Of a stretch of DNA of 64,000 nucleotides, positions 1-64,000 are shown one piece after another. The stretch comes from a virus. The notes below the pieces were generated by a model, which searched no databases, had not been told where the DNA came from, and saw nothing but the letters and a program-made list of their open reading frames with translations. Each line of letters starts with the position of its first letter. Within the stretch, counting starts at the first letter, position 1. The DNA lies in the IMG/VR virus record IMGVR_UViG_3300026488_000012, positions 1-64,000 of that record, one strand, 5' to 3'. The position numbers and the translations under genes are program-made.

Positions 1-117
1 CCTCTCTACCAAGTACTGCTCCTCTGGTGTGAAGGAGAAGGTCGAGACTAACCCCGGTGGTATAAGGGGAGTCAGAAGACCTTCTCGACGAAGAGGAGAC
101 GTGGAACGGTAGAGAGG
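1..117 (+). ncRNA. Structured 5' leader RNA, copy 1 of a three-copy family
   Basis: P1 cctctctacc(1-10)/ggtagagagg(108-117); P2 ctcctct/agaggag; P3 gagaaggtc/gaccttctc; P4 gact-aa-cccc/gggg-agtc; loops AAGUAC, GGUGUGAAG, GACGA, AGAA shared with the other two copies; SD aaggag follows at 122-127. Confidence 0.75.
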
Positions 118-127
118 TTAAAAGGAG

Positions 128-544
128 ATGAATATGAGAAAATTATTTTTGACAGGTTATTATTATCAGGATAGTACTTGCGACGGGTGGATCTTGGAAT
201 TATGGAATCTCGAAAAAGATGAGTGTTTACTCACATTAGATTTAACTGACCCCTATGACTGGAGGAATGCCCAATTCCTCCACCTCAGGGGTATACTAAT
301 AACCCCTGAGGTGGAAGATTATGAACTGTTAAAGTTACCTAGTGATAGGTACGATACCACTGCATGCGTTCTTTTACTGAACCCGGACGTTGTTATAGAT
401 GAAGATCAGAGATATAGAATAATCAATGTCTCTGATCTCACCGACGCCGAATTAAAAAGGCTAGGGAAATATACAACCCTGGCCAAGGAGGAATACTTAA
501 GAAGATTAAAAGAGAGATATCAGAAGGCAATAGAAAGCCTCTAA
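128..544 (+). CDS. Hypothetical accessory protein behind structured leader (start may be ATG 134)
   Basis: 138-aa ORF, SD aaggag at 122-127, followed by hairpin plus T-tract; no family recognised. Confidence 0.75.
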   Translation: MNMRKLFLTGYYYQDSTCDGWILELWNLEKDECLLTLDLTDPYDWRNAQFLHLRGILITPEVEDYELLKLPSDRYDTTACVLLLNPDVVIDEDQRYRIINVSDLTDAELKRLGKYTTLAKEEYLRRLKERYQKAIESL

Positions 545-563
545 TATCTCTCTTTTTTTTTCT
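511..563 (+). terminator. Intrinsic terminator
   Basis: agagagatat(511-520)/atatctctct(545-554) with inner agaaggc/gcctct pairing, then a T-run. Confidence 0.6.
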
Positions 564-594
564 TTTACGTGAAGTTATTTTTAAAGGAAAAACT

Positions 595-1389
595 ATGGAT
601 GCTATAACTAAAGCTTTAAACGATATAAAATTTGAGATACCTAGAGATATACTTAACTTAGCATTCGTTAACAGATACAACTATTACACTGCTGAAGTTA
701 TATCTTTAGATAAATCTATAACTGATAACGTAATCAATGCTAAAGTACTACCAGATTTAAACGTCGTTAGAGGACAGGAAGTCTCTATACCTTTAGAATA
801 TTGCGATATAATAAATGTGACACCTAATCCCTACGTAATGGAAACAGTTATAAAAGTACCTGCTAAATTACTTAACGGTAGAAACATCATAACACCTTTG
901 GCGATAGTATTCGAATCAGGTCCTATTACACCATATCAAAATGGTAATAGATTATTACAAACAGCTAATGCTGCTATAAATACTACTATAGGTACCGGAG
1001 GATTTTCTACTACAGATTTAGAACTCATAGGCAATAATACAGTCTTAGTACATGAGAATCTACCTATAGTATTAGGATTCTTAAGAGTTATGATAGAAAA
1101 TGATAGAAATATGAACAACCTTAATCCTAGATTTTACAACTACTTTTCACAGCTATGTATATATGCTACCAAGGCTTATATTTATAATACTCTAATCATA
1201 GACATAAATAAAGGGATAATAGTAGGAGGACACGAGTTATCTATTATTAAGAATATTATAGATAGTTATCAAGACGCAATAGAAAACTATAAAACATATT
1301 TAAAGGAATATATGGGTAAAATACTCTTTATGAACGATGATAAATCCTATAGTGATTATGTTAAAATGTTAGTAGACCCATTTGTGTAA
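595..1389 (+). CDS. phiKZ-like virion structural protein adjacent to head protease
   Basis: 264 aa; N-terminus MDAITKALNDIKFEIPRDIL resembles a conserved phiKZ-like structural family usually next to the prohead protease (recall, not searched). Confidence 0.6.
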   Translation: MDAITKALNDIKFEIPRDILNLAFVNRYNYYTAEVISLDKSITDNVINAKVLPDLNVVRGQEVSIPLEYCDIINVTPNPYVMETVIKVPAKLLNGRNIITPLAIVFESGPITPYQNGNRLLQTANAAINTTIGTGGFSTTDLELIGNNTVLVHENLPIVLGFLRVMIENDRNMNNLNPRFYNYFSQLCIYATKAYIYNTLIIDINKGIIVGGHELSIIKNIIDSYQDAIENYKTYLKEYMGKILFMNDDKSYSDYVKMLVDPFV

Positions 1390-1402
1390 GATATCCCGAG
1401 TA

Positions 1403-1418
1403 TACGATGATTTAATAC
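1403..1418 (+). promoter_or_regulatory. Putative late promoter motif
   Basis: TACGATGATTTAATAC; 15/16 identical to 11648-11663; both precede head-protein genes. Confidence 0.5.
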
Positions 1419-1435
1419 TATATAAGGAGTAAAAT

Positions 1436-2224
1436 ATGTCAAAGGTAAAAACTATTGCTACAAAAGCCATAGAAAAAGGCGTGAAGAACACGTATGTGAA
1501 AGATGAAAACGGATATTACAAAATAAGATTAGGTAGGTTTAATACTTTTAATAGATCTGGTATATACTATAGGGTAGCTAATCTAGATGAAGTAACTGGT
1601 CCAAATAGTATATTTTACAAAAGACTCACATCTGGTTACTTAAGATCAGAGGTATCCCATCCTGAAAGGATAAGAGAGATAGGTGAAAAATTAAGAAGAG
1701 ACCCTAGTAATGTTAAGTTAAGAACAGAACTTGTAAAAGCCGTGATGTTTCTAGACCTAGAAAACGTATGTGCGCATATTAAGAAAGTAGAATTCGTTAA
1801 CACGGATAAAAGAGAACCTGGATTCAATCTACCTATAATCGATGTATGGGGTTGGGTGAAACCATCCGGACCTAAAAAACAGATATTACAAGAAGCCTTA
1901 GATAACCCAGATGAGAATGTTGCCTTCAGTATAAGATCAGTAACTACGGATAGTTTTATAGGTAGGACTATTGTGAAGGACATTAAAGTCATATCTACAT
2001 GGGATTATGTATATGAACCGGGTATTAGTGGTAGTAGTAAATGGGCTGGTGCTGGTATAGAATATAGTCTAGACGCATCTATAAAAGAAATAGATGATAA
2101 GGTAATTTCAGAAATATCATATGGCATAGAGTCGGCTTGTGAAGATGGTCAATGTGCTTTAGACGCTATTAAAAGAATTAAAGAAAAATACCAAGATACA
2201 TTTAAAAAATGGTTATTTAAATAA
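1436..2224 (+). CDS. Prohead/head maturation serine protease (phiKZ gp175-like)
   Basis: Motifs LGRFNTFNRSG, YLRSEVSHP (catalytic His), AFSIRS (catalytic Ser), TWDYVYEPGI; candidate C-terminal auto-cleavage sites AGIE and YGIE. Confidence 0.9.
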   Translation: MSKVKTIATKAIEKGVKNTYVKDENGYYKIRLGRFNTFNRSGIYYRVANLDEVTGPNSIFYKRLTSGYLRSEVSHPERIREIGEKLRRDPSNVKLRTELVKAVMFLDLENVCAHIKKVEFVNTDKREPGFNLPIIDVWGWVKPSGPKKQILQEALDNPDENVAFSIRSVTTDSFIGRTIVKDIKVISTWDYVYEPGISGSSKWAGAGIEYSLDASIKEIDDKVISEISYGIESACEDGQCALDAIKRIKEKYQDTFKKWLFK

Positions 2225-2253
2225 CATATGTCGGGATCATCCCGACATATGTT
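2223..2253. terminator. Bidirectional terminator hairpin
   Basis: 14-bp stem aacatatgtcggga/tcccgacatatgtt between convergent protease and endolysin genes. Confidence 0.75.
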
Positions 2254-2262
2254 GTTATAATA

Positions 2263-3018
2263 TTAATCAGATTTTACGAATAAATATCTATCGTTTATTA
2301 ACCAGTCTTTTTTATACTTCATTAATCTTACCTTTAAAACGTCATAAACGTGATGTCTGGATATATCGCAAGGACTCCTCCTACCATATAAAGGTTTATG
2401 ACTAGCTGTACAAGTCCTTTCTACATTACCGAACCATTTATTAGGATTACAGTTTTTAGTCATCTTACACAACATTCTATCTCTATACGTTCTATAATAT
2501 CCTTGATTATAACTAGCGTCAGACATAGCTAATCTATTATAATCATTTATGTTTTTAGAGAATTTATACCAGTTACCTTTCCACAGTAATAACATAGCTC
2601 TTATTTGTAAGTCTGGTCTATTGTAAACGTTATTCCAGGATAACTCATTGAGCTCTTTTCTATATCTTCTTTTTAAAGTTTTTATAATATCAAATCTAAG
2701 CTTACCATTCTTTTTCCATACTCTCGTTAATTGAGCCAGTCCTGCACCTTCCTCTCTTTTAGTCTTAAGTCTGGCTTTAGGATTCCAACATCTTTTCCAA
2801 CAAAGACTGATACACGATTCATGTTCTATTAAACTACCAAAGTAGTAAGGATATTTAAAATCTTTACCTATTAGTCTGTATACCTCTTCATACATGGTGG
2901 GTAAGTACTTTCTGGCATTCTCGGGTATATCCTTTCTAACATCCAAATTACACTTAGCGTGTGATAAGTCAAAAACAATTAACAATAGTGTTAGAATAAT
3001 GAATAACATTCTAAACAT
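2263..3018 (-). CDS. Lytic transglycosylase (SLT-like) endolysin with N-terminal signal peptide
   Basis: Hydrophobic N-terminus MFRMLFIILTLLLIVFDLSHA; catalytic EHES, GAGLAQLT and ASYNQG motifs; 8 Cys. Confidence 0.85.
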   Translation of the reverse strand: MFRMLFIILTLLLIVFDLSHAKCNLDVRKDIPENARKYLPTMYEEVYRLIGKDFKYPYYFGSLIEHESCISLCWKRCWNPKARLKTKREEGAGLAQLTRVWKKNGKLRFDIIKTLKRRYRKELNELSWNNVYNRPDLQIRAMLLLWKGNWYKFSKNINDYNRLAMSDASYNQGYYRTYRDRMLCKMTKNCNPNKWFGNVERTCTASHKPLYGRRSPCDISRHHVYDVLKVRLMKYKKDWLINDRYLFVKSD

Positions 3019-3085
3019 AAGTCCGCTCCTTGAAAAAATAAATTCACACTAAATGAAAAAATAATTTGTACAAAAAAAACAATTA

Positions 3086-3103
3086 TATATAGTTAAACTG
3101 TAA
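3086..3103 (+). promoter_or_regulatory. Putative early promoter (18-nt motif)
   Basis: TATATAGTTAAACTGTAA, ending 12 nt before structured leader copy 2. Confidence 0.65.
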
Positions 3104-3115
3104 CAAAATAAAAAA

Positions 3116-3230
3116 CCTCCCTGTCAAGTACTGCTCTCCCGGAGAAGGAGGAGACTAAGACTCATCCCGTTGTTAGTAGGGAAGTTAGAAAGTCTCCTCG
3201 ACGAAGGAGAGATGTGGAAAGACAGGGAGG
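3116..3230 (+). ncRNA. Structured 5' leader RNA, copy 2
   Basis: P1 cctccctgtc/gacagggagg; P2 ctctcc/ggagag; P3 gaggagact/agtctcctc; P4 gact-ca-tccc/ggga-agtt; loops AAGUAC, GGAGAAG, GACGA, AGAA, GAAA; SD follows. Confidence 0.75.
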
Positions 3231-3246
3231 TATATAAGGAGAAAAT

Positions 3247-4014
3247 ATGGAAAAAATAAAAGAAACTTATTTAAGAGTTTTCAAAGAAGTAGCAGATAAA
3301 AACGCTACTTTAGATTTCTTTAAGGGAGGACTTACAAACGACTACTTCACAAGTCATGAATATGATAGTTATTTTGCGGGAGAACAAAAACTGCAAAATA
3401 ACTATCAATTGTTTTCACGTATTATTTTGGAAAATGATAAGGAGGCTATTAATTTATTTTATGGTTACTTTATATCTCCTTTTGCCAAAAAGGATCTTAG
3501 TATATTCAGAATTGGATATTACTTTTATAAGAACAAATGTCTTCCTAAAGTTACAATTGAAAAAATTAATTTACTTCTATTAGAGAGGCTCGAAAATGAA
3601 TTCGAGAAATTTCAATTTGATATTATAAAGGAAATGGTTCAGAGAAAGGGGTACTTGAATTTTACAGTGGTAGAAGAAAAGATAAAGCTTAAGAATGAAA
3701 GGAGAAGATTATTCGAAGAGAATATTCCTTTTAAAGAAATTAATTATAATTATAGTAGGGGTATAGTTAATTATATCTTTGAAGGTGAGAAATGTCTTTA
3801 TAATCTGGGAGACTATAAAGGCATTCTAATAAACCACAAACTTACGGACCTTGAAGTAATTCCTGCTCTATCTAGCAGGGCGGGATTTTTTAAGAAGAAC
3901 GGCGAGTTATATTACTACGCCGGGTATGGTCGTGAAGAAAGAATAGGGGAATGTCTCTACTATGATGTAAACCGTAATGGGGATGCAATAATACTAAAAA
4001 GGAGAAAAAAATGA
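3247..4014 (+). CDS. Hypothetical early accessory protein
   Basis: 255-aa ORF with SD aaggag, downstream of promoter motif and structured leader; no family recognised. Confidence 0.75.
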   Translation: MEKIKETYLRVFKEVADKNATLDFFKGGLTNDYFTSHEYDSYFAGEQKLQNNYQLFSRIILENDKEAINLFYGYFISPFAKKDLSIFRIGYYFYKNKCLPKVTIEKINLLLLERLENEFEKFQFDIIKEMVQRKGYLNFTVVEEKIKLKNERRRLFEENIPFKEINYNYSRGIVNYIFEGEKCLYNLGDYKGILINHKLTDLEVIPALSSRAGFFKKNGELYYYAGYGREERIGECLYYDVNRNGDAIILKRRKK

Positions 4015-4472
4015 ACAAAATATATAAACTAAATGACGTTGTTTTCGTCGTAGTAAACGAGAATGAATTAGGCGTTATGATAAATAACGATATATATCCG
4101 TTAAGAGACAAAAAGGACGCTATTCTTCTAGCGTCTATAATAGGAAAAGAGACTAAAGAGGACTCAATATTTACCTCAATACGTCTCGAAAGGTTAGTAA
4201 GCAGATATATAAACTCTATATATAGCGATATATATAGAGCCTACGATTTTTTACAATTAAACTATGGGCATCTATACAAGGATACCTTCAAAATAGCGAG
4301 AGCACGTTACTGCGCTCTTTGCCACTGTAAGGGGTATTCCCCGGTCATTTACTACGAGGGGAACTGTAGTCATAATACAGAGTTCTGCGACGAAGACGTC
4401 GCGCTGTGTATAAAGAAAGGTTTTGTAAAGAAGTTTAAAAGAATCTTAAAGGAAAGAGGGTTTTTGAAATAA
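4011..4472 (+). CDS. Hypothetical protein with C-terminal Cys/His cluster
   Basis: ATGA overlap with upstream gene; YCALCHCKG...NCSH...FCDEDVALC. Confidence 0.7.
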   Translation: MNKIYKLNDVVFVVVNENELGVMINNDIYPLRDKKDAILLASIIGKETKEDSIFTSIRLERLVSRYINSIYSDIYRAYDFLQLNYGHLYKDTFKIARARYCALCHCKGYSPVIYYEGNCSHNTEFCDEDVALCIKKGFVKKFKRILKERGFLK

Positions 4473-4508
4473 TCCTCTTTCCATTTGTATTTCTATTTTT
4501 TTTATTTA

Positions 4509-4526
4509 TATATAGCTAAAGTGCAA
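4509..4526 (+). promoter_or_regulatory. Putative early promoter (18-nt motif)
   Basis: TATATAGCTAAAGTGCAA upstream of the SD of 4550-5140. Confidence 0.65.
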
Positions 4527-4549
4527 CAAAAAAAAATTAAGGAGTCGAA

Positions 4550-5140
4550 ATGAAAAGAGCAATTGAAAGTTTAAAAAATCTAGTAGTTAATCCGGATATA
4601 TTTCACGTAGAGAATACCGATGACTTTGATATAGGTAGAACAGAATTTAGATTACTTATACCGGATATCAATAAGAACATTAAAGTTATTAGAAAGGTGA
4701 CTGAAGTTTTGAATATCGTTATGGCTAAAAGAATTGAAAATAAAATAGTAACCGACTATTATATAGAAGGTTACGACAGAGTAAGAAAAATAAAAAATGA
4801 TGATAGCGTTAAATATTACGACATAGAGGGACATACCGTCTTTAAAACAATAAGAGAAATAGAAAAAGACGAGTTTAAAGAACTCATCAAAAAAAGTCAT
4901 ACTACCGTAATAAAACACATAGCGGCATACAAAAAAATAGCAGAAGACTTCGAAGTCTGTTTTGAATATATAATACATGGTAACAGACTTCATTTTAGTG
5001 TTGAATTAGAGGTCAACGATATCCACGACGGGTTAAGCTGGTTAGAAAGTTTTGTAGATTTATTAAATTTAAAATCAGGGGATTATCATATATCCTCTGA
5101 GCCGTTGATAGATTTATTATACGATATAAACAAGAAGTAA
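4550..5140 (+). CDS. CYTH-superfamily (triphosphate tunnel) -like protein, divergent
   Basis: Motif order RTEFRLLI (ExExK-like), TDYY...RVRK, K-x-x-x-x-Y, FEVCFEY, FSVELEV (ExE) and ~200-aa size fit CYTH. Confidence 0.5.
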   Translation: MKRAIESLKNLVVNPDIFHVENTDDFDIGRTEFRLLIPDINKNIKVIRKVTEVLNIVMAKRIENKIVTDYYIEGYDRVRKIKNDDSVKYYDIEGHTVFKTIREIEKDEFKELIKKSHTTVIKHIAAYKKIAEDFEVCFEYIIHGNRLHFSVELEVNDIHDGLSWLESFVDLLNLKSGDYHISSEPLIDLLYDINKK

Positions 5141-5167
5141 CGGTAGGGTTATCCCCTACCGTTACTT
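5135..5167. terminator. Bidirectional terminator hairpin
   Basis: 14-bp stem aagtaacggtaggg/ccctaccgttactt containing both convergent stop codons. Confidence 0.75.
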
Positions 5168-6232
5168 TATTTTTTCTTTTATATTCTCTATCATAGATTC
5201 TACTAACATCCTGTCTATAGGTTCAAGCTTTCTACTTATACTTCTTTTTTCATAGTCAAAAATAGTTAATAAGATATCGTTAGTAAATTCTCTATCCTTC
5301 TTTATATAATCAGTTATAGAGGATAAGTTATTAAGCATTGCCAACATATATACCCACATATTCTCATTATCCACATAAGATACAAATCTATTAAGTTCAT
5401 CTATAGTTTTATCCATTATCAAGACTCTTTTAGCAAAATCATAGTAGTCTTTATATCTCTGTTTAAGTATTATTTTCTTATACTCGTTGTTAGCTCTATA
5501 CAGAAAATTATCAAGATTAGTCAATCCGCCTACGTTTTTATCGTATAATGTTTCCAACTCGTATTTGTTATTTAAATAAAAAAACAAATTGTTATAATAA
5601 GTATATTTGTTTAGACTGTCTATAATACTTAAAAAAGGATATTGATGTAAGTAGATAGCTATATCTATATTATCGTTATTTTTTACTCGTTCGATCATCC
5701 ATAGTTTATACTGTAAAACAAGCTCGACGATGTTTACTTTATAAATAACAAATGATGCTTGTAGGGATACACCATAAGGATGCGATATGATTAAGTTTAA
5801 GTTATCAGTAGAAATAACTTTTATAGGTTTTAAATCTCTCCAGTTATCTTCTAACTCTAACAGATTTACATCGTCATATTCTTCTACTATAAATATTTCA
5901 GCAACATTGTCAAATATAACATTTGTTAATCCTTTTCCTATATTAGCACTACTTACAAAACCAAACTTATTACTTAAATGGATATGTACCTCTGTTAATA
6001 TATCGTATAATTCAAATACATCCTTATCCATATAAATACTCATATCGTGTATGAGTGATATAAATGGATTAGGTCTCTTTATAGAGAAGTTTCTTGTCCT
6101 ATAATAATACTCTAACTCATACAGATTGTTATAGTAACTAGATACAAAATATGGTAATGATTTAGGTAGTTGTCTTGGGGGTTCTGAAATGGAATCTTCA
6201 AACATAGAGAAATAACTCATTAACTTTAACAT
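5162..6232 (-). CDS. Conserved chimallivirus-type hypothetical protein divergent from chimallin
   Basis: 356 aa, SD aaggag; size and divergent position upstream of chimallin resemble the phiKZ gp52-like core gene (recall). Confidence 0.55.
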   Translation of the reverse strand: MLKLMSYFSMFEDSISEPPRQLPKSLPYFVSSYYNNLYELEYYYRTRNFSIKRPNPFISLIHDMSIYMDKDVFELYDILTEVHIHLSNKFGFVSSANIGKGLTNVIFDNVAEIFIVEEYDDVNLLELEDNWRDLKPIKVISTDNLNLIISHPYGVSLQASFVIYKVNIVELVLQYKLWMIERVKNNDNIDIAIYLHQYPFLSIIDSLNKYTYYNNLFFYLNNKYELETLYDKNVGGLTNLDNFLYRANNEYKKIILKQRYKDYYDFAKRVLIMDKTIDELNRFVSYVDNENMWVYMLAMLNNLSSITDYIKKDREFTNDILLTIFDYEKRSISRKLEPIDRMLVESMIENIKEKIK

Positions 6233-6408
6233 GTATACTCCTTGAAGTTATAAAAATTTTATTTCCAAATACAAACAGTCCTATTTAATTCATATGAAGG
6301 AGTGGTAACTATTGAAGAAACTCCTTCACTAATAATTGAGTTTACTCGCTTTAAAGCGAGAGTGTAGAAGCGGTAGAAGGAAATTTTATTTCCAACAGCA
6401 AATGTTGT

Positions 6409-6426
6409 TATCTTACTAAATTGCAA
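6409..6426 (+). promoter_or_regulatory. Putative early promoter (18-nt motif) for chimallin
   Basis: TATCTTACTAAATTGCAA, identical to 22913-22930 and 60769-60786. Confidence 0.7.
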
Positions 6427-6458
6427 AATTAAACCAAATTTAAGAAAAGGAGTCAAAA

Positions 6459-8258
6459 ATGGCTGTAAACGTTAAAAAAGGAACAGTTGAAAATAAAGTA
6501 GAATTAGGTTTCGGAATGGAAGAAAATGTAACTGCAAGAGTTGAAAATGAATCTAAAGGAGGTTTCGGAATGAAATCAAGTATATTTTCAAAATTTATGA
6601 AATTTAATATGGGTAGCGAATATACTAATAAAATCAAAGATAAATTAGCAGAAATCCTAAGAGAACAAAACGAATTCTCTTATAAAATCTTTGTATTTGA
6701 TAATACAAGCGGCGCGTATAATGGGTGGCCGTATAGTTTTATTGTACCAGTATTGTTTAACAATAAAACTAAAAAGGCTTTTTATGTACCGTTGCTATTA
6801 GAAGCTACTGGCAGAGGCCCAGTAGACATTAGACAAGTTTTGGAAATCGATCCTCAAAGAGGATTTGTTAAAATCAAAGATCAGAGTGCATTGTTTATGC
6901 CTAGTGACTACTTTAACGATATCGTACTAGGTGAAATTGAGAAAGTAATTCAGACAAACTTGCCTGATAGAGAAGTTACATATGTAGATGGGGAAATCAT
7001 CCCTAGTGAGGCAGATATTGATAAAATAGGTTTCTTCGTTGCGTTGGATGTATATAACGGCGCGTTTGTGTACGAATTATATACAGACGGAGATTTCGTA
7101 GACCTATACGCAGGTGAGTTAGTAGAGGATAAAAGTTATCAGCTATTTGAAGATGTAGTTTTGAATGTTGGAAATGGTATTAACAGACTTGGCAGAGTAA
7201 CTGCCCTCGATTTTAATATCAAACTACAATTAAGAAAACAAAGTAATAACCAACTGCCTACGATGATGAATTATAATAGAAATATAGGCGATGTGACTGG
7301 TTATATAGAACAGGCACTAGTTGTACAGAAAGATATAATGGGTAACACCATTAGAAAAGGGGTACCAGTTATCATAGTTAACGATATAGACACTGAGTAC
7401 CCTACACTAGGATATACATTATTGAACCTTGCCAACACTGCTGTGTTTGGTCACCAAAACATTTTACTGAATGCTCTCTACAATAAACCAAATATCGGAG
7501 CTTTGAATTATATTGTTAACGTAGAAAAAGCTCAAGAGTTTGGTAAGAAAGTTAACTTAAAGGATACTAAATACACTATTGACAAAGCATTTGCGTTCTT
7601 GAGCAAAATGTTCATTGTGAATAATTATGCAGTAGCATTTGAAACTGAACTAAATGGTAGAGAGTATTTCAAGACTTCGGTATTTGCAGCGTTAGTAGAT
7701 AGAAACGCTTGGAAGTCTGCGAATGATTTTATCGTATCTACTGCTGAACAGTTGACTGGTTCTAATTTCGAAAATAGAACTGTATTTACATATGCTATTG
7801 AAGTTCCAGTAGGGACATGGGTAGACGCGAATGGTAATATCAGAGATATTAGAGAAATTGACTTATCCACTATCTGTTCATTAACAAATGATATTAACCT
7901 AATCCAAAAATGGTTGCTAAGTAATGAGGACCCTGCGACTTCAGGTATCGATCCGTTCATTACGAAACTAGAAGTTTTACTAAAATTAGGTATCGATGCT
8001 AAAGTTGAAAATAAAGCTGTAAGGGTAATGATGAACCCAGGCTTTATGAGTGAACTCATTACTAAACTACAAAGCATCGGGATTAATCCAGTTGTTAACG
8101 CTAATGCTATCCAGACAACAGCATTCATCGATATGGCTAGCCTCGGTACTAGCAGCATTACAGCGGCTATGCTTAACGCACAATTCGGGGCTATGCCTGG
8201 ATTCGGCAATAACTACAATATTCAGAATTTTGGTAGATTCAGCGGGTTCTTCAGATAA
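6459..8258 (+). CDS. chmA: Chimallin, major phage nuclear shell protein
   Basis: 599 aa; segments VPVGTWVDANGNIRDIREIDL and KAVRVMMNPGFMSELITKLQSIG parallel the chimallin C-terminal half (IDLGNW...RDRRDLD; KAERCTYNAKFIEAL); low-complexity termini; upstream of nvRNAP beta'. Confidence 0.85.
   Translation: MAVNVKKGTVENKVELGFGMEENVTARVENESKGGFGMKSSIFSKFMKFNMGSEYTNKIKDKLAEILREQNEFSYKIFVFDNTSGAYNGWPYSFIVPVLFNNKTKKAFYVPLLLEATGRGPVDIRQVLEIDPQRGFVKIKDQSALFMPSDYFNDIVLGEIEKVIQTNLPDREVTYVDGEIIPSEADIDKIGFFVALDVYNGAFVYELYTDGDFVDLYAGELVEDKSYQLFEDVVLNVGNGINRLGRVTALDFNIKLQLRKQSNNQLPTMMNYNRNIGDVTGYIEQALVVQKDIMGNTIRKGVPVIIVNDIDTEYPTLGYTLLNLANTAVFGHQNILLNALYNKPNIGALNYIVNVEKAQEFGKKVNLKDTKYTIDKAFAFLSKMFIVNNYAVAFETELNGREYFKTSVFAALVDRNAWKSANDFIVSTAEQLTGSNFENRTVFTYAIEVPVGTWVDANGNIRDIREIDLSTICSLTNDINLIQKWLLSNEDPATSGIDPFITKLEVLLKLGIDAKVENKAVRVMMNPGFMSELITKLQSIGINPVVNANAIQTTAFIDMASLGTSSITAAMLNAQFGAMPGFGNNYNIQNFGRFSGFFR
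6486..6572 (+). repeat. 54-nt-period tandem duplication in chimallin 5' end (VEN...GFGM x2)
   Basis: gttgaaaat at 6486 and 6540; ggtttcggaatg at 6507 and 6561. Confidence 0.7.
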
Positions 8259-8315
8259 GGACCCGTCTCTACCTTTTTTTTTTGTTTTATTGTGATTTAA
8301 AGACAAGGAGGTACG

Positions 8316-9404
8316 ATGTCAGATTTTATCAGTTATAGAAATAGTAAAATTAAAACAGATGATGAAAACGATTCTGTGTTAGGATTTACGCCTTGTTCAT
8401 ATATGCCTAAACCTTGGATAGATTATGGAGGAGATGAAATAACCGATACTAAAATAAGAGAGAAGTTTTTTGATTATTACCTAAAAGACATGGAGATCAT
8501 GACAGGTCTGTCTAAAGAGACTATAATAAGGAAATTGTTTAAAAAGTCTTTAGAAAGACTCTTAACGTTAAAGAAAGATAACTTTCCAGTACAGAATTCG
8601 TTAAACAACGAAGAAATAGACCCGTTTATTAGTTTCTATGTAAATAACGGAACACTAGAACCACCTAACTTTCTATATACTGGTTTCAAATATCCTTTTG
8701 AGAATTACTCTGATAGTACTGATATTATTAATATACCAGAAAGAGTCATATACGATAAGGAGCATAAAGCAGTTATCGAAATAGAGACATCAAGTATTTC
8801 TGAAACAGAAGAATCCACGGAGACAGAGACTACAACTACATCTAACTCTATAATACCTCTCTTTAACATAGATGACAAATACATATTTGAATACAGTGTA
8901 AATAATGATAATATAGAATTGTTTTATAGTAACAGTCCTACCCCTATAACGATAACAGATAAATTAAGAGTTATAAAAGATATGAATGGTATAACTATAA
9001 GAGACGTTAATTATAATATTTTTAATAAGTATATTCCTACGTTAGAAGATATGAAAAGGTTTATCCTGAGTGAGTTGGTAACTGTATTCTTTTACCTACA
9101 ATATGTTAAATACAGACTAGTATGGAAGGATAGAAGTGAAGAAACAGTATTTATTTCGATACCTTACAAAGATGCTAATAGAACCATAGAATGCGGTAGA
9201 AGATTTAACAAACATATAACAGATGTTTCACTAAACCCTGATTTATTAACATTAGAAAAAACAGGTGATTTCTTTTATTATTATGGATATCTTATTCTCT
9301 ATGGTGAGATACTGTATAAATTCACAATCAGTGATTTAGAGTTTGAAAAATTGAATTCCGAGGATATAAAACCATTCATTAACTTAGAAATACTGAACAT
9401 CTGA
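8316..9404 (+). CDS. Hypothetical protein between chimallin and nvRNAP beta'
   Basis: 362 aa, SD aaggagg; central S/T/E-rich linker SSISETEESTETETTTTSNS. Confidence 0.75.
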   Translation: MSDFISYRNSKIKTDDENDSVLGFTPCSYMPKPWIDYGGDEITDTKIREKFFDYYLKDMEIMTGLSKETIIRKLFKKSLERLLTLKKDNFPVQNSLNNEEIDPFISFYVNNGTLEPPNFLYTGFKYPFENYSDSTDIINIPERVIYDKEHKAVIEIETSSISETEESTETETTTTSNSIIPLFNIDDKYIFEYSVNNDNIELFYSNSPTPITITDKLRVIKDMNGITIRDVNYNIFNKYIPTLEDMKRFILSELVTVFFYLQYVKYRLVWKDRSEETVFISIPYKDANRTIECGRRFNKHITDVSLNPDLLTLEKTGDFFYYYGYLILYGEILYKFTISDLEFEKLNSEDIKPFINLEILNI

Positions 9405-9417
9405 AAAAGTAAGATAT

Positions 9418-9446
9418 ACTATCATAGGGTAGTCCCCTATGATAGT
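9418..9446 (+). terminator. Intrinsic terminator
   Basis: actatcataggg/ccctatgatagt followed by T-run. Confidence 0.75.
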
Positions 9447-9472
9447 TTTTTGTTTTAAACTTTATATATTGT

Positions 9473-9490
9473 TATCTTACTAAAATGCAA
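9473..9490 (+). promoter_or_regulatory. Putative early promoter (18-nt motif)
   Basis: TATCTTACTAAAATGCAA upstream of nvRNAP beta'. Confidence 0.7.
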
Positions 9491-9550
9491 AGACATGAAT
9501 GAATCATAGTATAAATACAAACAAACTAAATTAACAAAAAGGAGTTAACT

Positions 9551-10996
9551 ATGCCTATTATCCAACATTTTAAAGATTTAGATAATCTGTTCTTAGAAAC
9601 TGAAAACAAAATCATAATTAATGATTTACCTATCGATAGTATAGAGGACTTAGTAAATAACACGTTTGTTGTTTACGATAAGAAGTTAGATATGGTTCCT
9701 AAATGTTTATGCGGAGAGCTAAGAGGGATGTATCTTAAGGGCGAGTATTGCAACAAATGTGGTACTAAAGTAATGGATAGGTTTAGAGATTTAAAACCAT
9801 TATTCTGGATTAGAAAGTTTAAAGATGATTTACCATTCTTATCTCCATATGTATGGGGTATGTTTAACCAGTTAATGGGTAAAGAAGACTATATGCGTTG
9901 GCTAACTGATACGACGTATAACCCGAAACAGCCTCCTGCATTTCTACACACGATAGCAGCGGTTATAGGAGGGAGAGGTTATAAGAATGTAATAGAAAAT
10001 CTTGAACTTATAATAGATGTTCTAAAAAACAATTCGAAGTTTAATAAACCGGATAAACAGTTAGATTTAAAGATATTAGCAGATCTAATAAAGAATCATA
10101 AATCAGAGATATTCAGCGATTATATACCTGTATTAGATAAGAACTTCTTCATTAAGGAGAAAGTTAATAAAGAAATATTCACGTCTGATTTACTGGGAGA
10201 TGTTAACAATATAGTAACGCTGGCTATAATAACTGCAAACAAATCTAAGGTGACTGATAAACGATATGAGATAACAACGGCTAAGATAATAAGTTATACA
10301 AGTAACTTATTTAACAAATACGTAAGAGAGAACTTATCAGGTAAAAAGAAGTTAGTGAGGAAACATATATATGGAGCTAGAGCACATTTTACTGCTAGGG
10401 CAGTTATTACAGCTATCTCTGGTAAACACCAGTACGATGAACTACATATCCCATGGATAATAGCAGTGGAGTTATTGAGACCACATTTGATCAATAAGTT
10501 AACTAAAAGAGGATATAATTATAGGGTAGCAAGTGAAAAAGTATTCGCTGCTGAGACTACGTATGATAAAGAAATAGATGAGATATTTCAGGAGTTAATA
10601 AAAGAAAGTCCTGAAGGAGGAATACCTGTCTTATTCCAAAGGAATCCGTCTCTGTTACAAAGTTCATCGTTATATTTAAGAATAACAAAGATTAAAACAG
10701 ATTTACAGGATAACACTATTAGTTTATCTACTATGGTGGTAAAACTCCCTAATGGAGATTATGATGGTGACGCTATGAATCTAATATTACTAATAGATAA
10801 CAAAATGGCTGATTTAGCCAAGACTTTAGAACCGCATTATGGAATTATTAATCTGGATTACTTTAAAATAAACGGGTTACTATATATACCGTCTACGATA
10901 CTACCAACAGTTGCTTCTTATTTAACTAGTGAAACAGAGGAGGTAAAGGATGACCCAGTAGCTAAGAAATTATTAGAATTAGATAAACAACATTAG
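9551..10996 (+). CDS. rpoC: Non-virion RNA polymerase beta' subunit, N-terminal part with catalytic motif (phiKZ gp55-like)
   Basis: Zn-binding CLCG...CNKCG; GARAHFTARAVI; FQRNPSL; catalytic NGDYDGD. Confidence 0.92.
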   Translation: MPIIQHFKDLDNLFLETENKIIINDLPIDSIEDLVNNTFVVYDKKLDMVPKCLCGELRGMYLKGEYCNKCGTKVMDRFRDLKPLFWIRKFKDDLPFLSPYVWGMFNQLMGKEDYMRWLTDTTYNPKQPPAFLHTIAAVIGGRGYKNVIENLELIIDVLKNNSKFNKPDKQLDLKILADLIKNHKSEIFSDYIPVLDKNFFIKEKVNKEIFTSDLLGDVNNIVTLAIITANKSKVTDKRYEITTAKIISYTSNLFNKYVRENLSGKKKLVRKHIYGARAHFTARAVITAISGKHQYDELHIPWIIAVELLRPHLINKLTKRGYNYRVASEKVFAAETTYDKEIDEIFQELIKESPEGGIPVLFQRNPSLLQSSSLYLRITKIKTDLQDNTISLSTMVVKLPNGDYDGDAMNLILLIDNKMADLAKTLEPHYGIINLDYFKINGLLYIPSTILPTVASYLTSETEEVKDDPVAKKLLELDKQH

Positions 10997-11005
10997 GAGG
11001 TAGAT

Positions 11006-11596
11006 ATGATACAAGCTAAAGTAATAGAAGTACCAAAGGGAATCGGTGTAGAAAATATAATAAACCCGTATTTCGATCCAGGGTTATTAAGTTATGCACA
11101 AGAATCACTTATGAGTTTACAAAATAAACTTACAGATATAGGACAGTCGTTCTTAAATAAAACTCAAGAGCTGTTAAACTTTTACCAGAGTAACGATATA
11201 ATTAACCAAGTCAAAGATACGATTATTAAAACAGGTAATGTCAACCAGAACAGTATCCATTATGTCGATTGTAATAATATAAACCAAGCAGGATTAGTTA
11301 TGGCTGGTTGGATTATGTCTAATCCAGTATTATGGAACCTATATCAAAGTTTTGCTATATCTGGTTATGACGATTCGTTTAGACTTGACAACCCTAATGA
11401 CATAGAGGATATGTATAGAAGAGTGATAGATGGCGTAGTTGAGGTAAATGATGAAGGTTGGGAAGTTAATTTCTATGGTGCAGAAAATGATTTAACAACA
11501 AGACAACAAGTAACTATACTCGATGCTTGGGATTGTGCTTTAGAATTTATAAATGAAGGTAAAGACCCAACAAGTGAGAATTTTCAAGATTTGTAA
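11006..11596 (+). CDS. Conserved chimallivirus-type hypothetical protein following nvRNAP beta'
   Basis: Pattern MAGWIMSNP...GY.D...YRRVIDGVV...LT..QQ..IL..W is typical of the gene downstream of the gp55-like subunit (recall). Confidence 0.6.
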   Translation: MIQAKVIEVPKGIGVENIINPYFDPGLLSYAQESLMSLQNKLTDIGQSFLNKTQELLNFYQSNDIINQVKDTIIKTGNVNQNSIHYVDCNNINQAGLVMAGWIMSNPVLWNLYQSFAISGYDDSFRLDNPNDIEDMYRRVIDGVVEVNDEGWEVNFYGAENDLTTRQQVTILDAWDCALEFINEGKDPTSENFQDL

Positions 11597-11619
11597 CAAG
11601 GGATATATATCCCTTGTTA
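11594..11619 (+). terminator. Terminator (perfect 26-bp palindrome plus T-run)
   Basis: taacaagggatatatatcccttgtta followed by T-tract. Confidence 0.75.
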
Positions 11620-11647
11620 TTTTTTTTTTATACGAATCTACCGTGAA

Positions 11648-11663
11648 TACGATGATTAAATAC
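11648..11663 (+). promoter_or_regulatory. Putative late promoter motif
   Basis: TACGATGATTAAATAC, near-identical to 1403-1418. Confidence 0.5.
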
Positions 11664-11679
11664 CTAATAAAGGAAAGTA

Positions 11680-12723
11680 ATGGAAAACATTAACTTTACA
11701 CAATTGACAGATATGAGTAGTAAATACAAGGATATAAGATATTCAGGGTTGATTAATACTATACTCTTACAAAATGGTAAGAAACCTATAGACGCTGGTT
11801 TAGAAGATATTAACTATATAGCTACTATAGTTAATACAATAGAAGAGTTCATGTATGATACGTATAAAGGTTTACTAGACTGGATAGCTACTACTGAGAT
11901 CGTTGTTGAGAAAGCCATATATAAGACAAGACAAAATAATATCAGATTACTAAAGGATTTTATAGATAGTAAGAATAAATACTCATCTATAAACTTTTTA
12001 GAAGTTAAGGATTTAAAAGTACCAGTATTATTAGGATTAAAAGTAGATTTACACACCGTAAATAAAGAGCTTGCTAACACGAGCTACGTTAAACGAGTAA
12101 TAGATGAAATCCAGTACGCAAATGAGTTATTTAACCTACTCAAAAGTAATAATGGTATAACCGTGGATAAATTAGGAAATAAAACTATAGATATTGATGA
12201 ATTAGAAAACAGATGTAAGCTATTAGAGAAAGATATAAGTAACATAAAAAAGACAATAAAAAAGATTATTGATGAAAAGTCAGTAAAAGATGTTAAACCG
12301 TTAAAAGAAGTAGTTAGAAATATGAGTGATTTAATTAAATCCTCTGAAGATACTCTTAAACTAGGAGTGATGTATAGTGTAGAAAAAATAGAAGCTATAG
12401 ATAGATATTACGAAGATCTTGTATCTAACATAGATGAAACATTAGAGTTAATGAACGTTAAAAAAGATACTAAATTGAAACACGATAAAGATACCATAAT
12501 CGTGTTATCTACTTATATAAGAGACTTAGCAGACTTAATAAGTATGGTTAGTATGTTATTCTTCTTATACAGTACTACTGTAGATATGGAGATAGGTATA
12601 TTTAAAATACTCGATGCATATATCGAAAAAAGAAGTCCTAGTAACATTAAACAAATAGTTGAACTAACCATAGATGGTATAAAGAGTACCATAAACGATA
12701 TAGGTAATTTATTTAAATTCTGA
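11680..12723 (+). CDS. Putative internal head (inner-body/ejection) protein
   Basis: 347 aa, helical; AGLE-D candidate protease site at residues 39-43; KVPVLLGLKV motif resembles phiKZ-like head paralogs. Confidence 0.5.
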   Translation: MENINFTQLTDMSSKYKDIRYSGLINTILLQNGKKPIDAGLEDINYIATIVNTIEEFMYDTYKGLLDWIATTEIVVEKAIYKTRQNNIRLLKDFIDSKNKYSSINFLEVKDLKVPVLLGLKVDLHTVNKELANTSYVKRVIDEIQYANELFNLLKSNNGITVDKLGNKTIDIDELENRCKLLEKDISNIKKTIKKIIDEKSVKDVKPLKEVVRNMSDLIKSSEDTLKLGVMYSVEKIEAIDRYYEDLVSNIDETLELMNVKKDTKLKHDKDTIIVLSTYIRDLADLISMVSMLFFLYSTTVDMEIGIFKILDAYIEKRSPSNIKQIVELTIDGIKSTINDIGNLFKF

Positions 12724-12740
12724 TACAGAAAGGATAAGTT

Positions 12741-12929
12741 ATGGATAAGGAGAAAATAAAGGAAATTTTGAAAGAACTTGAAGAAGCCAAACGGGAAGGA
12801 ACCTATGGCGAAGACAGGTTAGAAAAACTAAAAACAGAGTTCTGTCTAGAAGAACTAAAAGAGATAAAAGCTTTTTTAAGGACACGTTGTCCTAACTATA
12901 AAAAAATAATAGATTGTGAAGATAAGTGA
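12741..12929 (+). CDS. Small hypothetical protein
   Basis: 62 aa, SD aagga, ends in a terminator stem. Confidence 0.6.
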   Translation: MDKEKIKEILKELEEAKREGTYGEDRLEKLKTEFCLEELKEIKAFLRTRCPNYKKIIDCEDK

Positions 12930-12948
12930 GGCAGATACCTCACTTATC
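12921..12948. terminator. Bidirectional terminator hairpin
   Basis: gataagtgagg/cctcacttatc spanning convergent stops. Confidence 0.75.
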
Positions 12949-14308
12949 GTTTATATAAAATACCTCTGTATTTACCCATAGTTATTAACCATTCACCATT
13001 ATCCAACTTAATGTAATAACCTATATCATACATAGCGTTTTCGTTCTCTTTATAAAAAACAACAACATCGGTAACGTTATTTTTAATCTTCTTAAATAAC
13101 GCTTGTTCAGGTAAATCTACTTTAAATCTTATTTTAGCTTTAACTCCATTTTTAAATTTATACTTTATTATATCGTTAGATATGTTATCATAGACTACAT
13201 TTTTTATATCCTCAGTAACAATACCTTCACTATCGTTTTCAATCATATCTCTTATCTCGTATAACTCTTTAAAATATTGAACTGTATACCAAGATAGGGA
13301 TTCTGGATAAATTTCAGTAGCTAATATCGACATAGTATTATCATTAGTTACTACCATATCTTTAATCGTTCTTATCTTTCTTATATAGTTAATATCATAC
13401 ATATTTAATCTTCTTGATATGTTCTTGTTAAAAAGTTCCTGTAGTATAATTGTAGTTGGTTTTAATAAATCAGAACCATCATTTATAGTATCGACAACCA
13501 GTTGTATCTCTTTAGGAATATTATTAGTTTTTATAATAGTGTAATTAACCTCAGGCATTTTTTTACCGGTTTCTTCAAGGTCTGATTTCTTATAATTAGT
13601 TATACAGTGTAGGTTACCATTATCCAGTATATAATCGTTCTTTAAAGTTATAAGTAGTTGTTTGTACTTCTCTAATAAAACAGACATTTCTGGTTTATAT
13701 CCCCAGTATTCATAGAACTCCATCTGATGCTCGTTAACAATGAATAAATGATTGTCTATATTTACGTTATCTTTTGGTTTCCTTATAAGTCTCCCTATGT
13801 TTGATAAAATATCTGCTTCTTCATTTCCGAGATGACCTACATGAGCTGTTATCTTAAATACTTCGAAATCATAATTTACTTTATCTAACATCCTTTTTAA
13901 TGTTTCCAAATATTCGGTATTTTTATTATAGTTGTTTTCTCTGTTGTTAATATAACTATTTACAAAGTAATAAACATATTCAGAGTCTATATGAACTATC
14001 AGCTTGTCGTCTTTATTAAGTCTTTCATTCGCTAATTTTAATACATAAATCATAGCGTCTAACTCGGCTTGATTACTGGTTAAAGAATTAACATTCTTAC
14101 CATATACATCTATTACATACAGAGGATTTATTTCAGGTACCTTACCCTTTTCTTTTTTATTAACATATCCTTTATCACTGACTATCCATTTAGAATCTAT
14201 ATTCTTTTTATTTTTACCGTCTTCACCTATAACGATATGTATTCCAAATCCTGTATTACCTGGATTAGGCTTTGCAGAACCATCTACATAAGCTATCATA
14301 TACTTCAT
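12944..14308 (-). CDS. rnhA: Ribonuclease HI with long C-terminal extension (phiKZ-like)
   Basis: YVDGSAKPNPG, NQAELDAM, HIDSEYV, AHVGHLGNEEAD: all RNase HI catalytic motifs. Confidence 0.92.
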   Translation of the reverse strand: MKYMIAYVDGSAKPNPGNTGFGIHIVIGEDGKNKKNIDSKWIVSDKGYVNKKEKGKVPEINPLYVIDVYGKNVNSLTSNQAELDAMIYVLKLANERLNKDDKLIVHIDSEYVYYFVNSYINNRENNYNKNTEYLETLKRMLDKVNYDFEVFKITAHVGHLGNEEADILSNIGRLIRKPKDNVNIDNHLFIVNEHQMEFYEYWGYKPEMSVLLEKYKQLLITLKNDYILDNGNLHCITNYKKSDLEETGKKMPEVNYTIIKTNNIPKEIQLVVDTINDGSDLLKPTTIILQELFNKNISRRLNMYDINYIRKIRTIKDMVVTNDNTMSILATEIYPESLSWYTVQYFKELYEIRDMIENDSEGIVTEDIKNVVYDNISNDIIKYKFKNGVKAKIRFKVDLPEQALFKKIKNNVTDVVVFYKENENAMYDIGYYIKLDNGEWLITMGKYRGILYKR

Positions 14309-14395
14309 AACTACTCCTTATCCGTTATTTCCAGTAATTATTCCACTATTAAAAATAGTAGTATTTTGTGAATTTCAGTATAGAAGGAGATAAGA

Positions 14396-14893
14396 ATGAT
14401 TAACAAGATAATTAAACTAAATAACTGGAGAGGTATAATAAACGTTATCATTATAGTAGCAACTATATCTATGTTATCTATAGTTATATACGGTATCTAT
14501 AGTACTCTAAAAATGTTCGGTGTAATAGAGAACAAAGATGAGAAAATAGCTGTATTACAAAACGTTACTAAATCTTACGAAGAAAAGAACAAAGATTTAG
14601 TTAATACTATTAAAGAAGTTAAAAAGCATAGTGAAACTTCTGTAAAGATTATAACAAAATACGAAGAAGAAAAGATTAAAATAATTAAGAAGAATTTTGA
14701 AATAAAAAGGAAAATTAAAAGTAAAGAAGAAAAAGTTAAAAAGATAAAGACTATAAAACCTAAGGAAACAACTAATAACGTAATAAAGATAGACAGACAT
14801 AAATACATAGAAACGGGTAAAATACATATAAATAGTATATGGATAATGTATAACGATGTAAAAGGAGTTAACGATGAGAGTAATAATAAGTAG
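14396..14893 (+). CDS. Inner-membrane spanin (Rz-like)
   Basis: Single N-terminal TM helix, then coiled coil; overlaps a downstream lipoprotein gene. Confidence 0.7.
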   Translation: MINKIIKLNNWRGIINVIIIVATISMLSIVIYGIYSTLKMFGVIENKDEKIAVLQNVTKSYEEKNKDLVNTIKEVKKHSETSVKIITKYEEEKIKIIKKNFEIKRKIKSKEEKVKKIKTIKPKETTNNVIKIDRHKYIETGKIHINSIWIMYNDVKGVNDESNNK

Positions 14894-15179
14894 TCTTCTA
14901 TTGTTAATAATGATGACAGGATGTGCTACAAAAACGGAAATAAAAGAAGTAAGAGTAGTTAAGAAAATAAAACTAATACCTCCTAAGAAATTAATTAATG
15001 ATGATATAGCGCTACCTGAACCTCCTAATAAGGAAAAATATATAAAATCAGGACCTATTACAAGAGAGAATATGTTAACGTTCTATATCATAGACTTATT
15101 GTCCGTTATAAAGGAATATAAGTTAAAATTAAAATCCATTAATAACTGGTACAAGGAAACAAACACTACAAGTAGGTGA
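14874..15179 (+). CDS. Outer-membrane lipoprotein spanin (Rz1-like)
   Basis: Lipobox LLLLIMMTG-C, Pro-rich segment, overlap with the i-spanin 3' end. Confidence 0.75.
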   Translation: MRVIISSLLLLIMMTGCATKTEIKEVRVVKKIKLIPPKKLINDDIALPEPPNKEKYIKSGPITRENMLTFYIIDLLSVIKEYKLKLKSINNWYKETNTTSR

Positions 15180-15196
15180 TATCACCTACTTGTAGT
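15165..15196. terminator. Bidirectional terminator (perfect 32-bp palindrome)
   Basis: actacaagtaggtgat|atcacctacttgtagt between convergent genes. Confidence 0.75.
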
Positions 15197-15199
15197 TAA

Positions 15200-16534
15200 T
15201 TATATTCCAAGAGATCTTTTAATGGATTTAATAGCGTTTTCTAATTTAGATATTAGATTCCTTATGGTTGATGTATTTTTCGTGTTAACTCCGTTGAAGA
15301 GGTTATTTGTGTTATTTATAGTCTCGTCTAATGATTTCTTAGGTGTTTCCATAGAGTCTGGAGGATTTTTAACACTTAGTTTTTTAGGACTTTTAACGCT
15401 ACCAGCACTACCACCTCCTGATTTACATACACAACAACAAGGACAACTACCTGGTGATACGGTATCTGGGAAAAACCCTCCTGATAAGACTGTATTGCCA
15501 GCGATATTTATAGCAGTAGCTTTTATGGTTAAAGCAGCTCCTGCGTCTATCGTGATATTAGCATCTGCTTTAATTAGTATATTTCTACTTGTTATCTGTG
15601 TATTATTCTTAGAGTTCATAATTAAATCTTTATTAACTGCGTTAATGGTGATTTCATTATTCTTAGTAGCTAATAAGATATCGTTATCAGCTATCATTGA
15701 CATATGACAGGTCGAATACATTTCAAAGGTACTCTCGCAACTACCTGCATTTACATCGGCGTCTATAGTTAGGAAATTACCTTTATGATCTGTATAAGAA
15801 TATAAACTACCATACCCTATAAATAGTCCATTATATTTCGGTTTATCTCCATCCATAAAAACATTTAAATTAAAAGATGGTTTAGATGGATCATTGACGA
15901 TAGATACTGAATTAGTGTATTCTACATTACAATCAGAGCCATGTGAATGTATCCATAGTTTCTTTTCTACTTCTCCGCTTGAGGTAGATTTATTTTTTAT
16001 AAATAATCTTTCCCAGAAATAGATATCTGTTTCTCCTAACTTATATAGCATAACAAAATCACCTACATCCAAACAGGGAGGAGAGACAGTTCCGGAAGTC
16101 TCAGTCCTTAAAAATTGTGCTTCTACTACTCTATCTTCTATTACGGTATATTCTATAGGTTCTGTTCTTTCATAGTCTTTACTAGAATCTATTACTAATT
16201 CTGATTCCTCTACATCTCCGTATTTAATAGGATAAACCTTTATATCGAGTTTCCTTTCTACAGGTTCTTTGAGTTTAAGTATTAACTCCATTAATTTATT
16301 TTTATCTATGGTTTTAGACATTAATCCGTTATCTAAGATATAGTTTATTATTAAACCCTCTAAGTCATACGACTGTTTATATAAAGGAGACTCTTCTATA
16401 GGATAAACTTTTACAACACTATCACATTTACCTGGATTCTGGTTCGATTCAACTACTAGACCTATACTATATGGTCTTAATATACTCGTATAATCCTTCC
16501 TAAAGGAAGTATATAAATCCTTACCTATATACAT
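15200..16534 (-). CDS. Putative baseplate central spike protein (gp5/VgrG-like beta-helix)
   Basis: N-terminal PYSIGLVVE...VKVYPIE segment; C-terminal alternating beta-helix repeats (ITINA...ILIKADANITIDAGAALTIKATAINIAG); SD aggaga. Confidence 0.6.
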   Translation of the reverse strand: MYIGKDLYTSFRKDYTSILRPYSIGLVVESNQNPGKCDSVVKVYPIEESPLYKQSYDLEGLIINYILDNGLMSKTIDKNKLMELILKLKEPVERKLDIKVYPIKYGDVEESELVIDSSKDYERTEPIEYTVIEDRVVEAQFLRTETSGTVSPPCLDVGDFVMLYKLGETDIYFWERLFIKNKSTSSGEVEKKLWIHSHGSDCNVEYTNSVSIVNDPSKPSFNLNVFMDGDKPKYNGLFIGYGSLYSYTDHKGNFLTIDADVNAGSCESTFEMYSTCHMSMIADNDILLATKNNEITINAVNKDLIMNSKNNTQITSRNILIKADANITIDAGAALTIKATAINIAGNTVLSGGFFPDTVSPGSCPCCCVCKSGGGSAGSVKSPKKLSVKNPPDSMETPKKSLDETINNTNNLFNGVNTKNTSTIRNLISKLENAIKSIKRSLGI

Positions 16535-16635
16535 ACCTATTCTCCTTGAAGCCGTTAATTCAAAGTATCAATTTCCATCATAAATTAAGCAATCTTAACA
16601 TCTACTGAAACAATAACAGTTAATAAGGATAGAAT

Positions 16636-19056
16636 ATGATAGTAAAAGAAATAACATTAAATAAATATAAGAGAATGAGTAACCTCCTAGTAGATAAAAT
16701 CACTTATAAACCTAATAAACGAATACAGATAATAATAGGTAGTAACGGAATGGGCAAATCATCTTTATTAAAAGAACTTATACCTAACGCTGAGAACCTC
16801 AAAAATGAATATAAAGAGAACGGTTATAAGAAACTAGTTATCAAACATAGAAACAGTGAGTATGTTATCACTTATACCAGAGATGATAACAGTTATTCTA
16901 TTACAAGGGATGGTGTAGAGCTTAATCAGTCGTTAAATGTTAAAACATTTAAAACCATCTTAGAAAAAGAGTTTAATATAAACAAACACATACACCAGTT
17001 ATTAATAGGAGATATATCTTTCTCTAATATGTCTACAACAATGAGGAAAGTATGGCTGACTGAAATCTTATCAGATACCAACTTTGAATTCGGATTAAAT
17101 CTTTATAATAAAACAAGAGAACGTATAAAGACAATAAACTCTGTTATAAAGATGTTTGAGAGTAAACTACTTAATAAGTCTAAAGAGTTAGAAGAGATGA
17201 AAAACGTTAACCTAGCAGAGATAGAAAGAAACATATCTGTTTTGGAAGATTCTAAAAGAAAGATTCTAACTGACATAAAAACAAATATAAAGACATATGA
17301 CAGAGAAATGTTATTAAATAAACTCGAAGAGTATTTAAAGCTTTATGAGAGATACAGTAATGTTAAATATGTAGATAACTTAGAAAGTAGAATAGAAAAC
17401 CTAATCTCTGAGATAGAACACTTAGAAGGCAAGAAGAAGACTATACACGATTCACTAACAATGGTAAATGAGTTATTAGACAACATAAAGATGGTAACAG
17501 AGCTAGAGAATAAGAAACTTAAACTCGAAAAAGAGTTAATAGAGTTTAACGAGAAGTATGTAGAAGACTTAGAATTAAGTATGGATGACATACTTTATCT
17601 GTTAGACAATATAACAGACGATTTGTATATATTAAACAATTTCTTTGGTGAATTAAAAACATTAGATATTGATACAAAGGACTTACCTAAATTAGAAGAG
17701 GATTTAATAAATACACAAAAAAATAAAGAATCATTAACATCTAAACTCATCAAGATTGAAACTGAATTAGAACATATGAATAAAGCAAAAGAGAATAAAG
17801 TAGTATGTGATAAATGTGGTAATGTTATAATACCTGGATTTAGTAGGGATAGATACAAACAACTAGAAGAAGAACACGATAGGTTAATTAACCATCTTAA
17901 AAAACTTGATGATACCATAAACACACTTAACAATAAAATAGAAACTATTAAGAGGAAAAGAGATATCATAAATAATATTAAATCATTTGTAACTGAACAT
18001 AACATATATCTTAAATTGTTTAAGAAATGGTTAAATGGTAAAACATTTGAGGAAGGATATAGAGACATAGAGCTAAGGCTTACAGAACTTAACAATTTCA
18101 TCAATACTTACAACAATGAGATACTTAAATACTTTAGTCTTAAAAAACTGAAAGATAAGTTATCCAACATAAAGGACCTTAAATTAAACAATAAAGAAAA
18201 CCTTTTAGAACGATATAAAAAACTGAGTGAAGACTATAATAAAATAGTAGATGAATTTAATAACAGAAAGAAAGAGCTGAAACATTTAAAATCTATAGAA
18301 AAAGCAAACAGGGATAAAATATTATACTTAACTAAATTAGAAAAAGGATTGAAGGTATTAGGTAAGAACAGAATTAATGAATACCAGGAGTTGAAGAATG
18401 AGTTTCTGAAAAAACTATTGAGAGTAGTAGAAGACTTATTGAAACAAGAAACCATTAAACTATCAGATATAAAAACTATAGAAAATGAAGTTATTAACAT
18501 TAAGAATGATATATTAGAACTAAATAATAGACTTAAGGTGTTAAAGTTATTAGAAAAAGCATTATCACCTAAGACCGGTATATTAGCTAAAGGACTACTT
18601 AATTACATAAACAATTTCATAGATGAGTTAAATAAAGTAATTGACTCCATATTCGACTATGATTTAAAAATTAAACATATAGATTTGGACGAGGATAAGT
18701 TAGATTTTAACTTTAAACTAATGGTTAAGAAAGTAAACATCATACCTGATATAAGTAAAGGAAGTAGCGGTATGAAGGAAGTAATAGATTTAGCATTTAG
18801 GTTAGTGGCTATGAAGATGTTAAATCTTACTAACTATCCACTTATACTGGATGAATTCGGTAGAACTATGGACCCTATACATAGAAAGAAAGCATATGAC
18901 TATATAAGCGATATAGCTACTGATTTTAGTAATGTATTTATAACAAGTCACAATGACGACGTAATAACTAGATTCCCTAATGCTGAACTGGTTATTTTAG
19001 ACAGAGAACATTATAATCTACCTAATGTAAAAAATACAGCACTAGTTAAGGGGTAG
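16636..19056 (+). CDS. sbcC: SbcC/Rad50-like SMC ATPase
   Basis: Walker A GSNGMGKSS; long coiled coils; Zn-hook CDKC; signature SKGSSGM; Walker B LILDE; H-loop ITSH. Confidence 0.92.
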   Translation: MIVKEITLNKYKRMSNLLVDKITYKPNKRIQIIIGSNGMGKSSLLKELIPNAENLKNEYKENGYKKLVIKHRNSEYVITYTRDDNSYSITRDGVELNQSLNVKTFKTILEKEFNINKHIHQLLIGDISFSNMSTTMRKVWLTEILSDTNFEFGLNLYNKTRERIKTINSVIKMFESKLLNKSKELEEMKNVNLAEIERNISVLEDSKRKILTDIKTNIKTYDREMLLNKLEEYLKLYERYSNVKYVDNLESRIENLISEIEHLEGKKKTIHDSLTMVNELLDNIKMVTELENKKLKLEKELIEFNEKYVEDLELSMDDILYLLDNITDDLYILNNFFGELKTLDIDTKDLPKLEEDLINTQKNKESLTSKLIKIETELEHMNKAKENKVVCDKCGNVIIPGFSRDRYKQLEEEHDRLINHLKKLDDTINTLNNKIETIKRKRDIINNIKSFVTEHNIYLKLFKKWLNGKTFEEGYRDIELRLTELNNFINTYNNEILKYFSLKKLKDKLSNIKDLKLNNKENLLERYKKLSEDYNKIVDEFNNRKKELKHLKSIEKANRDKILYLTKLEKGLKVLGKNRINEYQELKNEFLKKLLRVVEDLLKQETIKLSDIKTIENEVINIKNDILELNNRLKVLKLLEKALSPKTGILAKGLLNYINNFIDELNKVIDSIFDYDLKIKHIDLDEDKLDFNFKLMVKKVNIIPDISKGSSGMKEVIDLAFRLVAMKMLNLTNYPLILDEFGRTMDPIHRKKAYDYISDIATDFSNVFITSHNDDVITRFPNAELVILDREHYNLPNVKNTALVKG

Positions 19057-19072
19057 TTACCCCTTAACTAGT
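19041..19072. terminator. Bidirectional terminator hairpin
   Basis: actagttaagggg/ccccttaactagt; the convergent stops abut at 19056/19057 inside the loop. Confidence 0.75.
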
Positions 19073-19656
19073 TTACTTAAAATATTGACTTGTTTACTTA
19101 GTATCTTGTTAATCTTCTCACACTCTTTAAGTCTAACAAAAACAGACCTTAGTGATTTCATTTTAGTTTTTCTTTTTTTAGTTAATAACTCACTATCTTC
19201 CCTGGTTACTTTAATAACAGGAGAGGCATCTATAAGTTTAACAGTAGCGTCTATACCTAGCTCTTGTAATGTTAAATCTTTTAGTTCATCTAGAAAATAT
19301 GACAAATCCTCATTATCTCTTATTAAATCCAGGTCTATAGCAATAATTTTTTTCCTATAGTTAACTCCTGTTATATCAGGAACACTTAATATAAAACTAA
19401 CAGGTACTGCATAATAGTTGCCATCCGAATCATTAAACTCTACTATAGGTATGTTGTTAATTACATCGTTTTTGTAATTAGTCTCGGGTATACCTAAAGG
19501 TTTATATACATACTCATAGACATCTACGCCTGATATGGACAGATTCTCTATACTCCTTATCCCTTGTACCACTAATTCTGTTCCCGGGATATGCTCATTA
19601 ACAGGAGGTGAAAATGTAAACAATCCTTTTGTTCCTATATACGGTATATATGTCAT
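19057..19656 (-). CDS. phiKZ-like conserved (probably virion) protein
   Basis: 199 aa; N-terminus PYIGTKGLFTFSPP resembles a conserved phiKZ-like family (recall). Confidence 0.55.
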   Translation of the reverse strand: MTYIPYIGTKGLFTFSPPVNEHIPGTELVVQGIRSIENLSISGVDVYEYVYKPLGIPETNYKNDVINNIPIVEFNDSDGNYYAVPVSFILSVPDITGVNYRKKIIAIDLDLIRDNEDLSYFLDELKDLTLQELGIDATVKLIDASPVIKVTREDSELLTKKRKTKMKSLRSVFVRLKECEKINKILSKQVNILSKLVKG

Positions 19657-19665
19657 ATCTACTCC

Positions 19666-20238
19666 TTACCAGATACTTATTAAAGCTTCTTTTCTATTTT
19701 TTAATTTGTTATATAAAACGTACGTTATAGCTACTGCATCGAACTCATGTTCTGTTAGTTTTGATACATCAACGAACTTATGTATGAAATCCATAGACTT
19801 AACAGAATCCTCTGTTCCTTTTTTATTATAATAGAATTCATTACTCATCATCCGTTTAACATATAGTGGTGCAAACTTAACAATTTTTGCTTCTTTATAA
19901 GTATTGTAGTATGCTAACTCTATAGTCTGTATAACTCTTGATAACGGTAAAAATGATGAAATCTTTCTAATATTTATAAAAGCACTTTCTATGGCTAACA
20001 TATTTATATAATACTTGTTAAATATCTCGGTAAAAAGATTATGGATATAAATGTTCTTATATGTATGTTTATCTATGGAATCAGGTATTCTTAGATTAGA
20101 TAAATCTAATGTTTCGGTATGGACATCGGTTATTTCGAAATCTTCAGGATTTATGGTAAATATTGAGACTCCTATAAAATTTGTACTTGGGTCTATACCC
20201 ATAATTTTAATATCATTGACAGTTCTTACTGGATTCAT
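19666..20238 (-). CDS. ruvC: RuvC-like Holliday junction resolvase
   Basis: IMGIDPSTNFIGVS, AIES, EHEFDAVAI acidic motifs. Confidence 0.88.
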   Translation of the reverse strand: MNPVRTVNDIKIMGIDPSTNFIGVSIFTINPEDFEITDVHTETLDLSNLRIPDSIDKHTYKNIYIHNLFTEIFNKYYINMLAIESAFINIRKISSFLPLSRVIQTIELAYYNTYKEAKIVKFAPLYVKRMMSNEFYYNKKGTEDSVKSMDFIHKFVDVSKLTEHEFDAVAITYVLYNKLKNRKEALISIW

Positions 20239-21076
20239 CTTCTTTCCTTAACGGTATCAGTTCACCGCCTCCTAACTCAACATCGAACTTAATGTTAGGA
20301 GAATCTAATACTTGTAAGTCTAAGTTTACATCTATAAAAAATCCCACCTGTGTAAATACCGATTCAAGACTACCGTCTGGTAACTCATAATCTATACCGG
20401 TACAGAATCCTATTTCCGTTATAAGCGTATCTTCTAACTCTAATATATTTTTTACATTATATAACTCCTCTAGTTCGTCTTTATCTAGTTGGAATGGAAC
20501 TCTTATAACATTTACAGCAAACTTAGTATTTTCAAGATTAACTAAGTCGTTGTTCTTATCTGGTTTTGGTGATAAAATGTCGTCTCTATATGTGTTAAGT
20601 ATCTTAGCTGATGGTATAACCTCTGAATAGTCTATATAGAGTATCTCTGGTCTATACCATATATTACTCATATCTAATTTTTTCATATAGTAGAGAGCAT
20701 ATCTGGTTCCTTTTATATTCTCTTCTACTCTTAGTCTATAGTTTTTTCTTGTCTCAGATATAAGGTCGTCGCTAACTGGTCTTATTATAAAAGGTATATG
20801 CTCGTATAAAGCAGCGTCTAAAGGACTATGTTTACCCACTTTTAAATTTAATAAATTAGAATTAACTACTTCTTTACCTCCTCTACCTATAACAACACCT
20901 GATATGGTAGGATATCTGTAGTTCTCATTAGTTATATATTCAAACTGAGAATGTTCTAAGACGTTAAATTTTTCATTAAGAGTTGTATTTGGTAAAGGAT
21001 AATAGTTTATACCAAACATCATACAGGTTTGAAGTTTAAGATTATAAATGGTCCTTGTAGAATTATAAACGTTCAT
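20213..21076 (-). CDS. Virion structural protein (phiKZ gp139-like)
   Basis: RTIY...NTTLNEKF...IGRGG...DAALYEHIPFIIRP pattern; usual neighbour of the resolvase in phiKZ-like phages. Confidence 0.65.
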   Translation of the reverse strand: MNVYNSTRTIYNLKLQTCMMFGINYYPLPNTTLNEKFNVLEHSQFEYITNENYRYPTISGVVIGRGGKEVVNSNLLNLKVGKHSPLDAALYEHIPFIIRPVSDDLISETRKNYRLRVEENIKGTRYALYYMKKLDMSNIWYRPEILYIDYSEVIPSAKILNTYRDDILSPKPDKNNDLVNLENTKFAVNVIRVPFQLDKDELEELYNVKNILELEDTLITEIGFCTGIDYELPDGSLESVFTQVGFFIDVNLDLQVLDSPNIKFDVELGGGELIPLRKEDESSKNCQ

Positions 21077-21489
21077 CAGTTACCCCTTATCTCTTCTAAA
21101 GATATTTCTTCATAGCCTATTTTGTCTTCACCAGGTACTACTTCTATAGGTATCTCATCACTTACTTCTATCTGTTTATATTCGTTAGAAACATCTACGG
21201 GTTCTTTTTTACTTAAGTTAATGAGTAGTTCTTTAACCATAGCAGTGACATTGTTATTGTTATCATCTTCTTGTTTTTTAAGTCTTCTATCTACTCTACC
21301 TAAAACATTAGCATCCATAGCGTTTAGTACTTCGTTTAAGACACGTATGTCCCTACTATTAACAGGTACTCCATCCTTTGTTAATTCATCCACTATCTTC
21401 TCTCTTATACTAAGGGTCTTATTTAATATTCTCATCTCTTCTGGTAAGAATAACTCTGTATCTGGTGTGTTAATTATTTCTAAATCCAT
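21076..21489 (-). CDS. Conserved hypothetical helical protein
   Basis: 137 aa; 1-nt overlap with downstream gene; first gene of the minus-strand operon. Confidence 0.7.
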   Translation of the reverse strand: MDLEIINTPDTELFLPEEMRILNKTLSIREKIVDELTKDGVPVNSRDIRVLNEVLNAMDANVLGRVDRRLKKQEDDNNNNVTAMVKELLINLSKKEPVDVSNEYKQIEVSDEIPIEVVPGEDKIGYEEISLEEIRGN

Positions 21490-21582
21490 AGGTAATCCTT
21501 TTTTACCGGTGATTTTTCTATTGAACTTAATTCAGTTTATACCGGGTATTAGTTAATGTAAATAGTTATTCAAGGAGAAATT

Positions 21583-22089
21583 ATGTTAACGTTTTTGAAG
21601 AAATTAGTAAGAGGGAGTCCATTAGACCAGATATTAAAATTAAAAAATGAGAATAACTACAAGTATAGAGAATTATTAGTAAAATACCTCTCCAAAATAG
21701 ATTATGAAGTTTTTAATCCTGAGAGTAAAAACAAGAGAATTAAAATTAATACTTTCCACGCATTCATAGACGATTACATAGAAGACGTGTATCATCTTCT
21801 TGAATATAATTTTAATAAAGCTATCTCTAATTCTGTTTTTAATAAAACAAAGAAAGAGATATATTATTACGATTTCTTTATAGATAAAAAGAGATGGGAG
21901 TTTATCGACTGGAAGAAATCAATACACGAATATTTAGAGATATATATAGGACTTGTGGAGTTGTTCTATATCTCTAAAGAATTAATGGAATCGGGACAAG
22001 ATTTTTTAATTTTCAAAGTTTTAAATTATTATCTTACTAATATGGAAGAAATCATTCTTCCGATTTTATTAAATAATGAAAGGAGGTAA
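21583..22089 (+). CDS. Hypothetical protein
   Basis: 168 aa, SD aaggag. Confidence 0.7.
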   Translation: MLTFLKKLVRGSPLDQILKLKNENNYKYRELLVKYLSKIDYEVFNPESKNKRIKINTFHAFIDDYIEDVYHLLEYNFNKAISNSVFNKTKKEIYYYDFFIDKKRWEFIDWKKSIHEYLEIYIGLVELFYISKELMESGQDFLIFKVLNYYLTNMEEIILPILLNNERR

Positions 22090-22095
22090 GTATGT

Positions 22096-22512
22096 ATGTA
22101 TATTAAACCGATTATATTAGACGCTCTAGAAGAAGCGGAGAAATTATTAACACGTGTAGAGGAAGGTATAATTAAATATGTTGTAGAAAACTTAAATCTT
22201 AACAGCTTGTATTATACAAGCGTAAAATTTATAGACCGAATAAATGAACTCGGTCGGGAATATTCGAAAATATACTTCAACAATGATGAAGTATACAGGG
22301 CCCTGTATACAGACATATCGACAAAGATAAAGACGTTTATTACGATAAACGGTTTAGAGAAAAGAATAAAAGAAGAATTGAATATACGTCTATCGCTATT
22401 AGATAAGATTTATATAGACAAGGATGTCGTCGACGTATTTCTAATAGCACCTGTATATCTCTTAATTTACAAAAAATTATTATACGACGATAAAGGAGAC
22501 AAAAATGAGTAA
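22096..22512 (+). CDS. Hypothetical protein
   Basis: 138 aa, SD aggagg. Confidence 0.7.
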   Translation: MYIKPIILDALEEAEKLLTRVEEGIIKYVVENLNLNSLYYTSVKFIDRINELGREYSKIYFNNDEVYRALYTDISTKIKTFITINGLEKRIKEELNIRLSLLDKIYIDKDVVDVFLIAPVYLLIYKKLLYDDKGDKNE

Positions 22513-22903
22513 GGGTACTAGATTAGAGGAACTTAAAAAACTAAGTTACGAAGGTACTGCTAGTGATGAGCACGGAATCTTAGCTAAACTATGGAGGAAG
22601 ATACTATTAGAGAACAAACTAATAAACCAGTTACTATTTAATATTAACAAGTATGAGAGGACACCAGGTCCTAAGAAGAAAAATAAGTCTGTTATAATAA
22701 AGTCAGTAATTGACTCCAGAATAAGCTTTAAAACATTTCTATTTCTACTCTTCGAAATACTAAGAGTAAAAAAGGTTAAAATTAGAGTAGAGATAGATTT
22801 CGGTATGAAGACATCTGCGCACGAAATCGAAATAACTGCAGATGATTATAAAAAAGGTACGGTTGAAGAAGAAGAAAAAGATGAGAAAAATAATAAGAAA
22901 TAA
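22505..22903 (+). CDS. Conserved phiKZ-like hypothetical protein
   Basis: 132 aa, SD aaggag; GILAKLWRKIL motif recurrent in phiKZ-like phages (recall). Confidence 0.65.
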   Translation: MSKGTRLEELKKLSYEGTASDEHGILAKLWRKILLENKLINQLLFNINKYERTPGPKKKNKSVIIKSVIDSRISFKTFLFLLFEILRVKKVKIRVEIDFGMKTSAHEIEITADDYKKGTVEEEEKDEKNNKK

Positions 22904-22912
22904 AGTTGTTAT

Positions 22913-22930
22913 TATCTTACTAAATTGCAA
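22913..22930 (+). promoter_or_regulatory. Putative early promoter (18-nt motif)
   Basis: TATCTTACTAAATTGCAA; the downstream sequence (aa...aaatttaagaaaaggag) also resembles the chimallin leader. Confidence 0.7.
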
Positions 22931-22956
22931 AACAAATTTAAGAAAAGGAGCTAACA

Positions 22957-23700
22957 ATGAATAGAACAGAAGTAAGAATAAATCTACCATTTAACAATAT
23001 CTACATCCCAGGTGAAGATTTTGAAAATAATGTACTTGATGTTAAAATAAAAAATGAAGACAGAGAATTAAACTTAGGTGATTACCTATCTATCACGTAT
23101 CCTAGATATTTCATCAGCTTTTTAGGACCTGTTAAAACAGTTAAACAAGCTCTTGTATATATGAATAGTAACACAATGCCTGTTGAACTATTAAATAGTT
23201 ACTACTTCTTAACATACAGTAAAATAGAAAAACATGAAAGAAAAACACATAATGTTCCAAACTACAAGTCGCTTATGTTATACTTAATTATAGATAGTAT
23301 ATTTGCGCATAGAGAGTTAGTGGAACTTATCTTTAAAGAAATGGAAGAAGGTATACTAAAAGACCTTGATAACGTATATCTAATTCCTACACATAAAATA
23401 ATAAGTGGAGTTATCGAGAAGGAGGTTAGTTATGAAAAGGGTAAAATCTATGCAAGAATGACAAAGAAGGTATTAAGATATATGAATAATACCCTACAAG
23501 TTCTTAAAGAGGATACGGAAGACTCTGTATACAAAACAATAAAAGACTTAGAATTAGAAAAATATAAAGCTATTAAGAATCACGTCAAAGAACAGGCTAT
23601 AGAAGATACTAAGGATAAAGTAGTAGAACCTGTCCTCAAAGGCGTGAGGGGAGCCAAAGAATTAACAAAAGAAGAATTTTATAAACTATGGACGAGATAA
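22957..23700 (+). CDS. Hypothetical early protein
   Basis: 247 aa, SD aaggag, promoter motif upstream. Confidence 0.75.
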   Translation: MNRTEVRINLPFNNIYIPGEDFENNVLDVKIKNEDRELNLGDYLSITYPRYFISFLGPVKTVKQALVYMNSNTMPVELLNSYYFLTYSKIEKHERKTHNVPNYKSLMLYLIIDSIFAHRELVELIFKEMEEGILKDLDNVYLIPTHKIISGVIEKEVSYEKGKIYARMTKKVLRYMNNTLQVLKEDTEDSVYKTIKDLELEKYKAIKNHVKEQAIEDTKDKVVEPVLKGVRGAKELTKEEFYKLWTR

Positions 23701-23713
23701 CTCGTCCATAGTT
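23684..23713. terminator. Bidirectional terminator hairpin
   Basis: aactatggacgag/ctcgtccatagtt followed by T-run. Confidence 0.75.
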
Positions 23714-23719
23714 ATTTTT

Positions 23720-26700
23720 TTATTTTCTTATGTTAACAGCAGGTGCTGGTGCGTATTCGTAATGCCTATTAGTATTGTGCTTAGTATGTCCATAGTTATG
23801 TTTAGTATCATTTCCTTTATCTGTTAGAATCTCTACTAACTGATCTAATCTTTTCAACATCTCTTCTTGTACGGACGTTGATTTTTTAGCTACGTCTACT
23901 AACTCTACACTACTACTATGTAACTTTTCTAAATCTCGTATATCATTTTTAATGTGTATATTTGGTTTAGTTACGATAGGAGTGACTGAATTATTAGGTT
24001 TGATGTTTATGATTGGTTGTCTAGTTTCTATAGGGGATATAGTTTTTTTATCTGGTTTTATATCCGGTATCGTGTTCATAGTTATAGTATTATTATTTTC
24101 ACCGGTTGTAACTGGTATACTAGTAGTCTCATTTTTATTAGTATTAGATACATCGCTATCATCTCCCATACTCATAGTAGCAGCTGTTAACGCAGTCGCT
24201 GCAGCTGTACCGGGACCAGGTATTTGTGATAACACTGTAGATGCTAAATCGACTGCTGCTTTAGTCCATTGTCCCTTTATAATATCGTAACCAACAGTAC
24301 CTAAACCTGTTATTAAGCCTGCTATAGGTATTTTATTTATAAACGGTAAGACTGCTTTTAATTTAGGTAGTATTTTACTTACACCGGGTAAATGCTCAGC
24401 TATCTTAGTGATGATAGACGTAAATTTCTTTTTGACCGTATTTAACATACCTCCTACTACAGATTTAGCTTTATCCCATGTTCTTGATAAAAATCCACCT
24501 ACACTATTTAATTTATCTTTAACCGTCGTTACTACAGTAGTAGCTTTATCTTTTAACCAACTACCTATAGATCCTAACAGAGATGTATTCTCTGCTGCTG
24601 TAACAACACCTCCTAAAGTCTTAGTTTTATTAAATATATTTTTAATCCAGTCCCAAGTCTTCGTTACTACATTCTTTAATAATGACGGTAGACCTAATAA
24701 CGACTTAGCTATCTTAGGTAGATAATCAAATATACCTTTAATTAGTTTATTTAATAGTTTAGGAATTAACTTAATACCTCCCCAAATAAGACCAAGGTAT
24801 TTTAAGAAATCATTTTTATTCTCAGTTTTAGTAGTTTGTTGCTGTTTTTCATCAGCTTTCTCGTATGTTCTTAGTTGCTTGATCTTCTCAAGACGTTTAT
24901 TTAAGCTTTCTACATGTTCTTTAGTTCTTTCCTCTCTCTCATTCTCTAATTTATCTTTAGTTGTCGTCGTTAATCCTGTTACATTCGCTAAACCTTTTAC
25001 ACCTTTAATACCTACTTCACCAAGTGTTGTATATGTAGGTCTTAGTATAGTCCTACCTACCTTAGCCGCTATAACAGGTGCTTTAACTAAACCACTTACA
25101 ACATTAGAGAGTATAGATTTATTGTTCTTAGTTCTTTTATTATCAACTTCTACGTCATCATTATGTTTGATTTCTTTGTCATCGGTTCTAGTCTTATTCT
25201 TAGTTTTAGTCTTATCTGTTTTCTCTCTATGATTTTCCTCAGTCTCTTCTTCATTTTTAATATGTTTTTCTCTTTTCAATAAGTCTTTTACTTTGTCTCT
25301 TAGTTTAGTTTTAGTAGATTTTAGAATTTCAGTATTTGATTCCATAACTACCCTACCATCGGTATCTGTATATTTATTAACTTCAGTAGGATCGTTATAA
25401 TCAGGCATAATACCTCCTATGACATTACTTACAGTATCTAATCCTGGTAATTCTACATCTCCTAGATATTCTTTTATTATATCTTTATAAGACATTCTCA
25501 TAGACCTCTTACCTACATCCTTAACCTCTTCTAAGTGTTTCTTAACTTTTTCTGAAACATCACCCATCTTCTTATTTAACCATAAATCCTCATCGTTTAT
25601 AATCAGTGTCTCGAATGGTAACTTAGCTGCTTTCTTTATAAGACTACCAGTGAATTTAGCCGTACCACCTATTATCTTACCTGCTTTAGTATTAGTTACT
25701 TTATCTTTAACTTCTTTAGCCTTACCTTTTATATAAGTATCTAACTCTTCAGAATCTCTACCTGTTATAAGACTTAATACTTTCATTCCTAACTTCCACA
25801 TACCGGAACCAAATTTCTTAACCATATCGGACATAAATCCCCATACCTTTTTCAAAGAGTCTCTAGCTTTTTCCATAGTAGCAGAAATAGACTTACCTAT
25901 CTTATCAGCTACTTTAAAAGGAAATTCCATTACCTTTATGATACCTTCTGCTACAGCTGGATTTAATCCTAATACGTCAGTTAGCATAGTTCTTACACCA
26001 AACTTAGTTATCTCTCCTAATGATTTAAAAGCTTGCTTATACATAGGTCTTAGTATATTTCTACCAGTCCACCAGCTTCCTTTGAAATATCCAGTAGTAG
26101 CTAGTTTTAAGACGTCTAAAGCAGTCAGTTTTTTATTATTCCAGTTGTCTCCAAATATCTCTTTCAATAGTTCCTTAGTAAGTGACGTGTCGTTATTCTC
26201 TTGTAACTGTTTCTTGATCATCTCTTTAAATTTAACTTCTGTCTCTCTATCTAACTCGAAATAAGATACTTCATTCTTTCTTAGTTTTCTAGCTATGTCT
26301 CTTAAATCATCTTTTCTCATAAACTTAGAATGTTTCTTTGTTAGAACTTTCTTATTAAATAATTCTATATTACCGATACCTTCTCCCAGATTTTCACCGA
26401 TACTGTTTTCTAAAATATATTTAGCATAATCTGGATCGTTTAATAACTCTTCGTACTCCTCAGGTTTCATCTTCTTAACAAGGATATGTAAATCTTTCAG
26501 TTCTTTAAAACTTTGTTCATTATCACCTACTGTAAGTTCCCAGAGTATACTAGTAGGGTCTATGGTATCAAATACACTCTTTAATAACTTATATTCATCT
26601 TTATCATCCGGTTGTACTGATATATCTCTTAGACTTATCATTATCTTAGTAAGTACGTCATATGGATCACCATCAGTAAGAGACTTAAGTTGTGATATAG

Positions 26701-29700
26701 TTTCATCTTCCACTAATTCTAATTTAGGTCTATGTTTATTTATAATACCTTTTATATTTCTAGCCTTACCTGTTAATCTATCCTTTATTCCAGATAAACC
26801 TTTAGATATTAATCCTCCTATGTTCCTTGCTTCAAATAACGATACTCCTAATCCTGCTTTTAATCCTTTGTTACCTGTATCGATAGTCTTATCTAAGAAG
26901 CTCTTAGTGTAATCTTTTAATTCTCCTGTATAATATCCTAACTTAACTAAATCTTCATCACTAAGTAAGCTGCTAATATCTATATTAGTAGTCTCTTTAA
27001 GAAGAGGTATATGGTCTATAATGTTTTCTCGTTTTAATATATCTATTAGTTTCTTAGGAGACAATTCTATCTCTCCAGTATCTGTTTTTAACATTATTTT
27101 ATTGTCATCTGTTTTATATAACCTATCAGCTATATCCCCTGGTAGGTATTTCTTAATAGTTTCAATATCCAGTCTTTTAGCTAACTCAGATTCTTTAATA
27201 CTCTCAACTACTTCATTTAGTTTTTCACTTGTGAAAGGTATTTTAGAAGATACTGTATCGGTTACTCTTTTAAACCTATTCTTTAGAGATTCGGTATCTC
27301 GTGTTTTTATGTCTTTATAAATATCAGTTACATTCGTTTTTATGGTTCTGTATTTTTCAGTTACTTTTGTTTGTACGTTCTCTACCACATTTGAAAACAC
27401 ATCTTCTGGTAGTTGTTCTTTTAAATCTTTAAATAACTTTATAGGATTTTTGAGATCTTCTACAGGTACTGCTACAGTATGCTTACCTATAGCTATCAGG
27501 TAGTAAGGTATTTCTTTACCATCTATATTCTCTGTATAAGGTATGATATTATCTTTCAAATCCTCTATGAGAATCTGTGCTTGTAAAGATAACTCGCTAT
27601 TAGCTATTTTATTAATAATAGGATTAATACGCTCTTTATAGATGTTAGATTCTTTAAATTCTGTAAGTTTAGAACTCGTAAATTCTGATATATTTGTTTT
27701 ATATTTAGATATTCTGTTATTTACCTCTTTATATAGTTCGCTATTTCTAATAGTAGCGATTTTCTCACTTATGTTTTCTGATAAATCCTTAGAGAATGTA
27801 GTTAACCAGTTCTTATAGTCTTCTAATTGTGTGTTCTGTAGCCTCTTCCAGTTTTCTTCTAAAGTAGTTGTTACATTAGTGAATGTGTTTGTGATACTAT
27901 CTTTAATATCATTCTCAAATACAGATTTAACAGACGATGTAAATTCTTTTGTAAATGCTGTTATAGATTTCTCTAATCCTTTAATATTCGCCTCTTTTAC
28001 ATTTATAACAGCTCGCTGTAAGTTTAATGTTATACTTGCTCTACGTATGAGTGGATTAATGTTAGTAGTCTGTTTTGTATTCGTAATGAGTTTAGGATGT
28101 TCATTACTGTTTGGTAATACATCAACATCTATGATTTCACTGTCTGAGTAGTTTTGATTATTTATAGGTCTTACTGTATTCACTAATGAGTTACTAGTTG
28201 CATTAACTATCTTGGTTACTGCATTATTACTGACATTACTTAATCTACTAAGTATATGTCTATTGTTAATAGTTCTACTAAGAAGATTAGTATTTACATT
28301 ACCACTGTTAACGTAATCTAATCTATTTATCGATTCCCTAACGCTAACAAACCTATTATTATTGTTATTAGGGTAACCTAGTCTATTAATCGGGTATCCA
28401 GTGTTAATGACTCTAGATACTGTATTTCTAGAACTTCTGTCTGAATGTCTGATATAACGAGAATTCGTTATAACTCTAATACTGTTACTTAGTCTATCGC
28501 TTATTGTGTTTATAGCGTTTATGATACTAGTACTTGATTCTCTTATAGCATTAACTATAGGTGTTACATTCACCTCAGCTTTTATAGTTATCTTCTTAAA
28601 GTAATTTTTAAGTTTGTCAAGAGCTTTGTTTTTTATGTCTTTAATAACTACTGTTATATTGTTAGGTATGTTAACTTCTATTTCCGGATTAACGTCTATT
28701 GAATTTATCTGGTTACCAACAGTATTTCTAGTGTTAGATAGTCTGTTAGGAGTATTAACAGCGTTTTCTGTCTCTTGTAATAATTTATGTTTACCTTTAA
28801 ATAAGTCGGCTATTGTTCCTGACTCTATAGTTGTCGAATCTTTAGAAATAAGGTCTAATTCTTCTAAACCGGATATATCTGTAAAATTAGAGAATTTCTG
28901 TAAAGATTCAGATTGTATTTTTACAGAGTTTCTAAGTCCTTCTAAATAATTAGTAATATACTCCAAATCTCTTAGATTTCTGACGGTTGGTTTATCCATC
29001 ATTTCTTTTATTCTATTAACTATTTTACGTCTTATATTAGATTTAAAGACTTTTAATGGAGTAGGGTCTTCTATCCATCTAAAAGGGTCTATCTCTTTAC
29101 CGGATAATACAAGATTTAAAATACCTTTCTCAAAGTCTGCTTTATCTTTAGGATTTAAACCAGATTCACCAAAGAAATAGTAAATAATATTATTTGTCCT
29201 ATTAGCTAAGTTATCTCTAAATTCGTTAACATTATCTTTTATCTCGCTTGTAATTTTACTTAAGAGATTTTGTTTTGTAACGAATCTATTAGTTTTATAA
29301 TCAAAAACTAACTCTTGTTTTTCATCAGGTAACTTTCCCGTTCTTAATGCTTTTAATTCTTCTAATATCTTACTCAACAATCCTGGTATAACAGTTGTTA
29401 TGGATTTCTTAGTAGCTATGTCAAAATGAGTAGCTTCATTGATGTTACTCTCTCCTAAATCTATACTTTGTAAACTTGCCTTGTTTTTAAAGGCTTCGTC
29501 TAATATTTCGTTAAAATCCCTAAACAGATTACTTTCCCTAACTTTCTCAGGCATAATCTTTTCTAAGAATTTAGAAGGTGATTTAGTTACTCTTCTTAAA
29601 CCAAATCCTACTTTACCTAGTAAACCAAATTTATCTGATTTTTCTATAACTTTCTTCCCTACTCTGTTTAACACAACATCATCTATTAACATTTCAGCCA

Positions 29701-30676
29701 TCATAGCTAACTTCTGTTCAGGTGGAACCATATCGCCCATATCTTTCATCATCTTTAAGGCATCGTTAGCCATCTCTGTAGTAAGTAAATAATTACTAGC
29801 TTTTTCAGTCATAAAGTTAGCAAAACTTTCTTTTAGATTCTCTATAGGTTTGGATTTAGTTATAAGGTTAATACCTGTCTCTATAGCTTTCTGTCTTATA
29901 GTATGTTCTAATACGTCACTACTATTTAATTTTACCGTATCTGGTAAAGCAGTATTTTTAACTATGGCTTTTATATACTTACTCCATTCCTTACCTATGT
30001 TTAATATGTTCGTTCTTATGTCAGCTAAGATTAGAGTTTGTTTCATTTGTAGTTCTAAACTTTTCTTAATATATTTATAATGGTCTCCTACAAGGTACCC
30101 TTTAATGTACTCTAAATTAACAGCGTTTCTAAGATTAAGCTCTGTATCTGCTAGTCGTCTTATCTCTTCTTCTTTTTCTTTCAATCTCTCAGATACATGT
30201 TGTTCTCCGAATATCTCATTAACAACTGAGACTACTTTATCATCTTCGGATTCTTCTACAGAATCGTTTCCTTCGTCGTCTTTACTTATAAAAGCTTCAG
30301 CTATCTTCCTAGCAGTAGAACTAACGCCTGGTATCTCTGGTAAGATATCTGTAACAGCCATGAGTAGATTACCCGTTGTATTACCTATAGTCTTCAGTGT
30401 TTTAGTAAATGGTTCAAGTATACCATCTCTGACGTCTTTTAACGTATTTATATCTTCTTTTATAGGGTTTGGTAGATTATTCTCTATTATGTTAGATATT
30501 TTACTAGCTAATAAACTTGGATCGGTATAAGAATTCACTACCTCCTTAGTAACTATTTTAGCTACATCCACTGGTTCCCTGGAAGAAGGGTCTATGTCAT
30601 CCTCCATTGATATATTATTCGCTTCACCAAGTAAACTATCTAATTCCTTATCAAAATCTTCAAAACTTTCAGCCAT
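23720..30676 (-). CDS. Tape-measure-like giant tail protein (phiKZ gp181-like)
   Basis: 2318 aa, largely helical; acidic N-terminus FEDFDKELD; hydrophobic G/A-rich segments near the C-terminus; located near the vRNAP beta' gene as in phiKZ. Confidence 0.7.
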   Translation of the reverse strand: MAESFEDFDKELDSLLGEANNISMEDDIDPSSREPVDVAKIVTKEVVNSYTDPSLLASKISNIIENNLPNPIKEDINTLKDVRDGILEPFTKTLKTIGNTTGNLLMAVTDILPEIPGVSSTARKIAEAFISKDDEGNDSVEESEDDKVVSVVNEIFGEQHVSERLKEKEEEIRRLADTELNLRNAVNLEYIKGYLVGDHYKYIKKSLELQMKQTLILADIRTNILNIGKEWSKYIKAIVKNTALPDTVKLNSSDVLEHTIRQKAIETGINLITKSKPIENLKESFANFMTEKASNYLLTTEMANDALKMMKDMGDMVPPEQKLAMMAEMLIDDVVLNRVGKKVIEKSDKFGLLGKVGFGLRRVTKSPSKFLEKIMPEKVRESNLFRDFNEILDEAFKNKASLQSIDLGESNINEATHFDIATKKSITTVIPGLLSKILEELKALRTGKLPDEKQELVFDYKTNRFVTKQNLLSKITSEIKDNVNEFRDNLANRTNNIIYYFFGESGLNPKDKADFEKGILNLVLSGKEIDPFRWIEDPTPLKVFKSNIRRKIVNRIKEMMDKPTVRNLRDLEYITNYLEGLRNSVKIQSESLQKFSNFTDISGLEELDLISKDSTTIESGTIADLFKGKHKLLQETENAVNTPNRLSNTRNTVGNQINSIDVNPEIEVNIPNNITVVIKDIKNKALDKLKNYFKKITIKAEVNVTPIVNAIRESSTSIINAINTISDRLSNSIRVITNSRYIRHSDRSSRNTVSRVINTGYPINRLGYPNNNNNRFVSVRESINRLDYVNSGNVNTNLLSRTINNRHILSRLSNVSNNAVTKIVNATSNSLVNTVRPINNQNYSDSEIIDVDVLPNSNEHPKLITNTKQTTNINPLIRRASITLNLQRAVINVKEANIKGLEKSITAFTKEFTSSVKSVFENDIKDSITNTFTNVTTTLEENWKRLQNTQLEDYKNWLTTFSKDLSENISEKIATIRNSELYKEVNNRISKYKTNISEFTSSKLTEFKESNIYKERINPIINKIANSELSLQAQILIEDLKDNIIPYTENIDGKEIPYYLIAIGKHTVAVPVEDLKNPIKLFKDLKEQLPEDVFSNVVENVQTKVTEKYRTIKTNVTDIYKDIKTRDTESLKNRFKRVTDTVSSKIPFTSEKLNEVVESIKESELAKRLDIETIKKYLPGDIADRLYKTDDNKIMLKTDTGEIELSPKKLIDILKRENIIDHIPLLKETTNIDISSLLSDEDLVKLGYYTGELKDYTKSFLDKTIDTGNKGLKAGLGVSLFEARNIGGLISKGLSGIKDRLTGKARNIKGIINKHRPKLELVEDETISQLKSLTDGDPYDVLTKIMISLRDISVQPDDKDEYKLLKSVFDTIDPTSILWELTVGDNEQSFKELKDLHILVKKMKPEEYEELLNDPDYAKYILENSIGENLGEGIGNIELFNKKVLTKKHSKFMRKDDLRDIARKLRKNEVSYFELDRETEVKFKEMIKKQLQENNDTSLTKELLKEIFGDNWNNKKLTALDVLKLATTGYFKGSWWTGRNILRPMYKQAFKSLGEITKFGVRTMLTDVLGLNPAVAEGIIKVMEFPFKVADKIGKSISATMEKARDSLKKVWGFMSDMVKKFGSGMWKLGMKVLSLITGRDSEELDTYIKGKAKEVKDKVTNTKAGKIIGGTAKFTGSLIKKAAKLPFETLIINDEDLWLNKKMGDVSEKVKKHLEEVKDVGKRSMRMSYKDIIKEYLGDVELPGLDTVSNVIGGIMPDYNDPTEVNKYTDTDGRVVMESNTEILKSTKTKLRDKVKDLLKREKHIKNEEETEENHREKTDKTKTKNKTRTDDKEIKHNDDVEVDNKRTKNNKSILSNVVSGLVKAPVIAAKVGRTILRPTYTTLGEVGIKGVKGLANVTGLTTTTKDKLENEREERTKEHVESLNKRLEKIKQLRTYEKADEKQQQTTKTENKNDFLKYLGLIWGGIKLIPKLLNKLIKGIFDYLPKIAKSLLGLPSLLKNVVTKTWDWIKNIFNKTKTLGGVVTAAENTSLLGSIGSWLKDKATTVVTTVKDKLNSVGGFLSRTWDKAKSVVGGMLNTVKKKFTSIITKIAEHLPGVSKILPKLKAVLPFINKIPIAGLITGLGTVGYDIIKGQWTKAAVDLASTVLSQIPGPGTAAATALTAATMSMGDDSDVSNTNKNETTSIPVTTGENNNTITMNTIPDIKPDKKTISPIETRQPIINIKPNNSVTPIVTKPNIHIKNDIRDLEKLHSSSVELVDVAKKSTSVQEEMLKRLDQLVEILTDKGNDTKHNYGHTKHNTNRHYEYAPAPAVNIRK

Positions 30677-30761
30677 TATTTATCCTTTATTAAATATTGT
30701 TTCAACCAAAAACCTAGATACACGTATAAGCTATTATAACATTTCTAATTAATTATGTTTA

Positions 30762-30779
30762 TATATTAGTAAAACGTAA
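30762..30779 (+). promoter_or_regulatory. Putative early promoter (18-nt motif variant)
   Basis: TATATTAGTAAAACGTAA upstream of the SD of 30804. Confidence 0.55.
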
Positions 30780-30803
30780 TAAAAAAAACACAAGGAGAAG
30801 AAA

Positions 30804-32729
30804 ATGAAAGAATTAAGAAATAAAAAATACAGTAACGAGTTAATAGAGTTACTAAGAGAATTTTATTCTAAAGCAAAAGAGATAAATAATGAGGTAACCG
30901 ATTCCTATAGTTTTAACTCTATATCAAAGATACTTAATATACCTGTTAGAGGAGGTATATTAAGACCTATTGATATATTAGTTATCGGAGATATCTATAT
31001 CTTCAACGATATAGAATATCTATCACTTAGAGAGGTCTTAGACTATTATAACCTACTAGATAAGGTCTTCAAAAAGGTAATAACTAGAAAAAGTAGAAGA
31101 GAAAAACTAAGAAACCTAAGAAACCAAGAATTATTAGAAATGGCTATAGATTACAACGTAGACCCTAAATTATGGTACTACGTTGAAGAAGTAGCCGAGA
31201 ATGTGGGGGTAGAAATAGATGACTATGGTATAGATTGTTTTCCGGTAAGAGAAATAGTACAAGCCTACTATAATAGTGGGGCTAAGTTAGGTGGGAAATT
31301 AAGACTTTATTTGTACGAGTTATTTCACGCTACAAAAAAGTCTCTAGGCGACGAAGATGCTATCATCTTTTATCCATCTATACCTGATAGAAGCGAAACC
31401 GCTAAGGAGTACAAATACAGGTTAAGATTTTGGAGAAGGATGAACAACGTCTTTCCTAATAATCATCGTTGGGAACTGAGAGCTACCAAGTATGTTCAAA
31501 AATTACTTGGTAGGGTATCAGTCAAAGCGTTCTATCTCTTAATACATGGTATAGAAGATAAATTCTTAGATAATAAACCAGTCAGGTACGAAGACCTGAA
31601 CTGGGATTTATATTTATCTAAGAAAGATAAAACACTTAAAGAAGTAGCTAAGTTTCTACCAAACAGACTATTATGGAGATTAAAAATAAAAAGACTACCA
31701 AAGGGATTTGAAACAGGTATTTGTCCGAATCCATTTAAATTAACTAAGAGTGGATTTAAAGTATTTAGAAAATTACACTCTATAATAACAAAAGATAATG
31801 AGACCGATAACGCAACAGCGTTAGCAGCGTTTAGAATAGCTCAAATATTCAAAACTTGGGATAATGTAGAAAGGTGGTTTAATGCCATCTATGGTGATAG
31901 GTATGCACACCTAATATACGTACCTATATTTATACACGACGCGGGACAGATACAAGATGTTGAGTTATCCCAGGACGCTATAAACTTCTTAATAGCGTAT
32001 CCTGAGACAAGATGGAAAATAAAATTCTTAGAGAATTTTGAAAAGAACTTTGGAAGAGCACCAAGATCTAGAAAAGAATTAGAAGAATACGCCGCTAGAT
32101 TAGAATATATCGGCATTGATAACGAAATCGTTGAAATCTGTGCCAAATATAATTTAGACCAGGATGAAGCTGAAGATTATGATAAATTCTTCAGAAGAAA
32201 TCCTGGTAAAAAATACGAATCGCTCCCATACGTATGCGTAGAGTATAGAGGTTATACATTAGAAAAGATGAACGCGTACGACAAGGAGGGTCCATTCCTA
32301 GGTCTAGCGACCGCGTGTTGTCAGCATCTTCATAACTCTGGTGCAGATTGTGCTAAAGCAGGATGGAAAAGTCCCGTTAGTGCTTTTTACGTAATCAGAA
32401 ATAAAGAGGGTAGAATAGTTGGACAATCTTGGGCGTGGAGATCATCCTGCGGTAAGTACATAGTATTTGATAGCGTGGAGGGTAGATCATTTGTCCCTGT
32501 TGAAATAATAGCCGAACTAATCAGACTAGCAGCTAAAACTATATCGTCCCAGTATAGTCTAGGTGTACAAGAACTATTAATAGGCGACACTAACTATGGG
32601 TTAACTAAGGCTCTACATAAATACTTTGGTTACCCAGAAGTTGATGAAATAGCTGAAACACCAGATTCTCTAAGCTGGGTAGACTACTGGGACGGAGATG
32701 AAGGACAATGGAGAGTACCGATAAATTAA
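30804..32729 (+). CDS. PcfJ-like (predicted GNAT-fold) domain protein
   Basis: C-terminal LGLATACCQH...G..C...FYVIRN..G.IVGQSWAW...FDSVE pattern; helical N-terminal region. Confidence 0.5.
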   Translation: MKELRNKKYSNELIELLREFYSKAKEINNEVTDSYSFNSISKILNIPVRGGILRPIDILVIGDIYIFNDIEYLSLREVLDYYNLLDKVFKKVITRKSRREKLRNLRNQELLEMAIDYNVDPKLWYYVEEVAENVGVEIDDYGIDCFPVREIVQAYYNSGAKLGGKLRLYLYELFHATKKSLGDEDAIIFYPSIPDRSETAKEYKYRLRFWRRMNNVFPNNHRWELRATKYVQKLLGRVSVKAFYLLIHGIEDKFLDNKPVRYEDLNWDLYLSKKDKTLKEVAKFLPNRLLWRLKIKRLPKGFETGICPNPFKLTKSGFKVFRKLHSIITKDNETDNATALAAFRIAQIFKTWDNVERWFNAIYGDRYAHLIYVPIFIHDAGQIQDVELSQDAINFLIAYPETRWKIKFLENFEKNFGRAPRSRKELEEYAARLEYIGIDNEIVEICAKYNLDQDEAEDYDKFFRRNPGKKYESLPYVCVEYRGYTLEKMNAYDKEGPFLGLATACCQHLHNSGADCAKAGWKSPVSAFYVIRNKEGRIVGQSWAWRSSCGKYIVFDSVEGRSFVPVEIIAELIRLAAKTISSQYSLGVQELLIGDTNYGLTKALHKYFGYPEVDEIAETPDSLSWVDYWDGDEGQWRVPIN

Positions 32730-32805
32730 TAAAGGTACCTCCTTGTCTTTTTTTTCTTCTAAAGAAAATCATCGCTTGATTTAATTTAAATAAAAAGGAC
32801 AACCT

Positions 32806-34443
32806 ATGGATAAAAACATAAATAAGTATGTATTCAGTAATAAAGTACCTTTTAACTTAGAAATACTAAAAGTAACAAAGGATACTATAAAACTACTCGG
32901 AGAAGTTAAATCTATAGATATATTCCAAGCCAGCTCTAATGAATTTAACCCTGAGGGATTATTCTCTACAGAGATATTTGGTAAAGTAGGTTCATCAGAG
33001 AGAAATGAAAAATTCGGGTATATAGATTTAGGTTTAACAACCCTACATCCACTTATCTATGAAACTATTATATCTTTAAAACAGTTCTATAAACAAATTA
33101 TAGAGGGTAAAGCATATGCTAAATTCGATCCTAAATTAAAAGACTTTGTAGAAGCTTCTATAGACGATGGTGAAACTGGTTTTAATTTCTTTATTAAATA
33201 TTACGATAGTTTACAACCAGAAAAAACTAATAGTAAAGAAAGAGAAAACAAGATAAAACTAATTAAAAAGTATATGTTAACAGATGTAGTAACTGATAAA
33301 TGGTTAGTACTACCAGCTGGGTTGAGGGATTATATAGTTAAAGATGGTAAACCTATGGAGAATGAAATAAACAATTATTATAGAGAAATAATAAAAGTAT
33401 CCAAGACAGCCAAGATACTAGCTAAATCAATTACTGATAAAAGCGACCCTATTCTGAACATAGTGATACTTAAATTAATTAGATCAGTAACCAGTCTATA
33501 TGATTATATATTAGGAATACTAGAAGGTAAACAGGGATTTCTACAGGGTAAATGGGCTAAGAGAGCTTTAGCATATGGAACAAGAAACGTTATTACTTCT
33601 ATCCCTCTAGAAACTAAACACGCAGATGAACCAGTCTTATCTTTTAACGAAACTATGATAGGATTATATCAGTTTGTTAAAGGATTAGGAACTAAAGCGT
33701 TATATGAACTAAAAACAAAACTATTAGATAATGTATTTTCAGAAACATCCACTGATGTTTTCTTAATAAATCCTAAGACTTTAAAATTAGAACAAATCCC
33801 TCTATCTGATAAAGAAAGAAAAACTTGGCTAAGTCCTGAGGGGTTAGAAGAATTAACAAATAAATTACACCTTGACAGTATTAAGTTGTCTCCAGTAACA
33901 ATCGAAAAGAAATATTATTTATATTTAGTCGTTGATACTGGAGATACCATAGAACTATATAGGGATATTACTGAAGTACCTGAAGATAAAAGACCGTACG
34001 TTAGACCTATCAACTATGCAGAGCTTTTCTTCTTAGCAGTAAATGACGTGGTCAAAGACGCATATGCTACTGTTACAAGATATCCTATAGATAGTTATGG
34101 TAGTATTTATTTTAGTAGATTAAAGTTAAAGGTAACTGTAAAAGATAGAAAAGTAAAATTTAAACCTTATAATGGATTAGAATACATTACTATAAATAAC
34201 TACCCTCGTTTTGATTCAGAATTTTATAACTCTATGTCAGTACACGTTACTAAGTTACCTGGACTTGGTGGAGACTATGATGGAGATATGACTAACCTTA
34301 ATATAATACTTACTGAAGAAGCTAAAAAAGAAGTAGAAGAAATATTAGGAAAAAGAGAATATTACATAGACGTAAACGGTAGCTTAGCATTCCCTGTAAG
34401 TAATTTAATAACGGATATAACGTTGAAAACATTAACAGAATAA
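32806..34443 (+). CDS. rpoC: Virion RNA polymerase beta' subunit, N-terminal part (phiKZ gp180-like)
   Basis: NPEGLFSTEIFG, LVLPAGLRD, GTRNVIT, TRYPI, catalytic GGDYDGD. Confidence 0.92.
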   Translation: MDKNINKYVFSNKVPFNLEILKVTKDTIKLLGEVKSIDIFQASSNEFNPEGLFSTEIFGKVGSSERNEKFGYIDLGLTTLHPLIYETIISLKQFYKQIIEGKAYAKFDPKLKDFVEASIDDGETGFNFFIKYYDSLQPEKTNSKERENKIKLIKKYMLTDVVTDKWLVLPAGLRDYIVKDGKPMENEINNYYREIIKVSKTAKILAKSITDKSDPILNIVILKLIRSVTSLYDYILGILEGKQGFLQGKWAKRALAYGTRNVITSIPLETKHADEPVLSFNETMIGLYQFVKGLGTKALYELKTKLLDNVFSETSTDVFLINPKTLKLEQIPLSDKERKTWLSPEGLEELTNKLHLDSIKLSPVTIEKKYYLYLVVDTGDTIELYRDITEVPEDKRPYVRPINYAELFFLAVNDVVKDAYATVTRYPIDSYGSIYFSRLKLKVTVKDRKVKFKPYNGLEYITINNYPRFDSEFYNSMSVHVTKLPGLGGDYDGDMTNLNIILTEEAKKEVEEILGKREYYIDVNGSLAFPVSNLITDITLKTLTE

Positions 34444-34534
34444 TCTTATTAGAAGGAATAAACACGACACGGATAAGATAAGAAATCTTAGATATCTTAA
34501 ATATGATTCAGACGGAATAGATACTGAATTCATT

Positions 34535-34559
34535 TTACCGTAGGATAGTCCTACGGTAA
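34535..34559 (+). terminator. Terminator hairpin
   Basis: ttaccgtagga/tcctacggtaa. Confidence 0.6.
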
Positions 34560-34589
34560 GGTATATTTATTTTTAACATTTATCGGTTA

Positions 34590-34607
34590 CTTATTACTAA
34601 ATTGCGA
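34590..34607 (+). promoter_or_regulatory. Putative early promoter (18-nt motif variant)
   Basis: CTTATTACTAAATTGCGA upstream of 34633. Confidence 0.55.
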
Positions 34608-34632
34608 AAAACCATTATGAAAGGAGCTAAAT

Positions 34633-35169
34633 ATGAAAAGAAAAGAACTAATCAGTATTAACAAACTAGAAGATAATGTTAGAAGAACATGTAAATTAAG
34701 AATCAAAGACTTAGAGAGATATAAAACAAAGTTACAGATAAAGGTTAATCGTCTTATACACGAGTACTCTGATTACGTAAACAGAGTGATAAAAGACATC
34801 AACTTTGATTATGATTTTTATAAAGGTTTACCTAAAACCGGTGATGCAATTTCCGTAGAAAAATGGATACAGTCTATATCAGATTTACAAGCCTTAATTA
34901 ATAAATATAACGTATTAAGAGGTGTAAGAATAGGTAGCGACGATGAACAATACTACGATGAAACACCAGCTGAGATAGCGGGAGCGCTAACAGGACTAAT
35001 GAATGCCTTGTACTGGGATCTAATGGTATATGCTTCACTAGAGCAGGACCAAGAATACCATAGGAACATATTAGTGGATGGTGGCGAATCTGTGAAAAAA
35101 GTAAAAAATGATCTCAGTATAGTATTGAACAAGTATTTTAAAAATGCTAAAGCCACAGAGACTCCTTAA
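34633..35169 (+). CDS. Hypothetical early protein
   Basis: 178 aa, SD aaggag, own promoter motif and terminator. Confidence 0.75.
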   Translation: MKRKELISINKLEDNVRRTCKLRIKDLERYKTKLQIKVNRLIHEYSDYVNRVIKDINFDYDFYKGLPKTGDAISVEKWIQSISDLQALINKYNVLRGVRIGSDDEQYYDETPAEIAGALTGLMNALYWDLMVYASLEQDQEYHRNILVDGGESVKKVKNDLSIVLNKYFKNAKATETP

Positions 35170-35184
35170 CGTAGGAGTCTCTGT
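35155..35184 (+). terminator. Intrinsic terminator
   Basis: acagagactcct/aggagtctctgt followed by long T-run. Confidence 0.8.
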
Positions 35185-35244
35185 ATTTTTTTTTTCTTTT
35201 AATACCCGTCAATCGCTTGAAATCATCTTCTATAAGGAGTAAAT

Positions 35245-38200
35245 ATGAATACTTTGTTACTGAGAGATATAGTTAAGTTTAGTAAATACTTAACTAATTA
35301 TAAAGCTACCTATTTATTAAAACCAAGAGTTTTTGCTAAAACTGATTTCGTTTATCCTTGGTATAGTATATTAATCTATGACAGAGACAGAGATAATATC
35401 ATACCTAGCCCAAAGATACCTATTTTACACAACGTGGATGATTCTATTGTATTTAATATGTTAGACCTGATAGATGATAGTATTATATTTGGGGATGAAT
35501 GTAAATTAATAACAACTAATCCAACCGCCATAATTAAAAAGCATATGAAAAAGACTGATACTCCATATACCATATACATACCAGGAAAACCTGTAAGATG
35601 GAAAGAACATCTGGCAAGGAAATACCCTCTTATAGTAAGCTATAACCTATTTACAGAAGCACATAGGTGTAAAGAGTTATTAGTATCGGAAATGAAGAAA
35701 ACAATAGACAAATTTTATACTAAGATTAATCTACTATACAAAATAGATAAAGATAAAAAGTACCTTAACAGCATAGATGATAAAACTATGGACGGTCTAT
35801 TAAAAGTTAAAAAGAATACTTATAAGAAAGGCGTCAATGCGTTCTTTATGTATTTTAAGATACCTGGTTATTTACTACCATTTCCAGTATACTTAAGATA
35901 TGCTGAAAAAGAACTCGACACAGGTCTTTTGAAATACTTAACTAGTCAGGAAAGAATGGAATTATATCTACTGTTTAAAATCATATACGAAGCAGGTAGA
36001 AATAACATATATGACATATTTAACTACATAGGTTTAGATACATTAGAGAAAACATTTCTTATATTAGAGGTTGATAACAAGATAACAATTACTCCATTGT
36101 ATTTCATACTGTCTCTTATAAAAGAACTAGAAATAGAACCATACCTAGGGATCAAAACTAATAAGTACAAACGTGAGCTTGTTCTTAAACTATTTTATAA
36201 ACATCTACTCTCTATAATAGAATCACCAACTTACACATTTACAGAAATAAGCGAAAACATAAATATAGCAGCTGGATTTGATAACGATAAAGGTATTTTA
36301 GATAAATTAATAAAAGGAGTTGAGTCTGGTGAAATAGATATAAACGAAAAAGAATTAGAAAAAGAGTTAGAGAACTTAGAAAACGAAGATATCGAGGACA
36401 TAACAGAAAACTTAGAAGAGACGCTTGATGTTGATCCAGAATCAGGAGACATATTAGAAGAATTAGAGGATGAGATATCAGATATATATAAACCAGATAG
36501 AAAAGACAGTGATTTAAATAAAGACTTATCGGATATAGAAAAAGGCATAGAGAAGATAAAACATAAAAACATTAAGAAGAAGACTAAGAAAGCAAAAGAT
36601 GAGTTAGAAAAACTCAAAAATATGACCATAGAGATAGATGATAAAAAAATCAAACTTAAAGACTTATTAAAAATAGAGAAAGATGAAGTAATACTTAAGG
36701 AAGACGAAATAACGTTACCGGATTCATCGGTTGTATTTGAAAAAGAGTATTTAAAAGACCCTATTAATAATTTCGATAAAAAGTATATTAAGAACTTATA
36801 TCATAAAGACATCCTTAGAAGTATAGTTTCACTAGCTAGAGCTGGTTTTATTCCTAAGAAGATAGAAGTAATAAAAGAACTGGAAGATAGCGTTTTAGGA
36901 GAGGCTGAAACTTATCAAATAGAATATATAGATTTGGTAGGTAAAACACATAAAGTAAAAATAAGGATACCTAAAATAAAAGAAGACGGAACATATAAAA
37001 TATCCGGTAATACATACATACTTAGAAAACAACGAAGCGATGTACCTATTAAAAAGACTAGCTGGAACAGAGTAATCTTATCATCCGGATATGGTAAAAT
37101 ATTCATAGATAAAGCACCTATGAAAAAATATGACGCTGGTTATGTATTAAGGAAAAAATTAGTTAAAATGTCTGAAGAGGGTAAAATCAAAAACTTAGTA
37201 GCTGGTTTTGGATTAACAGACTCAGTAGACTTCCCTATAGAGTATAGTTTAATAGCCAGATATAATAAATCATTTACTTATGGTAGTTATAATTTTATCT
37301 TTGATTATGACAACAGAAAATCTATCTTTATAAAACTTGGATATACAGAGGAGGAATTAGAAAAATATGAAAAAGATAATAAAATATTTGTAGGACACAA
37401 AGGAAAGACTCCTATTTTCATAGATACTAATAACCAGCTTTACGAACTACACAATAAGAAACTTAAACCACTTAATAAAACACTATTTCAATTATTGTCT
37501 ATTGAAATCAAGGACTTAAAAGTAGAATACCCTATGGTTAAGATATATAAAAAATATATACCTGTAGCTTTTCTATTGTTGTATTACTTAAATCTCAAAG
37601 GTCTTGAGAAAGCATTAGGTGTTAAGATAAAAATAAGTGATAAAGCTATGAAAGAAGAAAATATCTACAATTTAAGATTAGCGGATAAGGTTATAAATAT
37701 AAGATATACTAACGAACTACAGAGAAACATACTTCACGGGTTTGACGAATTTAAGAAAGAATTAAAAAACATACCTTTAGAAACATTGTTAGATAATACG
37801 TCTTTTATAGCGTTCTTATACGATTTAGGTTACCCTATTAACGTAATTACACAGATTAAATTACTAGGTTCGCTATTCGTAGACCCAGTAACTGCTAATA
37901 TATTAGAGGATATGAATGAACCTACTACCTTTACAGGATTATTAATAAGAGCTAGTGAAATGTTATTAAACGATAATTATCAACATCCATCATCTTTAAA
38001 AGGATATTTAATTAGAGGCTATGATAGGATACCTATGCTAATATATAAGAACTTGATATCTGGTGTTACGAATAAAACTAACGAAGATAACTTCTCAACT
38101 GGTACATTTGCAGTAGACCCGTACACTGTTTGGAAAACACTAAACGAAGATAGCGCTAGTGTATTACTAGACGATACTAATCCTGTTATATTTGTTAAAC

Positions 38201-39600
38201 AGAAGGAAGATACAACTTACCTAGGAGAAGGTGGGAGAAAGAAAGAATCTATGAGTAAAGATACCAGGGTATTTCACCCAGACGACATAGGTGTCATCAG
38301 CGAAGCAGTAAAAGATAGTGGAGATGTAGGTATTACTGCTTATTTATCAGCATCACCGTTATTAAACAGTATAAGGGGTGATAAGAAAGATAAAAAAGAT
38401 TTAAAATATGTTAATATTTTATCAACACCTGCTATGTTAATGCCTTTTACAATAAATGACGACTCAAAGCGTCTTAACTTTATTAATATACAAATGGGTC
38501 ATTTAGTACCTATAGAAGGAAGTATAGTATTTCCAGTAAGGACAGGATACGACGTAGTATTTCCTTATAAACTAAATAGGAAATTTATAGGTTATGCAGA
38601 AGAGGATGGAGTAGTAATTAACATTACTAAAACTGAAGTTACAGTTAAGTATAAATCAGGTAAGAAGGATAAGTTTCCTTTATCAGACTGGTACGCTAAA
38701 GAAGAATCGTTTTCTACTATGAGGATGGAATTAGTTCCTAATGTTAAAAAAGATGATAAGGTTAAAAAAGGTGATATAATAACGTACTGTAAACAATGGT
38801 TCGAACCAGACATGTTCGATCCTAAAAGAGTAGCATTTAAGCAAGGAGTGATAGTTAAGACTGCATTACAAGAAATCATAGAGACATTAGAAGATAGTTG
38901 CGTATTAAGTAAAAAGCTATCAGATAAGTTAAAACTAAGACCTGTTAAAACAAGAAGTATAATACTTAAAAAGACGGATAAGATAATCAATCCTATTTTA
39001 ATAGGAGAAGAAGTCGAACCTAACACACCATTATTCACAATCTTAGGTGAAGTAGAAGGTATCGAAAAAGATGAATTTACAAAAGAAGAACTTGAAGTAT
39101 TACAAAACTTTATAAGAGAAACTCCTAAAGCTAAATATAAAGGAAAAGTAACAGGTATAAAAGTATTCTATAACTGTGAAAAGAAAACAGTTAATAAAAC
39201 TATAAGAAAATTAATAGATATAGCTGAGTCTACAGTAATAGACCCTAGTGAAGGTAAGAAATTCAACGGTAGAGTAGATAGTAGTTACAGTGTAAAAGGT
39301 ATTCCGTTAGAAGAAGACCAAATAGAGATAAAATACTATATAGAAGGCGAAGATATACCTACTACAGGTGATAAGTTTGTATTCGGTAATCAGTTAAAGA
39401 CTACAGTAGGTGAAGTAATGAACTATGAAGTAAAAACAGAGAACGGTGAAGAAATTGAAGCTATATTTAGTTCTAAATCTATAATAGCTAGAATAGTAAC
39501 ATCTTCCACATATATGGGTAGATTAAGCACTATCTTAAGGAAACTAACAAAAGATGCTGTAAATATGTATTTTAACGAAACAAAGAAAGGAGATAAATGA
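35245..39600 (+). CDS. rpoB: Virion RNA polymerase beta subunit, large part (phiKZ gp178-like)
   Basis: 1451 aa; ISGNTYILRKQR, TYLGEGGR, DSGDVG, DDSKRLNF...QMGH, EDSCVLS, GDKFVFGNQLK beta-like motifs. Confidence 0.92.
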   Translation: MNTLLLRDIVKFSKYLTNYKATYLLKPRVFAKTDFVYPWYSILIYDRDRDNIIPSPKIPILHNVDDSIVFNMLDLIDDSIIFGDECKLITTNPTAIIKKHMKKTDTPYTIYIPGKPVRWKEHLARKYPLIVSYNLFTEAHRCKELLVSEMKKTIDKFYTKINLLYKIDKDKKYLNSIDDKTMDGLLKVKKNTYKKGVNAFFMYFKIPGYLLPFPVYLRYAEKELDTGLLKYLTSQERMELYLLFKIIYEAGRNNIYDIFNYIGLDTLEKTFLILEVDNKITITPLYFILSLIKELEIEPYLGIKTNKYKRELVLKLFYKHLLSIIESPTYTFTEISENINIAAGFDNDKGILDKLIKGVESGEIDINEKELEKELENLENEDIEDITENLEETLDVDPESGDILEELEDEISDIYKPDRKDSDLNKDLSDIEKGIEKIKHKNIKKKTKKAKDELEKLKNMTIEIDDKKIKLKDLLKIEKDEVILKEDEITLPDSSVVFEKEYLKDPINNFDKKYIKNLYHKDILRSIVSLARAGFIPKKIEVIKELEDSVLGEAETYQIEYIDLVGKTHKVKIRIPKIKEDGTYKISGNTYILRKQRSDVPIKKTSWNRVILSSGYGKIFIDKAPMKKYDAGYVLRKKLVKMSEEGKIKNLVAGFGLTDSVDFPIEYSLIARYNKSFTYGSYNFIFDYDNRKSIFIKLGYTEEELEKYEKDNKIFVGHKGKTPIFIDTNNQLYELHNKKLKPLNKTLFQLLSIEIKDLKVEYPMVKIYKKYIPVAFLLLYYLNLKGLEKALGVKIKISDKAMKEENIYNLRLADKVINIRYTNELQRNILHGFDEFKKELKNIPLETLLDNTSFIAFLYDLGYPINVITQIKLLGSLFVDPVTANILEDMNEPTTFTGLLIRASEMLLNDNYQHPSSLKGYLIRGYDRIPMLIYKNLISGVTNKTNEDNFSTGTFAVDPYTVWKTLNEDSASVLLDDTNPVIFVKQKEDTTYLGEGGRKKESMSKDTRVFHPDDIGVISEAVKDSGDVGITAYLSASPLLNSIRGDKKDKKDLKYVNILSTPAMLMPFTINDDSKRLNFINIQMGHLVPIEGSIVFPVRTGYDVVFPYKLNRKFIGYAEEDGVVINITKTEVTVKYKSGKKDKFPLSDWYAKEESFSTMRMELVPNVKKDDKVKKGDIITYCKQWFEPDMFDPKRVAFKQGVIVKTALQEIIETLEDSCVLSKKLSDKLKLRPVKTRSIILKKTDKIINPILIGEEVEPNTPLFTILGEVEGIEKDEFTKEELEVLQNFIRETPKAKYKGKVTGIKVFYNCEKKTVNKTIRKLIDIAESTVIDPSEGKKFNGRVDSSYSVKGIPLEEDQIEIKYYIEGEDIPTTGDKFVFGNQLKTTVGEVMNYEVKTENGEEIEAIFSSKSIIARIVTSSTYMGRLSTILRKLTKDAVNMYFNETKKGDK

Positions 39601-39857
39601 TGTATAGTATGTTAGATTTATATGGAGTAACTCTAGAAGAATATCTTAAAAGACAGGATATTCTTCCTCTGCATTTGTATAAGAAAACATTAAAAGACAT
39701 TGAGTTGTTAGAAAGTAATAAAAGAAAGCTTGTAGAAGAAAATAAACATATAGAAAAGACTGACCTTATAGTAGAAATAAACAAGAGGATTGAAATAAAA
39801 AGAAAAAAATTAGGCGATATTAAGAGAATACTTAGGAAAAACGGTGTGAATATATGA
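39597..39857 (+). CDS. Small coiled-coil hypothetical protein
   Basis: 86 aa, ATGA overlap with RNAP beta, SD aaggag. Confidence 0.65.
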   Translation: MMYSMLDLYGVTLEEYLKRQDILPLHLYKKTLKDIELLESNKRKLVEENKHIEKTDLIVEINKRIEIKRKKLGDIKRILRKNGVNI

Positions 39858-39898
39858 TAACGGTTAACTTGATGAAATCTTAATATAAAGGATTAAGT

Positions 39899-41530
39899 AT
39901 GGGAGAAGTGTTGAATATAGTAAATATTAACCCTATTAAGAATGCATATAGAGAGAGAAACATTCTCTATAAAAGGTATATTTCAGACATAGTTGAAAGA
40001 TCGTTGAAAAAATCTATCCACGATGATAGATTTAAACATTTGATAACCAGTAATATAGATGTAACTAAATTAGAATCTATGTATTTAGTAACAGCAGAAG
40101 CTATAGTAAATGATAAATTCAGAAGGATAGATGACGACATTAAGAGAGAGTATGGTAATGAAGCACTATATACTATAGAGCCAGTAGACCCTGAATTAAT
40201 ATCCACTGACATAGAAGCTTTAGAGAGAGTTTACTTTAAAGATAGACGCGGTATTAAATTTGATTTAGCAACACTTGTTAAGAAAGAGTTAACAGAACTG
40301 ATAACAGATGTTACGCTTGACCTATTAGAGACTGTTAAGAATAAAGCTAAAAACTTCACAAATGAGTTCTCTAAAAATGTAAGAGAACTTGTATCTAATA
40401 TAGACAATAACGGAAATATAGAAATTAAGACAACCATAATGGGTATATTACAGATAGACGAAGATATCTTAGAGTATGGAGTAGTTAGCAAACGTTATTC
40501 TAATAACTATACATATGATTTTAGTAGGGAAGTTAAAAATATGGACACTACTATATTTAAAGATTTAGATATGTCATATTTTAATCCTGAAAATATAGAT
40601 ATTAATAAATTCGATTTAAACATCGATTCGACAGTTAAAGAGTACTTATCAGATTTAGAGGTTGATGTAATAGAAGATTTTATAGAAGATGTATCATCGT
40701 ACGGGTATACAGACATATATTCGTTAATAAATGAATTAGCTTCACTTGGTGTTATTAAGAAGTTAGAACCTTTAAGATTATTATGGATTTATTTAATACA
40801 AAAAGTTGACGAAGACCCTAGAATAAACTCGGTATTAGGTTTAATAGAATCATACATTAACAGAACAGTAAGCGCTATTAGAAATAATAAAGAACTTTTA
40901 GCTATCAGAAGTAACGAAATTATAAGAGTAGGTAGTATAAGAACGGAACTACCTGCTGAGATTATATTAATAGATAAATCATTAGCTAAGATTACGGAAA
41001 AATATCCAAACGCAATTAAAGCTATCATAGGGGAATTTATAAAGACAGAAGTACATGCGTTAAATATTTCGGATTTAAGCGATGACGAAATAAAAACAAA
41101 TATCTCTTATTACGAAAAATATATGACGTCTTTACGCTATAAAGATTTAGTTAAAAAAGTTAGTGAGTTAAGAGATGCATATATTTTAGGATTGACTAAA
41201 CTTATGAGATCGTTTAATGATTATTTCGGTGATTTAACAGAGAAGTATGGTGAAAATATTTACATTATTAAAAACAACCTATTAGATATTGTTACAGAAT
41301 ACGTAAATGGATTATCTATAGACGAACTACTTAACGTTGAAGAAACTACGTATAAGATAGTTAAAGAGTTTATTTTACCAGATATATTAGCAACAATAGA
41401 ATCTTTTATGAAAGCAGGTGAAGAGAGATTTAAAGATGACGATGATATTCTAATTTTTACATACTTGAACACACTTGTAGAGATAGTATTTAGTTTATTT
41501 ACATTTAGAGTATTGAACAAGATAGACTAA
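39899..41530 (+). CDS. Putative virion structural protein
   Basis: 543 aa, helical and acidic, within the late structural region; no specific family recognised. Confidence 0.55.
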   Translation: MGEVLNIVNINPIKNAYRERNILYKRYISDIVERSLKKSIHDDRFKHLITSNIDVTKLESMYLVTAEAIVNDKFRRIDDDIKREYGNEALYTIEPVDPELISTDIEALERVYFKDRRGIKFDLATLVKKELTELITDVTLDLLETVKNKAKNFTNEFSKNVRELVSNIDNNGNIEIKTTIMGILQIDEDILEYGVVSKRYSNNYTYDFSREVKNMDTTIFKDLDMSYFNPENIDINKFDLNIDSTVKEYLSDLEVDVIEDFIEDVSSYGYTDIYSLINELASLGVIKKLEPLRLLWIYLIQKVDEDPRINSVLGLIESYINRTVSAIRNNKELLAIRSNEIIRVGSIRTELPAEIILIDKSLAKITEKYPNAIKAIIGEFIKTEVHALNISDLSDDEIKTNISYYEKYMTSLRYKDLVKKVSELRDAYILGLTKLMRSFNDYFGDLTEKYGENIYIIKNNLLDIVTEYVNGLSIDELLNVEETTYKIVKEFILPDILATIESFMKAGEERFKDDDDILIFTYLNTLVEIVFSLFTFRVLNKID

Positions 41531-41556
41531 GATGGTAGGGAATTTCCCTACCATCT
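41530..41556 (+). terminator. Intrinsic terminator
   Basis: agatggtaggg/ccctaccatct followed by T-run. Confidence 0.75.
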
Positions 41557-41591
41557 CTCTTTTTTTATGAACTAACATCTAAGGAGTTTAT

Positions 41592-42320
41592 ATGGAAACA
41601 TTAGATATAACTAAGTTAAAACGTGATCCAAATTACATAAAAAGTAATCTGATTATGAAAGATGAGTTTACATTAACTAAAAAGGATACATATATAGTCT
41701 TTCCTGAAAAATATGAAAAGAAAGACCTCGCAGAGCTTGGTAACGTTTGTTTAGTAACCGGTGTATTTGCCATCGTAATGGGTGATAGATACGGAGTTAT
41801 GACGATTCCCAACCACATAGAAATAACACCTGTGGAAATAGAGCAAGTTGACATAAATGGAGATGTTTACTATAGGTTATTTATAGAAGCTAATACTGAT
41901 ATATTCAGTAATAACAACATAGTAAAAAAGAGTGACAGAGTATATAATCTGTTAGACCTATTTTTAATGCAAGGTAAAGTTCCTTGGTATATAGAATATG
42001 AAGATTTAGTAAAAGTATTTACTAACGTTGGTAAATATACAGGATTAACAGCTACTGATAAACTATTACCTGTGGAAACTATTATATCTATTATTTCTAA
42101 ATATAAAAAAGACTTAACTAAAGACTATAGACTTGTCATCAATAAACCACAAGATTTAAAAACTAAGCCTGTTGAATACGTAGGGTTAATGGACGTGTAT
42201 TATACGTATAAATCAACTGTTAGTAAACTTCTTGGTAACTTCTTTAAGAAAGCAATAGACAGTACCATACTGTATCCTGAAAAAGAGGTAACCGATATAG
42301 AGAACGTCTTAAGGGAGTAA
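41592..42320 (+). CDS. phiKZ-like virion structural protein
   Basis: 242 aa; KLKRDP...IVFPEKY...GVFAIV...IP...EITP pattern conserved in phiKZ-like phages (recall). Confidence 0.6.
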   Translation: METLDITKLKRDPNYIKSNLIMKDEFTLTKKDTYIVFPEKYEKKDLAELGNVCLVTGVFAIVMGDRYGVMTIPNHIEITPVEIEQVDINGDVYYRLFIEANTDIFSNNNIVKKSDRVYNLLDLFLMQGKVPWYIEYEDLVKVFTNVGKYTGLTATDKLLPVETIISIISKYKKDLTKDYRLVINKPQDLKTKPVEYVGLMDVYYTYKSTVSKLLGNFFKKAIDSTILYPEKEVTDIENVLRE

Positions 42321-42332
42321 ATCCCTTAAGAC
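42306..42332 (+). terminator. Terminator hairpin
   Basis: gtcttaaggga/tcccttaagac. Confidence 0.65.
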
Positions 42333-42377
42333 TATATTTTTGATTTTGATGAACTTAATATAACAAGGAGCTTAAAG

Positions 42378-44468
42378 ATGAATAACGATATAAATTTTTA
42401 TGGCAATATAGAACTATACATAGATGATAGAGATGTATATAAGGTTAGAAAAGATGATTTAACAGTATTGGATACTGAATGGATTTCAGATATATTTATG
42501 ATTAAACCGGAACAGTTGGACGAAGTAGTAAAAGACGCAAGATTCTGGACTACTGCCGAGATGAAAGTGACGGATACTAGTTTAGGTGGTAATACCAGTA
42601 TAAATAACTTACCACAATTTACAAGGTATACTGATCCCAGAGTAAAAGGATTAAGAAAAGATAGAGCCGACGTTAAAGTAAACCATGTAACTGGTAATAT
42701 AGGTATGGGTAGGTATTACTCTGAGAAAATAGATGATAACTATATACGCTGCTTTATGGAATTCGGTGTTCCTGAGTTTAACGGAGTGTTTAGTTTCCTA
42801 ACATCAGCTGTGGATTACAAAGAAGCAGTTATAGCTAATAGTGCTAGATCACCAGTTCCTTATATGGTTGGACACTTAGCTGGTAGTATAGCTATGTTTG
42901 CAGCGTTCCCTATAGCCAGTACTCTTATCTGGTTAGGTAGTTACGCTAAAGATTTATTAATAGGTCCAGGTAACTTCGATTTCTACTATATGAAACCAGC
43001 TATGTTTAAATACTGGTCCGTAGTTAACAGTTTAGTAATAATGATGGCTACTGAATTAGGTATATTAGTTCCGTACTTCGAATCAAATACTAATGACAAT
43101 ATTATAGGTACTCCTGTAAAATTTGATAAAGATGACTTAAACTTTCTAAAACAGTATATGCCTAACTTAATTACAGATGAGAATAATATAGATATTATGG
43201 CTGTTGTTACAAAAACACAAAGAGCTATAAATCAGTACTTGGACAAATCATATACAGAGATTCTGCAAGAGAATAGTTTAGGAAGCTTACACGAGTTAAT
43301 AGAGAAGTCAAGGAACATAGATATACCTACTCCAACTACAGAAACATCATTTTGGAAAAAAATGAAAGACCTTTTAACTGGTTCTTATTTTTACGATTCA
43401 AACTCCAGCAATAATAATAACGAAAATAAACCTGAAACTAGTAAGGATAAAACTCCTAAGAAAATATCTGCTAATGACGACGGTACTTATAATAAAGGAG
43501 ATTTACATTTTAAACAAAATGAGCAAGGACCTGCTAGTAATTTTTTTGAAATCGCAAAAGCTACAGCTTACGAAGGAGCTCAGTATGCTGTCTTTAATGT
43601 TGAATATCTAGGAAGTAGTACTACTTCATTTAGCAATCAGACAGGTGAGCTAGAACTAGAAGGTATATTAAAAGGAGTAGGTAGTAAAGCAAGAAGTGTT
43701 AAGTTTAATTTAGGAGGAGGAGAGATTATACCTGGATTACAAACAATGCTTAATGCAGCTAAGGATACTGCGGTAGGATTACTAGACGGTGCTACATTTA
43801 ACGTAACAGGTAAAATACTTACATTATTACTGGGAGATGGTAACGTAAGTCTACCGTTAAGATGGATGGATAGTAGTATAAGTCTACCATCACATACATT
43901 CAAGATGAAATTAGTATCTCCATATGGAAACCCTATATCACAATTGATAAATATCTATATACCGTTAGCATCTATAATGGCTGGGGCATTACCATTAGCT
44001 ACAGGTAGAAGGTCATACACATCACCATTCTTATGTAGTATGTTTATAAGAGGATACCAGAGTATAAAATTAGGTATGATTACGTCTTTAAACATAACTA
44101 AAGGGACTACCAACTTAGCTTTTAATAAATCTAGAAAACCATTAGGAGTGGAAGTAGAATTTAGCGTAACCGACTTTAGTCAAGTTGTAGCTCTACCTGT
44201 TGGACATGATTTAGTTTCATCTTCTAATATAATAATGGATGATGAAAGTCCTCTTAATAGATTTATACAAAGTCTTTGTGGTAGAGATTTATATACCACT
44301 ACATATCTCTTCCCTAAGGCTAAACTAAGAATAAGTAGAGAGATACAAGAATCTAGTATGGTAACTAAACCATCCTACTGGGGTATGAGGATAGGAGAGA
44401 TATTTAGGCCGCTATCAACTCTTATTCCAGGTGCTACTAGATATGAAAATTATTCTGAAGCATACTAG
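42378..44468 (+). CDS. Virion tail/baseplate structural protein (phiKZ gp182-like)
   Basis: 696 aa; TDTSLGGN..IN..PQFTRY.D, GMGRYYSE.IDDN, FGVPEFN, SPYGNP, PFLC motifs. Confidence 0.65.
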   Translation: MNNDINFYGNIELYIDDRDVYKVRKDDLTVLDTEWISDIFMIKPEQLDEVVKDARFWTTAEMKVTDTSLGGNTSINNLPQFTRYTDPRVKGLRKDRADVKVNHVTGNIGMGRYYSEKIDDNYIRCFMEFGVPEFNGVFSFLTSAVDYKEAVIANSARSPVPYMVGHLAGSIAMFAAFPIASTLIWLGSYAKDLLIGPGNFDFYYMKPAMFKYWSVVNSLVIMMATELGILVPYFESNTNDNIIGTPVKFDKDDLNFLKQYMPNLITDENNIDIMAVVTKTQRAINQYLDKSYTEILQENSLGSLHELIEKSRNIDIPTPTTETSFWKKMKDLLTGSYFYDSNSSNNNNENKPETSKDKTPKKISANDDGTYNKGDLHFKQNEQGPASNFFEIAKATAYEGAQYAVFNVEYLGSSTTSFSNQTGELELEGILKGVGSKARSVKFNLGGGEIIPGLQTMLNAAKDTAVGLLDGATFNVTGKILTLLLGDGNVSLPLRWMDSSISLPSHTFKMKLVSPYGNPISQLINIYIPLASIMAGALPLATGRRSYTSPFLCSMFIRGYQSIKLGMITSLNITKGTTNLAFNKSRKPLGVEVEFSVTDFSQVVALPVGHDLVSSSNIIMDDESPLNRFIQSLCGRDLYTTTYLFPKAKLRISREIQESSMVTKPSYWGMRIGEIFRPLSTLIPGATRYENYSEAY

Positions 44469-44489
44469 GAGTATTCACTCCTAGTATGC
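44460..44489. terminator. Bidirectional terminator hairpin
   Basis: gcatactaggagt/actcctagtatgc. Confidence 0.75.
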
Positions 44490-45553
44490 TATATTACATA
44501 ATTTAATACGGTTTCATCGATATCGTCATCTGTATCTGTTTCCATATTTACTATATCCAATAAATCAGACTCATTAACATTAACATTTAAATAATCAATC
44601 CTACTATCAGATTCACTATGTGAATTAATAACAGCTGATACTATAGCAGAGTTAATTATATCTTCTTTTAACTTATTAGATTCAGCATAGGAGTAACTGT
44701 TATTACCGGGTATATTTATGTCTTTAAGTTTATCTATTATTTCACTACCGCCTATATTAACAGCATCGGAACCTAGAGTAGTAATCTTAGATTTATTTAA
44801 GCTTTTAGTATTATCTACTGCGTTCTGGATTAAAGCTATTTTAGCATCAGACCCATTTAAAATATTGTCTAACTCTATTGCTGATTTAGCTAATGAATGT
44901 AAGGTGTCACTATCTATAGTCCCTTTAGTAACGACATTTTTAACTATTAAATCAGCAGTATGTTTTCCAACACCTAAGTCTCTTAAACCACCTTTTAACG
45001 TATCCCTTAATAAACCTACCATAGCTTTATCATCTATACTACAGCTGATAGCGATTATAGCCGTACTTATTAATGCTAAATTAATACTATCTCTTACAGA
45101 ACCAGCAAAACTAGCGTCTGCCCCGGAACATAGTCGTTCAACTACTTTATCTATACCTGCTTTAACATCAGGTGGAACCATTTTAGCTATTTCAGAAGCA
45201 GCTAGTTTTTTTATGGTATCTATATTTGAAAATTTCTCGTATACACTTTTAGAAGTATTTACAAGGTCTTTAATGTTATTAATCTCTGTATTAGCTTTCT
45301 TAGCGTTTTTTACAAAGTCTTCAAGCTTCTTTAATACACTATCGCTCTCTGTATCATTCTCTAAGATATTCTTATTATTTGTTTTATTTTTAACACTCTT
45401 AGTTTCATTTTCTGTTAAGTCTGATAAAGGAGCTTTTTGTAAACCATTAAAGTTTGTTTTTTTATTATCCAAATTTTTATTAGTATGTTTAAGTTTATCA
45501 GCTATGTTACCAACAGATGGATAATCATAGACTCCCACGTTACTAAGCGCCAT
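44489..45553 (-). CDS. Hypothetical (possibly virion) protein; start reassigned to ATG 45553
   Basis: SD aaagga precedes MALSNVGVY, not the upstream in-frame Met at 45577. Confidence 0.65.
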   Translation of the reverse strand: MALSNVGVYDYPSVGNIADKLKHTNKNLDNKKTNFNGLQKAPLSDLTENETKSVKNKTNNKNILENDTESDSVLKKLEDFVKNAKKANTEINNIKDLVNTSKSVYEKFSNIDTIKKLAASEIAKMVPPDVKAGIDKVVERLCSGADASFAGSVRDSINLALISTAIIAISCSIDDKAMVGLLRDTLKGGLRDLGVGKHTADLIVKNVVTKGTIDSDTLHSLAKSAIELDNILNGSDAKIALIQNAVDNTKSLNKSKITTLGSDAVNIGGSEIIDKLKDINIPGNNSYSYAESNKLKEDIINSAIVSAVINSHSESDSRIDYLNVNVNESDLLDIVNMETDTDDDIDETVLNYVI

Positions 45554-45660
45554 TGTATATCCTTTATTAAAAATCATATCACGTAATTCCTAGATAAGTC
45601 AAATATACAGTAATACAGATAATTAGTAAAAAAAAATTGATTTCCAAGGGTTTTCTTATG

Positions 45661-45678
45661 TATCTTATTAATTTGCAA
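45661..45678 (+). promoter_or_regulatory. Putative early promoter (18-nt motif variant)
   Basis: TATCTTATTAATTTGCAA upstream of SD aaaggag. Confidence 0.65.
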
Positions 45679-45705
45679 AACCAAAACAAATCTAAAGGAG
45701 TCAAC

Positions 45706-46167
45706 ATGGAAAACAAAATTATGGACATATTAAGTAGTGTAGAGTTTGAAGTAATTAAAGAGGACAATGTTGCTACTATCAAACCTAAAAATGAAGAGCT
45801 ATATTTCGAGGCCGCTAAAGCCTACGATGAAAGCTTAACTAAGAAGACACTGAAAACGGTTCAAAAATTTGAGGATGAGCTGTTAAAAGCCGGGTTAGAA
45901 ACAGCAGCTAGTAAAGCTAAAGAACTATTTAAAGAAGACGAGAACATTAAGGATTTCGTAATGGAAATGCCTTTCGGTGTGAACAAAACCGATACAGTAC
46001 ATTACGAAATCGAGAGAATGAGAGAATTTAAAGTACCAGGAGAAGATAGGGTTGTTAAAAAGACCTACATTAAAGCACCTATGATTAAGAAGACAGGTTG
46101 TAAAGTAAGCAAAACGATGATTAAGTCTTTAGAAGAGGATTTAACTACAGCATTAGGAATTAAATAA
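45706..46167 (+). CDS. Conserved phiKZ-like early hypothetical protein (153 aa; start reassigned)
   Basis: SD aaaggag before ATG 45706; LTKKTLKTVQ...EMPFG...EIER pattern resembles a common small phiKZ-like protein (recall). Confidence 0.7.
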   Translation: MENKIMDILSSVEFEVIKEDNVATIKPKNEELYFEAAKAYDESLTKKTLKTVQKFEDELLKAGLETAASKAKELFKEDENIKDFVMEMPFGVNKTDTVHYEIERMREFKVPGEDRVVKKTYIKAPMIKKTGCKVSKTMIKSLEEDLTTALGIK

Positions 46168-46195
46168 CAGATACGGGATAATCCCGTATCTGTTA
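46165..46195. terminator. Bidirectional terminator hairpin
   Basis: taacagatacgggat/atcccgtatctgtta followed by T-run. Confidence 0.8.
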
Positions 46196-46221
46196 TATTT
46201 TTTTTTTTATTTAGTCATTTT

Positions 46222-47184
46222 CTAAGATTTAGCTGTTTGTTCGAAATAAATATCTTTATCAGATTCTAGAGTAGGGTCTACCTCTTTAGCAGGCGGTAGT
46301 ATATAGTCATTTGTTAATTTATATAGTTGTAGTTTATCTAAGAAATCTTGTGCTAATTTTCTAACATTTAAGTTAGAGCTATGAATAGCAAATCCACCAA
46401 GCTCAATACTGAGTTCTTCAATTTCTTTATCTGCTTTCTTATCTTTTTTACCTATAATGTTTGGTACTGCTCTAGGGAACATATTAGAAACTAACCAAGC
46501 ATTGTTTACTCTAGCATTAAGAATATCTGGTTCGATGAATAAACATGTCATTGTGTAATATTCAGTAGACCATACGTTTTTATTAAGAGGAACTTCGATA
46601 GATCCGTTATCGATTAATAACCCATTATCTCCGTCTGATTTTAACCATTGTGCAATCAACGGTTGTTTAGTATCTGGGTCCATAATTAAGAATCTAATCC
46701 ATACATCTAGTAGATTCTTAACAGCTTGTCCATATTTTTCTGTTAAAGATATAGTAACATTTGAAGCAGCTCTTGTAACGTTAACAGGCTCTTGGTATGT
46801 GGCACCATCTAATCCTAAATCATGTTCACCCACGTTAACGGTTAAGCTACTATCTAATCCTTCGATAGTTCTTGCGTGTTTTTCAATAAGTGCTTTAGCA
46901 GCTAGTTTAAAATATTCTCCGTTAGGTAGGAGTTCAAATCCTTTAGGTACTTGTAATACAATAGGAATGATATCTCTTCTTATATAAGCTTGGTCAGCCA
47001 TCCAAGCATGTCTATTTTTATCGTCACCTATAAGTGGTAAAAATCCCCACTGTCCACCTTTTAATAAATTAGAACTAGGTATACCATACAATCCCGCATT
47101 ATCTTCATTTACGATATTATAAGCAGACTCGTTGTAATCATATATACCTTCAGAACTATTTAAAGCTACTGTTGAACCAAACAT
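46222..47184 (-). CDS. Tail tube protein (phiKZ gp30-like)
   Basis: 320 aa directly downstream of the sheath; QAYIRRD, IEGLDSSL, EKYG...MDPDTKQP, AWLVSNMFP motifs. Confidence 0.85.
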   Translation of the reverse strand: MFGSTVALNSSEGIYDYNESAYNIVNEDNAGLYGIPSSNLLKGGQWGFLPLIGDDKNRHAWMADQAYIRRDIIPIVLQVPKGFELLPNGEYFKLAAKALIEKHARTIEGLDSSLTVNVGEHDLGLDGATYQEPVNVTRAASNVTISLTEKYGQAVKNLLDVWIRFLIMDPDTKQPLIAQWLKSDGDNGLLIDNGSIEVPLNKNVWSTEYYTMTCLFIEPDILNARVNNAWLVSNMFPRAVPNIIGKKDKKADKEIEELSIELGGFAIHSSNLNVRKLAQDFLDKLQLYKLTNDYILPPAKEVDPTLESDKDIYFEQTAKS

Positions 47185-47226
47185 TTTTTCTCCTTAAAAT
47201 AAATTTAATAAAAAAGAAGATAGACA

Positions 47227-49323
47227 TTAAAGTCTATCCGCGTTAACTGTAAGTTGCATTTCTGTTTTCATAGTCGGAGAATAGATATTAATATCAGTAC
47301 TCCAGCTATATCCTTCTAACTCGTTATTTTCAGTTAGATAAGAAGTAGCTTCAACCTTAAACATATCACCAAATGCTCCGTCTAACTTACTCATAATGAA
47401 ACTATCAACTTTTTTCAAGAACTCTTTATCAGGTAAGCTAACAGAACCACTGAATCTTCTATGTGCTTCATATGCAACTTTATAAATCCAAACGATAGCC
47501 ATAGCTGTAAAGTAACTATTAAGAACAGATGTATCATCTGGATAAACTGTTTGAAGAGCAGTAAAACAGTATGTGCTTCTATCGATAGGTTCTGGATATA
47601 CCATATTGATAGACCATAGGTTAGCTTTAACTGTTTCAGGTACAAATTTAGGTTCTATGTCTATCATAGATTTAATTATGTTTAATTCTCCTCTATCGAA
47701 TAGTTTGTTTTTATTCCATTTAGCTCCGCTAGCTCCCATAAAGCTACAAGATTTCTCAGTTATATCAAGTGTTAATGGATATCTAGATAGGTTAACATCT
47801 GATTTAATTCTACCAGAACCTGCTACTATCATAGCTCTCATAACCGGAGTACCGTACTCTTCAGATTCAGGAGCTAATTGACATCTACTGTTAAGAGCAA
47901 CGGCTATAGCTCTTTCTTCTTCTAAAGTAAACGGTTTATCACTTTCAGATTTAACATATGTACTTAAAATCAAGAACGTGTCATGTCTTAGCGCTATGAA
48001 GTTAACAAGAGATTTTTTAGTTTCTACACCGAAACCACTATCCACAAGTACTGTTTCAACATTAACTAATGGATCCATATATGGACCATCTACTTGCAAA
48101 TATAAATCCATTTGTTCTCTTACTAAAGATTCAAATGTTTCATCATCTATTTTACCATCTTTACCACCTTTCATAAATAGTGGTAAGTTTTTACCAAGAG
48201 TTACATCCACCATACCATCAGATAACGTAGCTTCATCTTTATCGTGTACGAATCCAAAATAAGGTACTCTGCTTAAAGTTCTAAATGATACTGGGTTAAG
48301 CATATATTTATTCTCATCATCAGTTGCTTCTTCTATAAAGTCATACCACTCAGAAGTATTAACAGTACCCTCTTCTGTTTCGATATCTTTACCATACCAC
48401 TCTTTTTCTTTTTCGTAAAGTTTAGTTAGTACTAAATCAGCATTATCTGCATAGAAGTATGGTTTTAAGATTTCTTTATATTCGTCTTCTGTATAGTATT
48501 TATCAAGAATTCTACTAATATCTAAGAATTCGTTTGTTATAGGATGTTTAGCTTTAGGATTTAAAGCGAATGTGATATTAGGTCCGTTATAAATATTAGG
48601 GAATACTCTAGGTGTTCTAGTTTCATTGTCTTTTCTATAATAATAGAAGTACAGTGGAAATGTTCTGAATTTTTCTAAATCCTCTTTACTTACTTTATTA
48701 ATATCTGCAGTAGCGAATGCGAATCCTAAATCGTTACCATACTCACCAACATCAGCTGCCCTAAATTCAAAAATAGGATACATCGTTGATTTGTTACCAT
48801 CGGCGTCTTCCATCGTTCCTGTTTTAACAGTTTTAGTTCCATACTCTTCAGAACCATCTGTGTATTCAACTATCCATTTAACTCTGTATCCTTTAAAAGG
48901 AGAATTATCTTCATCGACTACTGGTTCTCCATTATCGTCATATACTATAGAACCATCGATATGTCTTTTATATACATCGATATCGTCTTCTAAAATATCT
49001 AAATATAGTGTAATATTAGACCTCTCTTTTACAACAGGGTCTACTAGTCTATGAACTACAGCCACGCCACTATTAGATAAAACAGTCTTTAATAACTGGT
49101 TAGTGTGTTTAAAATATTTACTATTAGAGTCGAATATCTCTTTACCATATAAGTTAATAGCTAATGAACTATTAACAACTTGTCTAGTTGTAGGTCCTTT
49201 TCTACTCATAACGAATACCAGCGGTAAAAACTGTGGTAATGAAGTAGTTTTATACGGTACTTGTCTTAAAGATTTATCATTAGTACCTCTTACGTTTACC
49301 CTAGGATATGCATTTGTAGCCAT
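47227..49323 (-). CDS. Tail sheath protein (phiKZ gp29-like)
   Basis: 698 aa; NAYPRV..RGT.DKS, P.FLP...KGP, GGKDG, DSGF...TKK, HDTF motifs. Confidence 0.88.
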   Translation of the reverse strand: MATNAYPRVNVRGTNDKSLRQVPYKTTSLPQFLPLVFVMSRKGPTTRQVVNSSLAINLYGKEIFDSNSKYFKHTNQLLKTVLSNSGVAVVHRLVDPVVKERSNITLYLDILEDDIDVYKRHIDGSIVYDDNGEPVVDEDNSPFKGYRVKWIVEYTDGSEEYGTKTVKTGTMEDADGNKSTMYPIFEFRAADVGEYGNDLGFAFATADINKVSKEDLEKFRTFPLYFYYYRKDNETRTPRVFPNIYNGPNITFALNPKAKHPITNEFLDISRILDKYYTEDEYKEILKPYFYADNADLVLTKLYEKEKEWYGKDIETEEGTVNTSEWYDFIEEATDDENKYMLNPVSFRTLSRVPYFGFVHDKDEATLSDGMVDVTLGKNLPLFMKGGKDGKIDDETFESLVREQMDLYLQVDGPYMDPLVNVETVLVDSGFGVETKKSLVNFIALRHDTFLILSTYVKSESDKPFTLEEERAIAVALNSRCQLAPESEEYGTPVMRAMIVAGSGRIKSDVNLSRYPLTLDITEKSCSFMGASGAKWNKNKLFDRGELNIIKSMIDIEPKFVPETVKANLWSINMVYPEPIDRSTYCFTALQTVYPDDTSVLNSYFTAMAIVWIYKVAYEAHRRFSGSVSLPDKEFLKKVDSFIMSKLDGAFGDMFKVEATSYLTENNELEGYSWSTDINIYSPTMKTEMQLTVNADRL

Positions 49324-49401
49324 ATCGAATCCTTTATAACTGATTTAATTATCATATAAAACCGATATATTTATCGGAGAAAAAATATCAGAAACTATAT
49401 A

Positions 49402-49432
49402 ATATCATCTGGAGATTAACTCCAGATGATAT
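49402..49432 (-). terminator. Terminator hairpin
   Basis: atatcatctggag/ctccagatgatat containing the stop of 49416-51266. Confidence 0.65.
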
Positions 49433-51266
49433 CTGTAAATTCTTTTTTGTCGTTGAAACCTGCTAACAAAACATTACCAGATTTAAGTCTGACTAAATTA
49501 ACAAGTTTTGTATCGTCATCGATCATAAGAGCGTATTCATTTGTTTTAACATCATTTTTACCAGTAGAATCAAACTCGGCAGAATATAATCTACTATTAT
49601 CGTCTAGCTGAGTAGTAAACAGAATAAAGTTACCATTATCCAGAGTTGTTCCTAATACGTTTTTGTTTCTCACTTCCTTAGGAACTGTAAATAATTTATA
49701 AACTTCATTTTTACTTACATCATAGGTAAACCCAAAGAACTCGTCTTCGTCTCCATAATAAATAGGAATAATAATAAACCTATCTTTCGTTATCCTACCA
49801 AAACAGACATTGTCAATTTCTTTATCTCCATTTATAACATTATGGTATAGTGTTGTTATAGTTTTACCATCATTACTTAGTTTCTTAATTATGATCTTAG
49901 TCTTATCATCCTTATCTATACTAGCCCAGTAGAATTCATTATTTAGAACACCATATGTGTTAGTATTAAAATCAGTTACTAACTCATCATCCCTAACTAA
50001 TGTACTCAATGATTCAATTGTTGAGTTATAAGGATTAACCTTGTAAGTTTCTAAAACCTTATTATTATCTTTGTCTACTTTATCTATAATAAGTATGTCA
50101 TTATCCATTAACTCGAATTTAATATATGGAGTTTCTTTTATATCTATATTCAAATTCTTGTTAAAGTATAGTTTATTGTTCGTTTTAGATAATAGATATG
50201 TACTTAATTTATTATTTCTATTAACCATAGGTATAAATCCTATGTATGTTTCCTCTGTTAAGACTTGTAAATCAGGATTAAGTAAATCATCCGGTTTTGT
50301 ACCGCCTACAAGATAGTCAGATTGACTGTTAGATTCTATAACCTTAGCAACATAGTTATATCCTCTTTTAGTATCGAATCTAATTTTTTCATCGATACCT
50401 TTAGTAAAGAAAGTATAGCTCGTTGTAAACATAGTTGTTTCGTCATTATCTAAGTATAACCATAATCTAACCCTATAACTATTCTTAGGAACTAGACATC
50501 CCATCTTGAAACTAAACTTGTTATCTTCAACATCCCCACTACAGATATATTTTCCATCTACTGTGAATAATTCTGCTTTCTTTAATTTAATATCTCTTAT
50601 AGTAGTCTGTTTTATTTCACCTTTATAATCCTCATATATAGGAACTATTTTCTTATTAGCAATTATTTCGTAATATTTTCTGGATAGTTGAAGTGTTTCA
50701 CTATGCATAGGAGATTCTGTACCTAAACTACTTATAAATGAAACATAAACTTTTATATACGGAATCTGTGTAAAATCTATCTCATCGTTTTTAATGTTTA
50801 AAGATGTTAGATTTTCTTCATCGTTTAATTTAACTACTAAGACTTCATTGTTCTCTACGTTCTTGATTATCCAGTTTGTAGCACGGTGTGGTACATTTCC
50901 TTCATAATCAGCTAGTTCTATCGTTAAACCATCTTCATAATCTAATGTAATATTCTTAATATAAGGCTCAGTTATTTTAACAGGAGGTTTAATAACTTCG
51001 TTAGTACCTGCTTCTTCAGATATAATAGGTTTAGGACCTATCCAAACATCGTTCTCAACTTCTTTAAATTTCCTTTTAGCTCTTACATAATAAACCTTAC
51101 CTACAGGCACAACTATATTAGTCTTATAAAAATTCTTATACTCTTCACTATCTATAACTTCATCTATTACATTTGTGAATTCTTTATCAGTAGCTATTTG
51201 CCAAGTAGTAGCAATATGAGTCACACCAGAATTATTGTCCCATTCTTGTAGTCTAAATATCTTCAT
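49416..51266 (-). CDS. Tail-fibre/baseplate-associated protein with two N-terminal FN3/Ig-like repeats
   Basis: Repeats THIATTWQI...YYVRAKRK and PHRATNWII...NLTSL...VYVSF, a style seen in phiKZ-like fibre proteins; beta-rich C-terminal half. Confidence 0.55.
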   Translation of the reverse strand: MKIFRLQEWDNNSGVTHIATTWQIATDKEFTNVIDEVIDSEEYKNFYKTNIVVPVGKVYYVRAKRKFKEVENDVWIGPKPIISEEAGTNEVIKPPVKITEPYIKNITLDYEDGLTIELADYEGNVPHRATNWIIKNVENNEVLVVKLNDEENLTSLNIKNDEIDFTQIPYIKVYVSFISSLGTESPMHSETLQLSRKYYEIIANKKIVPIYEDYKGEIKQTTIRDIKLKKAELFTVDGKYICSGDVEDNKFSFKMGCLVPKNSYRVRLWLYLDNDETTMFTTSYTFFTKGIDEKIRFDTKRGYNYVAKVIESNSQSDYLVGGTKPDDLLNPDLQVLTEETYIGFIPMVNRNNKLSTYLLSKTNNKLYFNKNLNIDIKETPYIKFELMDNDILIIDKVDKDNNKVLETYKVNPYNSTIESLSTLVRDDELVTDFNTNTYGVLNNEFYWASIDKDDKTKIIIKKLSNDGKTITTLYHNVINGDKEIDNVCFGRITKDRFIIIPIYYGDEDEFFGFTYDVSKNEVYKLFTVPKEVRNKNVLGTTLDNGNFILFTTQLDDNSRLYSAEFDSTGKNDVKTNEYALMIDDDTKLVNLVRLKSGNVLLAGFNDKKEFTDIIWS

Positions 51267-51391
51267 GGAGTCATCCTTTTATATTAAGTGTATTCGAATT
51301 TCAAAGCATTTGTACCGATACCTATAAAAAACTGATAAACTAATATATCGGCTTTGTATTTCAACTGAGAAACAGATTTTAAGGAGTAGAT

Positions 51392-52828
51392 ATGGCTAAA
51401 TTCTTTAACTTAGGAAGTAACAGAAAGATAAAAGTTAAACCATTAATAAACATAGGATGTCTTATGGACATCCCAACTGGTAACTTAGTAAAAGGTAGAA
51501 AAGGAGAAACTATAGTAAACGGAGGATTAGGTACGTTCGATGGTATAGCTGGACCACCTAACAACTTTAAATCCAGAATATTAAGATATATGTTAATAAC
51601 CGCTGGTGATAGAATATCAGCAACAGTACCAGCTCCTATACATATATACGACACAGAAGACAGCTTACTGCATAACCCAGAGGGATTATTAAAAGAGTTA
51701 CAAAAAACAGAATGGTTAGGAGAAGAGAGTATAGAATCAGGACAGTTCACGCTTGTAAGTAAGTCTGAAATGTTAGCAGATGAATGGGCTAAGGAATTAT
51801 ACAGTATGGTTGATGATAAAATAAAAGACAAAAGCTCGATAGTAGAGTATTCATCATTTACAGAGAGTATAAAATCAGATAAACCATTAAAATATTTTAT
51901 CCCTTCTTTTATAGCTATAGATAGCTTAACTAAATTAGAACCGAGTAATACTGTTCAAGAGCTAGAGAAAGGTAATTTAGATAATAATACACTAGAAATG
52001 AGAAAGAACCTATATAAAAGCAAATTAGTGGGGGACCTACCAAGATTAGCTAATAAAGCCGGATTGTATATAGCAGTAACAGCACATATGGCTAAAGAGA
52101 TAAATATACCATCTGGTCCAGGTATGAATATGCCTACTAAATCTATACAGTATCTAAAGGCAGGTGATAAAGTAAAAGGGGTAACTCTAGATACTCTATA
52201 CCTAACTACTCATTTCTGGATAGCACATATGAGTAAATTATTAAAAAATAAGAATACAGGAGAACCTGAATTTCCTAATAAAGAAAATGATTTAGATACA
52301 GATTTACACTTAGTACAGTTAACGCTGTTAAGAAGTAAATCAGGACAATCCGGTATAACATTAGAAATTATAGTAAGTCAAACAGAAGGTGTATTACCAG
52401 ACTTAACGCAGTTCTATTACATTAAACAAAGGGACTTTGGTTTGGAAGGAAGTCCTAGAAGTTACTGGCTAACTTGGTTACCCGATATTAAATTACAGAG
52501 GACAACTGTTAGAAAGAAGTTACAGGAAGATGAGAAATTAAGAAGAGTAGTAGAGATAATGAGTGACTTATTACAACTATATACTTTTAAACCTGATTTA
52601 AGAGGCGTGTTATTCGACGATTTACTACAAGGTCGAGATTTTAAAGAATTACCAAAGATTATGTTAGAAAAAATGAAAGAGAAGAACATCGATTTAGATA
52701 CAGTTCTAAATACAAGAAACTGGTGGACTATTGATAATTATTCGGATAAGCTTAAACCATATTTATCCACAGTTGATTTGTTGAACTGGCTCAGCGACAA
52801 ATACGTTCCATTTTGGTATAAAAAATAA
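51392..52828 (+). CDS. uvsX: UvsX/RecA-like recombinase
   Basis: INIGCLMDIPTG, variant Walker A GPPNNFKS, YDTE, Walker B IAIDSLT, VTAHM, LRSKSG. Confidence 0.88.
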   Translation: MAKFFNLGSNRKIKVKPLINIGCLMDIPTGNLVKGRKGETIVNGGLGTFDGIAGPPNNFKSRILRYMLITAGDRISATVPAPIHIYDTEDSLLHNPEGLLKELQKTEWLGEESIESGQFTLVSKSEMLADEWAKELYSMVDDKIKDKSSIVEYSSFTESIKSDKPLKYFIPSFIAIDSLTKLEPSNTVQELEKGNLDNNTLEMRKNLYKSKLVGDLPRLANKAGLYIAVTAHMAKEINIPSGPGMNMPTKSIQYLKAGDKVKGVTLDTLYLTTHFWIAHMSKLLKNKNTGEPEFPNKENDLDTDLHLVQLTLLRSKSGQSGITLEIIVSQTEGVLPDLTQFYYIKQRDFGLEGSPRSYWLTWLPDIKLQRTTVRKKLQEDEKLRRVVEIMSDLLQLYTFKPDLRGVLFDDLLQGRDFKELPKIMLEKMKEKNIDLDTVLNTRNWWTIDNYSDKLKPYLSTVDLLNWLSDKYVPFWYKK

Positions 52829-52846
52829 TGTTAGAGGAGGTTGAAA

Positions 52847-53257
52847 ATGGATAAGAAAGAATTAGAAAAAGAGATTTACAAATTAAAAAACATTATGGAG
52901 ATAGAGAGAGAAGAGAATGAAGATGATTTATACGCTAAGATTATGAGATTTATAGATGAAATAAATTCGACAGACGATAATAAGGATAAACTAAAGACTC
53001 TTATAGATAACTTACATCCTAAAATAAGTAAGTTAAATAACTTAGCTTTTAGGACATTAGTAAACATGGCGTTTACTAAACTTCTGCTTATAGGTAAGGT
53101 ACACAATAATAAAGTTATGTCTGAATTCATTATACCTGTCTTGAATATAGAAGACCCTGAAAAAGTGTGGTTGGAAAATATGAAAGACATGGTACTTAAA
53201 TATATGCTTAACAGCGGTATTTTAATGTTAATAACTGTTCCTAAGGAGGAAAAATGA
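52847..53257 (+). CDS. Hypothetical protein (ATG 52847 preferred over TTG 52841)
   Basis: SD gaggagg at appropriate spacing from ATG 52847. Confidence 0.7.
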   Translation: MDKKELEKEIYKLKNIMEIEREENEDDLYAKIMRFIDEINSTDDNKDKLKTLIDNLHPKISKLNNLAFRTLVNMAFTKLLLIGKVHNNKVMSEFIIPVLNIEDPEKVWLENMKDMVLKYMLNSGILMLITVPKEEK

Positions 53258-54012
53258 GTTCAAATAACAATTACTTAGTTAGGATAAAGAAAGTAAATGA
53301 AGATAGATCTGATAATGATTTAGCCATAAGGTTCTATCCAACCAACAGTTTACCATTTATAGTAATAGAAGACAGTATGTTGGAAGAACTTGGTTTTGAA
53401 GAGTCAAATAGTATCAATACTAACTTTGGTAAAGAACTATATAAGCAATCAGAAGACGAAGATGGATACATTAACATAATTAACGTTATTTTAAATAGAT
53501 ATGGGTATAGTTTAAGATTAATTTATGATTCAGATGTAGGTAAATTATTTTTTACTTATAACCTAGACTACATACCTCTAATAAACACTGTAAGAAGATC
53601 TGAAATTATACCTAAATATATGTTAGGAGGATTGAAAGACAATAGAAGACTTAATATAGATAATCAGATACTAGACCATAGTCTAACAACATCTTCTGAT
53701 AGATATGACGATATAACATATCCTGAACCGGATACTAACAGTAGTAACTTTAAATTATATAGTCTAAACCTTAGAGGAATTATGAATCCTATTAAAACAA
53801 GAAAAAGAATATCTGACAATAGGACTGGAGAAACAAATTACTACGAAACTAACGAGATTTATTTTCTACAAATAGATAAGAAGAAAGTATTAGGCGATGA
53901 TACTTCTCCTTATATTTATTCAATACTACCTGTAAGTGGTAACAAGTTTAGTTTAAACTACATAGGCAGAGTCTCTGATATAGACTACTTGTATATACCT
54001 ATCATACTCTAG
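53254..54012 (+). CDS. Hypothetical protein
   Basis: 252 aa, ATGA overlap, SD aaggagg. Confidence 0.7.
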   Translation: MSSNNNYLVRIKKVNEDRSDNDLAIRFYPTNSLPFIVIEDSMLEELGFEESNSINTNFGKELYKQSEDEDGYINIINVILNRYGYSLRLIYDSDVGKLFFTYNLDYIPLINTVRRSEIIPKYMLGGLKDNRRLNIDNQILDHSLTTSSDRYDDITYPEPDTNSSNFKLYSLNLRGIMNPIKTRKRISDNRTGETNYYETNEIYFLQIDKKKVLGDDTSPYIYSILPVSGNKFSLNYIGRVSDIDYLYIPIIL

Positions 54013-54031
54013 AGGTTAACCTCTAGAGTAT
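54004..54031 (+). terminator. Terminator (perfect 28-bp palindrome)
   Basis: atactctagaggtt|aacctctagagtat. Confidence 0.6.
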
Positions 54032-54055
54032 AATTTATTTAAACAAGGAGTAACA

Positions 54056-54739
54056 ATGGGTAAAGAACACTATAAAAATAGAAAAAAAGTAGAGGAATTT
54101 ATACTTAAACATATAAGAGAACTCACTGACAAGGATAACGAAGAACTTTATAAGCAAATGTTTAAGAAAATGAGTAACGAAGAATTCGATAAACTAATGG
54201 AGGACTTTAAAAATGAAAGAAAACTGTTACAGGTTATTATACCACCTGAAAAAGCTAAAAATTACACCATACCAAAAATAACTAAATATGGAGAGAAGTT
54301 AGGTATTAAATTCTTTCAGAGATTAGAGTATGAAATAGATGGTAAAAGAGTAATGACTCCTGAAAAATATGAAGTTCTAGATTTACCATTAAGAAGATTA
54401 AGACAAACAATTGAGAAGAAAATAAGTGTTGCGACTGATATCAGAAAAATAGATATGTTAACAGGACAGGTAACAGGCGATAGTCAAGCTTCCAAAGTAA
54501 CACTACCTGAGATACAATTGTTAATAGGTATGGGAGTTAAGGATACACTCGTAGAGTTCTTAAAATTTAGAGGAGGGGATTTAGGAGGTATGAGAGCGTT
54601 AAACAGTTCTTTGTTCCATTATGGCAAGGTCAGTATGAATGTATTAAAAGACTATGCTGAAGGTGTTATAAGTACTAAAACATTAAAAGCATATTTTAAC
54701 GCTATGCACTTTAAAGTAAATGAAAAGAACCAACTCTAA
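54056..54739 (+). CDS. rpoB: Virion RNA polymerase beta subunit, C-terminal small part (phiKZ gp149-like)
   Basis: 227 aa; RKKVEEFIL...MSNEEFD, LPLRRLRQ..EKK, TGQVTGDS.ASK.TLPE, FRGGD motifs. Confidence 0.88.
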   Translation: MGKEHYKNRKKVEEFILKHIRELTDKDNEELYKQMFKKMSNEEFDKLMEDFKNERKLLQVIIPPEKAKNYTIPKITKYGEKLGIKFFQRLEYEIDGKRVMTPEKYEVLDLPLRRLRQTIEKKISVATDIRKIDMLTGQVTGDSQASKVTLPEIQLLIGMGVKDTLVEFLKFRGGDLGGMRALNSSLFHYGKVSMNVLKDYAEGVISTKTLKAYFNAMHFKVNEKNQL

Positions 54740-54764
54740 CGGGTGCTATAACCCGTTAGAGTTG
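54731..54764. terminator. Bidirectional terminator hairpin
   Basis: caactctaacgggt/acccgttagagttg. Confidence 0.75.
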
Positions 54765-54768
54765 ATAT

Positions 54769-57700
54769 TTAAGTTTGTATATGTATTATAGGTATATCAT
54801 TTACCTCATCATCTGGATTAACATGTATGGTAGGTGTATCTATATTATCGGCGATAGGCATATTTGTAGTTTTATCTTGGACTATATCTTCATTAGGATC
54901 GTACCCGGAGGCATCTGGTTTATGGTTCTCTGGAATGACCTCAGTATTACCAGATTGATAAGTATCTGTTATTTCATTATTCTTAGTTATATGTAACTTC
55001 TCAGGTGGTATAGTTTTTATATCTATGTCTTTATTCGTTTGTGAAATATCCATATTAACATTACCAGGGTAGATGATGTCTGGTGTCAGATGTTTTAGAC
55101 TTCTATTGTCGTTGTAACCTATATAGAGTTCGGATACTTCATCTACTTCACCTATGATTAATCTCTTAGGTAATTCATATCCAATATTTGATAAATTATC
55201 TATTACTATATCATCGTTAGGATCATAACCAGAAGCTGAAGGACTATATCCTGCTGGTAGTATATCATCTGTTACCTGTTTCTCTATATATGTTGTTATA
55301 TTGTCATTATCAGAAACTATATTAAGAGTTTCTGGTTTAACTCTTGTAATAGTTCTATCTATACCGTCCTGTACATCTATTTTAGGACTGTCTTTTACTA
55401 TACCAGGTTTATACGGACTAGGAGGATTAATACCCTTATTTAGATATATGTTTGTAGATAGGTATTCATCTGTGGAATCTATTTTTAATTTTCTAAATTC
55501 AGTAACATCAACTTGTCTTGTAGATTCGTTTTCATTTATTGTATCTCCGTAGTTAGTTACCAAGTTAGTTTCAGGAGAAAATATCTTAGGTAATCTATAA
55601 TAACTACTATATTCTGTTACTACTGATTCAGTTAGTTCATTAAGTTGTAATAATTTAGGTATAACTGGTCTTGTTTCAGAATAGACTTTATCGGATTTTA
55701 TATGTTCACCTATCTCTTCATCAGTAATATAAATAGGTGGTTTATATAGACTCGTAATATATCCTGTAGTTAAAGGTGAATATACGTCCAAGTCGCCGTT
55801 ATCGGCTTTATAAACTGTAGAGTCTGATTTAGATAGAACTCCTGTAGTTATCTCATCACCTGTGCTTCTTATAGTAACAGGTCTTTCTAATATCTTTTTA
55901 GTATTATCAACTTCGTATTCATCTATATCGTATTTAGGTATATAAGTAGTCTTGTTGAATATAGGTTTATAAAAGTCAGGTAACCTATTTCCGAAATTAG
56001 TAAAACAGATGCCCGTATCTATCATATTTCTACCCTGTATATTCTGTAACTTTAAACGATAATTACCATAGATACTGAAAGTATACAGACTGTTTTTACT
56101 TATTACTTTATCAGATATTTTAATAAACCTATTATAAAGACGTTTATCAACTTTATCGTATAACCTTATATCTGAATCCATAACCGATGCAAAACAACTC
56201 ATACCCGTACTTGGTTTCAGAGTCTGATATTCTCCTGTTATCGTATATGGTATTTTATTGTCTAGTAATATCTGAACTGTATATCCATTTGTCTTTTTAA
56301 AAATATTGATTAATTGTGCAATCTTACTATTAAATAAATCGAAGTCGTATATGTTACGACCTATTATAGTTTCTATCAGTTTCTTAAACGTATATTTATA
56401 ATAAGGTTCTGCTATATCCATATTAGGAAAATTCACTAATTTTTCTAAATCTGATAATTTTAATCCATTTACTAAATCAACATTACCAGATATAAAAAAT
56501 GAGTTAAACAGATACATTAAGTCCATACTGTATAGTACATCGTTAACATTAGACAGGTAAAACCAGAATTTATCCATGACTTTAAAACTTATATCGAAAT
56601 ACTTATTAAATCTTTCTAAAGTTGTTATATCCTTAGGTAAGTTTTTAAAATCATTAGTTATTTCGTTTACTATATCTTTTAGACTGTTACCTGTAAACGG
56701 TAACGGTTCAAATTCGTAGTTTTTAGCCTTTTTAACATCTAGGATGTTTGTATAATATAGATTTCCTATGGTTGGATTAGTTTCTTTATTATAGTAGATA
56801 TTAAACATAAGTTTCAGAAGTAATGCAAACACTTGTCTACTATTTAAGTTGTAAACTATACCATCAGATGGATTATGGAACATTAAATAAGAACCATTTG
56901 AATCATTGTTTATTTCATATATTAGAGAATTTATAAAATAAGTGAACTTATTGACATCATCAGTTATAAGAAGTATAAGTTTATCAATCTCTAATACTTT
57001 CGATGTTTCCTGTGTAGGGATACTGAATCTGAATTTCTCGTCAGCTTCCATAGATATGGAGGTTACCTTATTATAATCATTAAGGTATCCCTGTGAATAT
57101 TCCTTTTCTAAGATATCTTCAAATGTCTCTTTACGCGCAAGACTGATACTATACTTATCGTTAGCCTTGACTCTCTCTATAAGTGTTTTCCTATCATACG
57201 AGATATATGTATTACTATTATACTCTACTGTTGTAGCTATAGGTCTCGATTTAACAACTAACGTCTTACCTATACCTAACCCAGTATCGTTAAATACTTT
57301 ATCCAGTAACATATCTAATACCTCGTTTTTACCTATATTAGTTTTAATATAAGATAAAGCACCGTATAACCAAGTTAACGTCTTCCTATCCAGTACAGTT
57401 ATATCCTCATCCATAAATTTATAACTTCTAAAGTACTGTAATATGTGAAAATCATCTGCGTTAGAAGTTAAAACATATTTAAGTTTTTCGGTAAGTATAA
57501 CAGCTGGTAATACCGAATAAAGATTAGATACTAAACCGGCTGGATATAGTTCATCTATAACATATTTATCATTATCGTATCTTTTTAAGAAATCATATAT
57601 AAAGTTTTGAACATTATGCATTACTAACTTATTATCACTATTAAATAACTCGTTATTATACCATAATATTTCTCCGTTGTTACTCTCTATTATTTTATCT

Positions 57701-58095
57701 ATAGTAAAACCACCAGCTATACAACCCTTTATATATGTTATATGTTCAGGATACTTAGAGACAAGATTATCGTAAAAATTACCAAATGTTTTAAGTTCCT
57801 TAGCTAGAATTTCATACTCATTAACTAAATCGGGGGTAAGTATCATCTCTTTTTGTATGTCTGGTACATAAACCATAACAGGTACATCCCTATCGTAGTG
57901 AATACCAGCTAAATTTAAACAATAACGATTACCATAACAATCTAAGACATTCTCTCTAAATAACTTCCATTGTACGATTCTACTAAGAGTAGCTAACGTA
58001 TCAAGTTTGATATGTATAGACTTAGATATTCGAATAGAACGTTTAATATATTCAGTCAGACTCATTTTTTCTAATTTAACAGAATTATCAATCAT
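54769..58095 (-). CDS. Virion structural protein (phiKZ gp128-like) with extended repetitive C-terminus
   Basis: 1108 aa, divergent from the portal; Y.LNLAGI.Y.RD and LYG...YIK.N.GK...L..L motifs; C-terminal duplicated ASGYDPNxDIV unit. Confidence 0.6.
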   Translation of the reverse strand: MIDNSVKLEKMSLTEYIKRSIRISKSIHIKLDTLATLSRIVQWKLFRENVLDCYGNRYCLNLAGIHYDRDVPVMVYVPDIQKEMILTPDLVNEYEILAKELKTFGNFYDNLVSKYPEHITYIKGCIAGGFTIDKIIESNNGEILWYNNELFNSDNKLVMHNVQNFIYDFLKRYDNDKYVIDELYPAGLVSNLYSVLPAVILTEKLKYVLTSNADDFHILQYFRSYKFMDEDITVLDRKTLTWLYGALSYIKTNIGKNEVLDMLLDKVFNDTGLGIGKTLVVKSRPIATTVEYNSNTYISYDRKTLIERVKANDKYSISLARKETFEDILEKEYSQGYLNDYNKVTSISMEADEKFRFSIPTQETSKVLEIDKLILLITDDVNKFTYFINSLIYEINNDSNGSYLMFHNPSDGIVYNLNSRQVFALLLKLMFNIYYNKETNPTIGNLYYTNILDVKKAKNYEFEPLPFTGNSLKDIVNEITNDFKNLPKDITTLERFNKYFDISFKVMDKFWFYLSNVNDVLYSMDLMYLFNSFFISGNVDLVNGLKLSDLEKLVNFPNMDIAEPYYKYTFKKLIETIIGRNIYDFDLFNSKIAQLINIFKKTNGYTVQILLDNKIPYTITGEYQTLKPSTGMSCFASVMDSDIRLYDKVDKRLYNRFIKISDKVISKNSLYTFSIYGNYRLKLQNIQGRNMIDTGICFTNFGNRLPDFYKPIFNKTTYIPKYDIDEYEVDNTKKILERPVTIRSTGDEITTGVLSKSDSTVYKADNGDLDVYSPLTTGYITSLYKPPIYITDEEIGEHIKSDKVYSETRPVIPKLLQLNELTESVVTEYSSYYRLPKIFSPETNLVTNYGDTINENESTRQVDVTEFRKLKIDSTDEYLSTNIYLNKGINPPSPYKPGIVKDSPKIDVQDGIDRTITRVKPETLNIVSDNDNITTYIEKQVTDDILPAGYSPSASGYDPNDDIVIDNLSNIGYELPKRLIIGEVDEVSELYIGYNDNRSLKHLTPDIIYPGNVNMDISQTNKDIDIKTIPPEKLHITKNNEITDTYQSGNTEVIPENHKPDASGYDPNEDIVQDKTTNMPIADNIDTPTIHVNPDDEVNDIPIIHIQT

Positions 58096-58175
58096 AACTA
58101 GTCCTTATACGTTAATTTCAAGCTAAACCATTACCTGATTAACCGGAATTAATTTATATAGAAAGGAGAATAAAA

Positions 58176-60713
58176 ATGGGTAAAAAATTAGTACCTGAAC
58201 ATATAGACGCTAAGAAAATATTGAGAGAACTCGATAAAAAAGAACCTATAAACGTAGACATAAGTGAGTTATATAGAATAGTATCAGATACTGAAGAAAA
58301 ACTAAATCTAAACGAAGATATATTTAATCTATTCCCTAACATAAGTTTAGCTATAGAAATTATGACAAGTAGTATAGTTTCTGCAAACACTATGATAGAT
58401 AGTGATTATAGTCTTACTCTTAAAACTAAAATACTACCTAATGAAGTTGTGAATAGCATTATGTCTTCTATTAAAGAACACGTGGATACACATTACAAGT
58501 TTAAGGATAAACTATACACTATAACAGAGGAGAGTATATTTACAAAAGGAGCATATATAGAATTGATTTTGCCTCCGGACATACTTGTAGATATACATAA
58601 GAAACTGACAAGAATGGAAAGAAAATTATCAGCTGGTGTTGAAGACGCGCTCTCATACTTCGATAATAAAGTAAGTAGTAAACTTATTGACTTTAGAAAG
58701 GCTAATAAAATAAGCACTGATTCTGAAAAAGAGTTAAAAGCATTAGGCCTTAATCCTGGATTATTAGACATTACTGAAAATTATGCATTATTAAACTCCG
58801 AGAAAGTCATTGAAGATTTTGTAAACTATAAAGATAAGAGTCTGAATAGATTATCAGAAGGATTAGAGGACTTTAAAATAATAGACCAGATGTTAACTAT
58901 AGACGAATACATAGAATTAGAAAATGAATACAGTAAAGCATTTGTTAAGAAATTAAATCCTAGTAATGTAATTCCTATAGCAGACATAGATGACCCATCT
59001 AAACACTATGGATATTTCTTAATCCTGAATTCAAATGGTAAACCTATAAACATAGACGACGAGAAGAGTTATGAAGATAAATTAAAAGAAATGTTCAGTA
59101 TAACTACGGAAAGTAGTACTAAAACTCCTGGTAGTAATATAATCAGTGAAGCTAAAAGGAATATATCTAGTAAAACTAAAAACACACCAGCTTTAAGCGG
59201 TGCTGTAAACATAATAAACAGATTATTAAGAGAGAAGATAGATAACGCTATTAAGCATAGTGTATTTAAAGATATGGTTAAATTTGATTTAGAACTAAAA
59301 GACGATATACTAATGGCTATATATGAAAAAATGAAAAGAGGAGATAAAGTTAAAATAGTGTTTGTTCCTAAGAGGTATATACAATATACAGCAGTAGACT
59401 ATAGAAGTAATGGTACAGGTAAATCAGTTATGGAGGATTTATCAGTATTAGCTAGTTTAAAAGCGATGTTGTTTCTAACAAGATTATCAGGGATGATAAA
59501 ATCGCATATAACTATCACAGAAGTTGATATAGAGTTAGACGAAGATGATCCTAACTATGAATTTACATTAAAGAAAATAATTAATCAGATAAAGAGAAGC
59601 AGACAAATGCAGCTACCTATAGGTATGCTAAAATTAGATAGTATGGTAGACTGGTTACATAATGTAGGATTTAAGTTTAATCCTAAACACCCCGGATTAG
59701 CAGATATAAAAGTAGAAATAAATGAGAAAAGATACGATCCTCCTAGCGATGATAATGGATTAGAAGAACTACTTGATAAATATATGATATTAAGATTAGG
59801 ATTAACGCCAGAGATAATTGATAACAGTTACAGTCCTGACTTTGCTACTACTATAGTAGCTAATAACTTACTACTGAATAGAAGAGTCTTAAAAAGACAG
59901 AATCAATTATCTCCACATCTAACAAACAATATAGTTAAATACGTAGAAAATGACCCTATCCTATATAACAAGATATTGTCTATACTAGAGTCTAACCTAC
60001 CTGAAATCAAAAAGAAATTAAAGAAAACTATTACAAACACTGAACTATCTAAAAAGATTTTACGTCTGAATAAGAAGTCACTGGTTAACTGGCTGTTTCA
60101 TACAGTTCTTAAAAATTTAGACTGTAGATTACCAAAACCTGAATTTAAAGACGAAGATATTCAAGGAGATATGTTCGAAGAATATGTAAGTAGGTTGGAT
60201 AAATTGTTAGATAACTTCTTAAACACAGATTTATTCACAGATGACTTAATAGGAGAGTTAGGAGAGAAAATAGAAAATCAAAAAGCAGTAATTAAAACTA
60301 TACTTCTTTATAAATGGTTAAGCGAGAATAGACCTATACCAGAACTTAACGATATGCTAAGCCTCGATGAAGATGGTAAACCTGTTTTAAAACTTAGTGA
60401 TGAGTATAAGAACTTAGTGGAAGTATTGAAAGAGAATATACTAGACCTATTAAAAGAGATGAATAAATTTAGAAAGAAAACAGATGAGAAAATAGAAAAA
60501 CTAGATGAAGAGTCGGATGAATATACAGATGAAGAAGACAACGGAGAGGAAAGTAATATAGAGGAACCGATAGGAGAAAACGAAAATAATGAAGAAGGAA
60601 ATAATGAAGAAGAAGGCGATGAAACAGGAGGAAGTGAAGAAGGTGAATCCGAAGAAGACGAGTCTGAAGAAGGTGAAAACCCTGAGGATGATTTAACAAA
60701 AGGATTATTTTAA
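58176..60713 (+). CDS. Portal protein (phiKZ gp129-like)
   Basis: 845 aa; IFNLFPNISLAIEIMTSSIVS, KKLNPSNVIP...HYGYFLIL, DYRSNGTGKS, IELDEDDP motifs; acidic C-terminal tail. Confidence 0.8.
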   Translation: MGKKLVPEHIDAKKILRELDKKEPINVDISELYRIVSDTEEKLNLNEDIFNLFPNISLAIEIMTSSIVSANTMIDSDYSLTLKTKILPNEVVNSIMSSIKEHVDTHYKFKDKLYTITEESIFTKGAYIELILPPDILVDIHKKLTRMERKLSAGVEDALSYFDNKVSSKLIDFRKANKISTDSEKELKALGLNPGLLDITENYALLNSEKVIEDFVNYKDKSLNRLSEGLEDFKIIDQMLTIDEYIELENEYSKAFVKKLNPSNVIPIADIDDPSKHYGYFLILNSNGKPINIDDEKSYEDKLKEMFSITTESSTKTPGSNIISEAKRNISSKTKNTPALSGAVNIINRLLREKIDNAIKHSVFKDMVKFDLELKDDILMAIYEKMKRGDKVKIVFVPKRYIQYTAVDYRSNGTGKSVMEDLSVLASLKAMLFLTRLSGMIKSHITITEVDIELDEDDPNYEFTLKKIINQIKRSRQMQLPIGMLKLDSMVDWLHNVGFKFNPKHPGLADIKVEINEKRYDPPSDDNGLEELLDKYMILRLGLTPEIIDNSYSPDFATTIVANNLLLNRRVLKRQNQLSPHLTNNIVKYVENDPILYNKILSILESNLPEIKKKLKKTITNTELSKKILRLNKKSLVNWLFHTVLKNLDCRLPKPEFKDEDIQGDMFEEYVSRLDKLLDNFLNTDLFTDDLIGELGEKIENQKAVIKTILLYKWLSENRPIPELNDMLSLDEDGKPVLKLSDEYKNLVEVLKENILDLLKEMNKFRKKTDEKIEKLDEESDEYTDEEDNGEESNIEEPIGENENNEEGNNEEEGDETGGSEEGESEEDESEEGENPEDDLTKGLF

Positions 60714-60714
60714 T

Positions 60715-60744
60715 ATATCTTACGGGTCGATGCCCGTAAGATAT
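60715..60744 (+). terminator. Terminator hairpin
   Basis: atatcttacggg/cccgtaagatat. Confidence 0.7.
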
Positions 60745-60768
60745 TTAATTTTCAAGTTTATATATTAT

Positions 60769-60786
60769 TATCTTACTAAATTGCAA
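60769..60786 (+). promoter_or_regulatory. Putative early promoter (18-nt motif)
   Basis: TATCTTACTAAATTGCAA preceded by TTTATATATT. Confidence 0.7.
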
Positions 60787-60842
60787 TAAAGCAGCGGGTA
60801 TAGACCCGGTAAAGAATTTAAATTTATTAAAAGGAGTAAACG

Positions 60843-61085
60843 ATGGTTAGTGCATATGTAGAACAATACACAATCGGAAAAAGAGGTTTAATGTTGATTT
60901 CTATGGATGGCGATATTATCATTTTCCATAGAGAGACTATCTCAAACTTGAAAATATACAAAACAGAAGAAGGTTTAGTATTCGAAATTAAAGATACAGT
61001 TGGAGATACATATAAGTTTGTTCTAGCTGACGGTGAACTTAACAATTCAGATGTTAAACTATTAAAAGAACTTTTAGTTCTTTAA
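60843..61085 (+). CDS. Small hypothetical early protein
   Basis: 80 aa, SD aaggag, beta-rich. Confidence 0.7.
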   Translation: MVSAYVEQYTIGKRGLMLISMDGDIIIFHRETISNLKIYKTEEGLVFEIKDTVGDTYKFVLADGELNNSDVKLLKELLVL

Positions 61086-61105
61086 CAAATAAAAAGGAGT
61101 AAAAA

Positions 61106-61771
61106 ATGAGCCCATATGGAAATAATAGTTTTGGAAATTTCACTAGACAACCTAACCAACAGCAGCAGTACCAAGGTCAACAACAAGGATTCCAGCAACA
61201 AGGATTCCAACAACAAGGATTTCAAAATTCTGGTTATCAACAACCACAATATAACCAAGTAAACCAGGGTGGAACTTTCGGTAATCAACAATTAACGCCA
61301 CAGCAAATGGCTATGTTGCAGCAACAGCTATTATTACAGCAAATGATGCAACAACAGGCTGCTATGAATACCCAGCCTATGACTAACATGGGGATGCAAA
61401 ACACAATGATGAATAACCCTATGACAAATAGTAGTGTAATGAATAACGCCATGGGTACAATGATGAACAACATGGTAAACCCTGGATTTAATAGCGTTAC
61501 GACGAACTCTACGAGTAGCATAGGTAGAAGAACATCGGGGTTTGCTAAACCGACTCAACAGCAAACTCAACAATCTACAAGTAGTTTCAATAACAAATTC
61601 AATTATAAAAAACAAGAAGAAAAATCTAAAGAAGAGCCTTTAGACTTTTCTAAGATGTCTCCTGAAGATGGACACGAATTTCCACCATACTACGACCCTG
61701 ATACACAAGTATTAAGGATAGTGGCTACTAGCAAAACTACATACAAATATGAAATAATAAACAAGAATTAG
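61106..61771 (+). CDS. Q/N/M-rich low-complexity (prion-like) protein with small folded C-terminus
   Basis: About 170 N-terminal residues dominated by Q/N/G/S/M/T/F; C-terminal FPPYYDPDTQVL; SD aaggag. Confidence 0.75.
   Translation: MSPYGNNSFGNFTRQPNQQQQYQGQQQGFQQQGFQQQGFQNSGYQQPQYNQVNQGGTFGNQQLTPQQMAMLQQQLLLQQMMQQQAAMNTQPMTNMGMQNTMMNNPMTNSSVMNNAMGTMMNNMVNPGFNSVTTNSTSSIGRRTSGFAKPTQQQTQQSTSSFNNKFNYKKQEEKSKEEPLDFSKMSPEDGHEFPPYYDPDTQVLRIVATSKTTYKYEIINKN
61178..61222 (+). repeat. 15-nt tandem repeat x3 encoding QQQGF
   Basis: caacaacaaggattc / cagcaacaaggattc / caacaacaaggattt. Confidence 0.85.
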
Positions 61772-61780
61772 GAGGTAAAT

Positions 61781-62515
61781 ATGAGTACTAAAACAAATGG
61801 AAAAAGAAAAGTAGAGTTGGATAACATTGTAGAAGATGAAATTCTAATAATAGAAGACCCTATAACAGAGCCTAATGCGTTAAAGGCTCTTGTTGACAAT
61901 TTAGATAAACCTTATATAACACATACTGTAAGGTTTGATGATGGAAAACAAATATCTAATAAAGATATAGTATTAATGAATGATATATTAAACACTAAAA
62001 TTACAGTAGATTCCAAAACCAAGAACATTATAGATAGTATACTAACTATGATAGTCAATAGGGAATTAAAGATGTCCACTAATGTCATAAGTATTGATTC
62101 CGTGGATAACGACTTAAAAGATTTGAGACACATAGAGGATGCCTTGTTGATGATGGGAATTAACAAATCTGTTAATTATCTACAACATTTATTAAAAATA
62201 AACGTAGATATCAAATTCAAACATACAGTAACTATCGTAGAAGAGGTTAATATTATCAGAACAGGAGTTAAAATAAAGATACCTCCTGAGTTAATAAATA
62301 CGCCTATGGATATAACGAGACATAGGATAATGATCGATTTGTTAAATGACTTAGGTATAGAAAATGACGATGAAATTCCATTAGTTAAAGATAAGTTAAA
62401 CTTGCTAATGGATGGAAATATGAACCTATTTATAATTAGTAGGAATATGCATAAAAGGATAGTAATTAAATTGTTTACCATTAGTGATTGTTATGTTGGT
62501 AAAATTATACAATAA
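61781..62515 (+). CDS. Hypothetical protein
   Basis: 244 aa, SD aggagg, same operon as the Q-rich gene. Confidence 0.7.
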   Translation: MSTKTNGKRKVELDNIVEDEILIIEDPITEPNALKALVDNLDKPYITHTVRFDDGKQISNKDIVLMNDILNTKITVDSKTKNIIDSILTMIVNRELKMSTNVISIDSVDNDLKDLRHIEDALLMMGINKSVNYLQHLLKINVDIKFKHTVTIVEEVNIIRTGVKIKIPPELINTPMDITRHRIMIDLLNDLGIENDDEIPLVKDKLNLLMDGNMNLFIISRNMHKRIVIKLFTISDCYVGKIIQ

Positions 62516-62545
62516 GACATAACCCGGGTATACGGGTTATGTCTT
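62514..62545 (+). terminator. Intrinsic terminator
   Basis: aagacataacccg/cgggttatgtctt followed by T-rich tract. Confidence 0.75.
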
Positions 62546-62591
62546 TTATTTTTTATATTTGTAATTTTTGAAATTAAAAGAAAAATGACTA

Positions 62592-62609
62592 TATATCGCT
62601 AAGATGTAA
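62592..62609 (+). promoter_or_regulatory. Putative early promoter (18-nt motif)
   Basis: TATATCGCTAAGATGTAA, ending 13 nt before structured leader copy 3. Confidence 0.6.
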
Positions 62610-62622
62610 TAAAACCGCAAGT

Positions 62623-62740
62623 CCTATCTGTCTAGTACTTATCTCCTGGTGTGGAAGGGGGAAGACACGACTAACCCCGTTGTCATATAGGGGGTCAGAA
62701 GTCTTCCCTGACGAAGGAGATTTAAGGAACGACAGATAGG
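62623..62740 (+). ncRNA. Structured 5' leader RNA, copy 3
   Basis: P1 cctatctgtc/gacagatagg; P2 atctcct/aggagat; P3 ggggaagac/gtcttccct; P4 gac-taa-cccc/gggg-gtc; loops UAGUAC, GGUGUGGAAG, GACGA, AGAA, GAAC. Confidence 0.75.
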
Positions 62741-62760
62741 CGGGCTACAAGGAGTCAGAA

Positions 62761-63609
62761 ATGACACAAATGAGTAGAGTAAATAAAATCGGAACACATA
62801 ATGGTGTTTTTCATGCAGACGAAATCACTGCAATTGCAGTGATTAAAATATTTACAGGTTCAAATCCTGAAATAATAAGAACCAGAGACAAAGACGTTCT
62901 TAACAATATCCTCCAAGAAGGAGGGATACTGATTGATGTTGGTGGTGAATATAACTTTGAGAAAGGGATATTCGACCATCACCATAGTAAGAATGGAGTA
63001 AATAACATGGCATCTGCTGGTATTATTGCAGATGCTCTGGGCATTACTGAAGAGAAATACCCATTATTGGTCTCATTAATCAGGGAAGTAGATGCTCAGG
63101 ACCTAGGCATTAAAAGAAATCCTGAGCATCACTTTTCAAATATAGTTAAATCGTTTAATGGATTAGCAGATAATCCATCTAATAACGATGATGCTTTTGA
63201 GAAAGCATTAGAGTTTGCAGTTAATTATATAACCACCCTTAAAAAACAAGACGAGCTAAACTTATTCTACAAAAAAGAAGTAGAAGAAACAGTAATAAAG
63301 GAAATAAACGGAATTAAGGTCGCAGTTCGTAGGAAAGATGATAAGTTTGTCCCAGCTGTAGAATTCACTGGAGAAGCCGATTTAGTACTAAGTTGGGACA
63401 AGCAACAGAACTGTTGGAGTCTCCAGGCAGTACCTCTAACCAAAGGAGACTTTAAAAGTAAATACAAAATTGTAAGTGCAGATAATCCGGTTTTCATCCA
63501 CCCGGCTGGATTCATTGCTAAAATAAAAGATACGGGCGAAGGTATCAAGTTTGAAGTTAAAGATGGAGATAGTAACAAAACCATCACCATCCCATATCCG
63601 GGAGGATAA
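62761..63609 (+). CDS. MYG1-family (UPF0160, DHH) exonuclease
   Basis: THNGVFHADE, RTRD, DVGG, FDHH, ASAG, D.QDLG, FIHPAGF: hallmark MYG1 motifs. Confidence 0.9.
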   Translation: MTQMSRVNKIGTHNGVFHADEITAIAVIKIFTGSNPEIIRTRDKDVLNNILQEGGILIDVGGEYNFEKGIFDHHHSKNGVNNMASAGIIADALGITEEKYPLLVSLIREVDAQDLGIKRNPEHHFSNIVKSFNGLADNPSNNDDAFEKALEFAVNYITTLKKQDELNLFYKKEVEETVIKEINGIKVAVRRKDDKFVPAVEFTGEADLVLSWDKQQNCWSLQAVPLTKGDFKSKYKIVSADNPVFIHPAGFIAKIKDTGEGIKFEVKDGDSNKTITIPYPGG

Positions 63610-63637
63610 TCCCCTTGACTCTTTTTTTTTTATTAAA

Positions 63638-63663
63638 ATAACAGAGATATATATCTCTGTTAT
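63638..63663 (-). terminator. Terminator (perfect 26-bp palindrome)
   Basis: ataacagagatat|atatctctgttat next to the stop of 63664-63972. Confidence 0.65.
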
Positions 63664-63972
63664 CTATTTTATTTTTATTAAAGATTCGTATATATCCTTA
63701 ATGTTGTTAATAGGTAAATGGACATAATTACTTATACTATTAACAGCTATATCTTCTGTAACTTCTTCTAAAACTTCTTCTGTATCAGGATTTTCCTCTT
63801 CTATCTCTTCTGTTTCCTCTTGTAATACTTCTTTAGGTATCTCGTAAGCAAACTTATTATCAGTTATGAGCTCTACTCTATCTTTAGAGAGATTTAATAT
63901 AAATAAATCTCTTTGGGTTATGTTAAGCTTATCACCTGTATCTAATTTTACTATATAAACAAAACATTTCAT
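63664..63972 (-). CDS. Hypothetical protein with acidic linker
   Basis: 102 aa, SD-like agga upstream. Confidence 0.65.
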   Translation of the reverse strand: MKCFVYIVKLDTGDKLNITQRDLFILNLSKDRVELITDNKFAYEIPKEVLQEETEEIEEENPDTEEVLEEVTEDIAVNSISNYVHLPINNIKDIYESLIKIK

Positions 63973-64000
63973 ATCCTGTCCTAATCTATATATCCTAGCT

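Follow-up and report, generated by a model that had tools for sequence, protein, structure and literature searches.

A covarying leader RNA repeated upstream of unrelated early genes in a chimallin-encoding jumbo phage

In the early mRNAs of phages T7 and SP82, RNase III processing hairpins lie between the cistrons of polycistronic RNA. T4-type phages carry PeSLs, which are repeated cassettes of an early promoter and a hairpin placed before unrelated, mostly ORFan accessory genes (PMC2839356). In jumbo phages, 5'-UTR motifs of AR9 early transcripts and 5'-UTR-derived RNAs of 201phi2-1 and phiKZ have been described, but their role is not characterised (PMC5312081, PMC11512511). Moreover, nucleus-forming phages part transcription from translation, and according to reviews the export and selection of their mRNAs are unexplained (PMC12908238). 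Here we describe a leader RNA from an uncultured jumbo phage which, as a preliminary description of this DNA had presumed, encodes chimallin, together with split RNA polymerase subunits. The element resembles those of AR9 and 201phi2-1/phiKZ in being a conserved RNA in the 5' UTRs of an RNA polymerase-encoding jumbo phage; however, it shows no sequence or covariance model (CM) similarity to them, since GenBank phages gave no blastn match and three cultured chimallin phages no copy in CM searches, and the AR9 and 201phi2-1/phiKZ elements have not been reported as multicopy covarying families.

The element is about 116 nt long and occurs in five full copies (four distinct sequences) in the whole 179,975-bp phage record (G000), always on the + strand, which is the coding strand, and always between an early-type promoter motif and the SD sequence of one of five unrelated genes. 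Copies 1 to 3 lie within the window (the whole 64-kb stretch that we analysed) at 1..117, 3116..3230 and 62623..62740 (all +; CM R1 scores of 138.4, 129.3 and 123.4 bits, respectively), while copies 4 and 5 lie outside it, at 124328-124444 and 142672-142787 (both +) of the full record. The preliminary description had located its three copies correctly, and its count holds for the window but not genome-wide. Copy 1 occupies the very start of the contig and equals copy 4 letter for letter over exactly 127 nt, and the end of the contig (~179,910-179,975) carries the same promoter as copy 4 followed by the first 66 nt of the element. Hence, copies 1 and 4 stem from a recent duplication or from gene conversion. 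The repeat, in which the contig breaks, is a promoter-leader-SD cassette of ~185 nt that is identical at the two loci. The earlier statement that the copies did not arise by recent duplication is therefore valid among the three window copies, but not for copy 1 with its exact twin outside the window. Copies 2 and 5 are nearly identical in their core and differ mainly in P1.

RNAalifold analysis of the three window copies yielded a single rod of 37 pairs, 14 of them with compensatory change, in which four helices (P1-P4) form a nearly continuous ~37-bp duplex with internal loops. Helix P1 (9-10 bp) was found in every MFE fold, and copy 3 may possess a short additional basal helix (CCG 62615-62617 with CGG 62741-62743). 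The P1, P3 and P4b pairings listed earlier for the three copies occur as written, with G-U pairs within those of copy 3. When the five distinct sequences (four from this phage and L111, a divergent homologue from a related metagenomic phage) were compared, 94.9% of cells were paired, against ~50% when the partners were slid, and changes on both sides were present in 18 of the 37 pairs, a number reached by none of 500 shuffles. Each copy also folded better than its shuffled versions (z from -4.8 to -7.0, and -5.8 for copy 2; 0/200 shuffles equally good), and in all five distinct sequences the + strand, on which the G-U pairs are located, folded better than the - strand by 1-10 kcal/mol. Since the covariation lies far above both the shuffled and the slid controls and extends to the homologue in another phage, the RNA fold is clearly kept by selection, as had been proposed from the window copies. 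Three unpaired surfaces accompany the helices: AGUAC opposite GGAA between P1 and P2 (5/5 distinct sequences), GG(N1-4)GAAG opposite GACRA, and a 10-11-nt apical loop with GKUGKY. Shared ancestry may account for part of this loop conservation, given that the five distinct sequences come from closely linked sources.

The transcription units follow a common order, i.e., terminator, early-type promoter, A-rich leader of ~20-35 nt, element, SD and gene. The promoter motif is present 20-35 nt upstream of every copy, and it lies at 3084..3103 (+; TATATATAGTTAAACTGTAA) before copy 2 and at 62590..62609 (+; TATATATCGCTAAGATGTAA) before copy 3; it recurs before ~20 genes, that of chimallin among them. 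Early motifs of jumbo phages are AT-rich and centred near -10 (PMC7598289), and transcription of the units would probably start from this motif. Within the window, the SDs are AAAGGAG at 121..127 (+) for cargo gene 1 (134..544, +; 136 aa with the start chosen at 134), AAGGAG at 3236..3241 (+) for cargo gene 2 (3247..4014, +; 255 aa) and AAGGAG at 62749..62754 (+) for cargo gene 3 (62761..63609, +; 282 aa). The structure ends 4-10 nt before the SD, which is predicted to be unpaired with a probability of 0.57-0.98 (0.98 for cargo gene 2), in line with the earlier view that the fold does not hide the ribosome-binding site. An intrinsic-terminator-like hairpin with a T tract at 62514..62555 (+) closes the unit upstream of copy 3, and a second terminator-like hairpin at 63638..63663 (+) marks the end of the monocistronic cargo gene 3 unit. 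Downstream of the element itself, neither a terminator nor a processing signal was found. A leader peptide was considered and rejected; copy 3 lacks the short ORFs that start in J2/1 of copies 2 and 5, and the SDs are spaced too closely.

Such a layout could belong to a passive structural leader, in which the rod insulates the SD against sequence further upstream, blocks 5'-to-3' or endonucleolytic decay, or serves as an RNase III-type processing site, with no dedicated factor involved. The duplex is very stable and lies directly upstream of the exposed SD. Strong AAGGAG SDs are typical of hosts in which 5' structures stabilise mRNA, and those of this phage would fit such a host. The T7/SP82 hairpins offer a further parallel, as each of these phages carries a number of similar long hairpins, interrupted by internal loops, before its early genes. 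However, a passive leader would not need the invariant internal and apical loops, which were kept while the helices diverged fully, and the unstructured ~20-35 nt upstream imply that the element is not a 5'-terminal hairpin. Processing is contradicted by the terminator and separate promoter upstream of each copy, an arrangement that differs from the T7/SP82 sites and leaves no polycistronic RNA to process. Moreover, the conserved loops fit S-turn/K-turn-type signatures rather than RNase III boxes, and the phage encodes no RNase III. We therefore regard a purely passive role as rather unlikely, although it retains some weight.

The unpaired surfaces recall known three-dimensional motifs. At the sequence level, AGUAC/GGAA has the hallmarks of an S-turn/loop-E motif: the sarcin-ricin/loop-E arrangement, AGUA opposite GAA between Watson-Crick helices, is present in all five distinct sequences, so that the loop may be called S-turn-like. 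GG(N1-4)GAAG/GACRA can form tandem G.A pairs and appears K-turn-like. A kink-turn consists of a C-helix, a 3-nt bulge and tandem sheared G.A/A.G pairs opening the NC helix; copies 2 and 5 match this layout (P2, GGA, then GA opposite GA adjoining P2), whereas the bulge measures 5-6 nt instead of 3 in copies 1/4, copy 3 and L111. In addition, the loop has one extra nucleotide on its 3' strand, and L111 has GACAA in place of GACGA, with A for G at the second tandem position. The 180-kb phage record contains no gene of the L7Ae family (best PF01248 match 12 bits, with stop codons inside).

The succession of helix, S-turn/loop-E-type loop, helix, K-turn-type loop, helix and terminal loop is shared with the P2 arm of the lysine riboswitch (RF00168), in which the K-turn bends the arm and lets its loop dock elsewhere (PMC3082890). 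This loop order, the conserved purine-rich internal loops within covarying helices, the 5'-UTR location and the presence of a DHH-type MYG1 phosphoesterase among the cargo would suit a riboswitch aptamer through which a small molecule governs the translation of the cargo genes. Nevertheless, the five-way junction, lysine pocket and terminator/antiterminator of the lysine riboswitch are missing, as is a match to Rfam, and no expression platform was found in the form of a U-tract terminator, SD sequestration or a competing fold. A P1 of this length would be stable without ligand, and the genes are not functionally coherent, as the cargo consists of five unrelated proteins, of which only one has a family. 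Given the exposed SD and the lack of a terminator or of alternative pairing, a classical riboswitch is unlikely.

Other structural readings were tried and rejected. The T-loop string GGUGNRA is missing from copies 2 and 5. The T-box Stem I, defined by a basal K-turn, an S-turn specifier loop above it and distal interdigitated T-loops, has these motifs in the reverse order to our element, for which Rfam gave no T-box match and of which copies 2 and 5 again lack a GGUGNRA-like string. The motifs reminiscent of the hairpin ribozyme (AGAA, GUC, GGUAUA) are on the wrong strands, again with no Rfam match. A conserved pseudoknot of the apical loop with the upstream UAACAA, with GACGA of J3/2 or with J1/2 suits some copies but in each case fails in 1/4 and others. 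A retron or RT template was dismissed because the genome contains no RT.

Searches beyond this phage suggest that the element is a new RNA family limited to one phage lineage. The preliminary description had not recognised a known family and had proposed an Infernal-type comparison with Rfam; in Rfam 15, no family reached the gathering score in the 64-kb window, none overlapped the element at E<=10 in 1-3400, and the leaders of the relatives gave no match either. The homologue L111 (39.9 bits, E 3e-8) precedes an orthologue (47% aa identity) of one cargo gene, and its helix sequences are entirely different from those of the copies described here, while its loops are the same. A second relative has the 3' part of the element before its MYG1 orthologue (75% identity). 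In contrast, a MYG1 orthologue at 71% identity is preceded by a different structured leader and those at ~54% identity by none, which indicates that the element is dispensable for the MYG1 gene. No copy was detected by CM searches in 15 IMG/VR chimallin-phage records (34-45% RNAP identity) or in 21-kb loci of the closest long relative (62% RNAP identity). All matches of IMG/VR DNA-pattern scans were chance by CM, and so were those of the JGI metagenome and GTDB genome scans, whose pattern (GACGAAG plus a 9-nt spacer) L111 itself fails, and which was too strict to retrieve homologues of that kind. The five cargo proteins share no mutual similarity, and only cargo gene 3 has a Pfam family (MYG1/UPF0160, a DHH-type exonuclease; PF03690, E 1.6e-25). 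The cargo gene 1 product belongs to no family, that of cargo gene 2 is an ORFan with no match but itself in 1.84 billion cluster representatives, and searches of Pfam, PHROGs and Atlas added only a weak GNAT-like C-terminus in a 728-aa protein. The reach of the finding is limited to a few uncultured phages and to cargo genes mostly without a known family.

Among the described systems, PeSLs share the gene arrangement, with an early promoter and an adjacent stem-loop repeated beside mostly ORFan cargo in self-contained units, and the ~185-nt stretch indicates that cassettes have been copied here as well. PeSL hairpins, however, are simple G/C terminator stems located at or around the promoter and conserved in sequence (PMC2839356), whereas our element is a four-helix leader that lies between the start region and the SD, has no U tract and combines covarying helices with invariant internal loops. 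It could be argued that the repeat acts at the DNA level, as a PeSL-like homology patch or a single-stranded DNA hairpin that shuffles accessory genes, the RNA fold being incidental. The identical stretch at two loci, with the contig break inside it, the terminator-to-terminator units and the precedent of the T4-type cassettes (PMC2839356) agree with this. Still, homology patches keep sequence rather than pairing, and in this element compensatory changes have altered the helices around fixed loops; G-U pairs make the strands asymmetric, orientation and SD spacing are constant, and no integrase-type feature was seen. We consider this DNA-level reading highly improbable.

Alternatively, the element could leave the 5' UTR as a stable RNA with a role in trans (decoy, sponge or sRNA), the downstream gene being incidental. 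Eight of the 11 sRNAs of 201phi2-1 come from 5' UTRs (PMC11512511), multiple copies would raise dosage, and several early UTRs contain UAACAA, the complement of the apical loop sequence UUGUUA. This complementarity fails, however, for copies 1/4, 3 and 5, the alternation of G and U at two loop positions is incompatible with one fixed pairing target, and nothing after the element would terminate or process such an RNA. A trans-acting role thus seems quite improbable.

We tentatively favour a different reading, in which the element is a self-folding 5'-UTR module that acts in cis, binds a trans-acting factor and sets the translation or fate of some early mRNAs. That the module is optional follows from at least six other genes that have the same promoter and UTR but lack it. 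The element folds alone into a stable rod with helices free to vary, and its three fixed unpaired surfaces would serve as a docking platform for the putative factor, most likely a phage or host protein, with the ribosome as a candidate. Because the base of the rod adjoins the 5' edge of the ribosome-binding region, the bound factor or the fold itself would set 30S loading and/or mRNA lifetime or routing. Such factor binding would include, as a special case, a signal that guides some early mRNAs to certain ribosomes or out of the phage nucleus or the early infection vesicle. The preliminary description had placed an mRNA export or localisation signal of this kind first among its four conjectural roles, beside a translation enhancer, a 5' stabiliser and a protein-binding decoy. 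The phage encodes chimallin, and mRNA must be exported from such compartments, for which no cis signal is known (PMC12908238). Yet only five genes carry the element, while chimallin, the RNAP subunits and other early genes have the same promoter type without it, and hence it cannot be a general export signal; moreover, 18 other chimallin phages lack it. We regard a routing signal of this kind as having only a slight chance of being correct.

As a compact new fold with S-turn-like and K-turn-like loops, the element can be studied in vitro without the host. A modular, strongly selected RNA on only some early messages would provide a handle on the sorting and timing of mRNA by RNA tags. Possibly, though we consider it a long shot, the element is a cis-acting address tag on selected early mRNAs, read by a dedicated phage or ribosomal factor via the S-turn-like, K-turn-like and GKUGKY surfaces, which would give these mRNAs preference in export or in reaching ribosomes, or a timed shut-off. 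It would then represent the first signal for sequence-specific handling of mRNA known from the phage nucleus.

The leader is a real and new structured RNA family, a modular element carried by early genes of a nucleus-forming phage. On rereading of the three stretches in the window, the helices of the preliminary description matched letter for letter, and the unpaired strings AAGUACUG, GG(UGU)GAAG, GACGA, AGAA and GUGGAAC recur in the copies, each of which is followed a few bases 3' by a Shine-Dalgarno sequence, AAGGAG. RNAalifold folded the three copies into a single rod without branches, in which 14 of the 37 pairs have changed on both sides, and each copy was far more stable than its dinucleotide shuffles (z -4.8 to -6.1; 0 of 200 shuffles equally good for each copy). 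A covariance model built from these copies (R1) found no others in the window; in the whole record, it found five full copies, all on the + strand, at 1, 3116, 62623, 124328 and 142672. We assessed covariation in a structure-aware alignment of five distinct sequences, four from this genome and one divergent homologue from a related metagenomic phage (L111): 94.9% of cells pair, as against 42-52% after sliding the partners by 1-3 columns, compensatory change affects 18 of the 37 pairs, and none of 500 shuffles matched the observed pairing and covariation values. Moreover, the + strand outfolds the - strand by 1.1 to 10.2 kcal/mol in all five sequences, an advantage that is consistent with G-U pairs and points to a + strand RNA. 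As anticipated, no known family was recognised, Rfam being empty both at the gathering score and at E<=10.

The copy at position 1 is identical to that at 124328 over exactly 127 nt. In addition, the contig ends with the opening 66 nt of the element, final bases excepted, and 5' of this fragment are the promoter and terminator half that also occur at 124,270. Since the promoter-leader cassette thus occurs at both contig ends (1-127 and 179,860-179,975), both fall inside a repeat; most simply, the end joins the start, the record probably closing on itself at about 179.9 kb, which would place the promoter of copy 1 at the contig end. Two loci share a cassette of ~185 nt, comprising promoter, leader and SD, through recent copying or homogenisation; that the leader is itself a DNA-level shuffling cassette seems highly improbable. 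The record (an IMG/VR virus contig of 179,975 bp, 30.5% GC) contains no tRNA genes according to ARAGORN. Two relatives of ~186 kb have terminal repeats and yet a CheckV score of 69%; hence, this record is probably more complete than the 66% given for it.

The phage encodes chimallin (window 6459-8258, phrog_4795) and split multisubunit RNA polymerase subunits, one of which shares only about 36% identity with the nearest cultured relatives. Upstream of every leader copy lies the motif TATATAT[TA][AG][CT]TAA[AG]NTG[TC]AA, and a promoter-like motif of this kind (..TTACTAA[AG]NTG[TC]AA..) is common to ~20 genes, including chimallin (6459) and the RNAP subunits; it occurs at window positions 3084, 4507, 6416, 9480, 22920, 60776 and 62590, with more up to 179,887 in the record. 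It comes in two flavours, TATATAT..TGTAA and TATCTTACTAAA.TGCAA, and the leader is found only with the former. Transcription would start ~20-35 nt 5' of the element. At least six genes have the same promoter and a short A-rich UTR without the leader, and the UTRs at 153,414 and 124,296 are nearly identical apart from the inserted element; the module is therefore optional. The copy-3 unit lies between two terminator-like hairpins (62514 and 63638) and is thus a self-contained monocistronic cassette; likewise, a terminator-like hairpin with a U tract (window 506-562), overlapping the 3' end of the 136-aa gene, makes the copy-1 unit monocistronic. Elsewhere in the record, GC-rich islands at 70,317-70,411 and 74,397-74,603, one of them immediately 3' of a TATATTAC motif, stand out from a genome of 30% GC.

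The five downstream proteins (136, 255, 282, 168 and 728 aa) show no similarity to one another. A family could be assigned to the 282-aa protein alone (MYG1/UPF0160, E 1.6e-25), and 1.84 billion cluster representatives include no relative of the 255-aa protein. The 728-aa gene of copy 5 (142,809-144,995 of the record) gave no Pfam match; its product has a strongly basic N-terminus, and its last ~160 residues weakly match GNAT acetyltransferases in structure (ESM Atlas, TM 0.54-0.61 by target). Inside the 136-aa gene, the coding sequence includes a ~16 bp near-perfect hairpin (window 268-327), which gave chance microRNA-family matches in the Rfam scan.

Related metagenomic phages were reached via homologues of the cargo proteins. 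In one of them, a 137-nt element (L111:50-186) lies 5' of the gene orthologous to the 728-aa one (47% identity); R1 scored this element at 39.9 bits (E 3e-8). Its P1, P2 and P3 are wholly different in sequence, P2 having just 4 bp, and an additional hairpin makes the distal part a three-way junction; GAGUACUG, GGGUGUGAAG, GACAAA, AAGUGGAAA, an A-rich 3' junction strand and a distal hairpin with loop GUUGUUAUUU are kept. The contig of a MYG1 orthologue (75% identity) starts within the element, with the 3' part and SD intact, and this break suggests that the element is repeated in that genome too. Upstream of another MYG1 orthologue (71% identity), a different GC-rich structured leader takes the place of the element, behind a promoter of the same type (L101:3143-3262); it contains GGUUGUUAUUUU, the string of the L111 apical loop, and has no Rfam match. 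Its GCGG can pair with an upstream or a downstream CCGC, and two mutually exclusive folds are thus possible. A perfect palindrome of ~140 nt at the end of the same contig (L101:8461-8599) is not a leader homologue, as the covariance model scores both strands equally. MYG1 orthologues at about 54% identity are without such a leader. Blastn found no match to the leader in GenBank phages, and a broader model (R2) found none in 15 IMG/VR chimallin-phage records with RNAP 34-45% identical or in three cultured chimallin phages. Scanning IMG/VR, JGI metagenomes and GTDB genomes for sequence patterns returned chance matches only; the patterns used for the last two were stricter than L111 allows, hence absence from these two collections is not firm. 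As far as the present evidence goes, only a narrow clade of uncultured phages has the family.

The earlier statement that the fold leaves the RBS exposed was borne out, the SD and start codon being predicted accessible (unpaired probability 0.57-0.98). In all copies, 4-6 nt separate the foot of the structure from the SD core 3' of it, when the additional short basal helix in copies 3 and 5 is counted. Given this accessibility, along with the lack of a U-tract terminator 3' of the element, a P1 of 9-10 bp in every optimal fold and no emerging competitor to the rod, a classical riboswitch expression platform is absent; since the cargo genes are also functionally unrelated, a ligand-sensing riboswitch is distinctly unlikely. 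In architecture, the order of S-turn-like motif, K-turn-like motif and loop does resemble the P2 arm of the lysine riboswitch (PMC3082890), with no homology between them.

It is the unpaired surfaces that selection preserves. AGUA facing GAA carries the signature sequence of an S-turn/loop-E motif, and in copies 2 and 5 GGA-GA opposite GA beside P2 fits a K-turn; longer bulges in the remaining copies and GACAA in L111 make this assignment uncertain. At two positions of the apical loop G and U alternate, which speaks against one fixed RNA pairing target and argues for putative recognition by shape or by protein. No conserved tertiary pairings holding in all copies were found, and genes for L7Ae, RNase III and reverse transcriptase are all missing from the phage.

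Viewed as a cassette, the leader unit comes closest to the PeSL system of T4-type phages, whose hairpins, unlike the leader, are simple terminators conserved in sequence (PMC2839356). Uncharacterised 5'-UTR motifs and 5'-UTR-derived RNAs are known from AR9 and 201phi2-1/phiKZ (PMC5312081, PMC11512511); for our element, a released trans-acting RNA has a slim chance. According to a recent review, it is not known by what route mRNA exits the early vesicle and the phage nucleus (PMC12908238), and we give an export or localisation tag an equally small probability. We ranked the alternatives in the order passive element, riboswitch, export tag, trans-acting RNA and DNA cassette; the first, a stabiliser, insulator or RNase III site, is unlikely. 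The missing riboswitch platform, together with the preserved unpaired surfaces, favours a factor-binding platform. Tentatively, we propose that the leader would fold constitutively, that a putative factor may bind the resulting platform, and that the bound platform would determine, for some of the early mRNAs, how ribosomes load or what becomes of the message.
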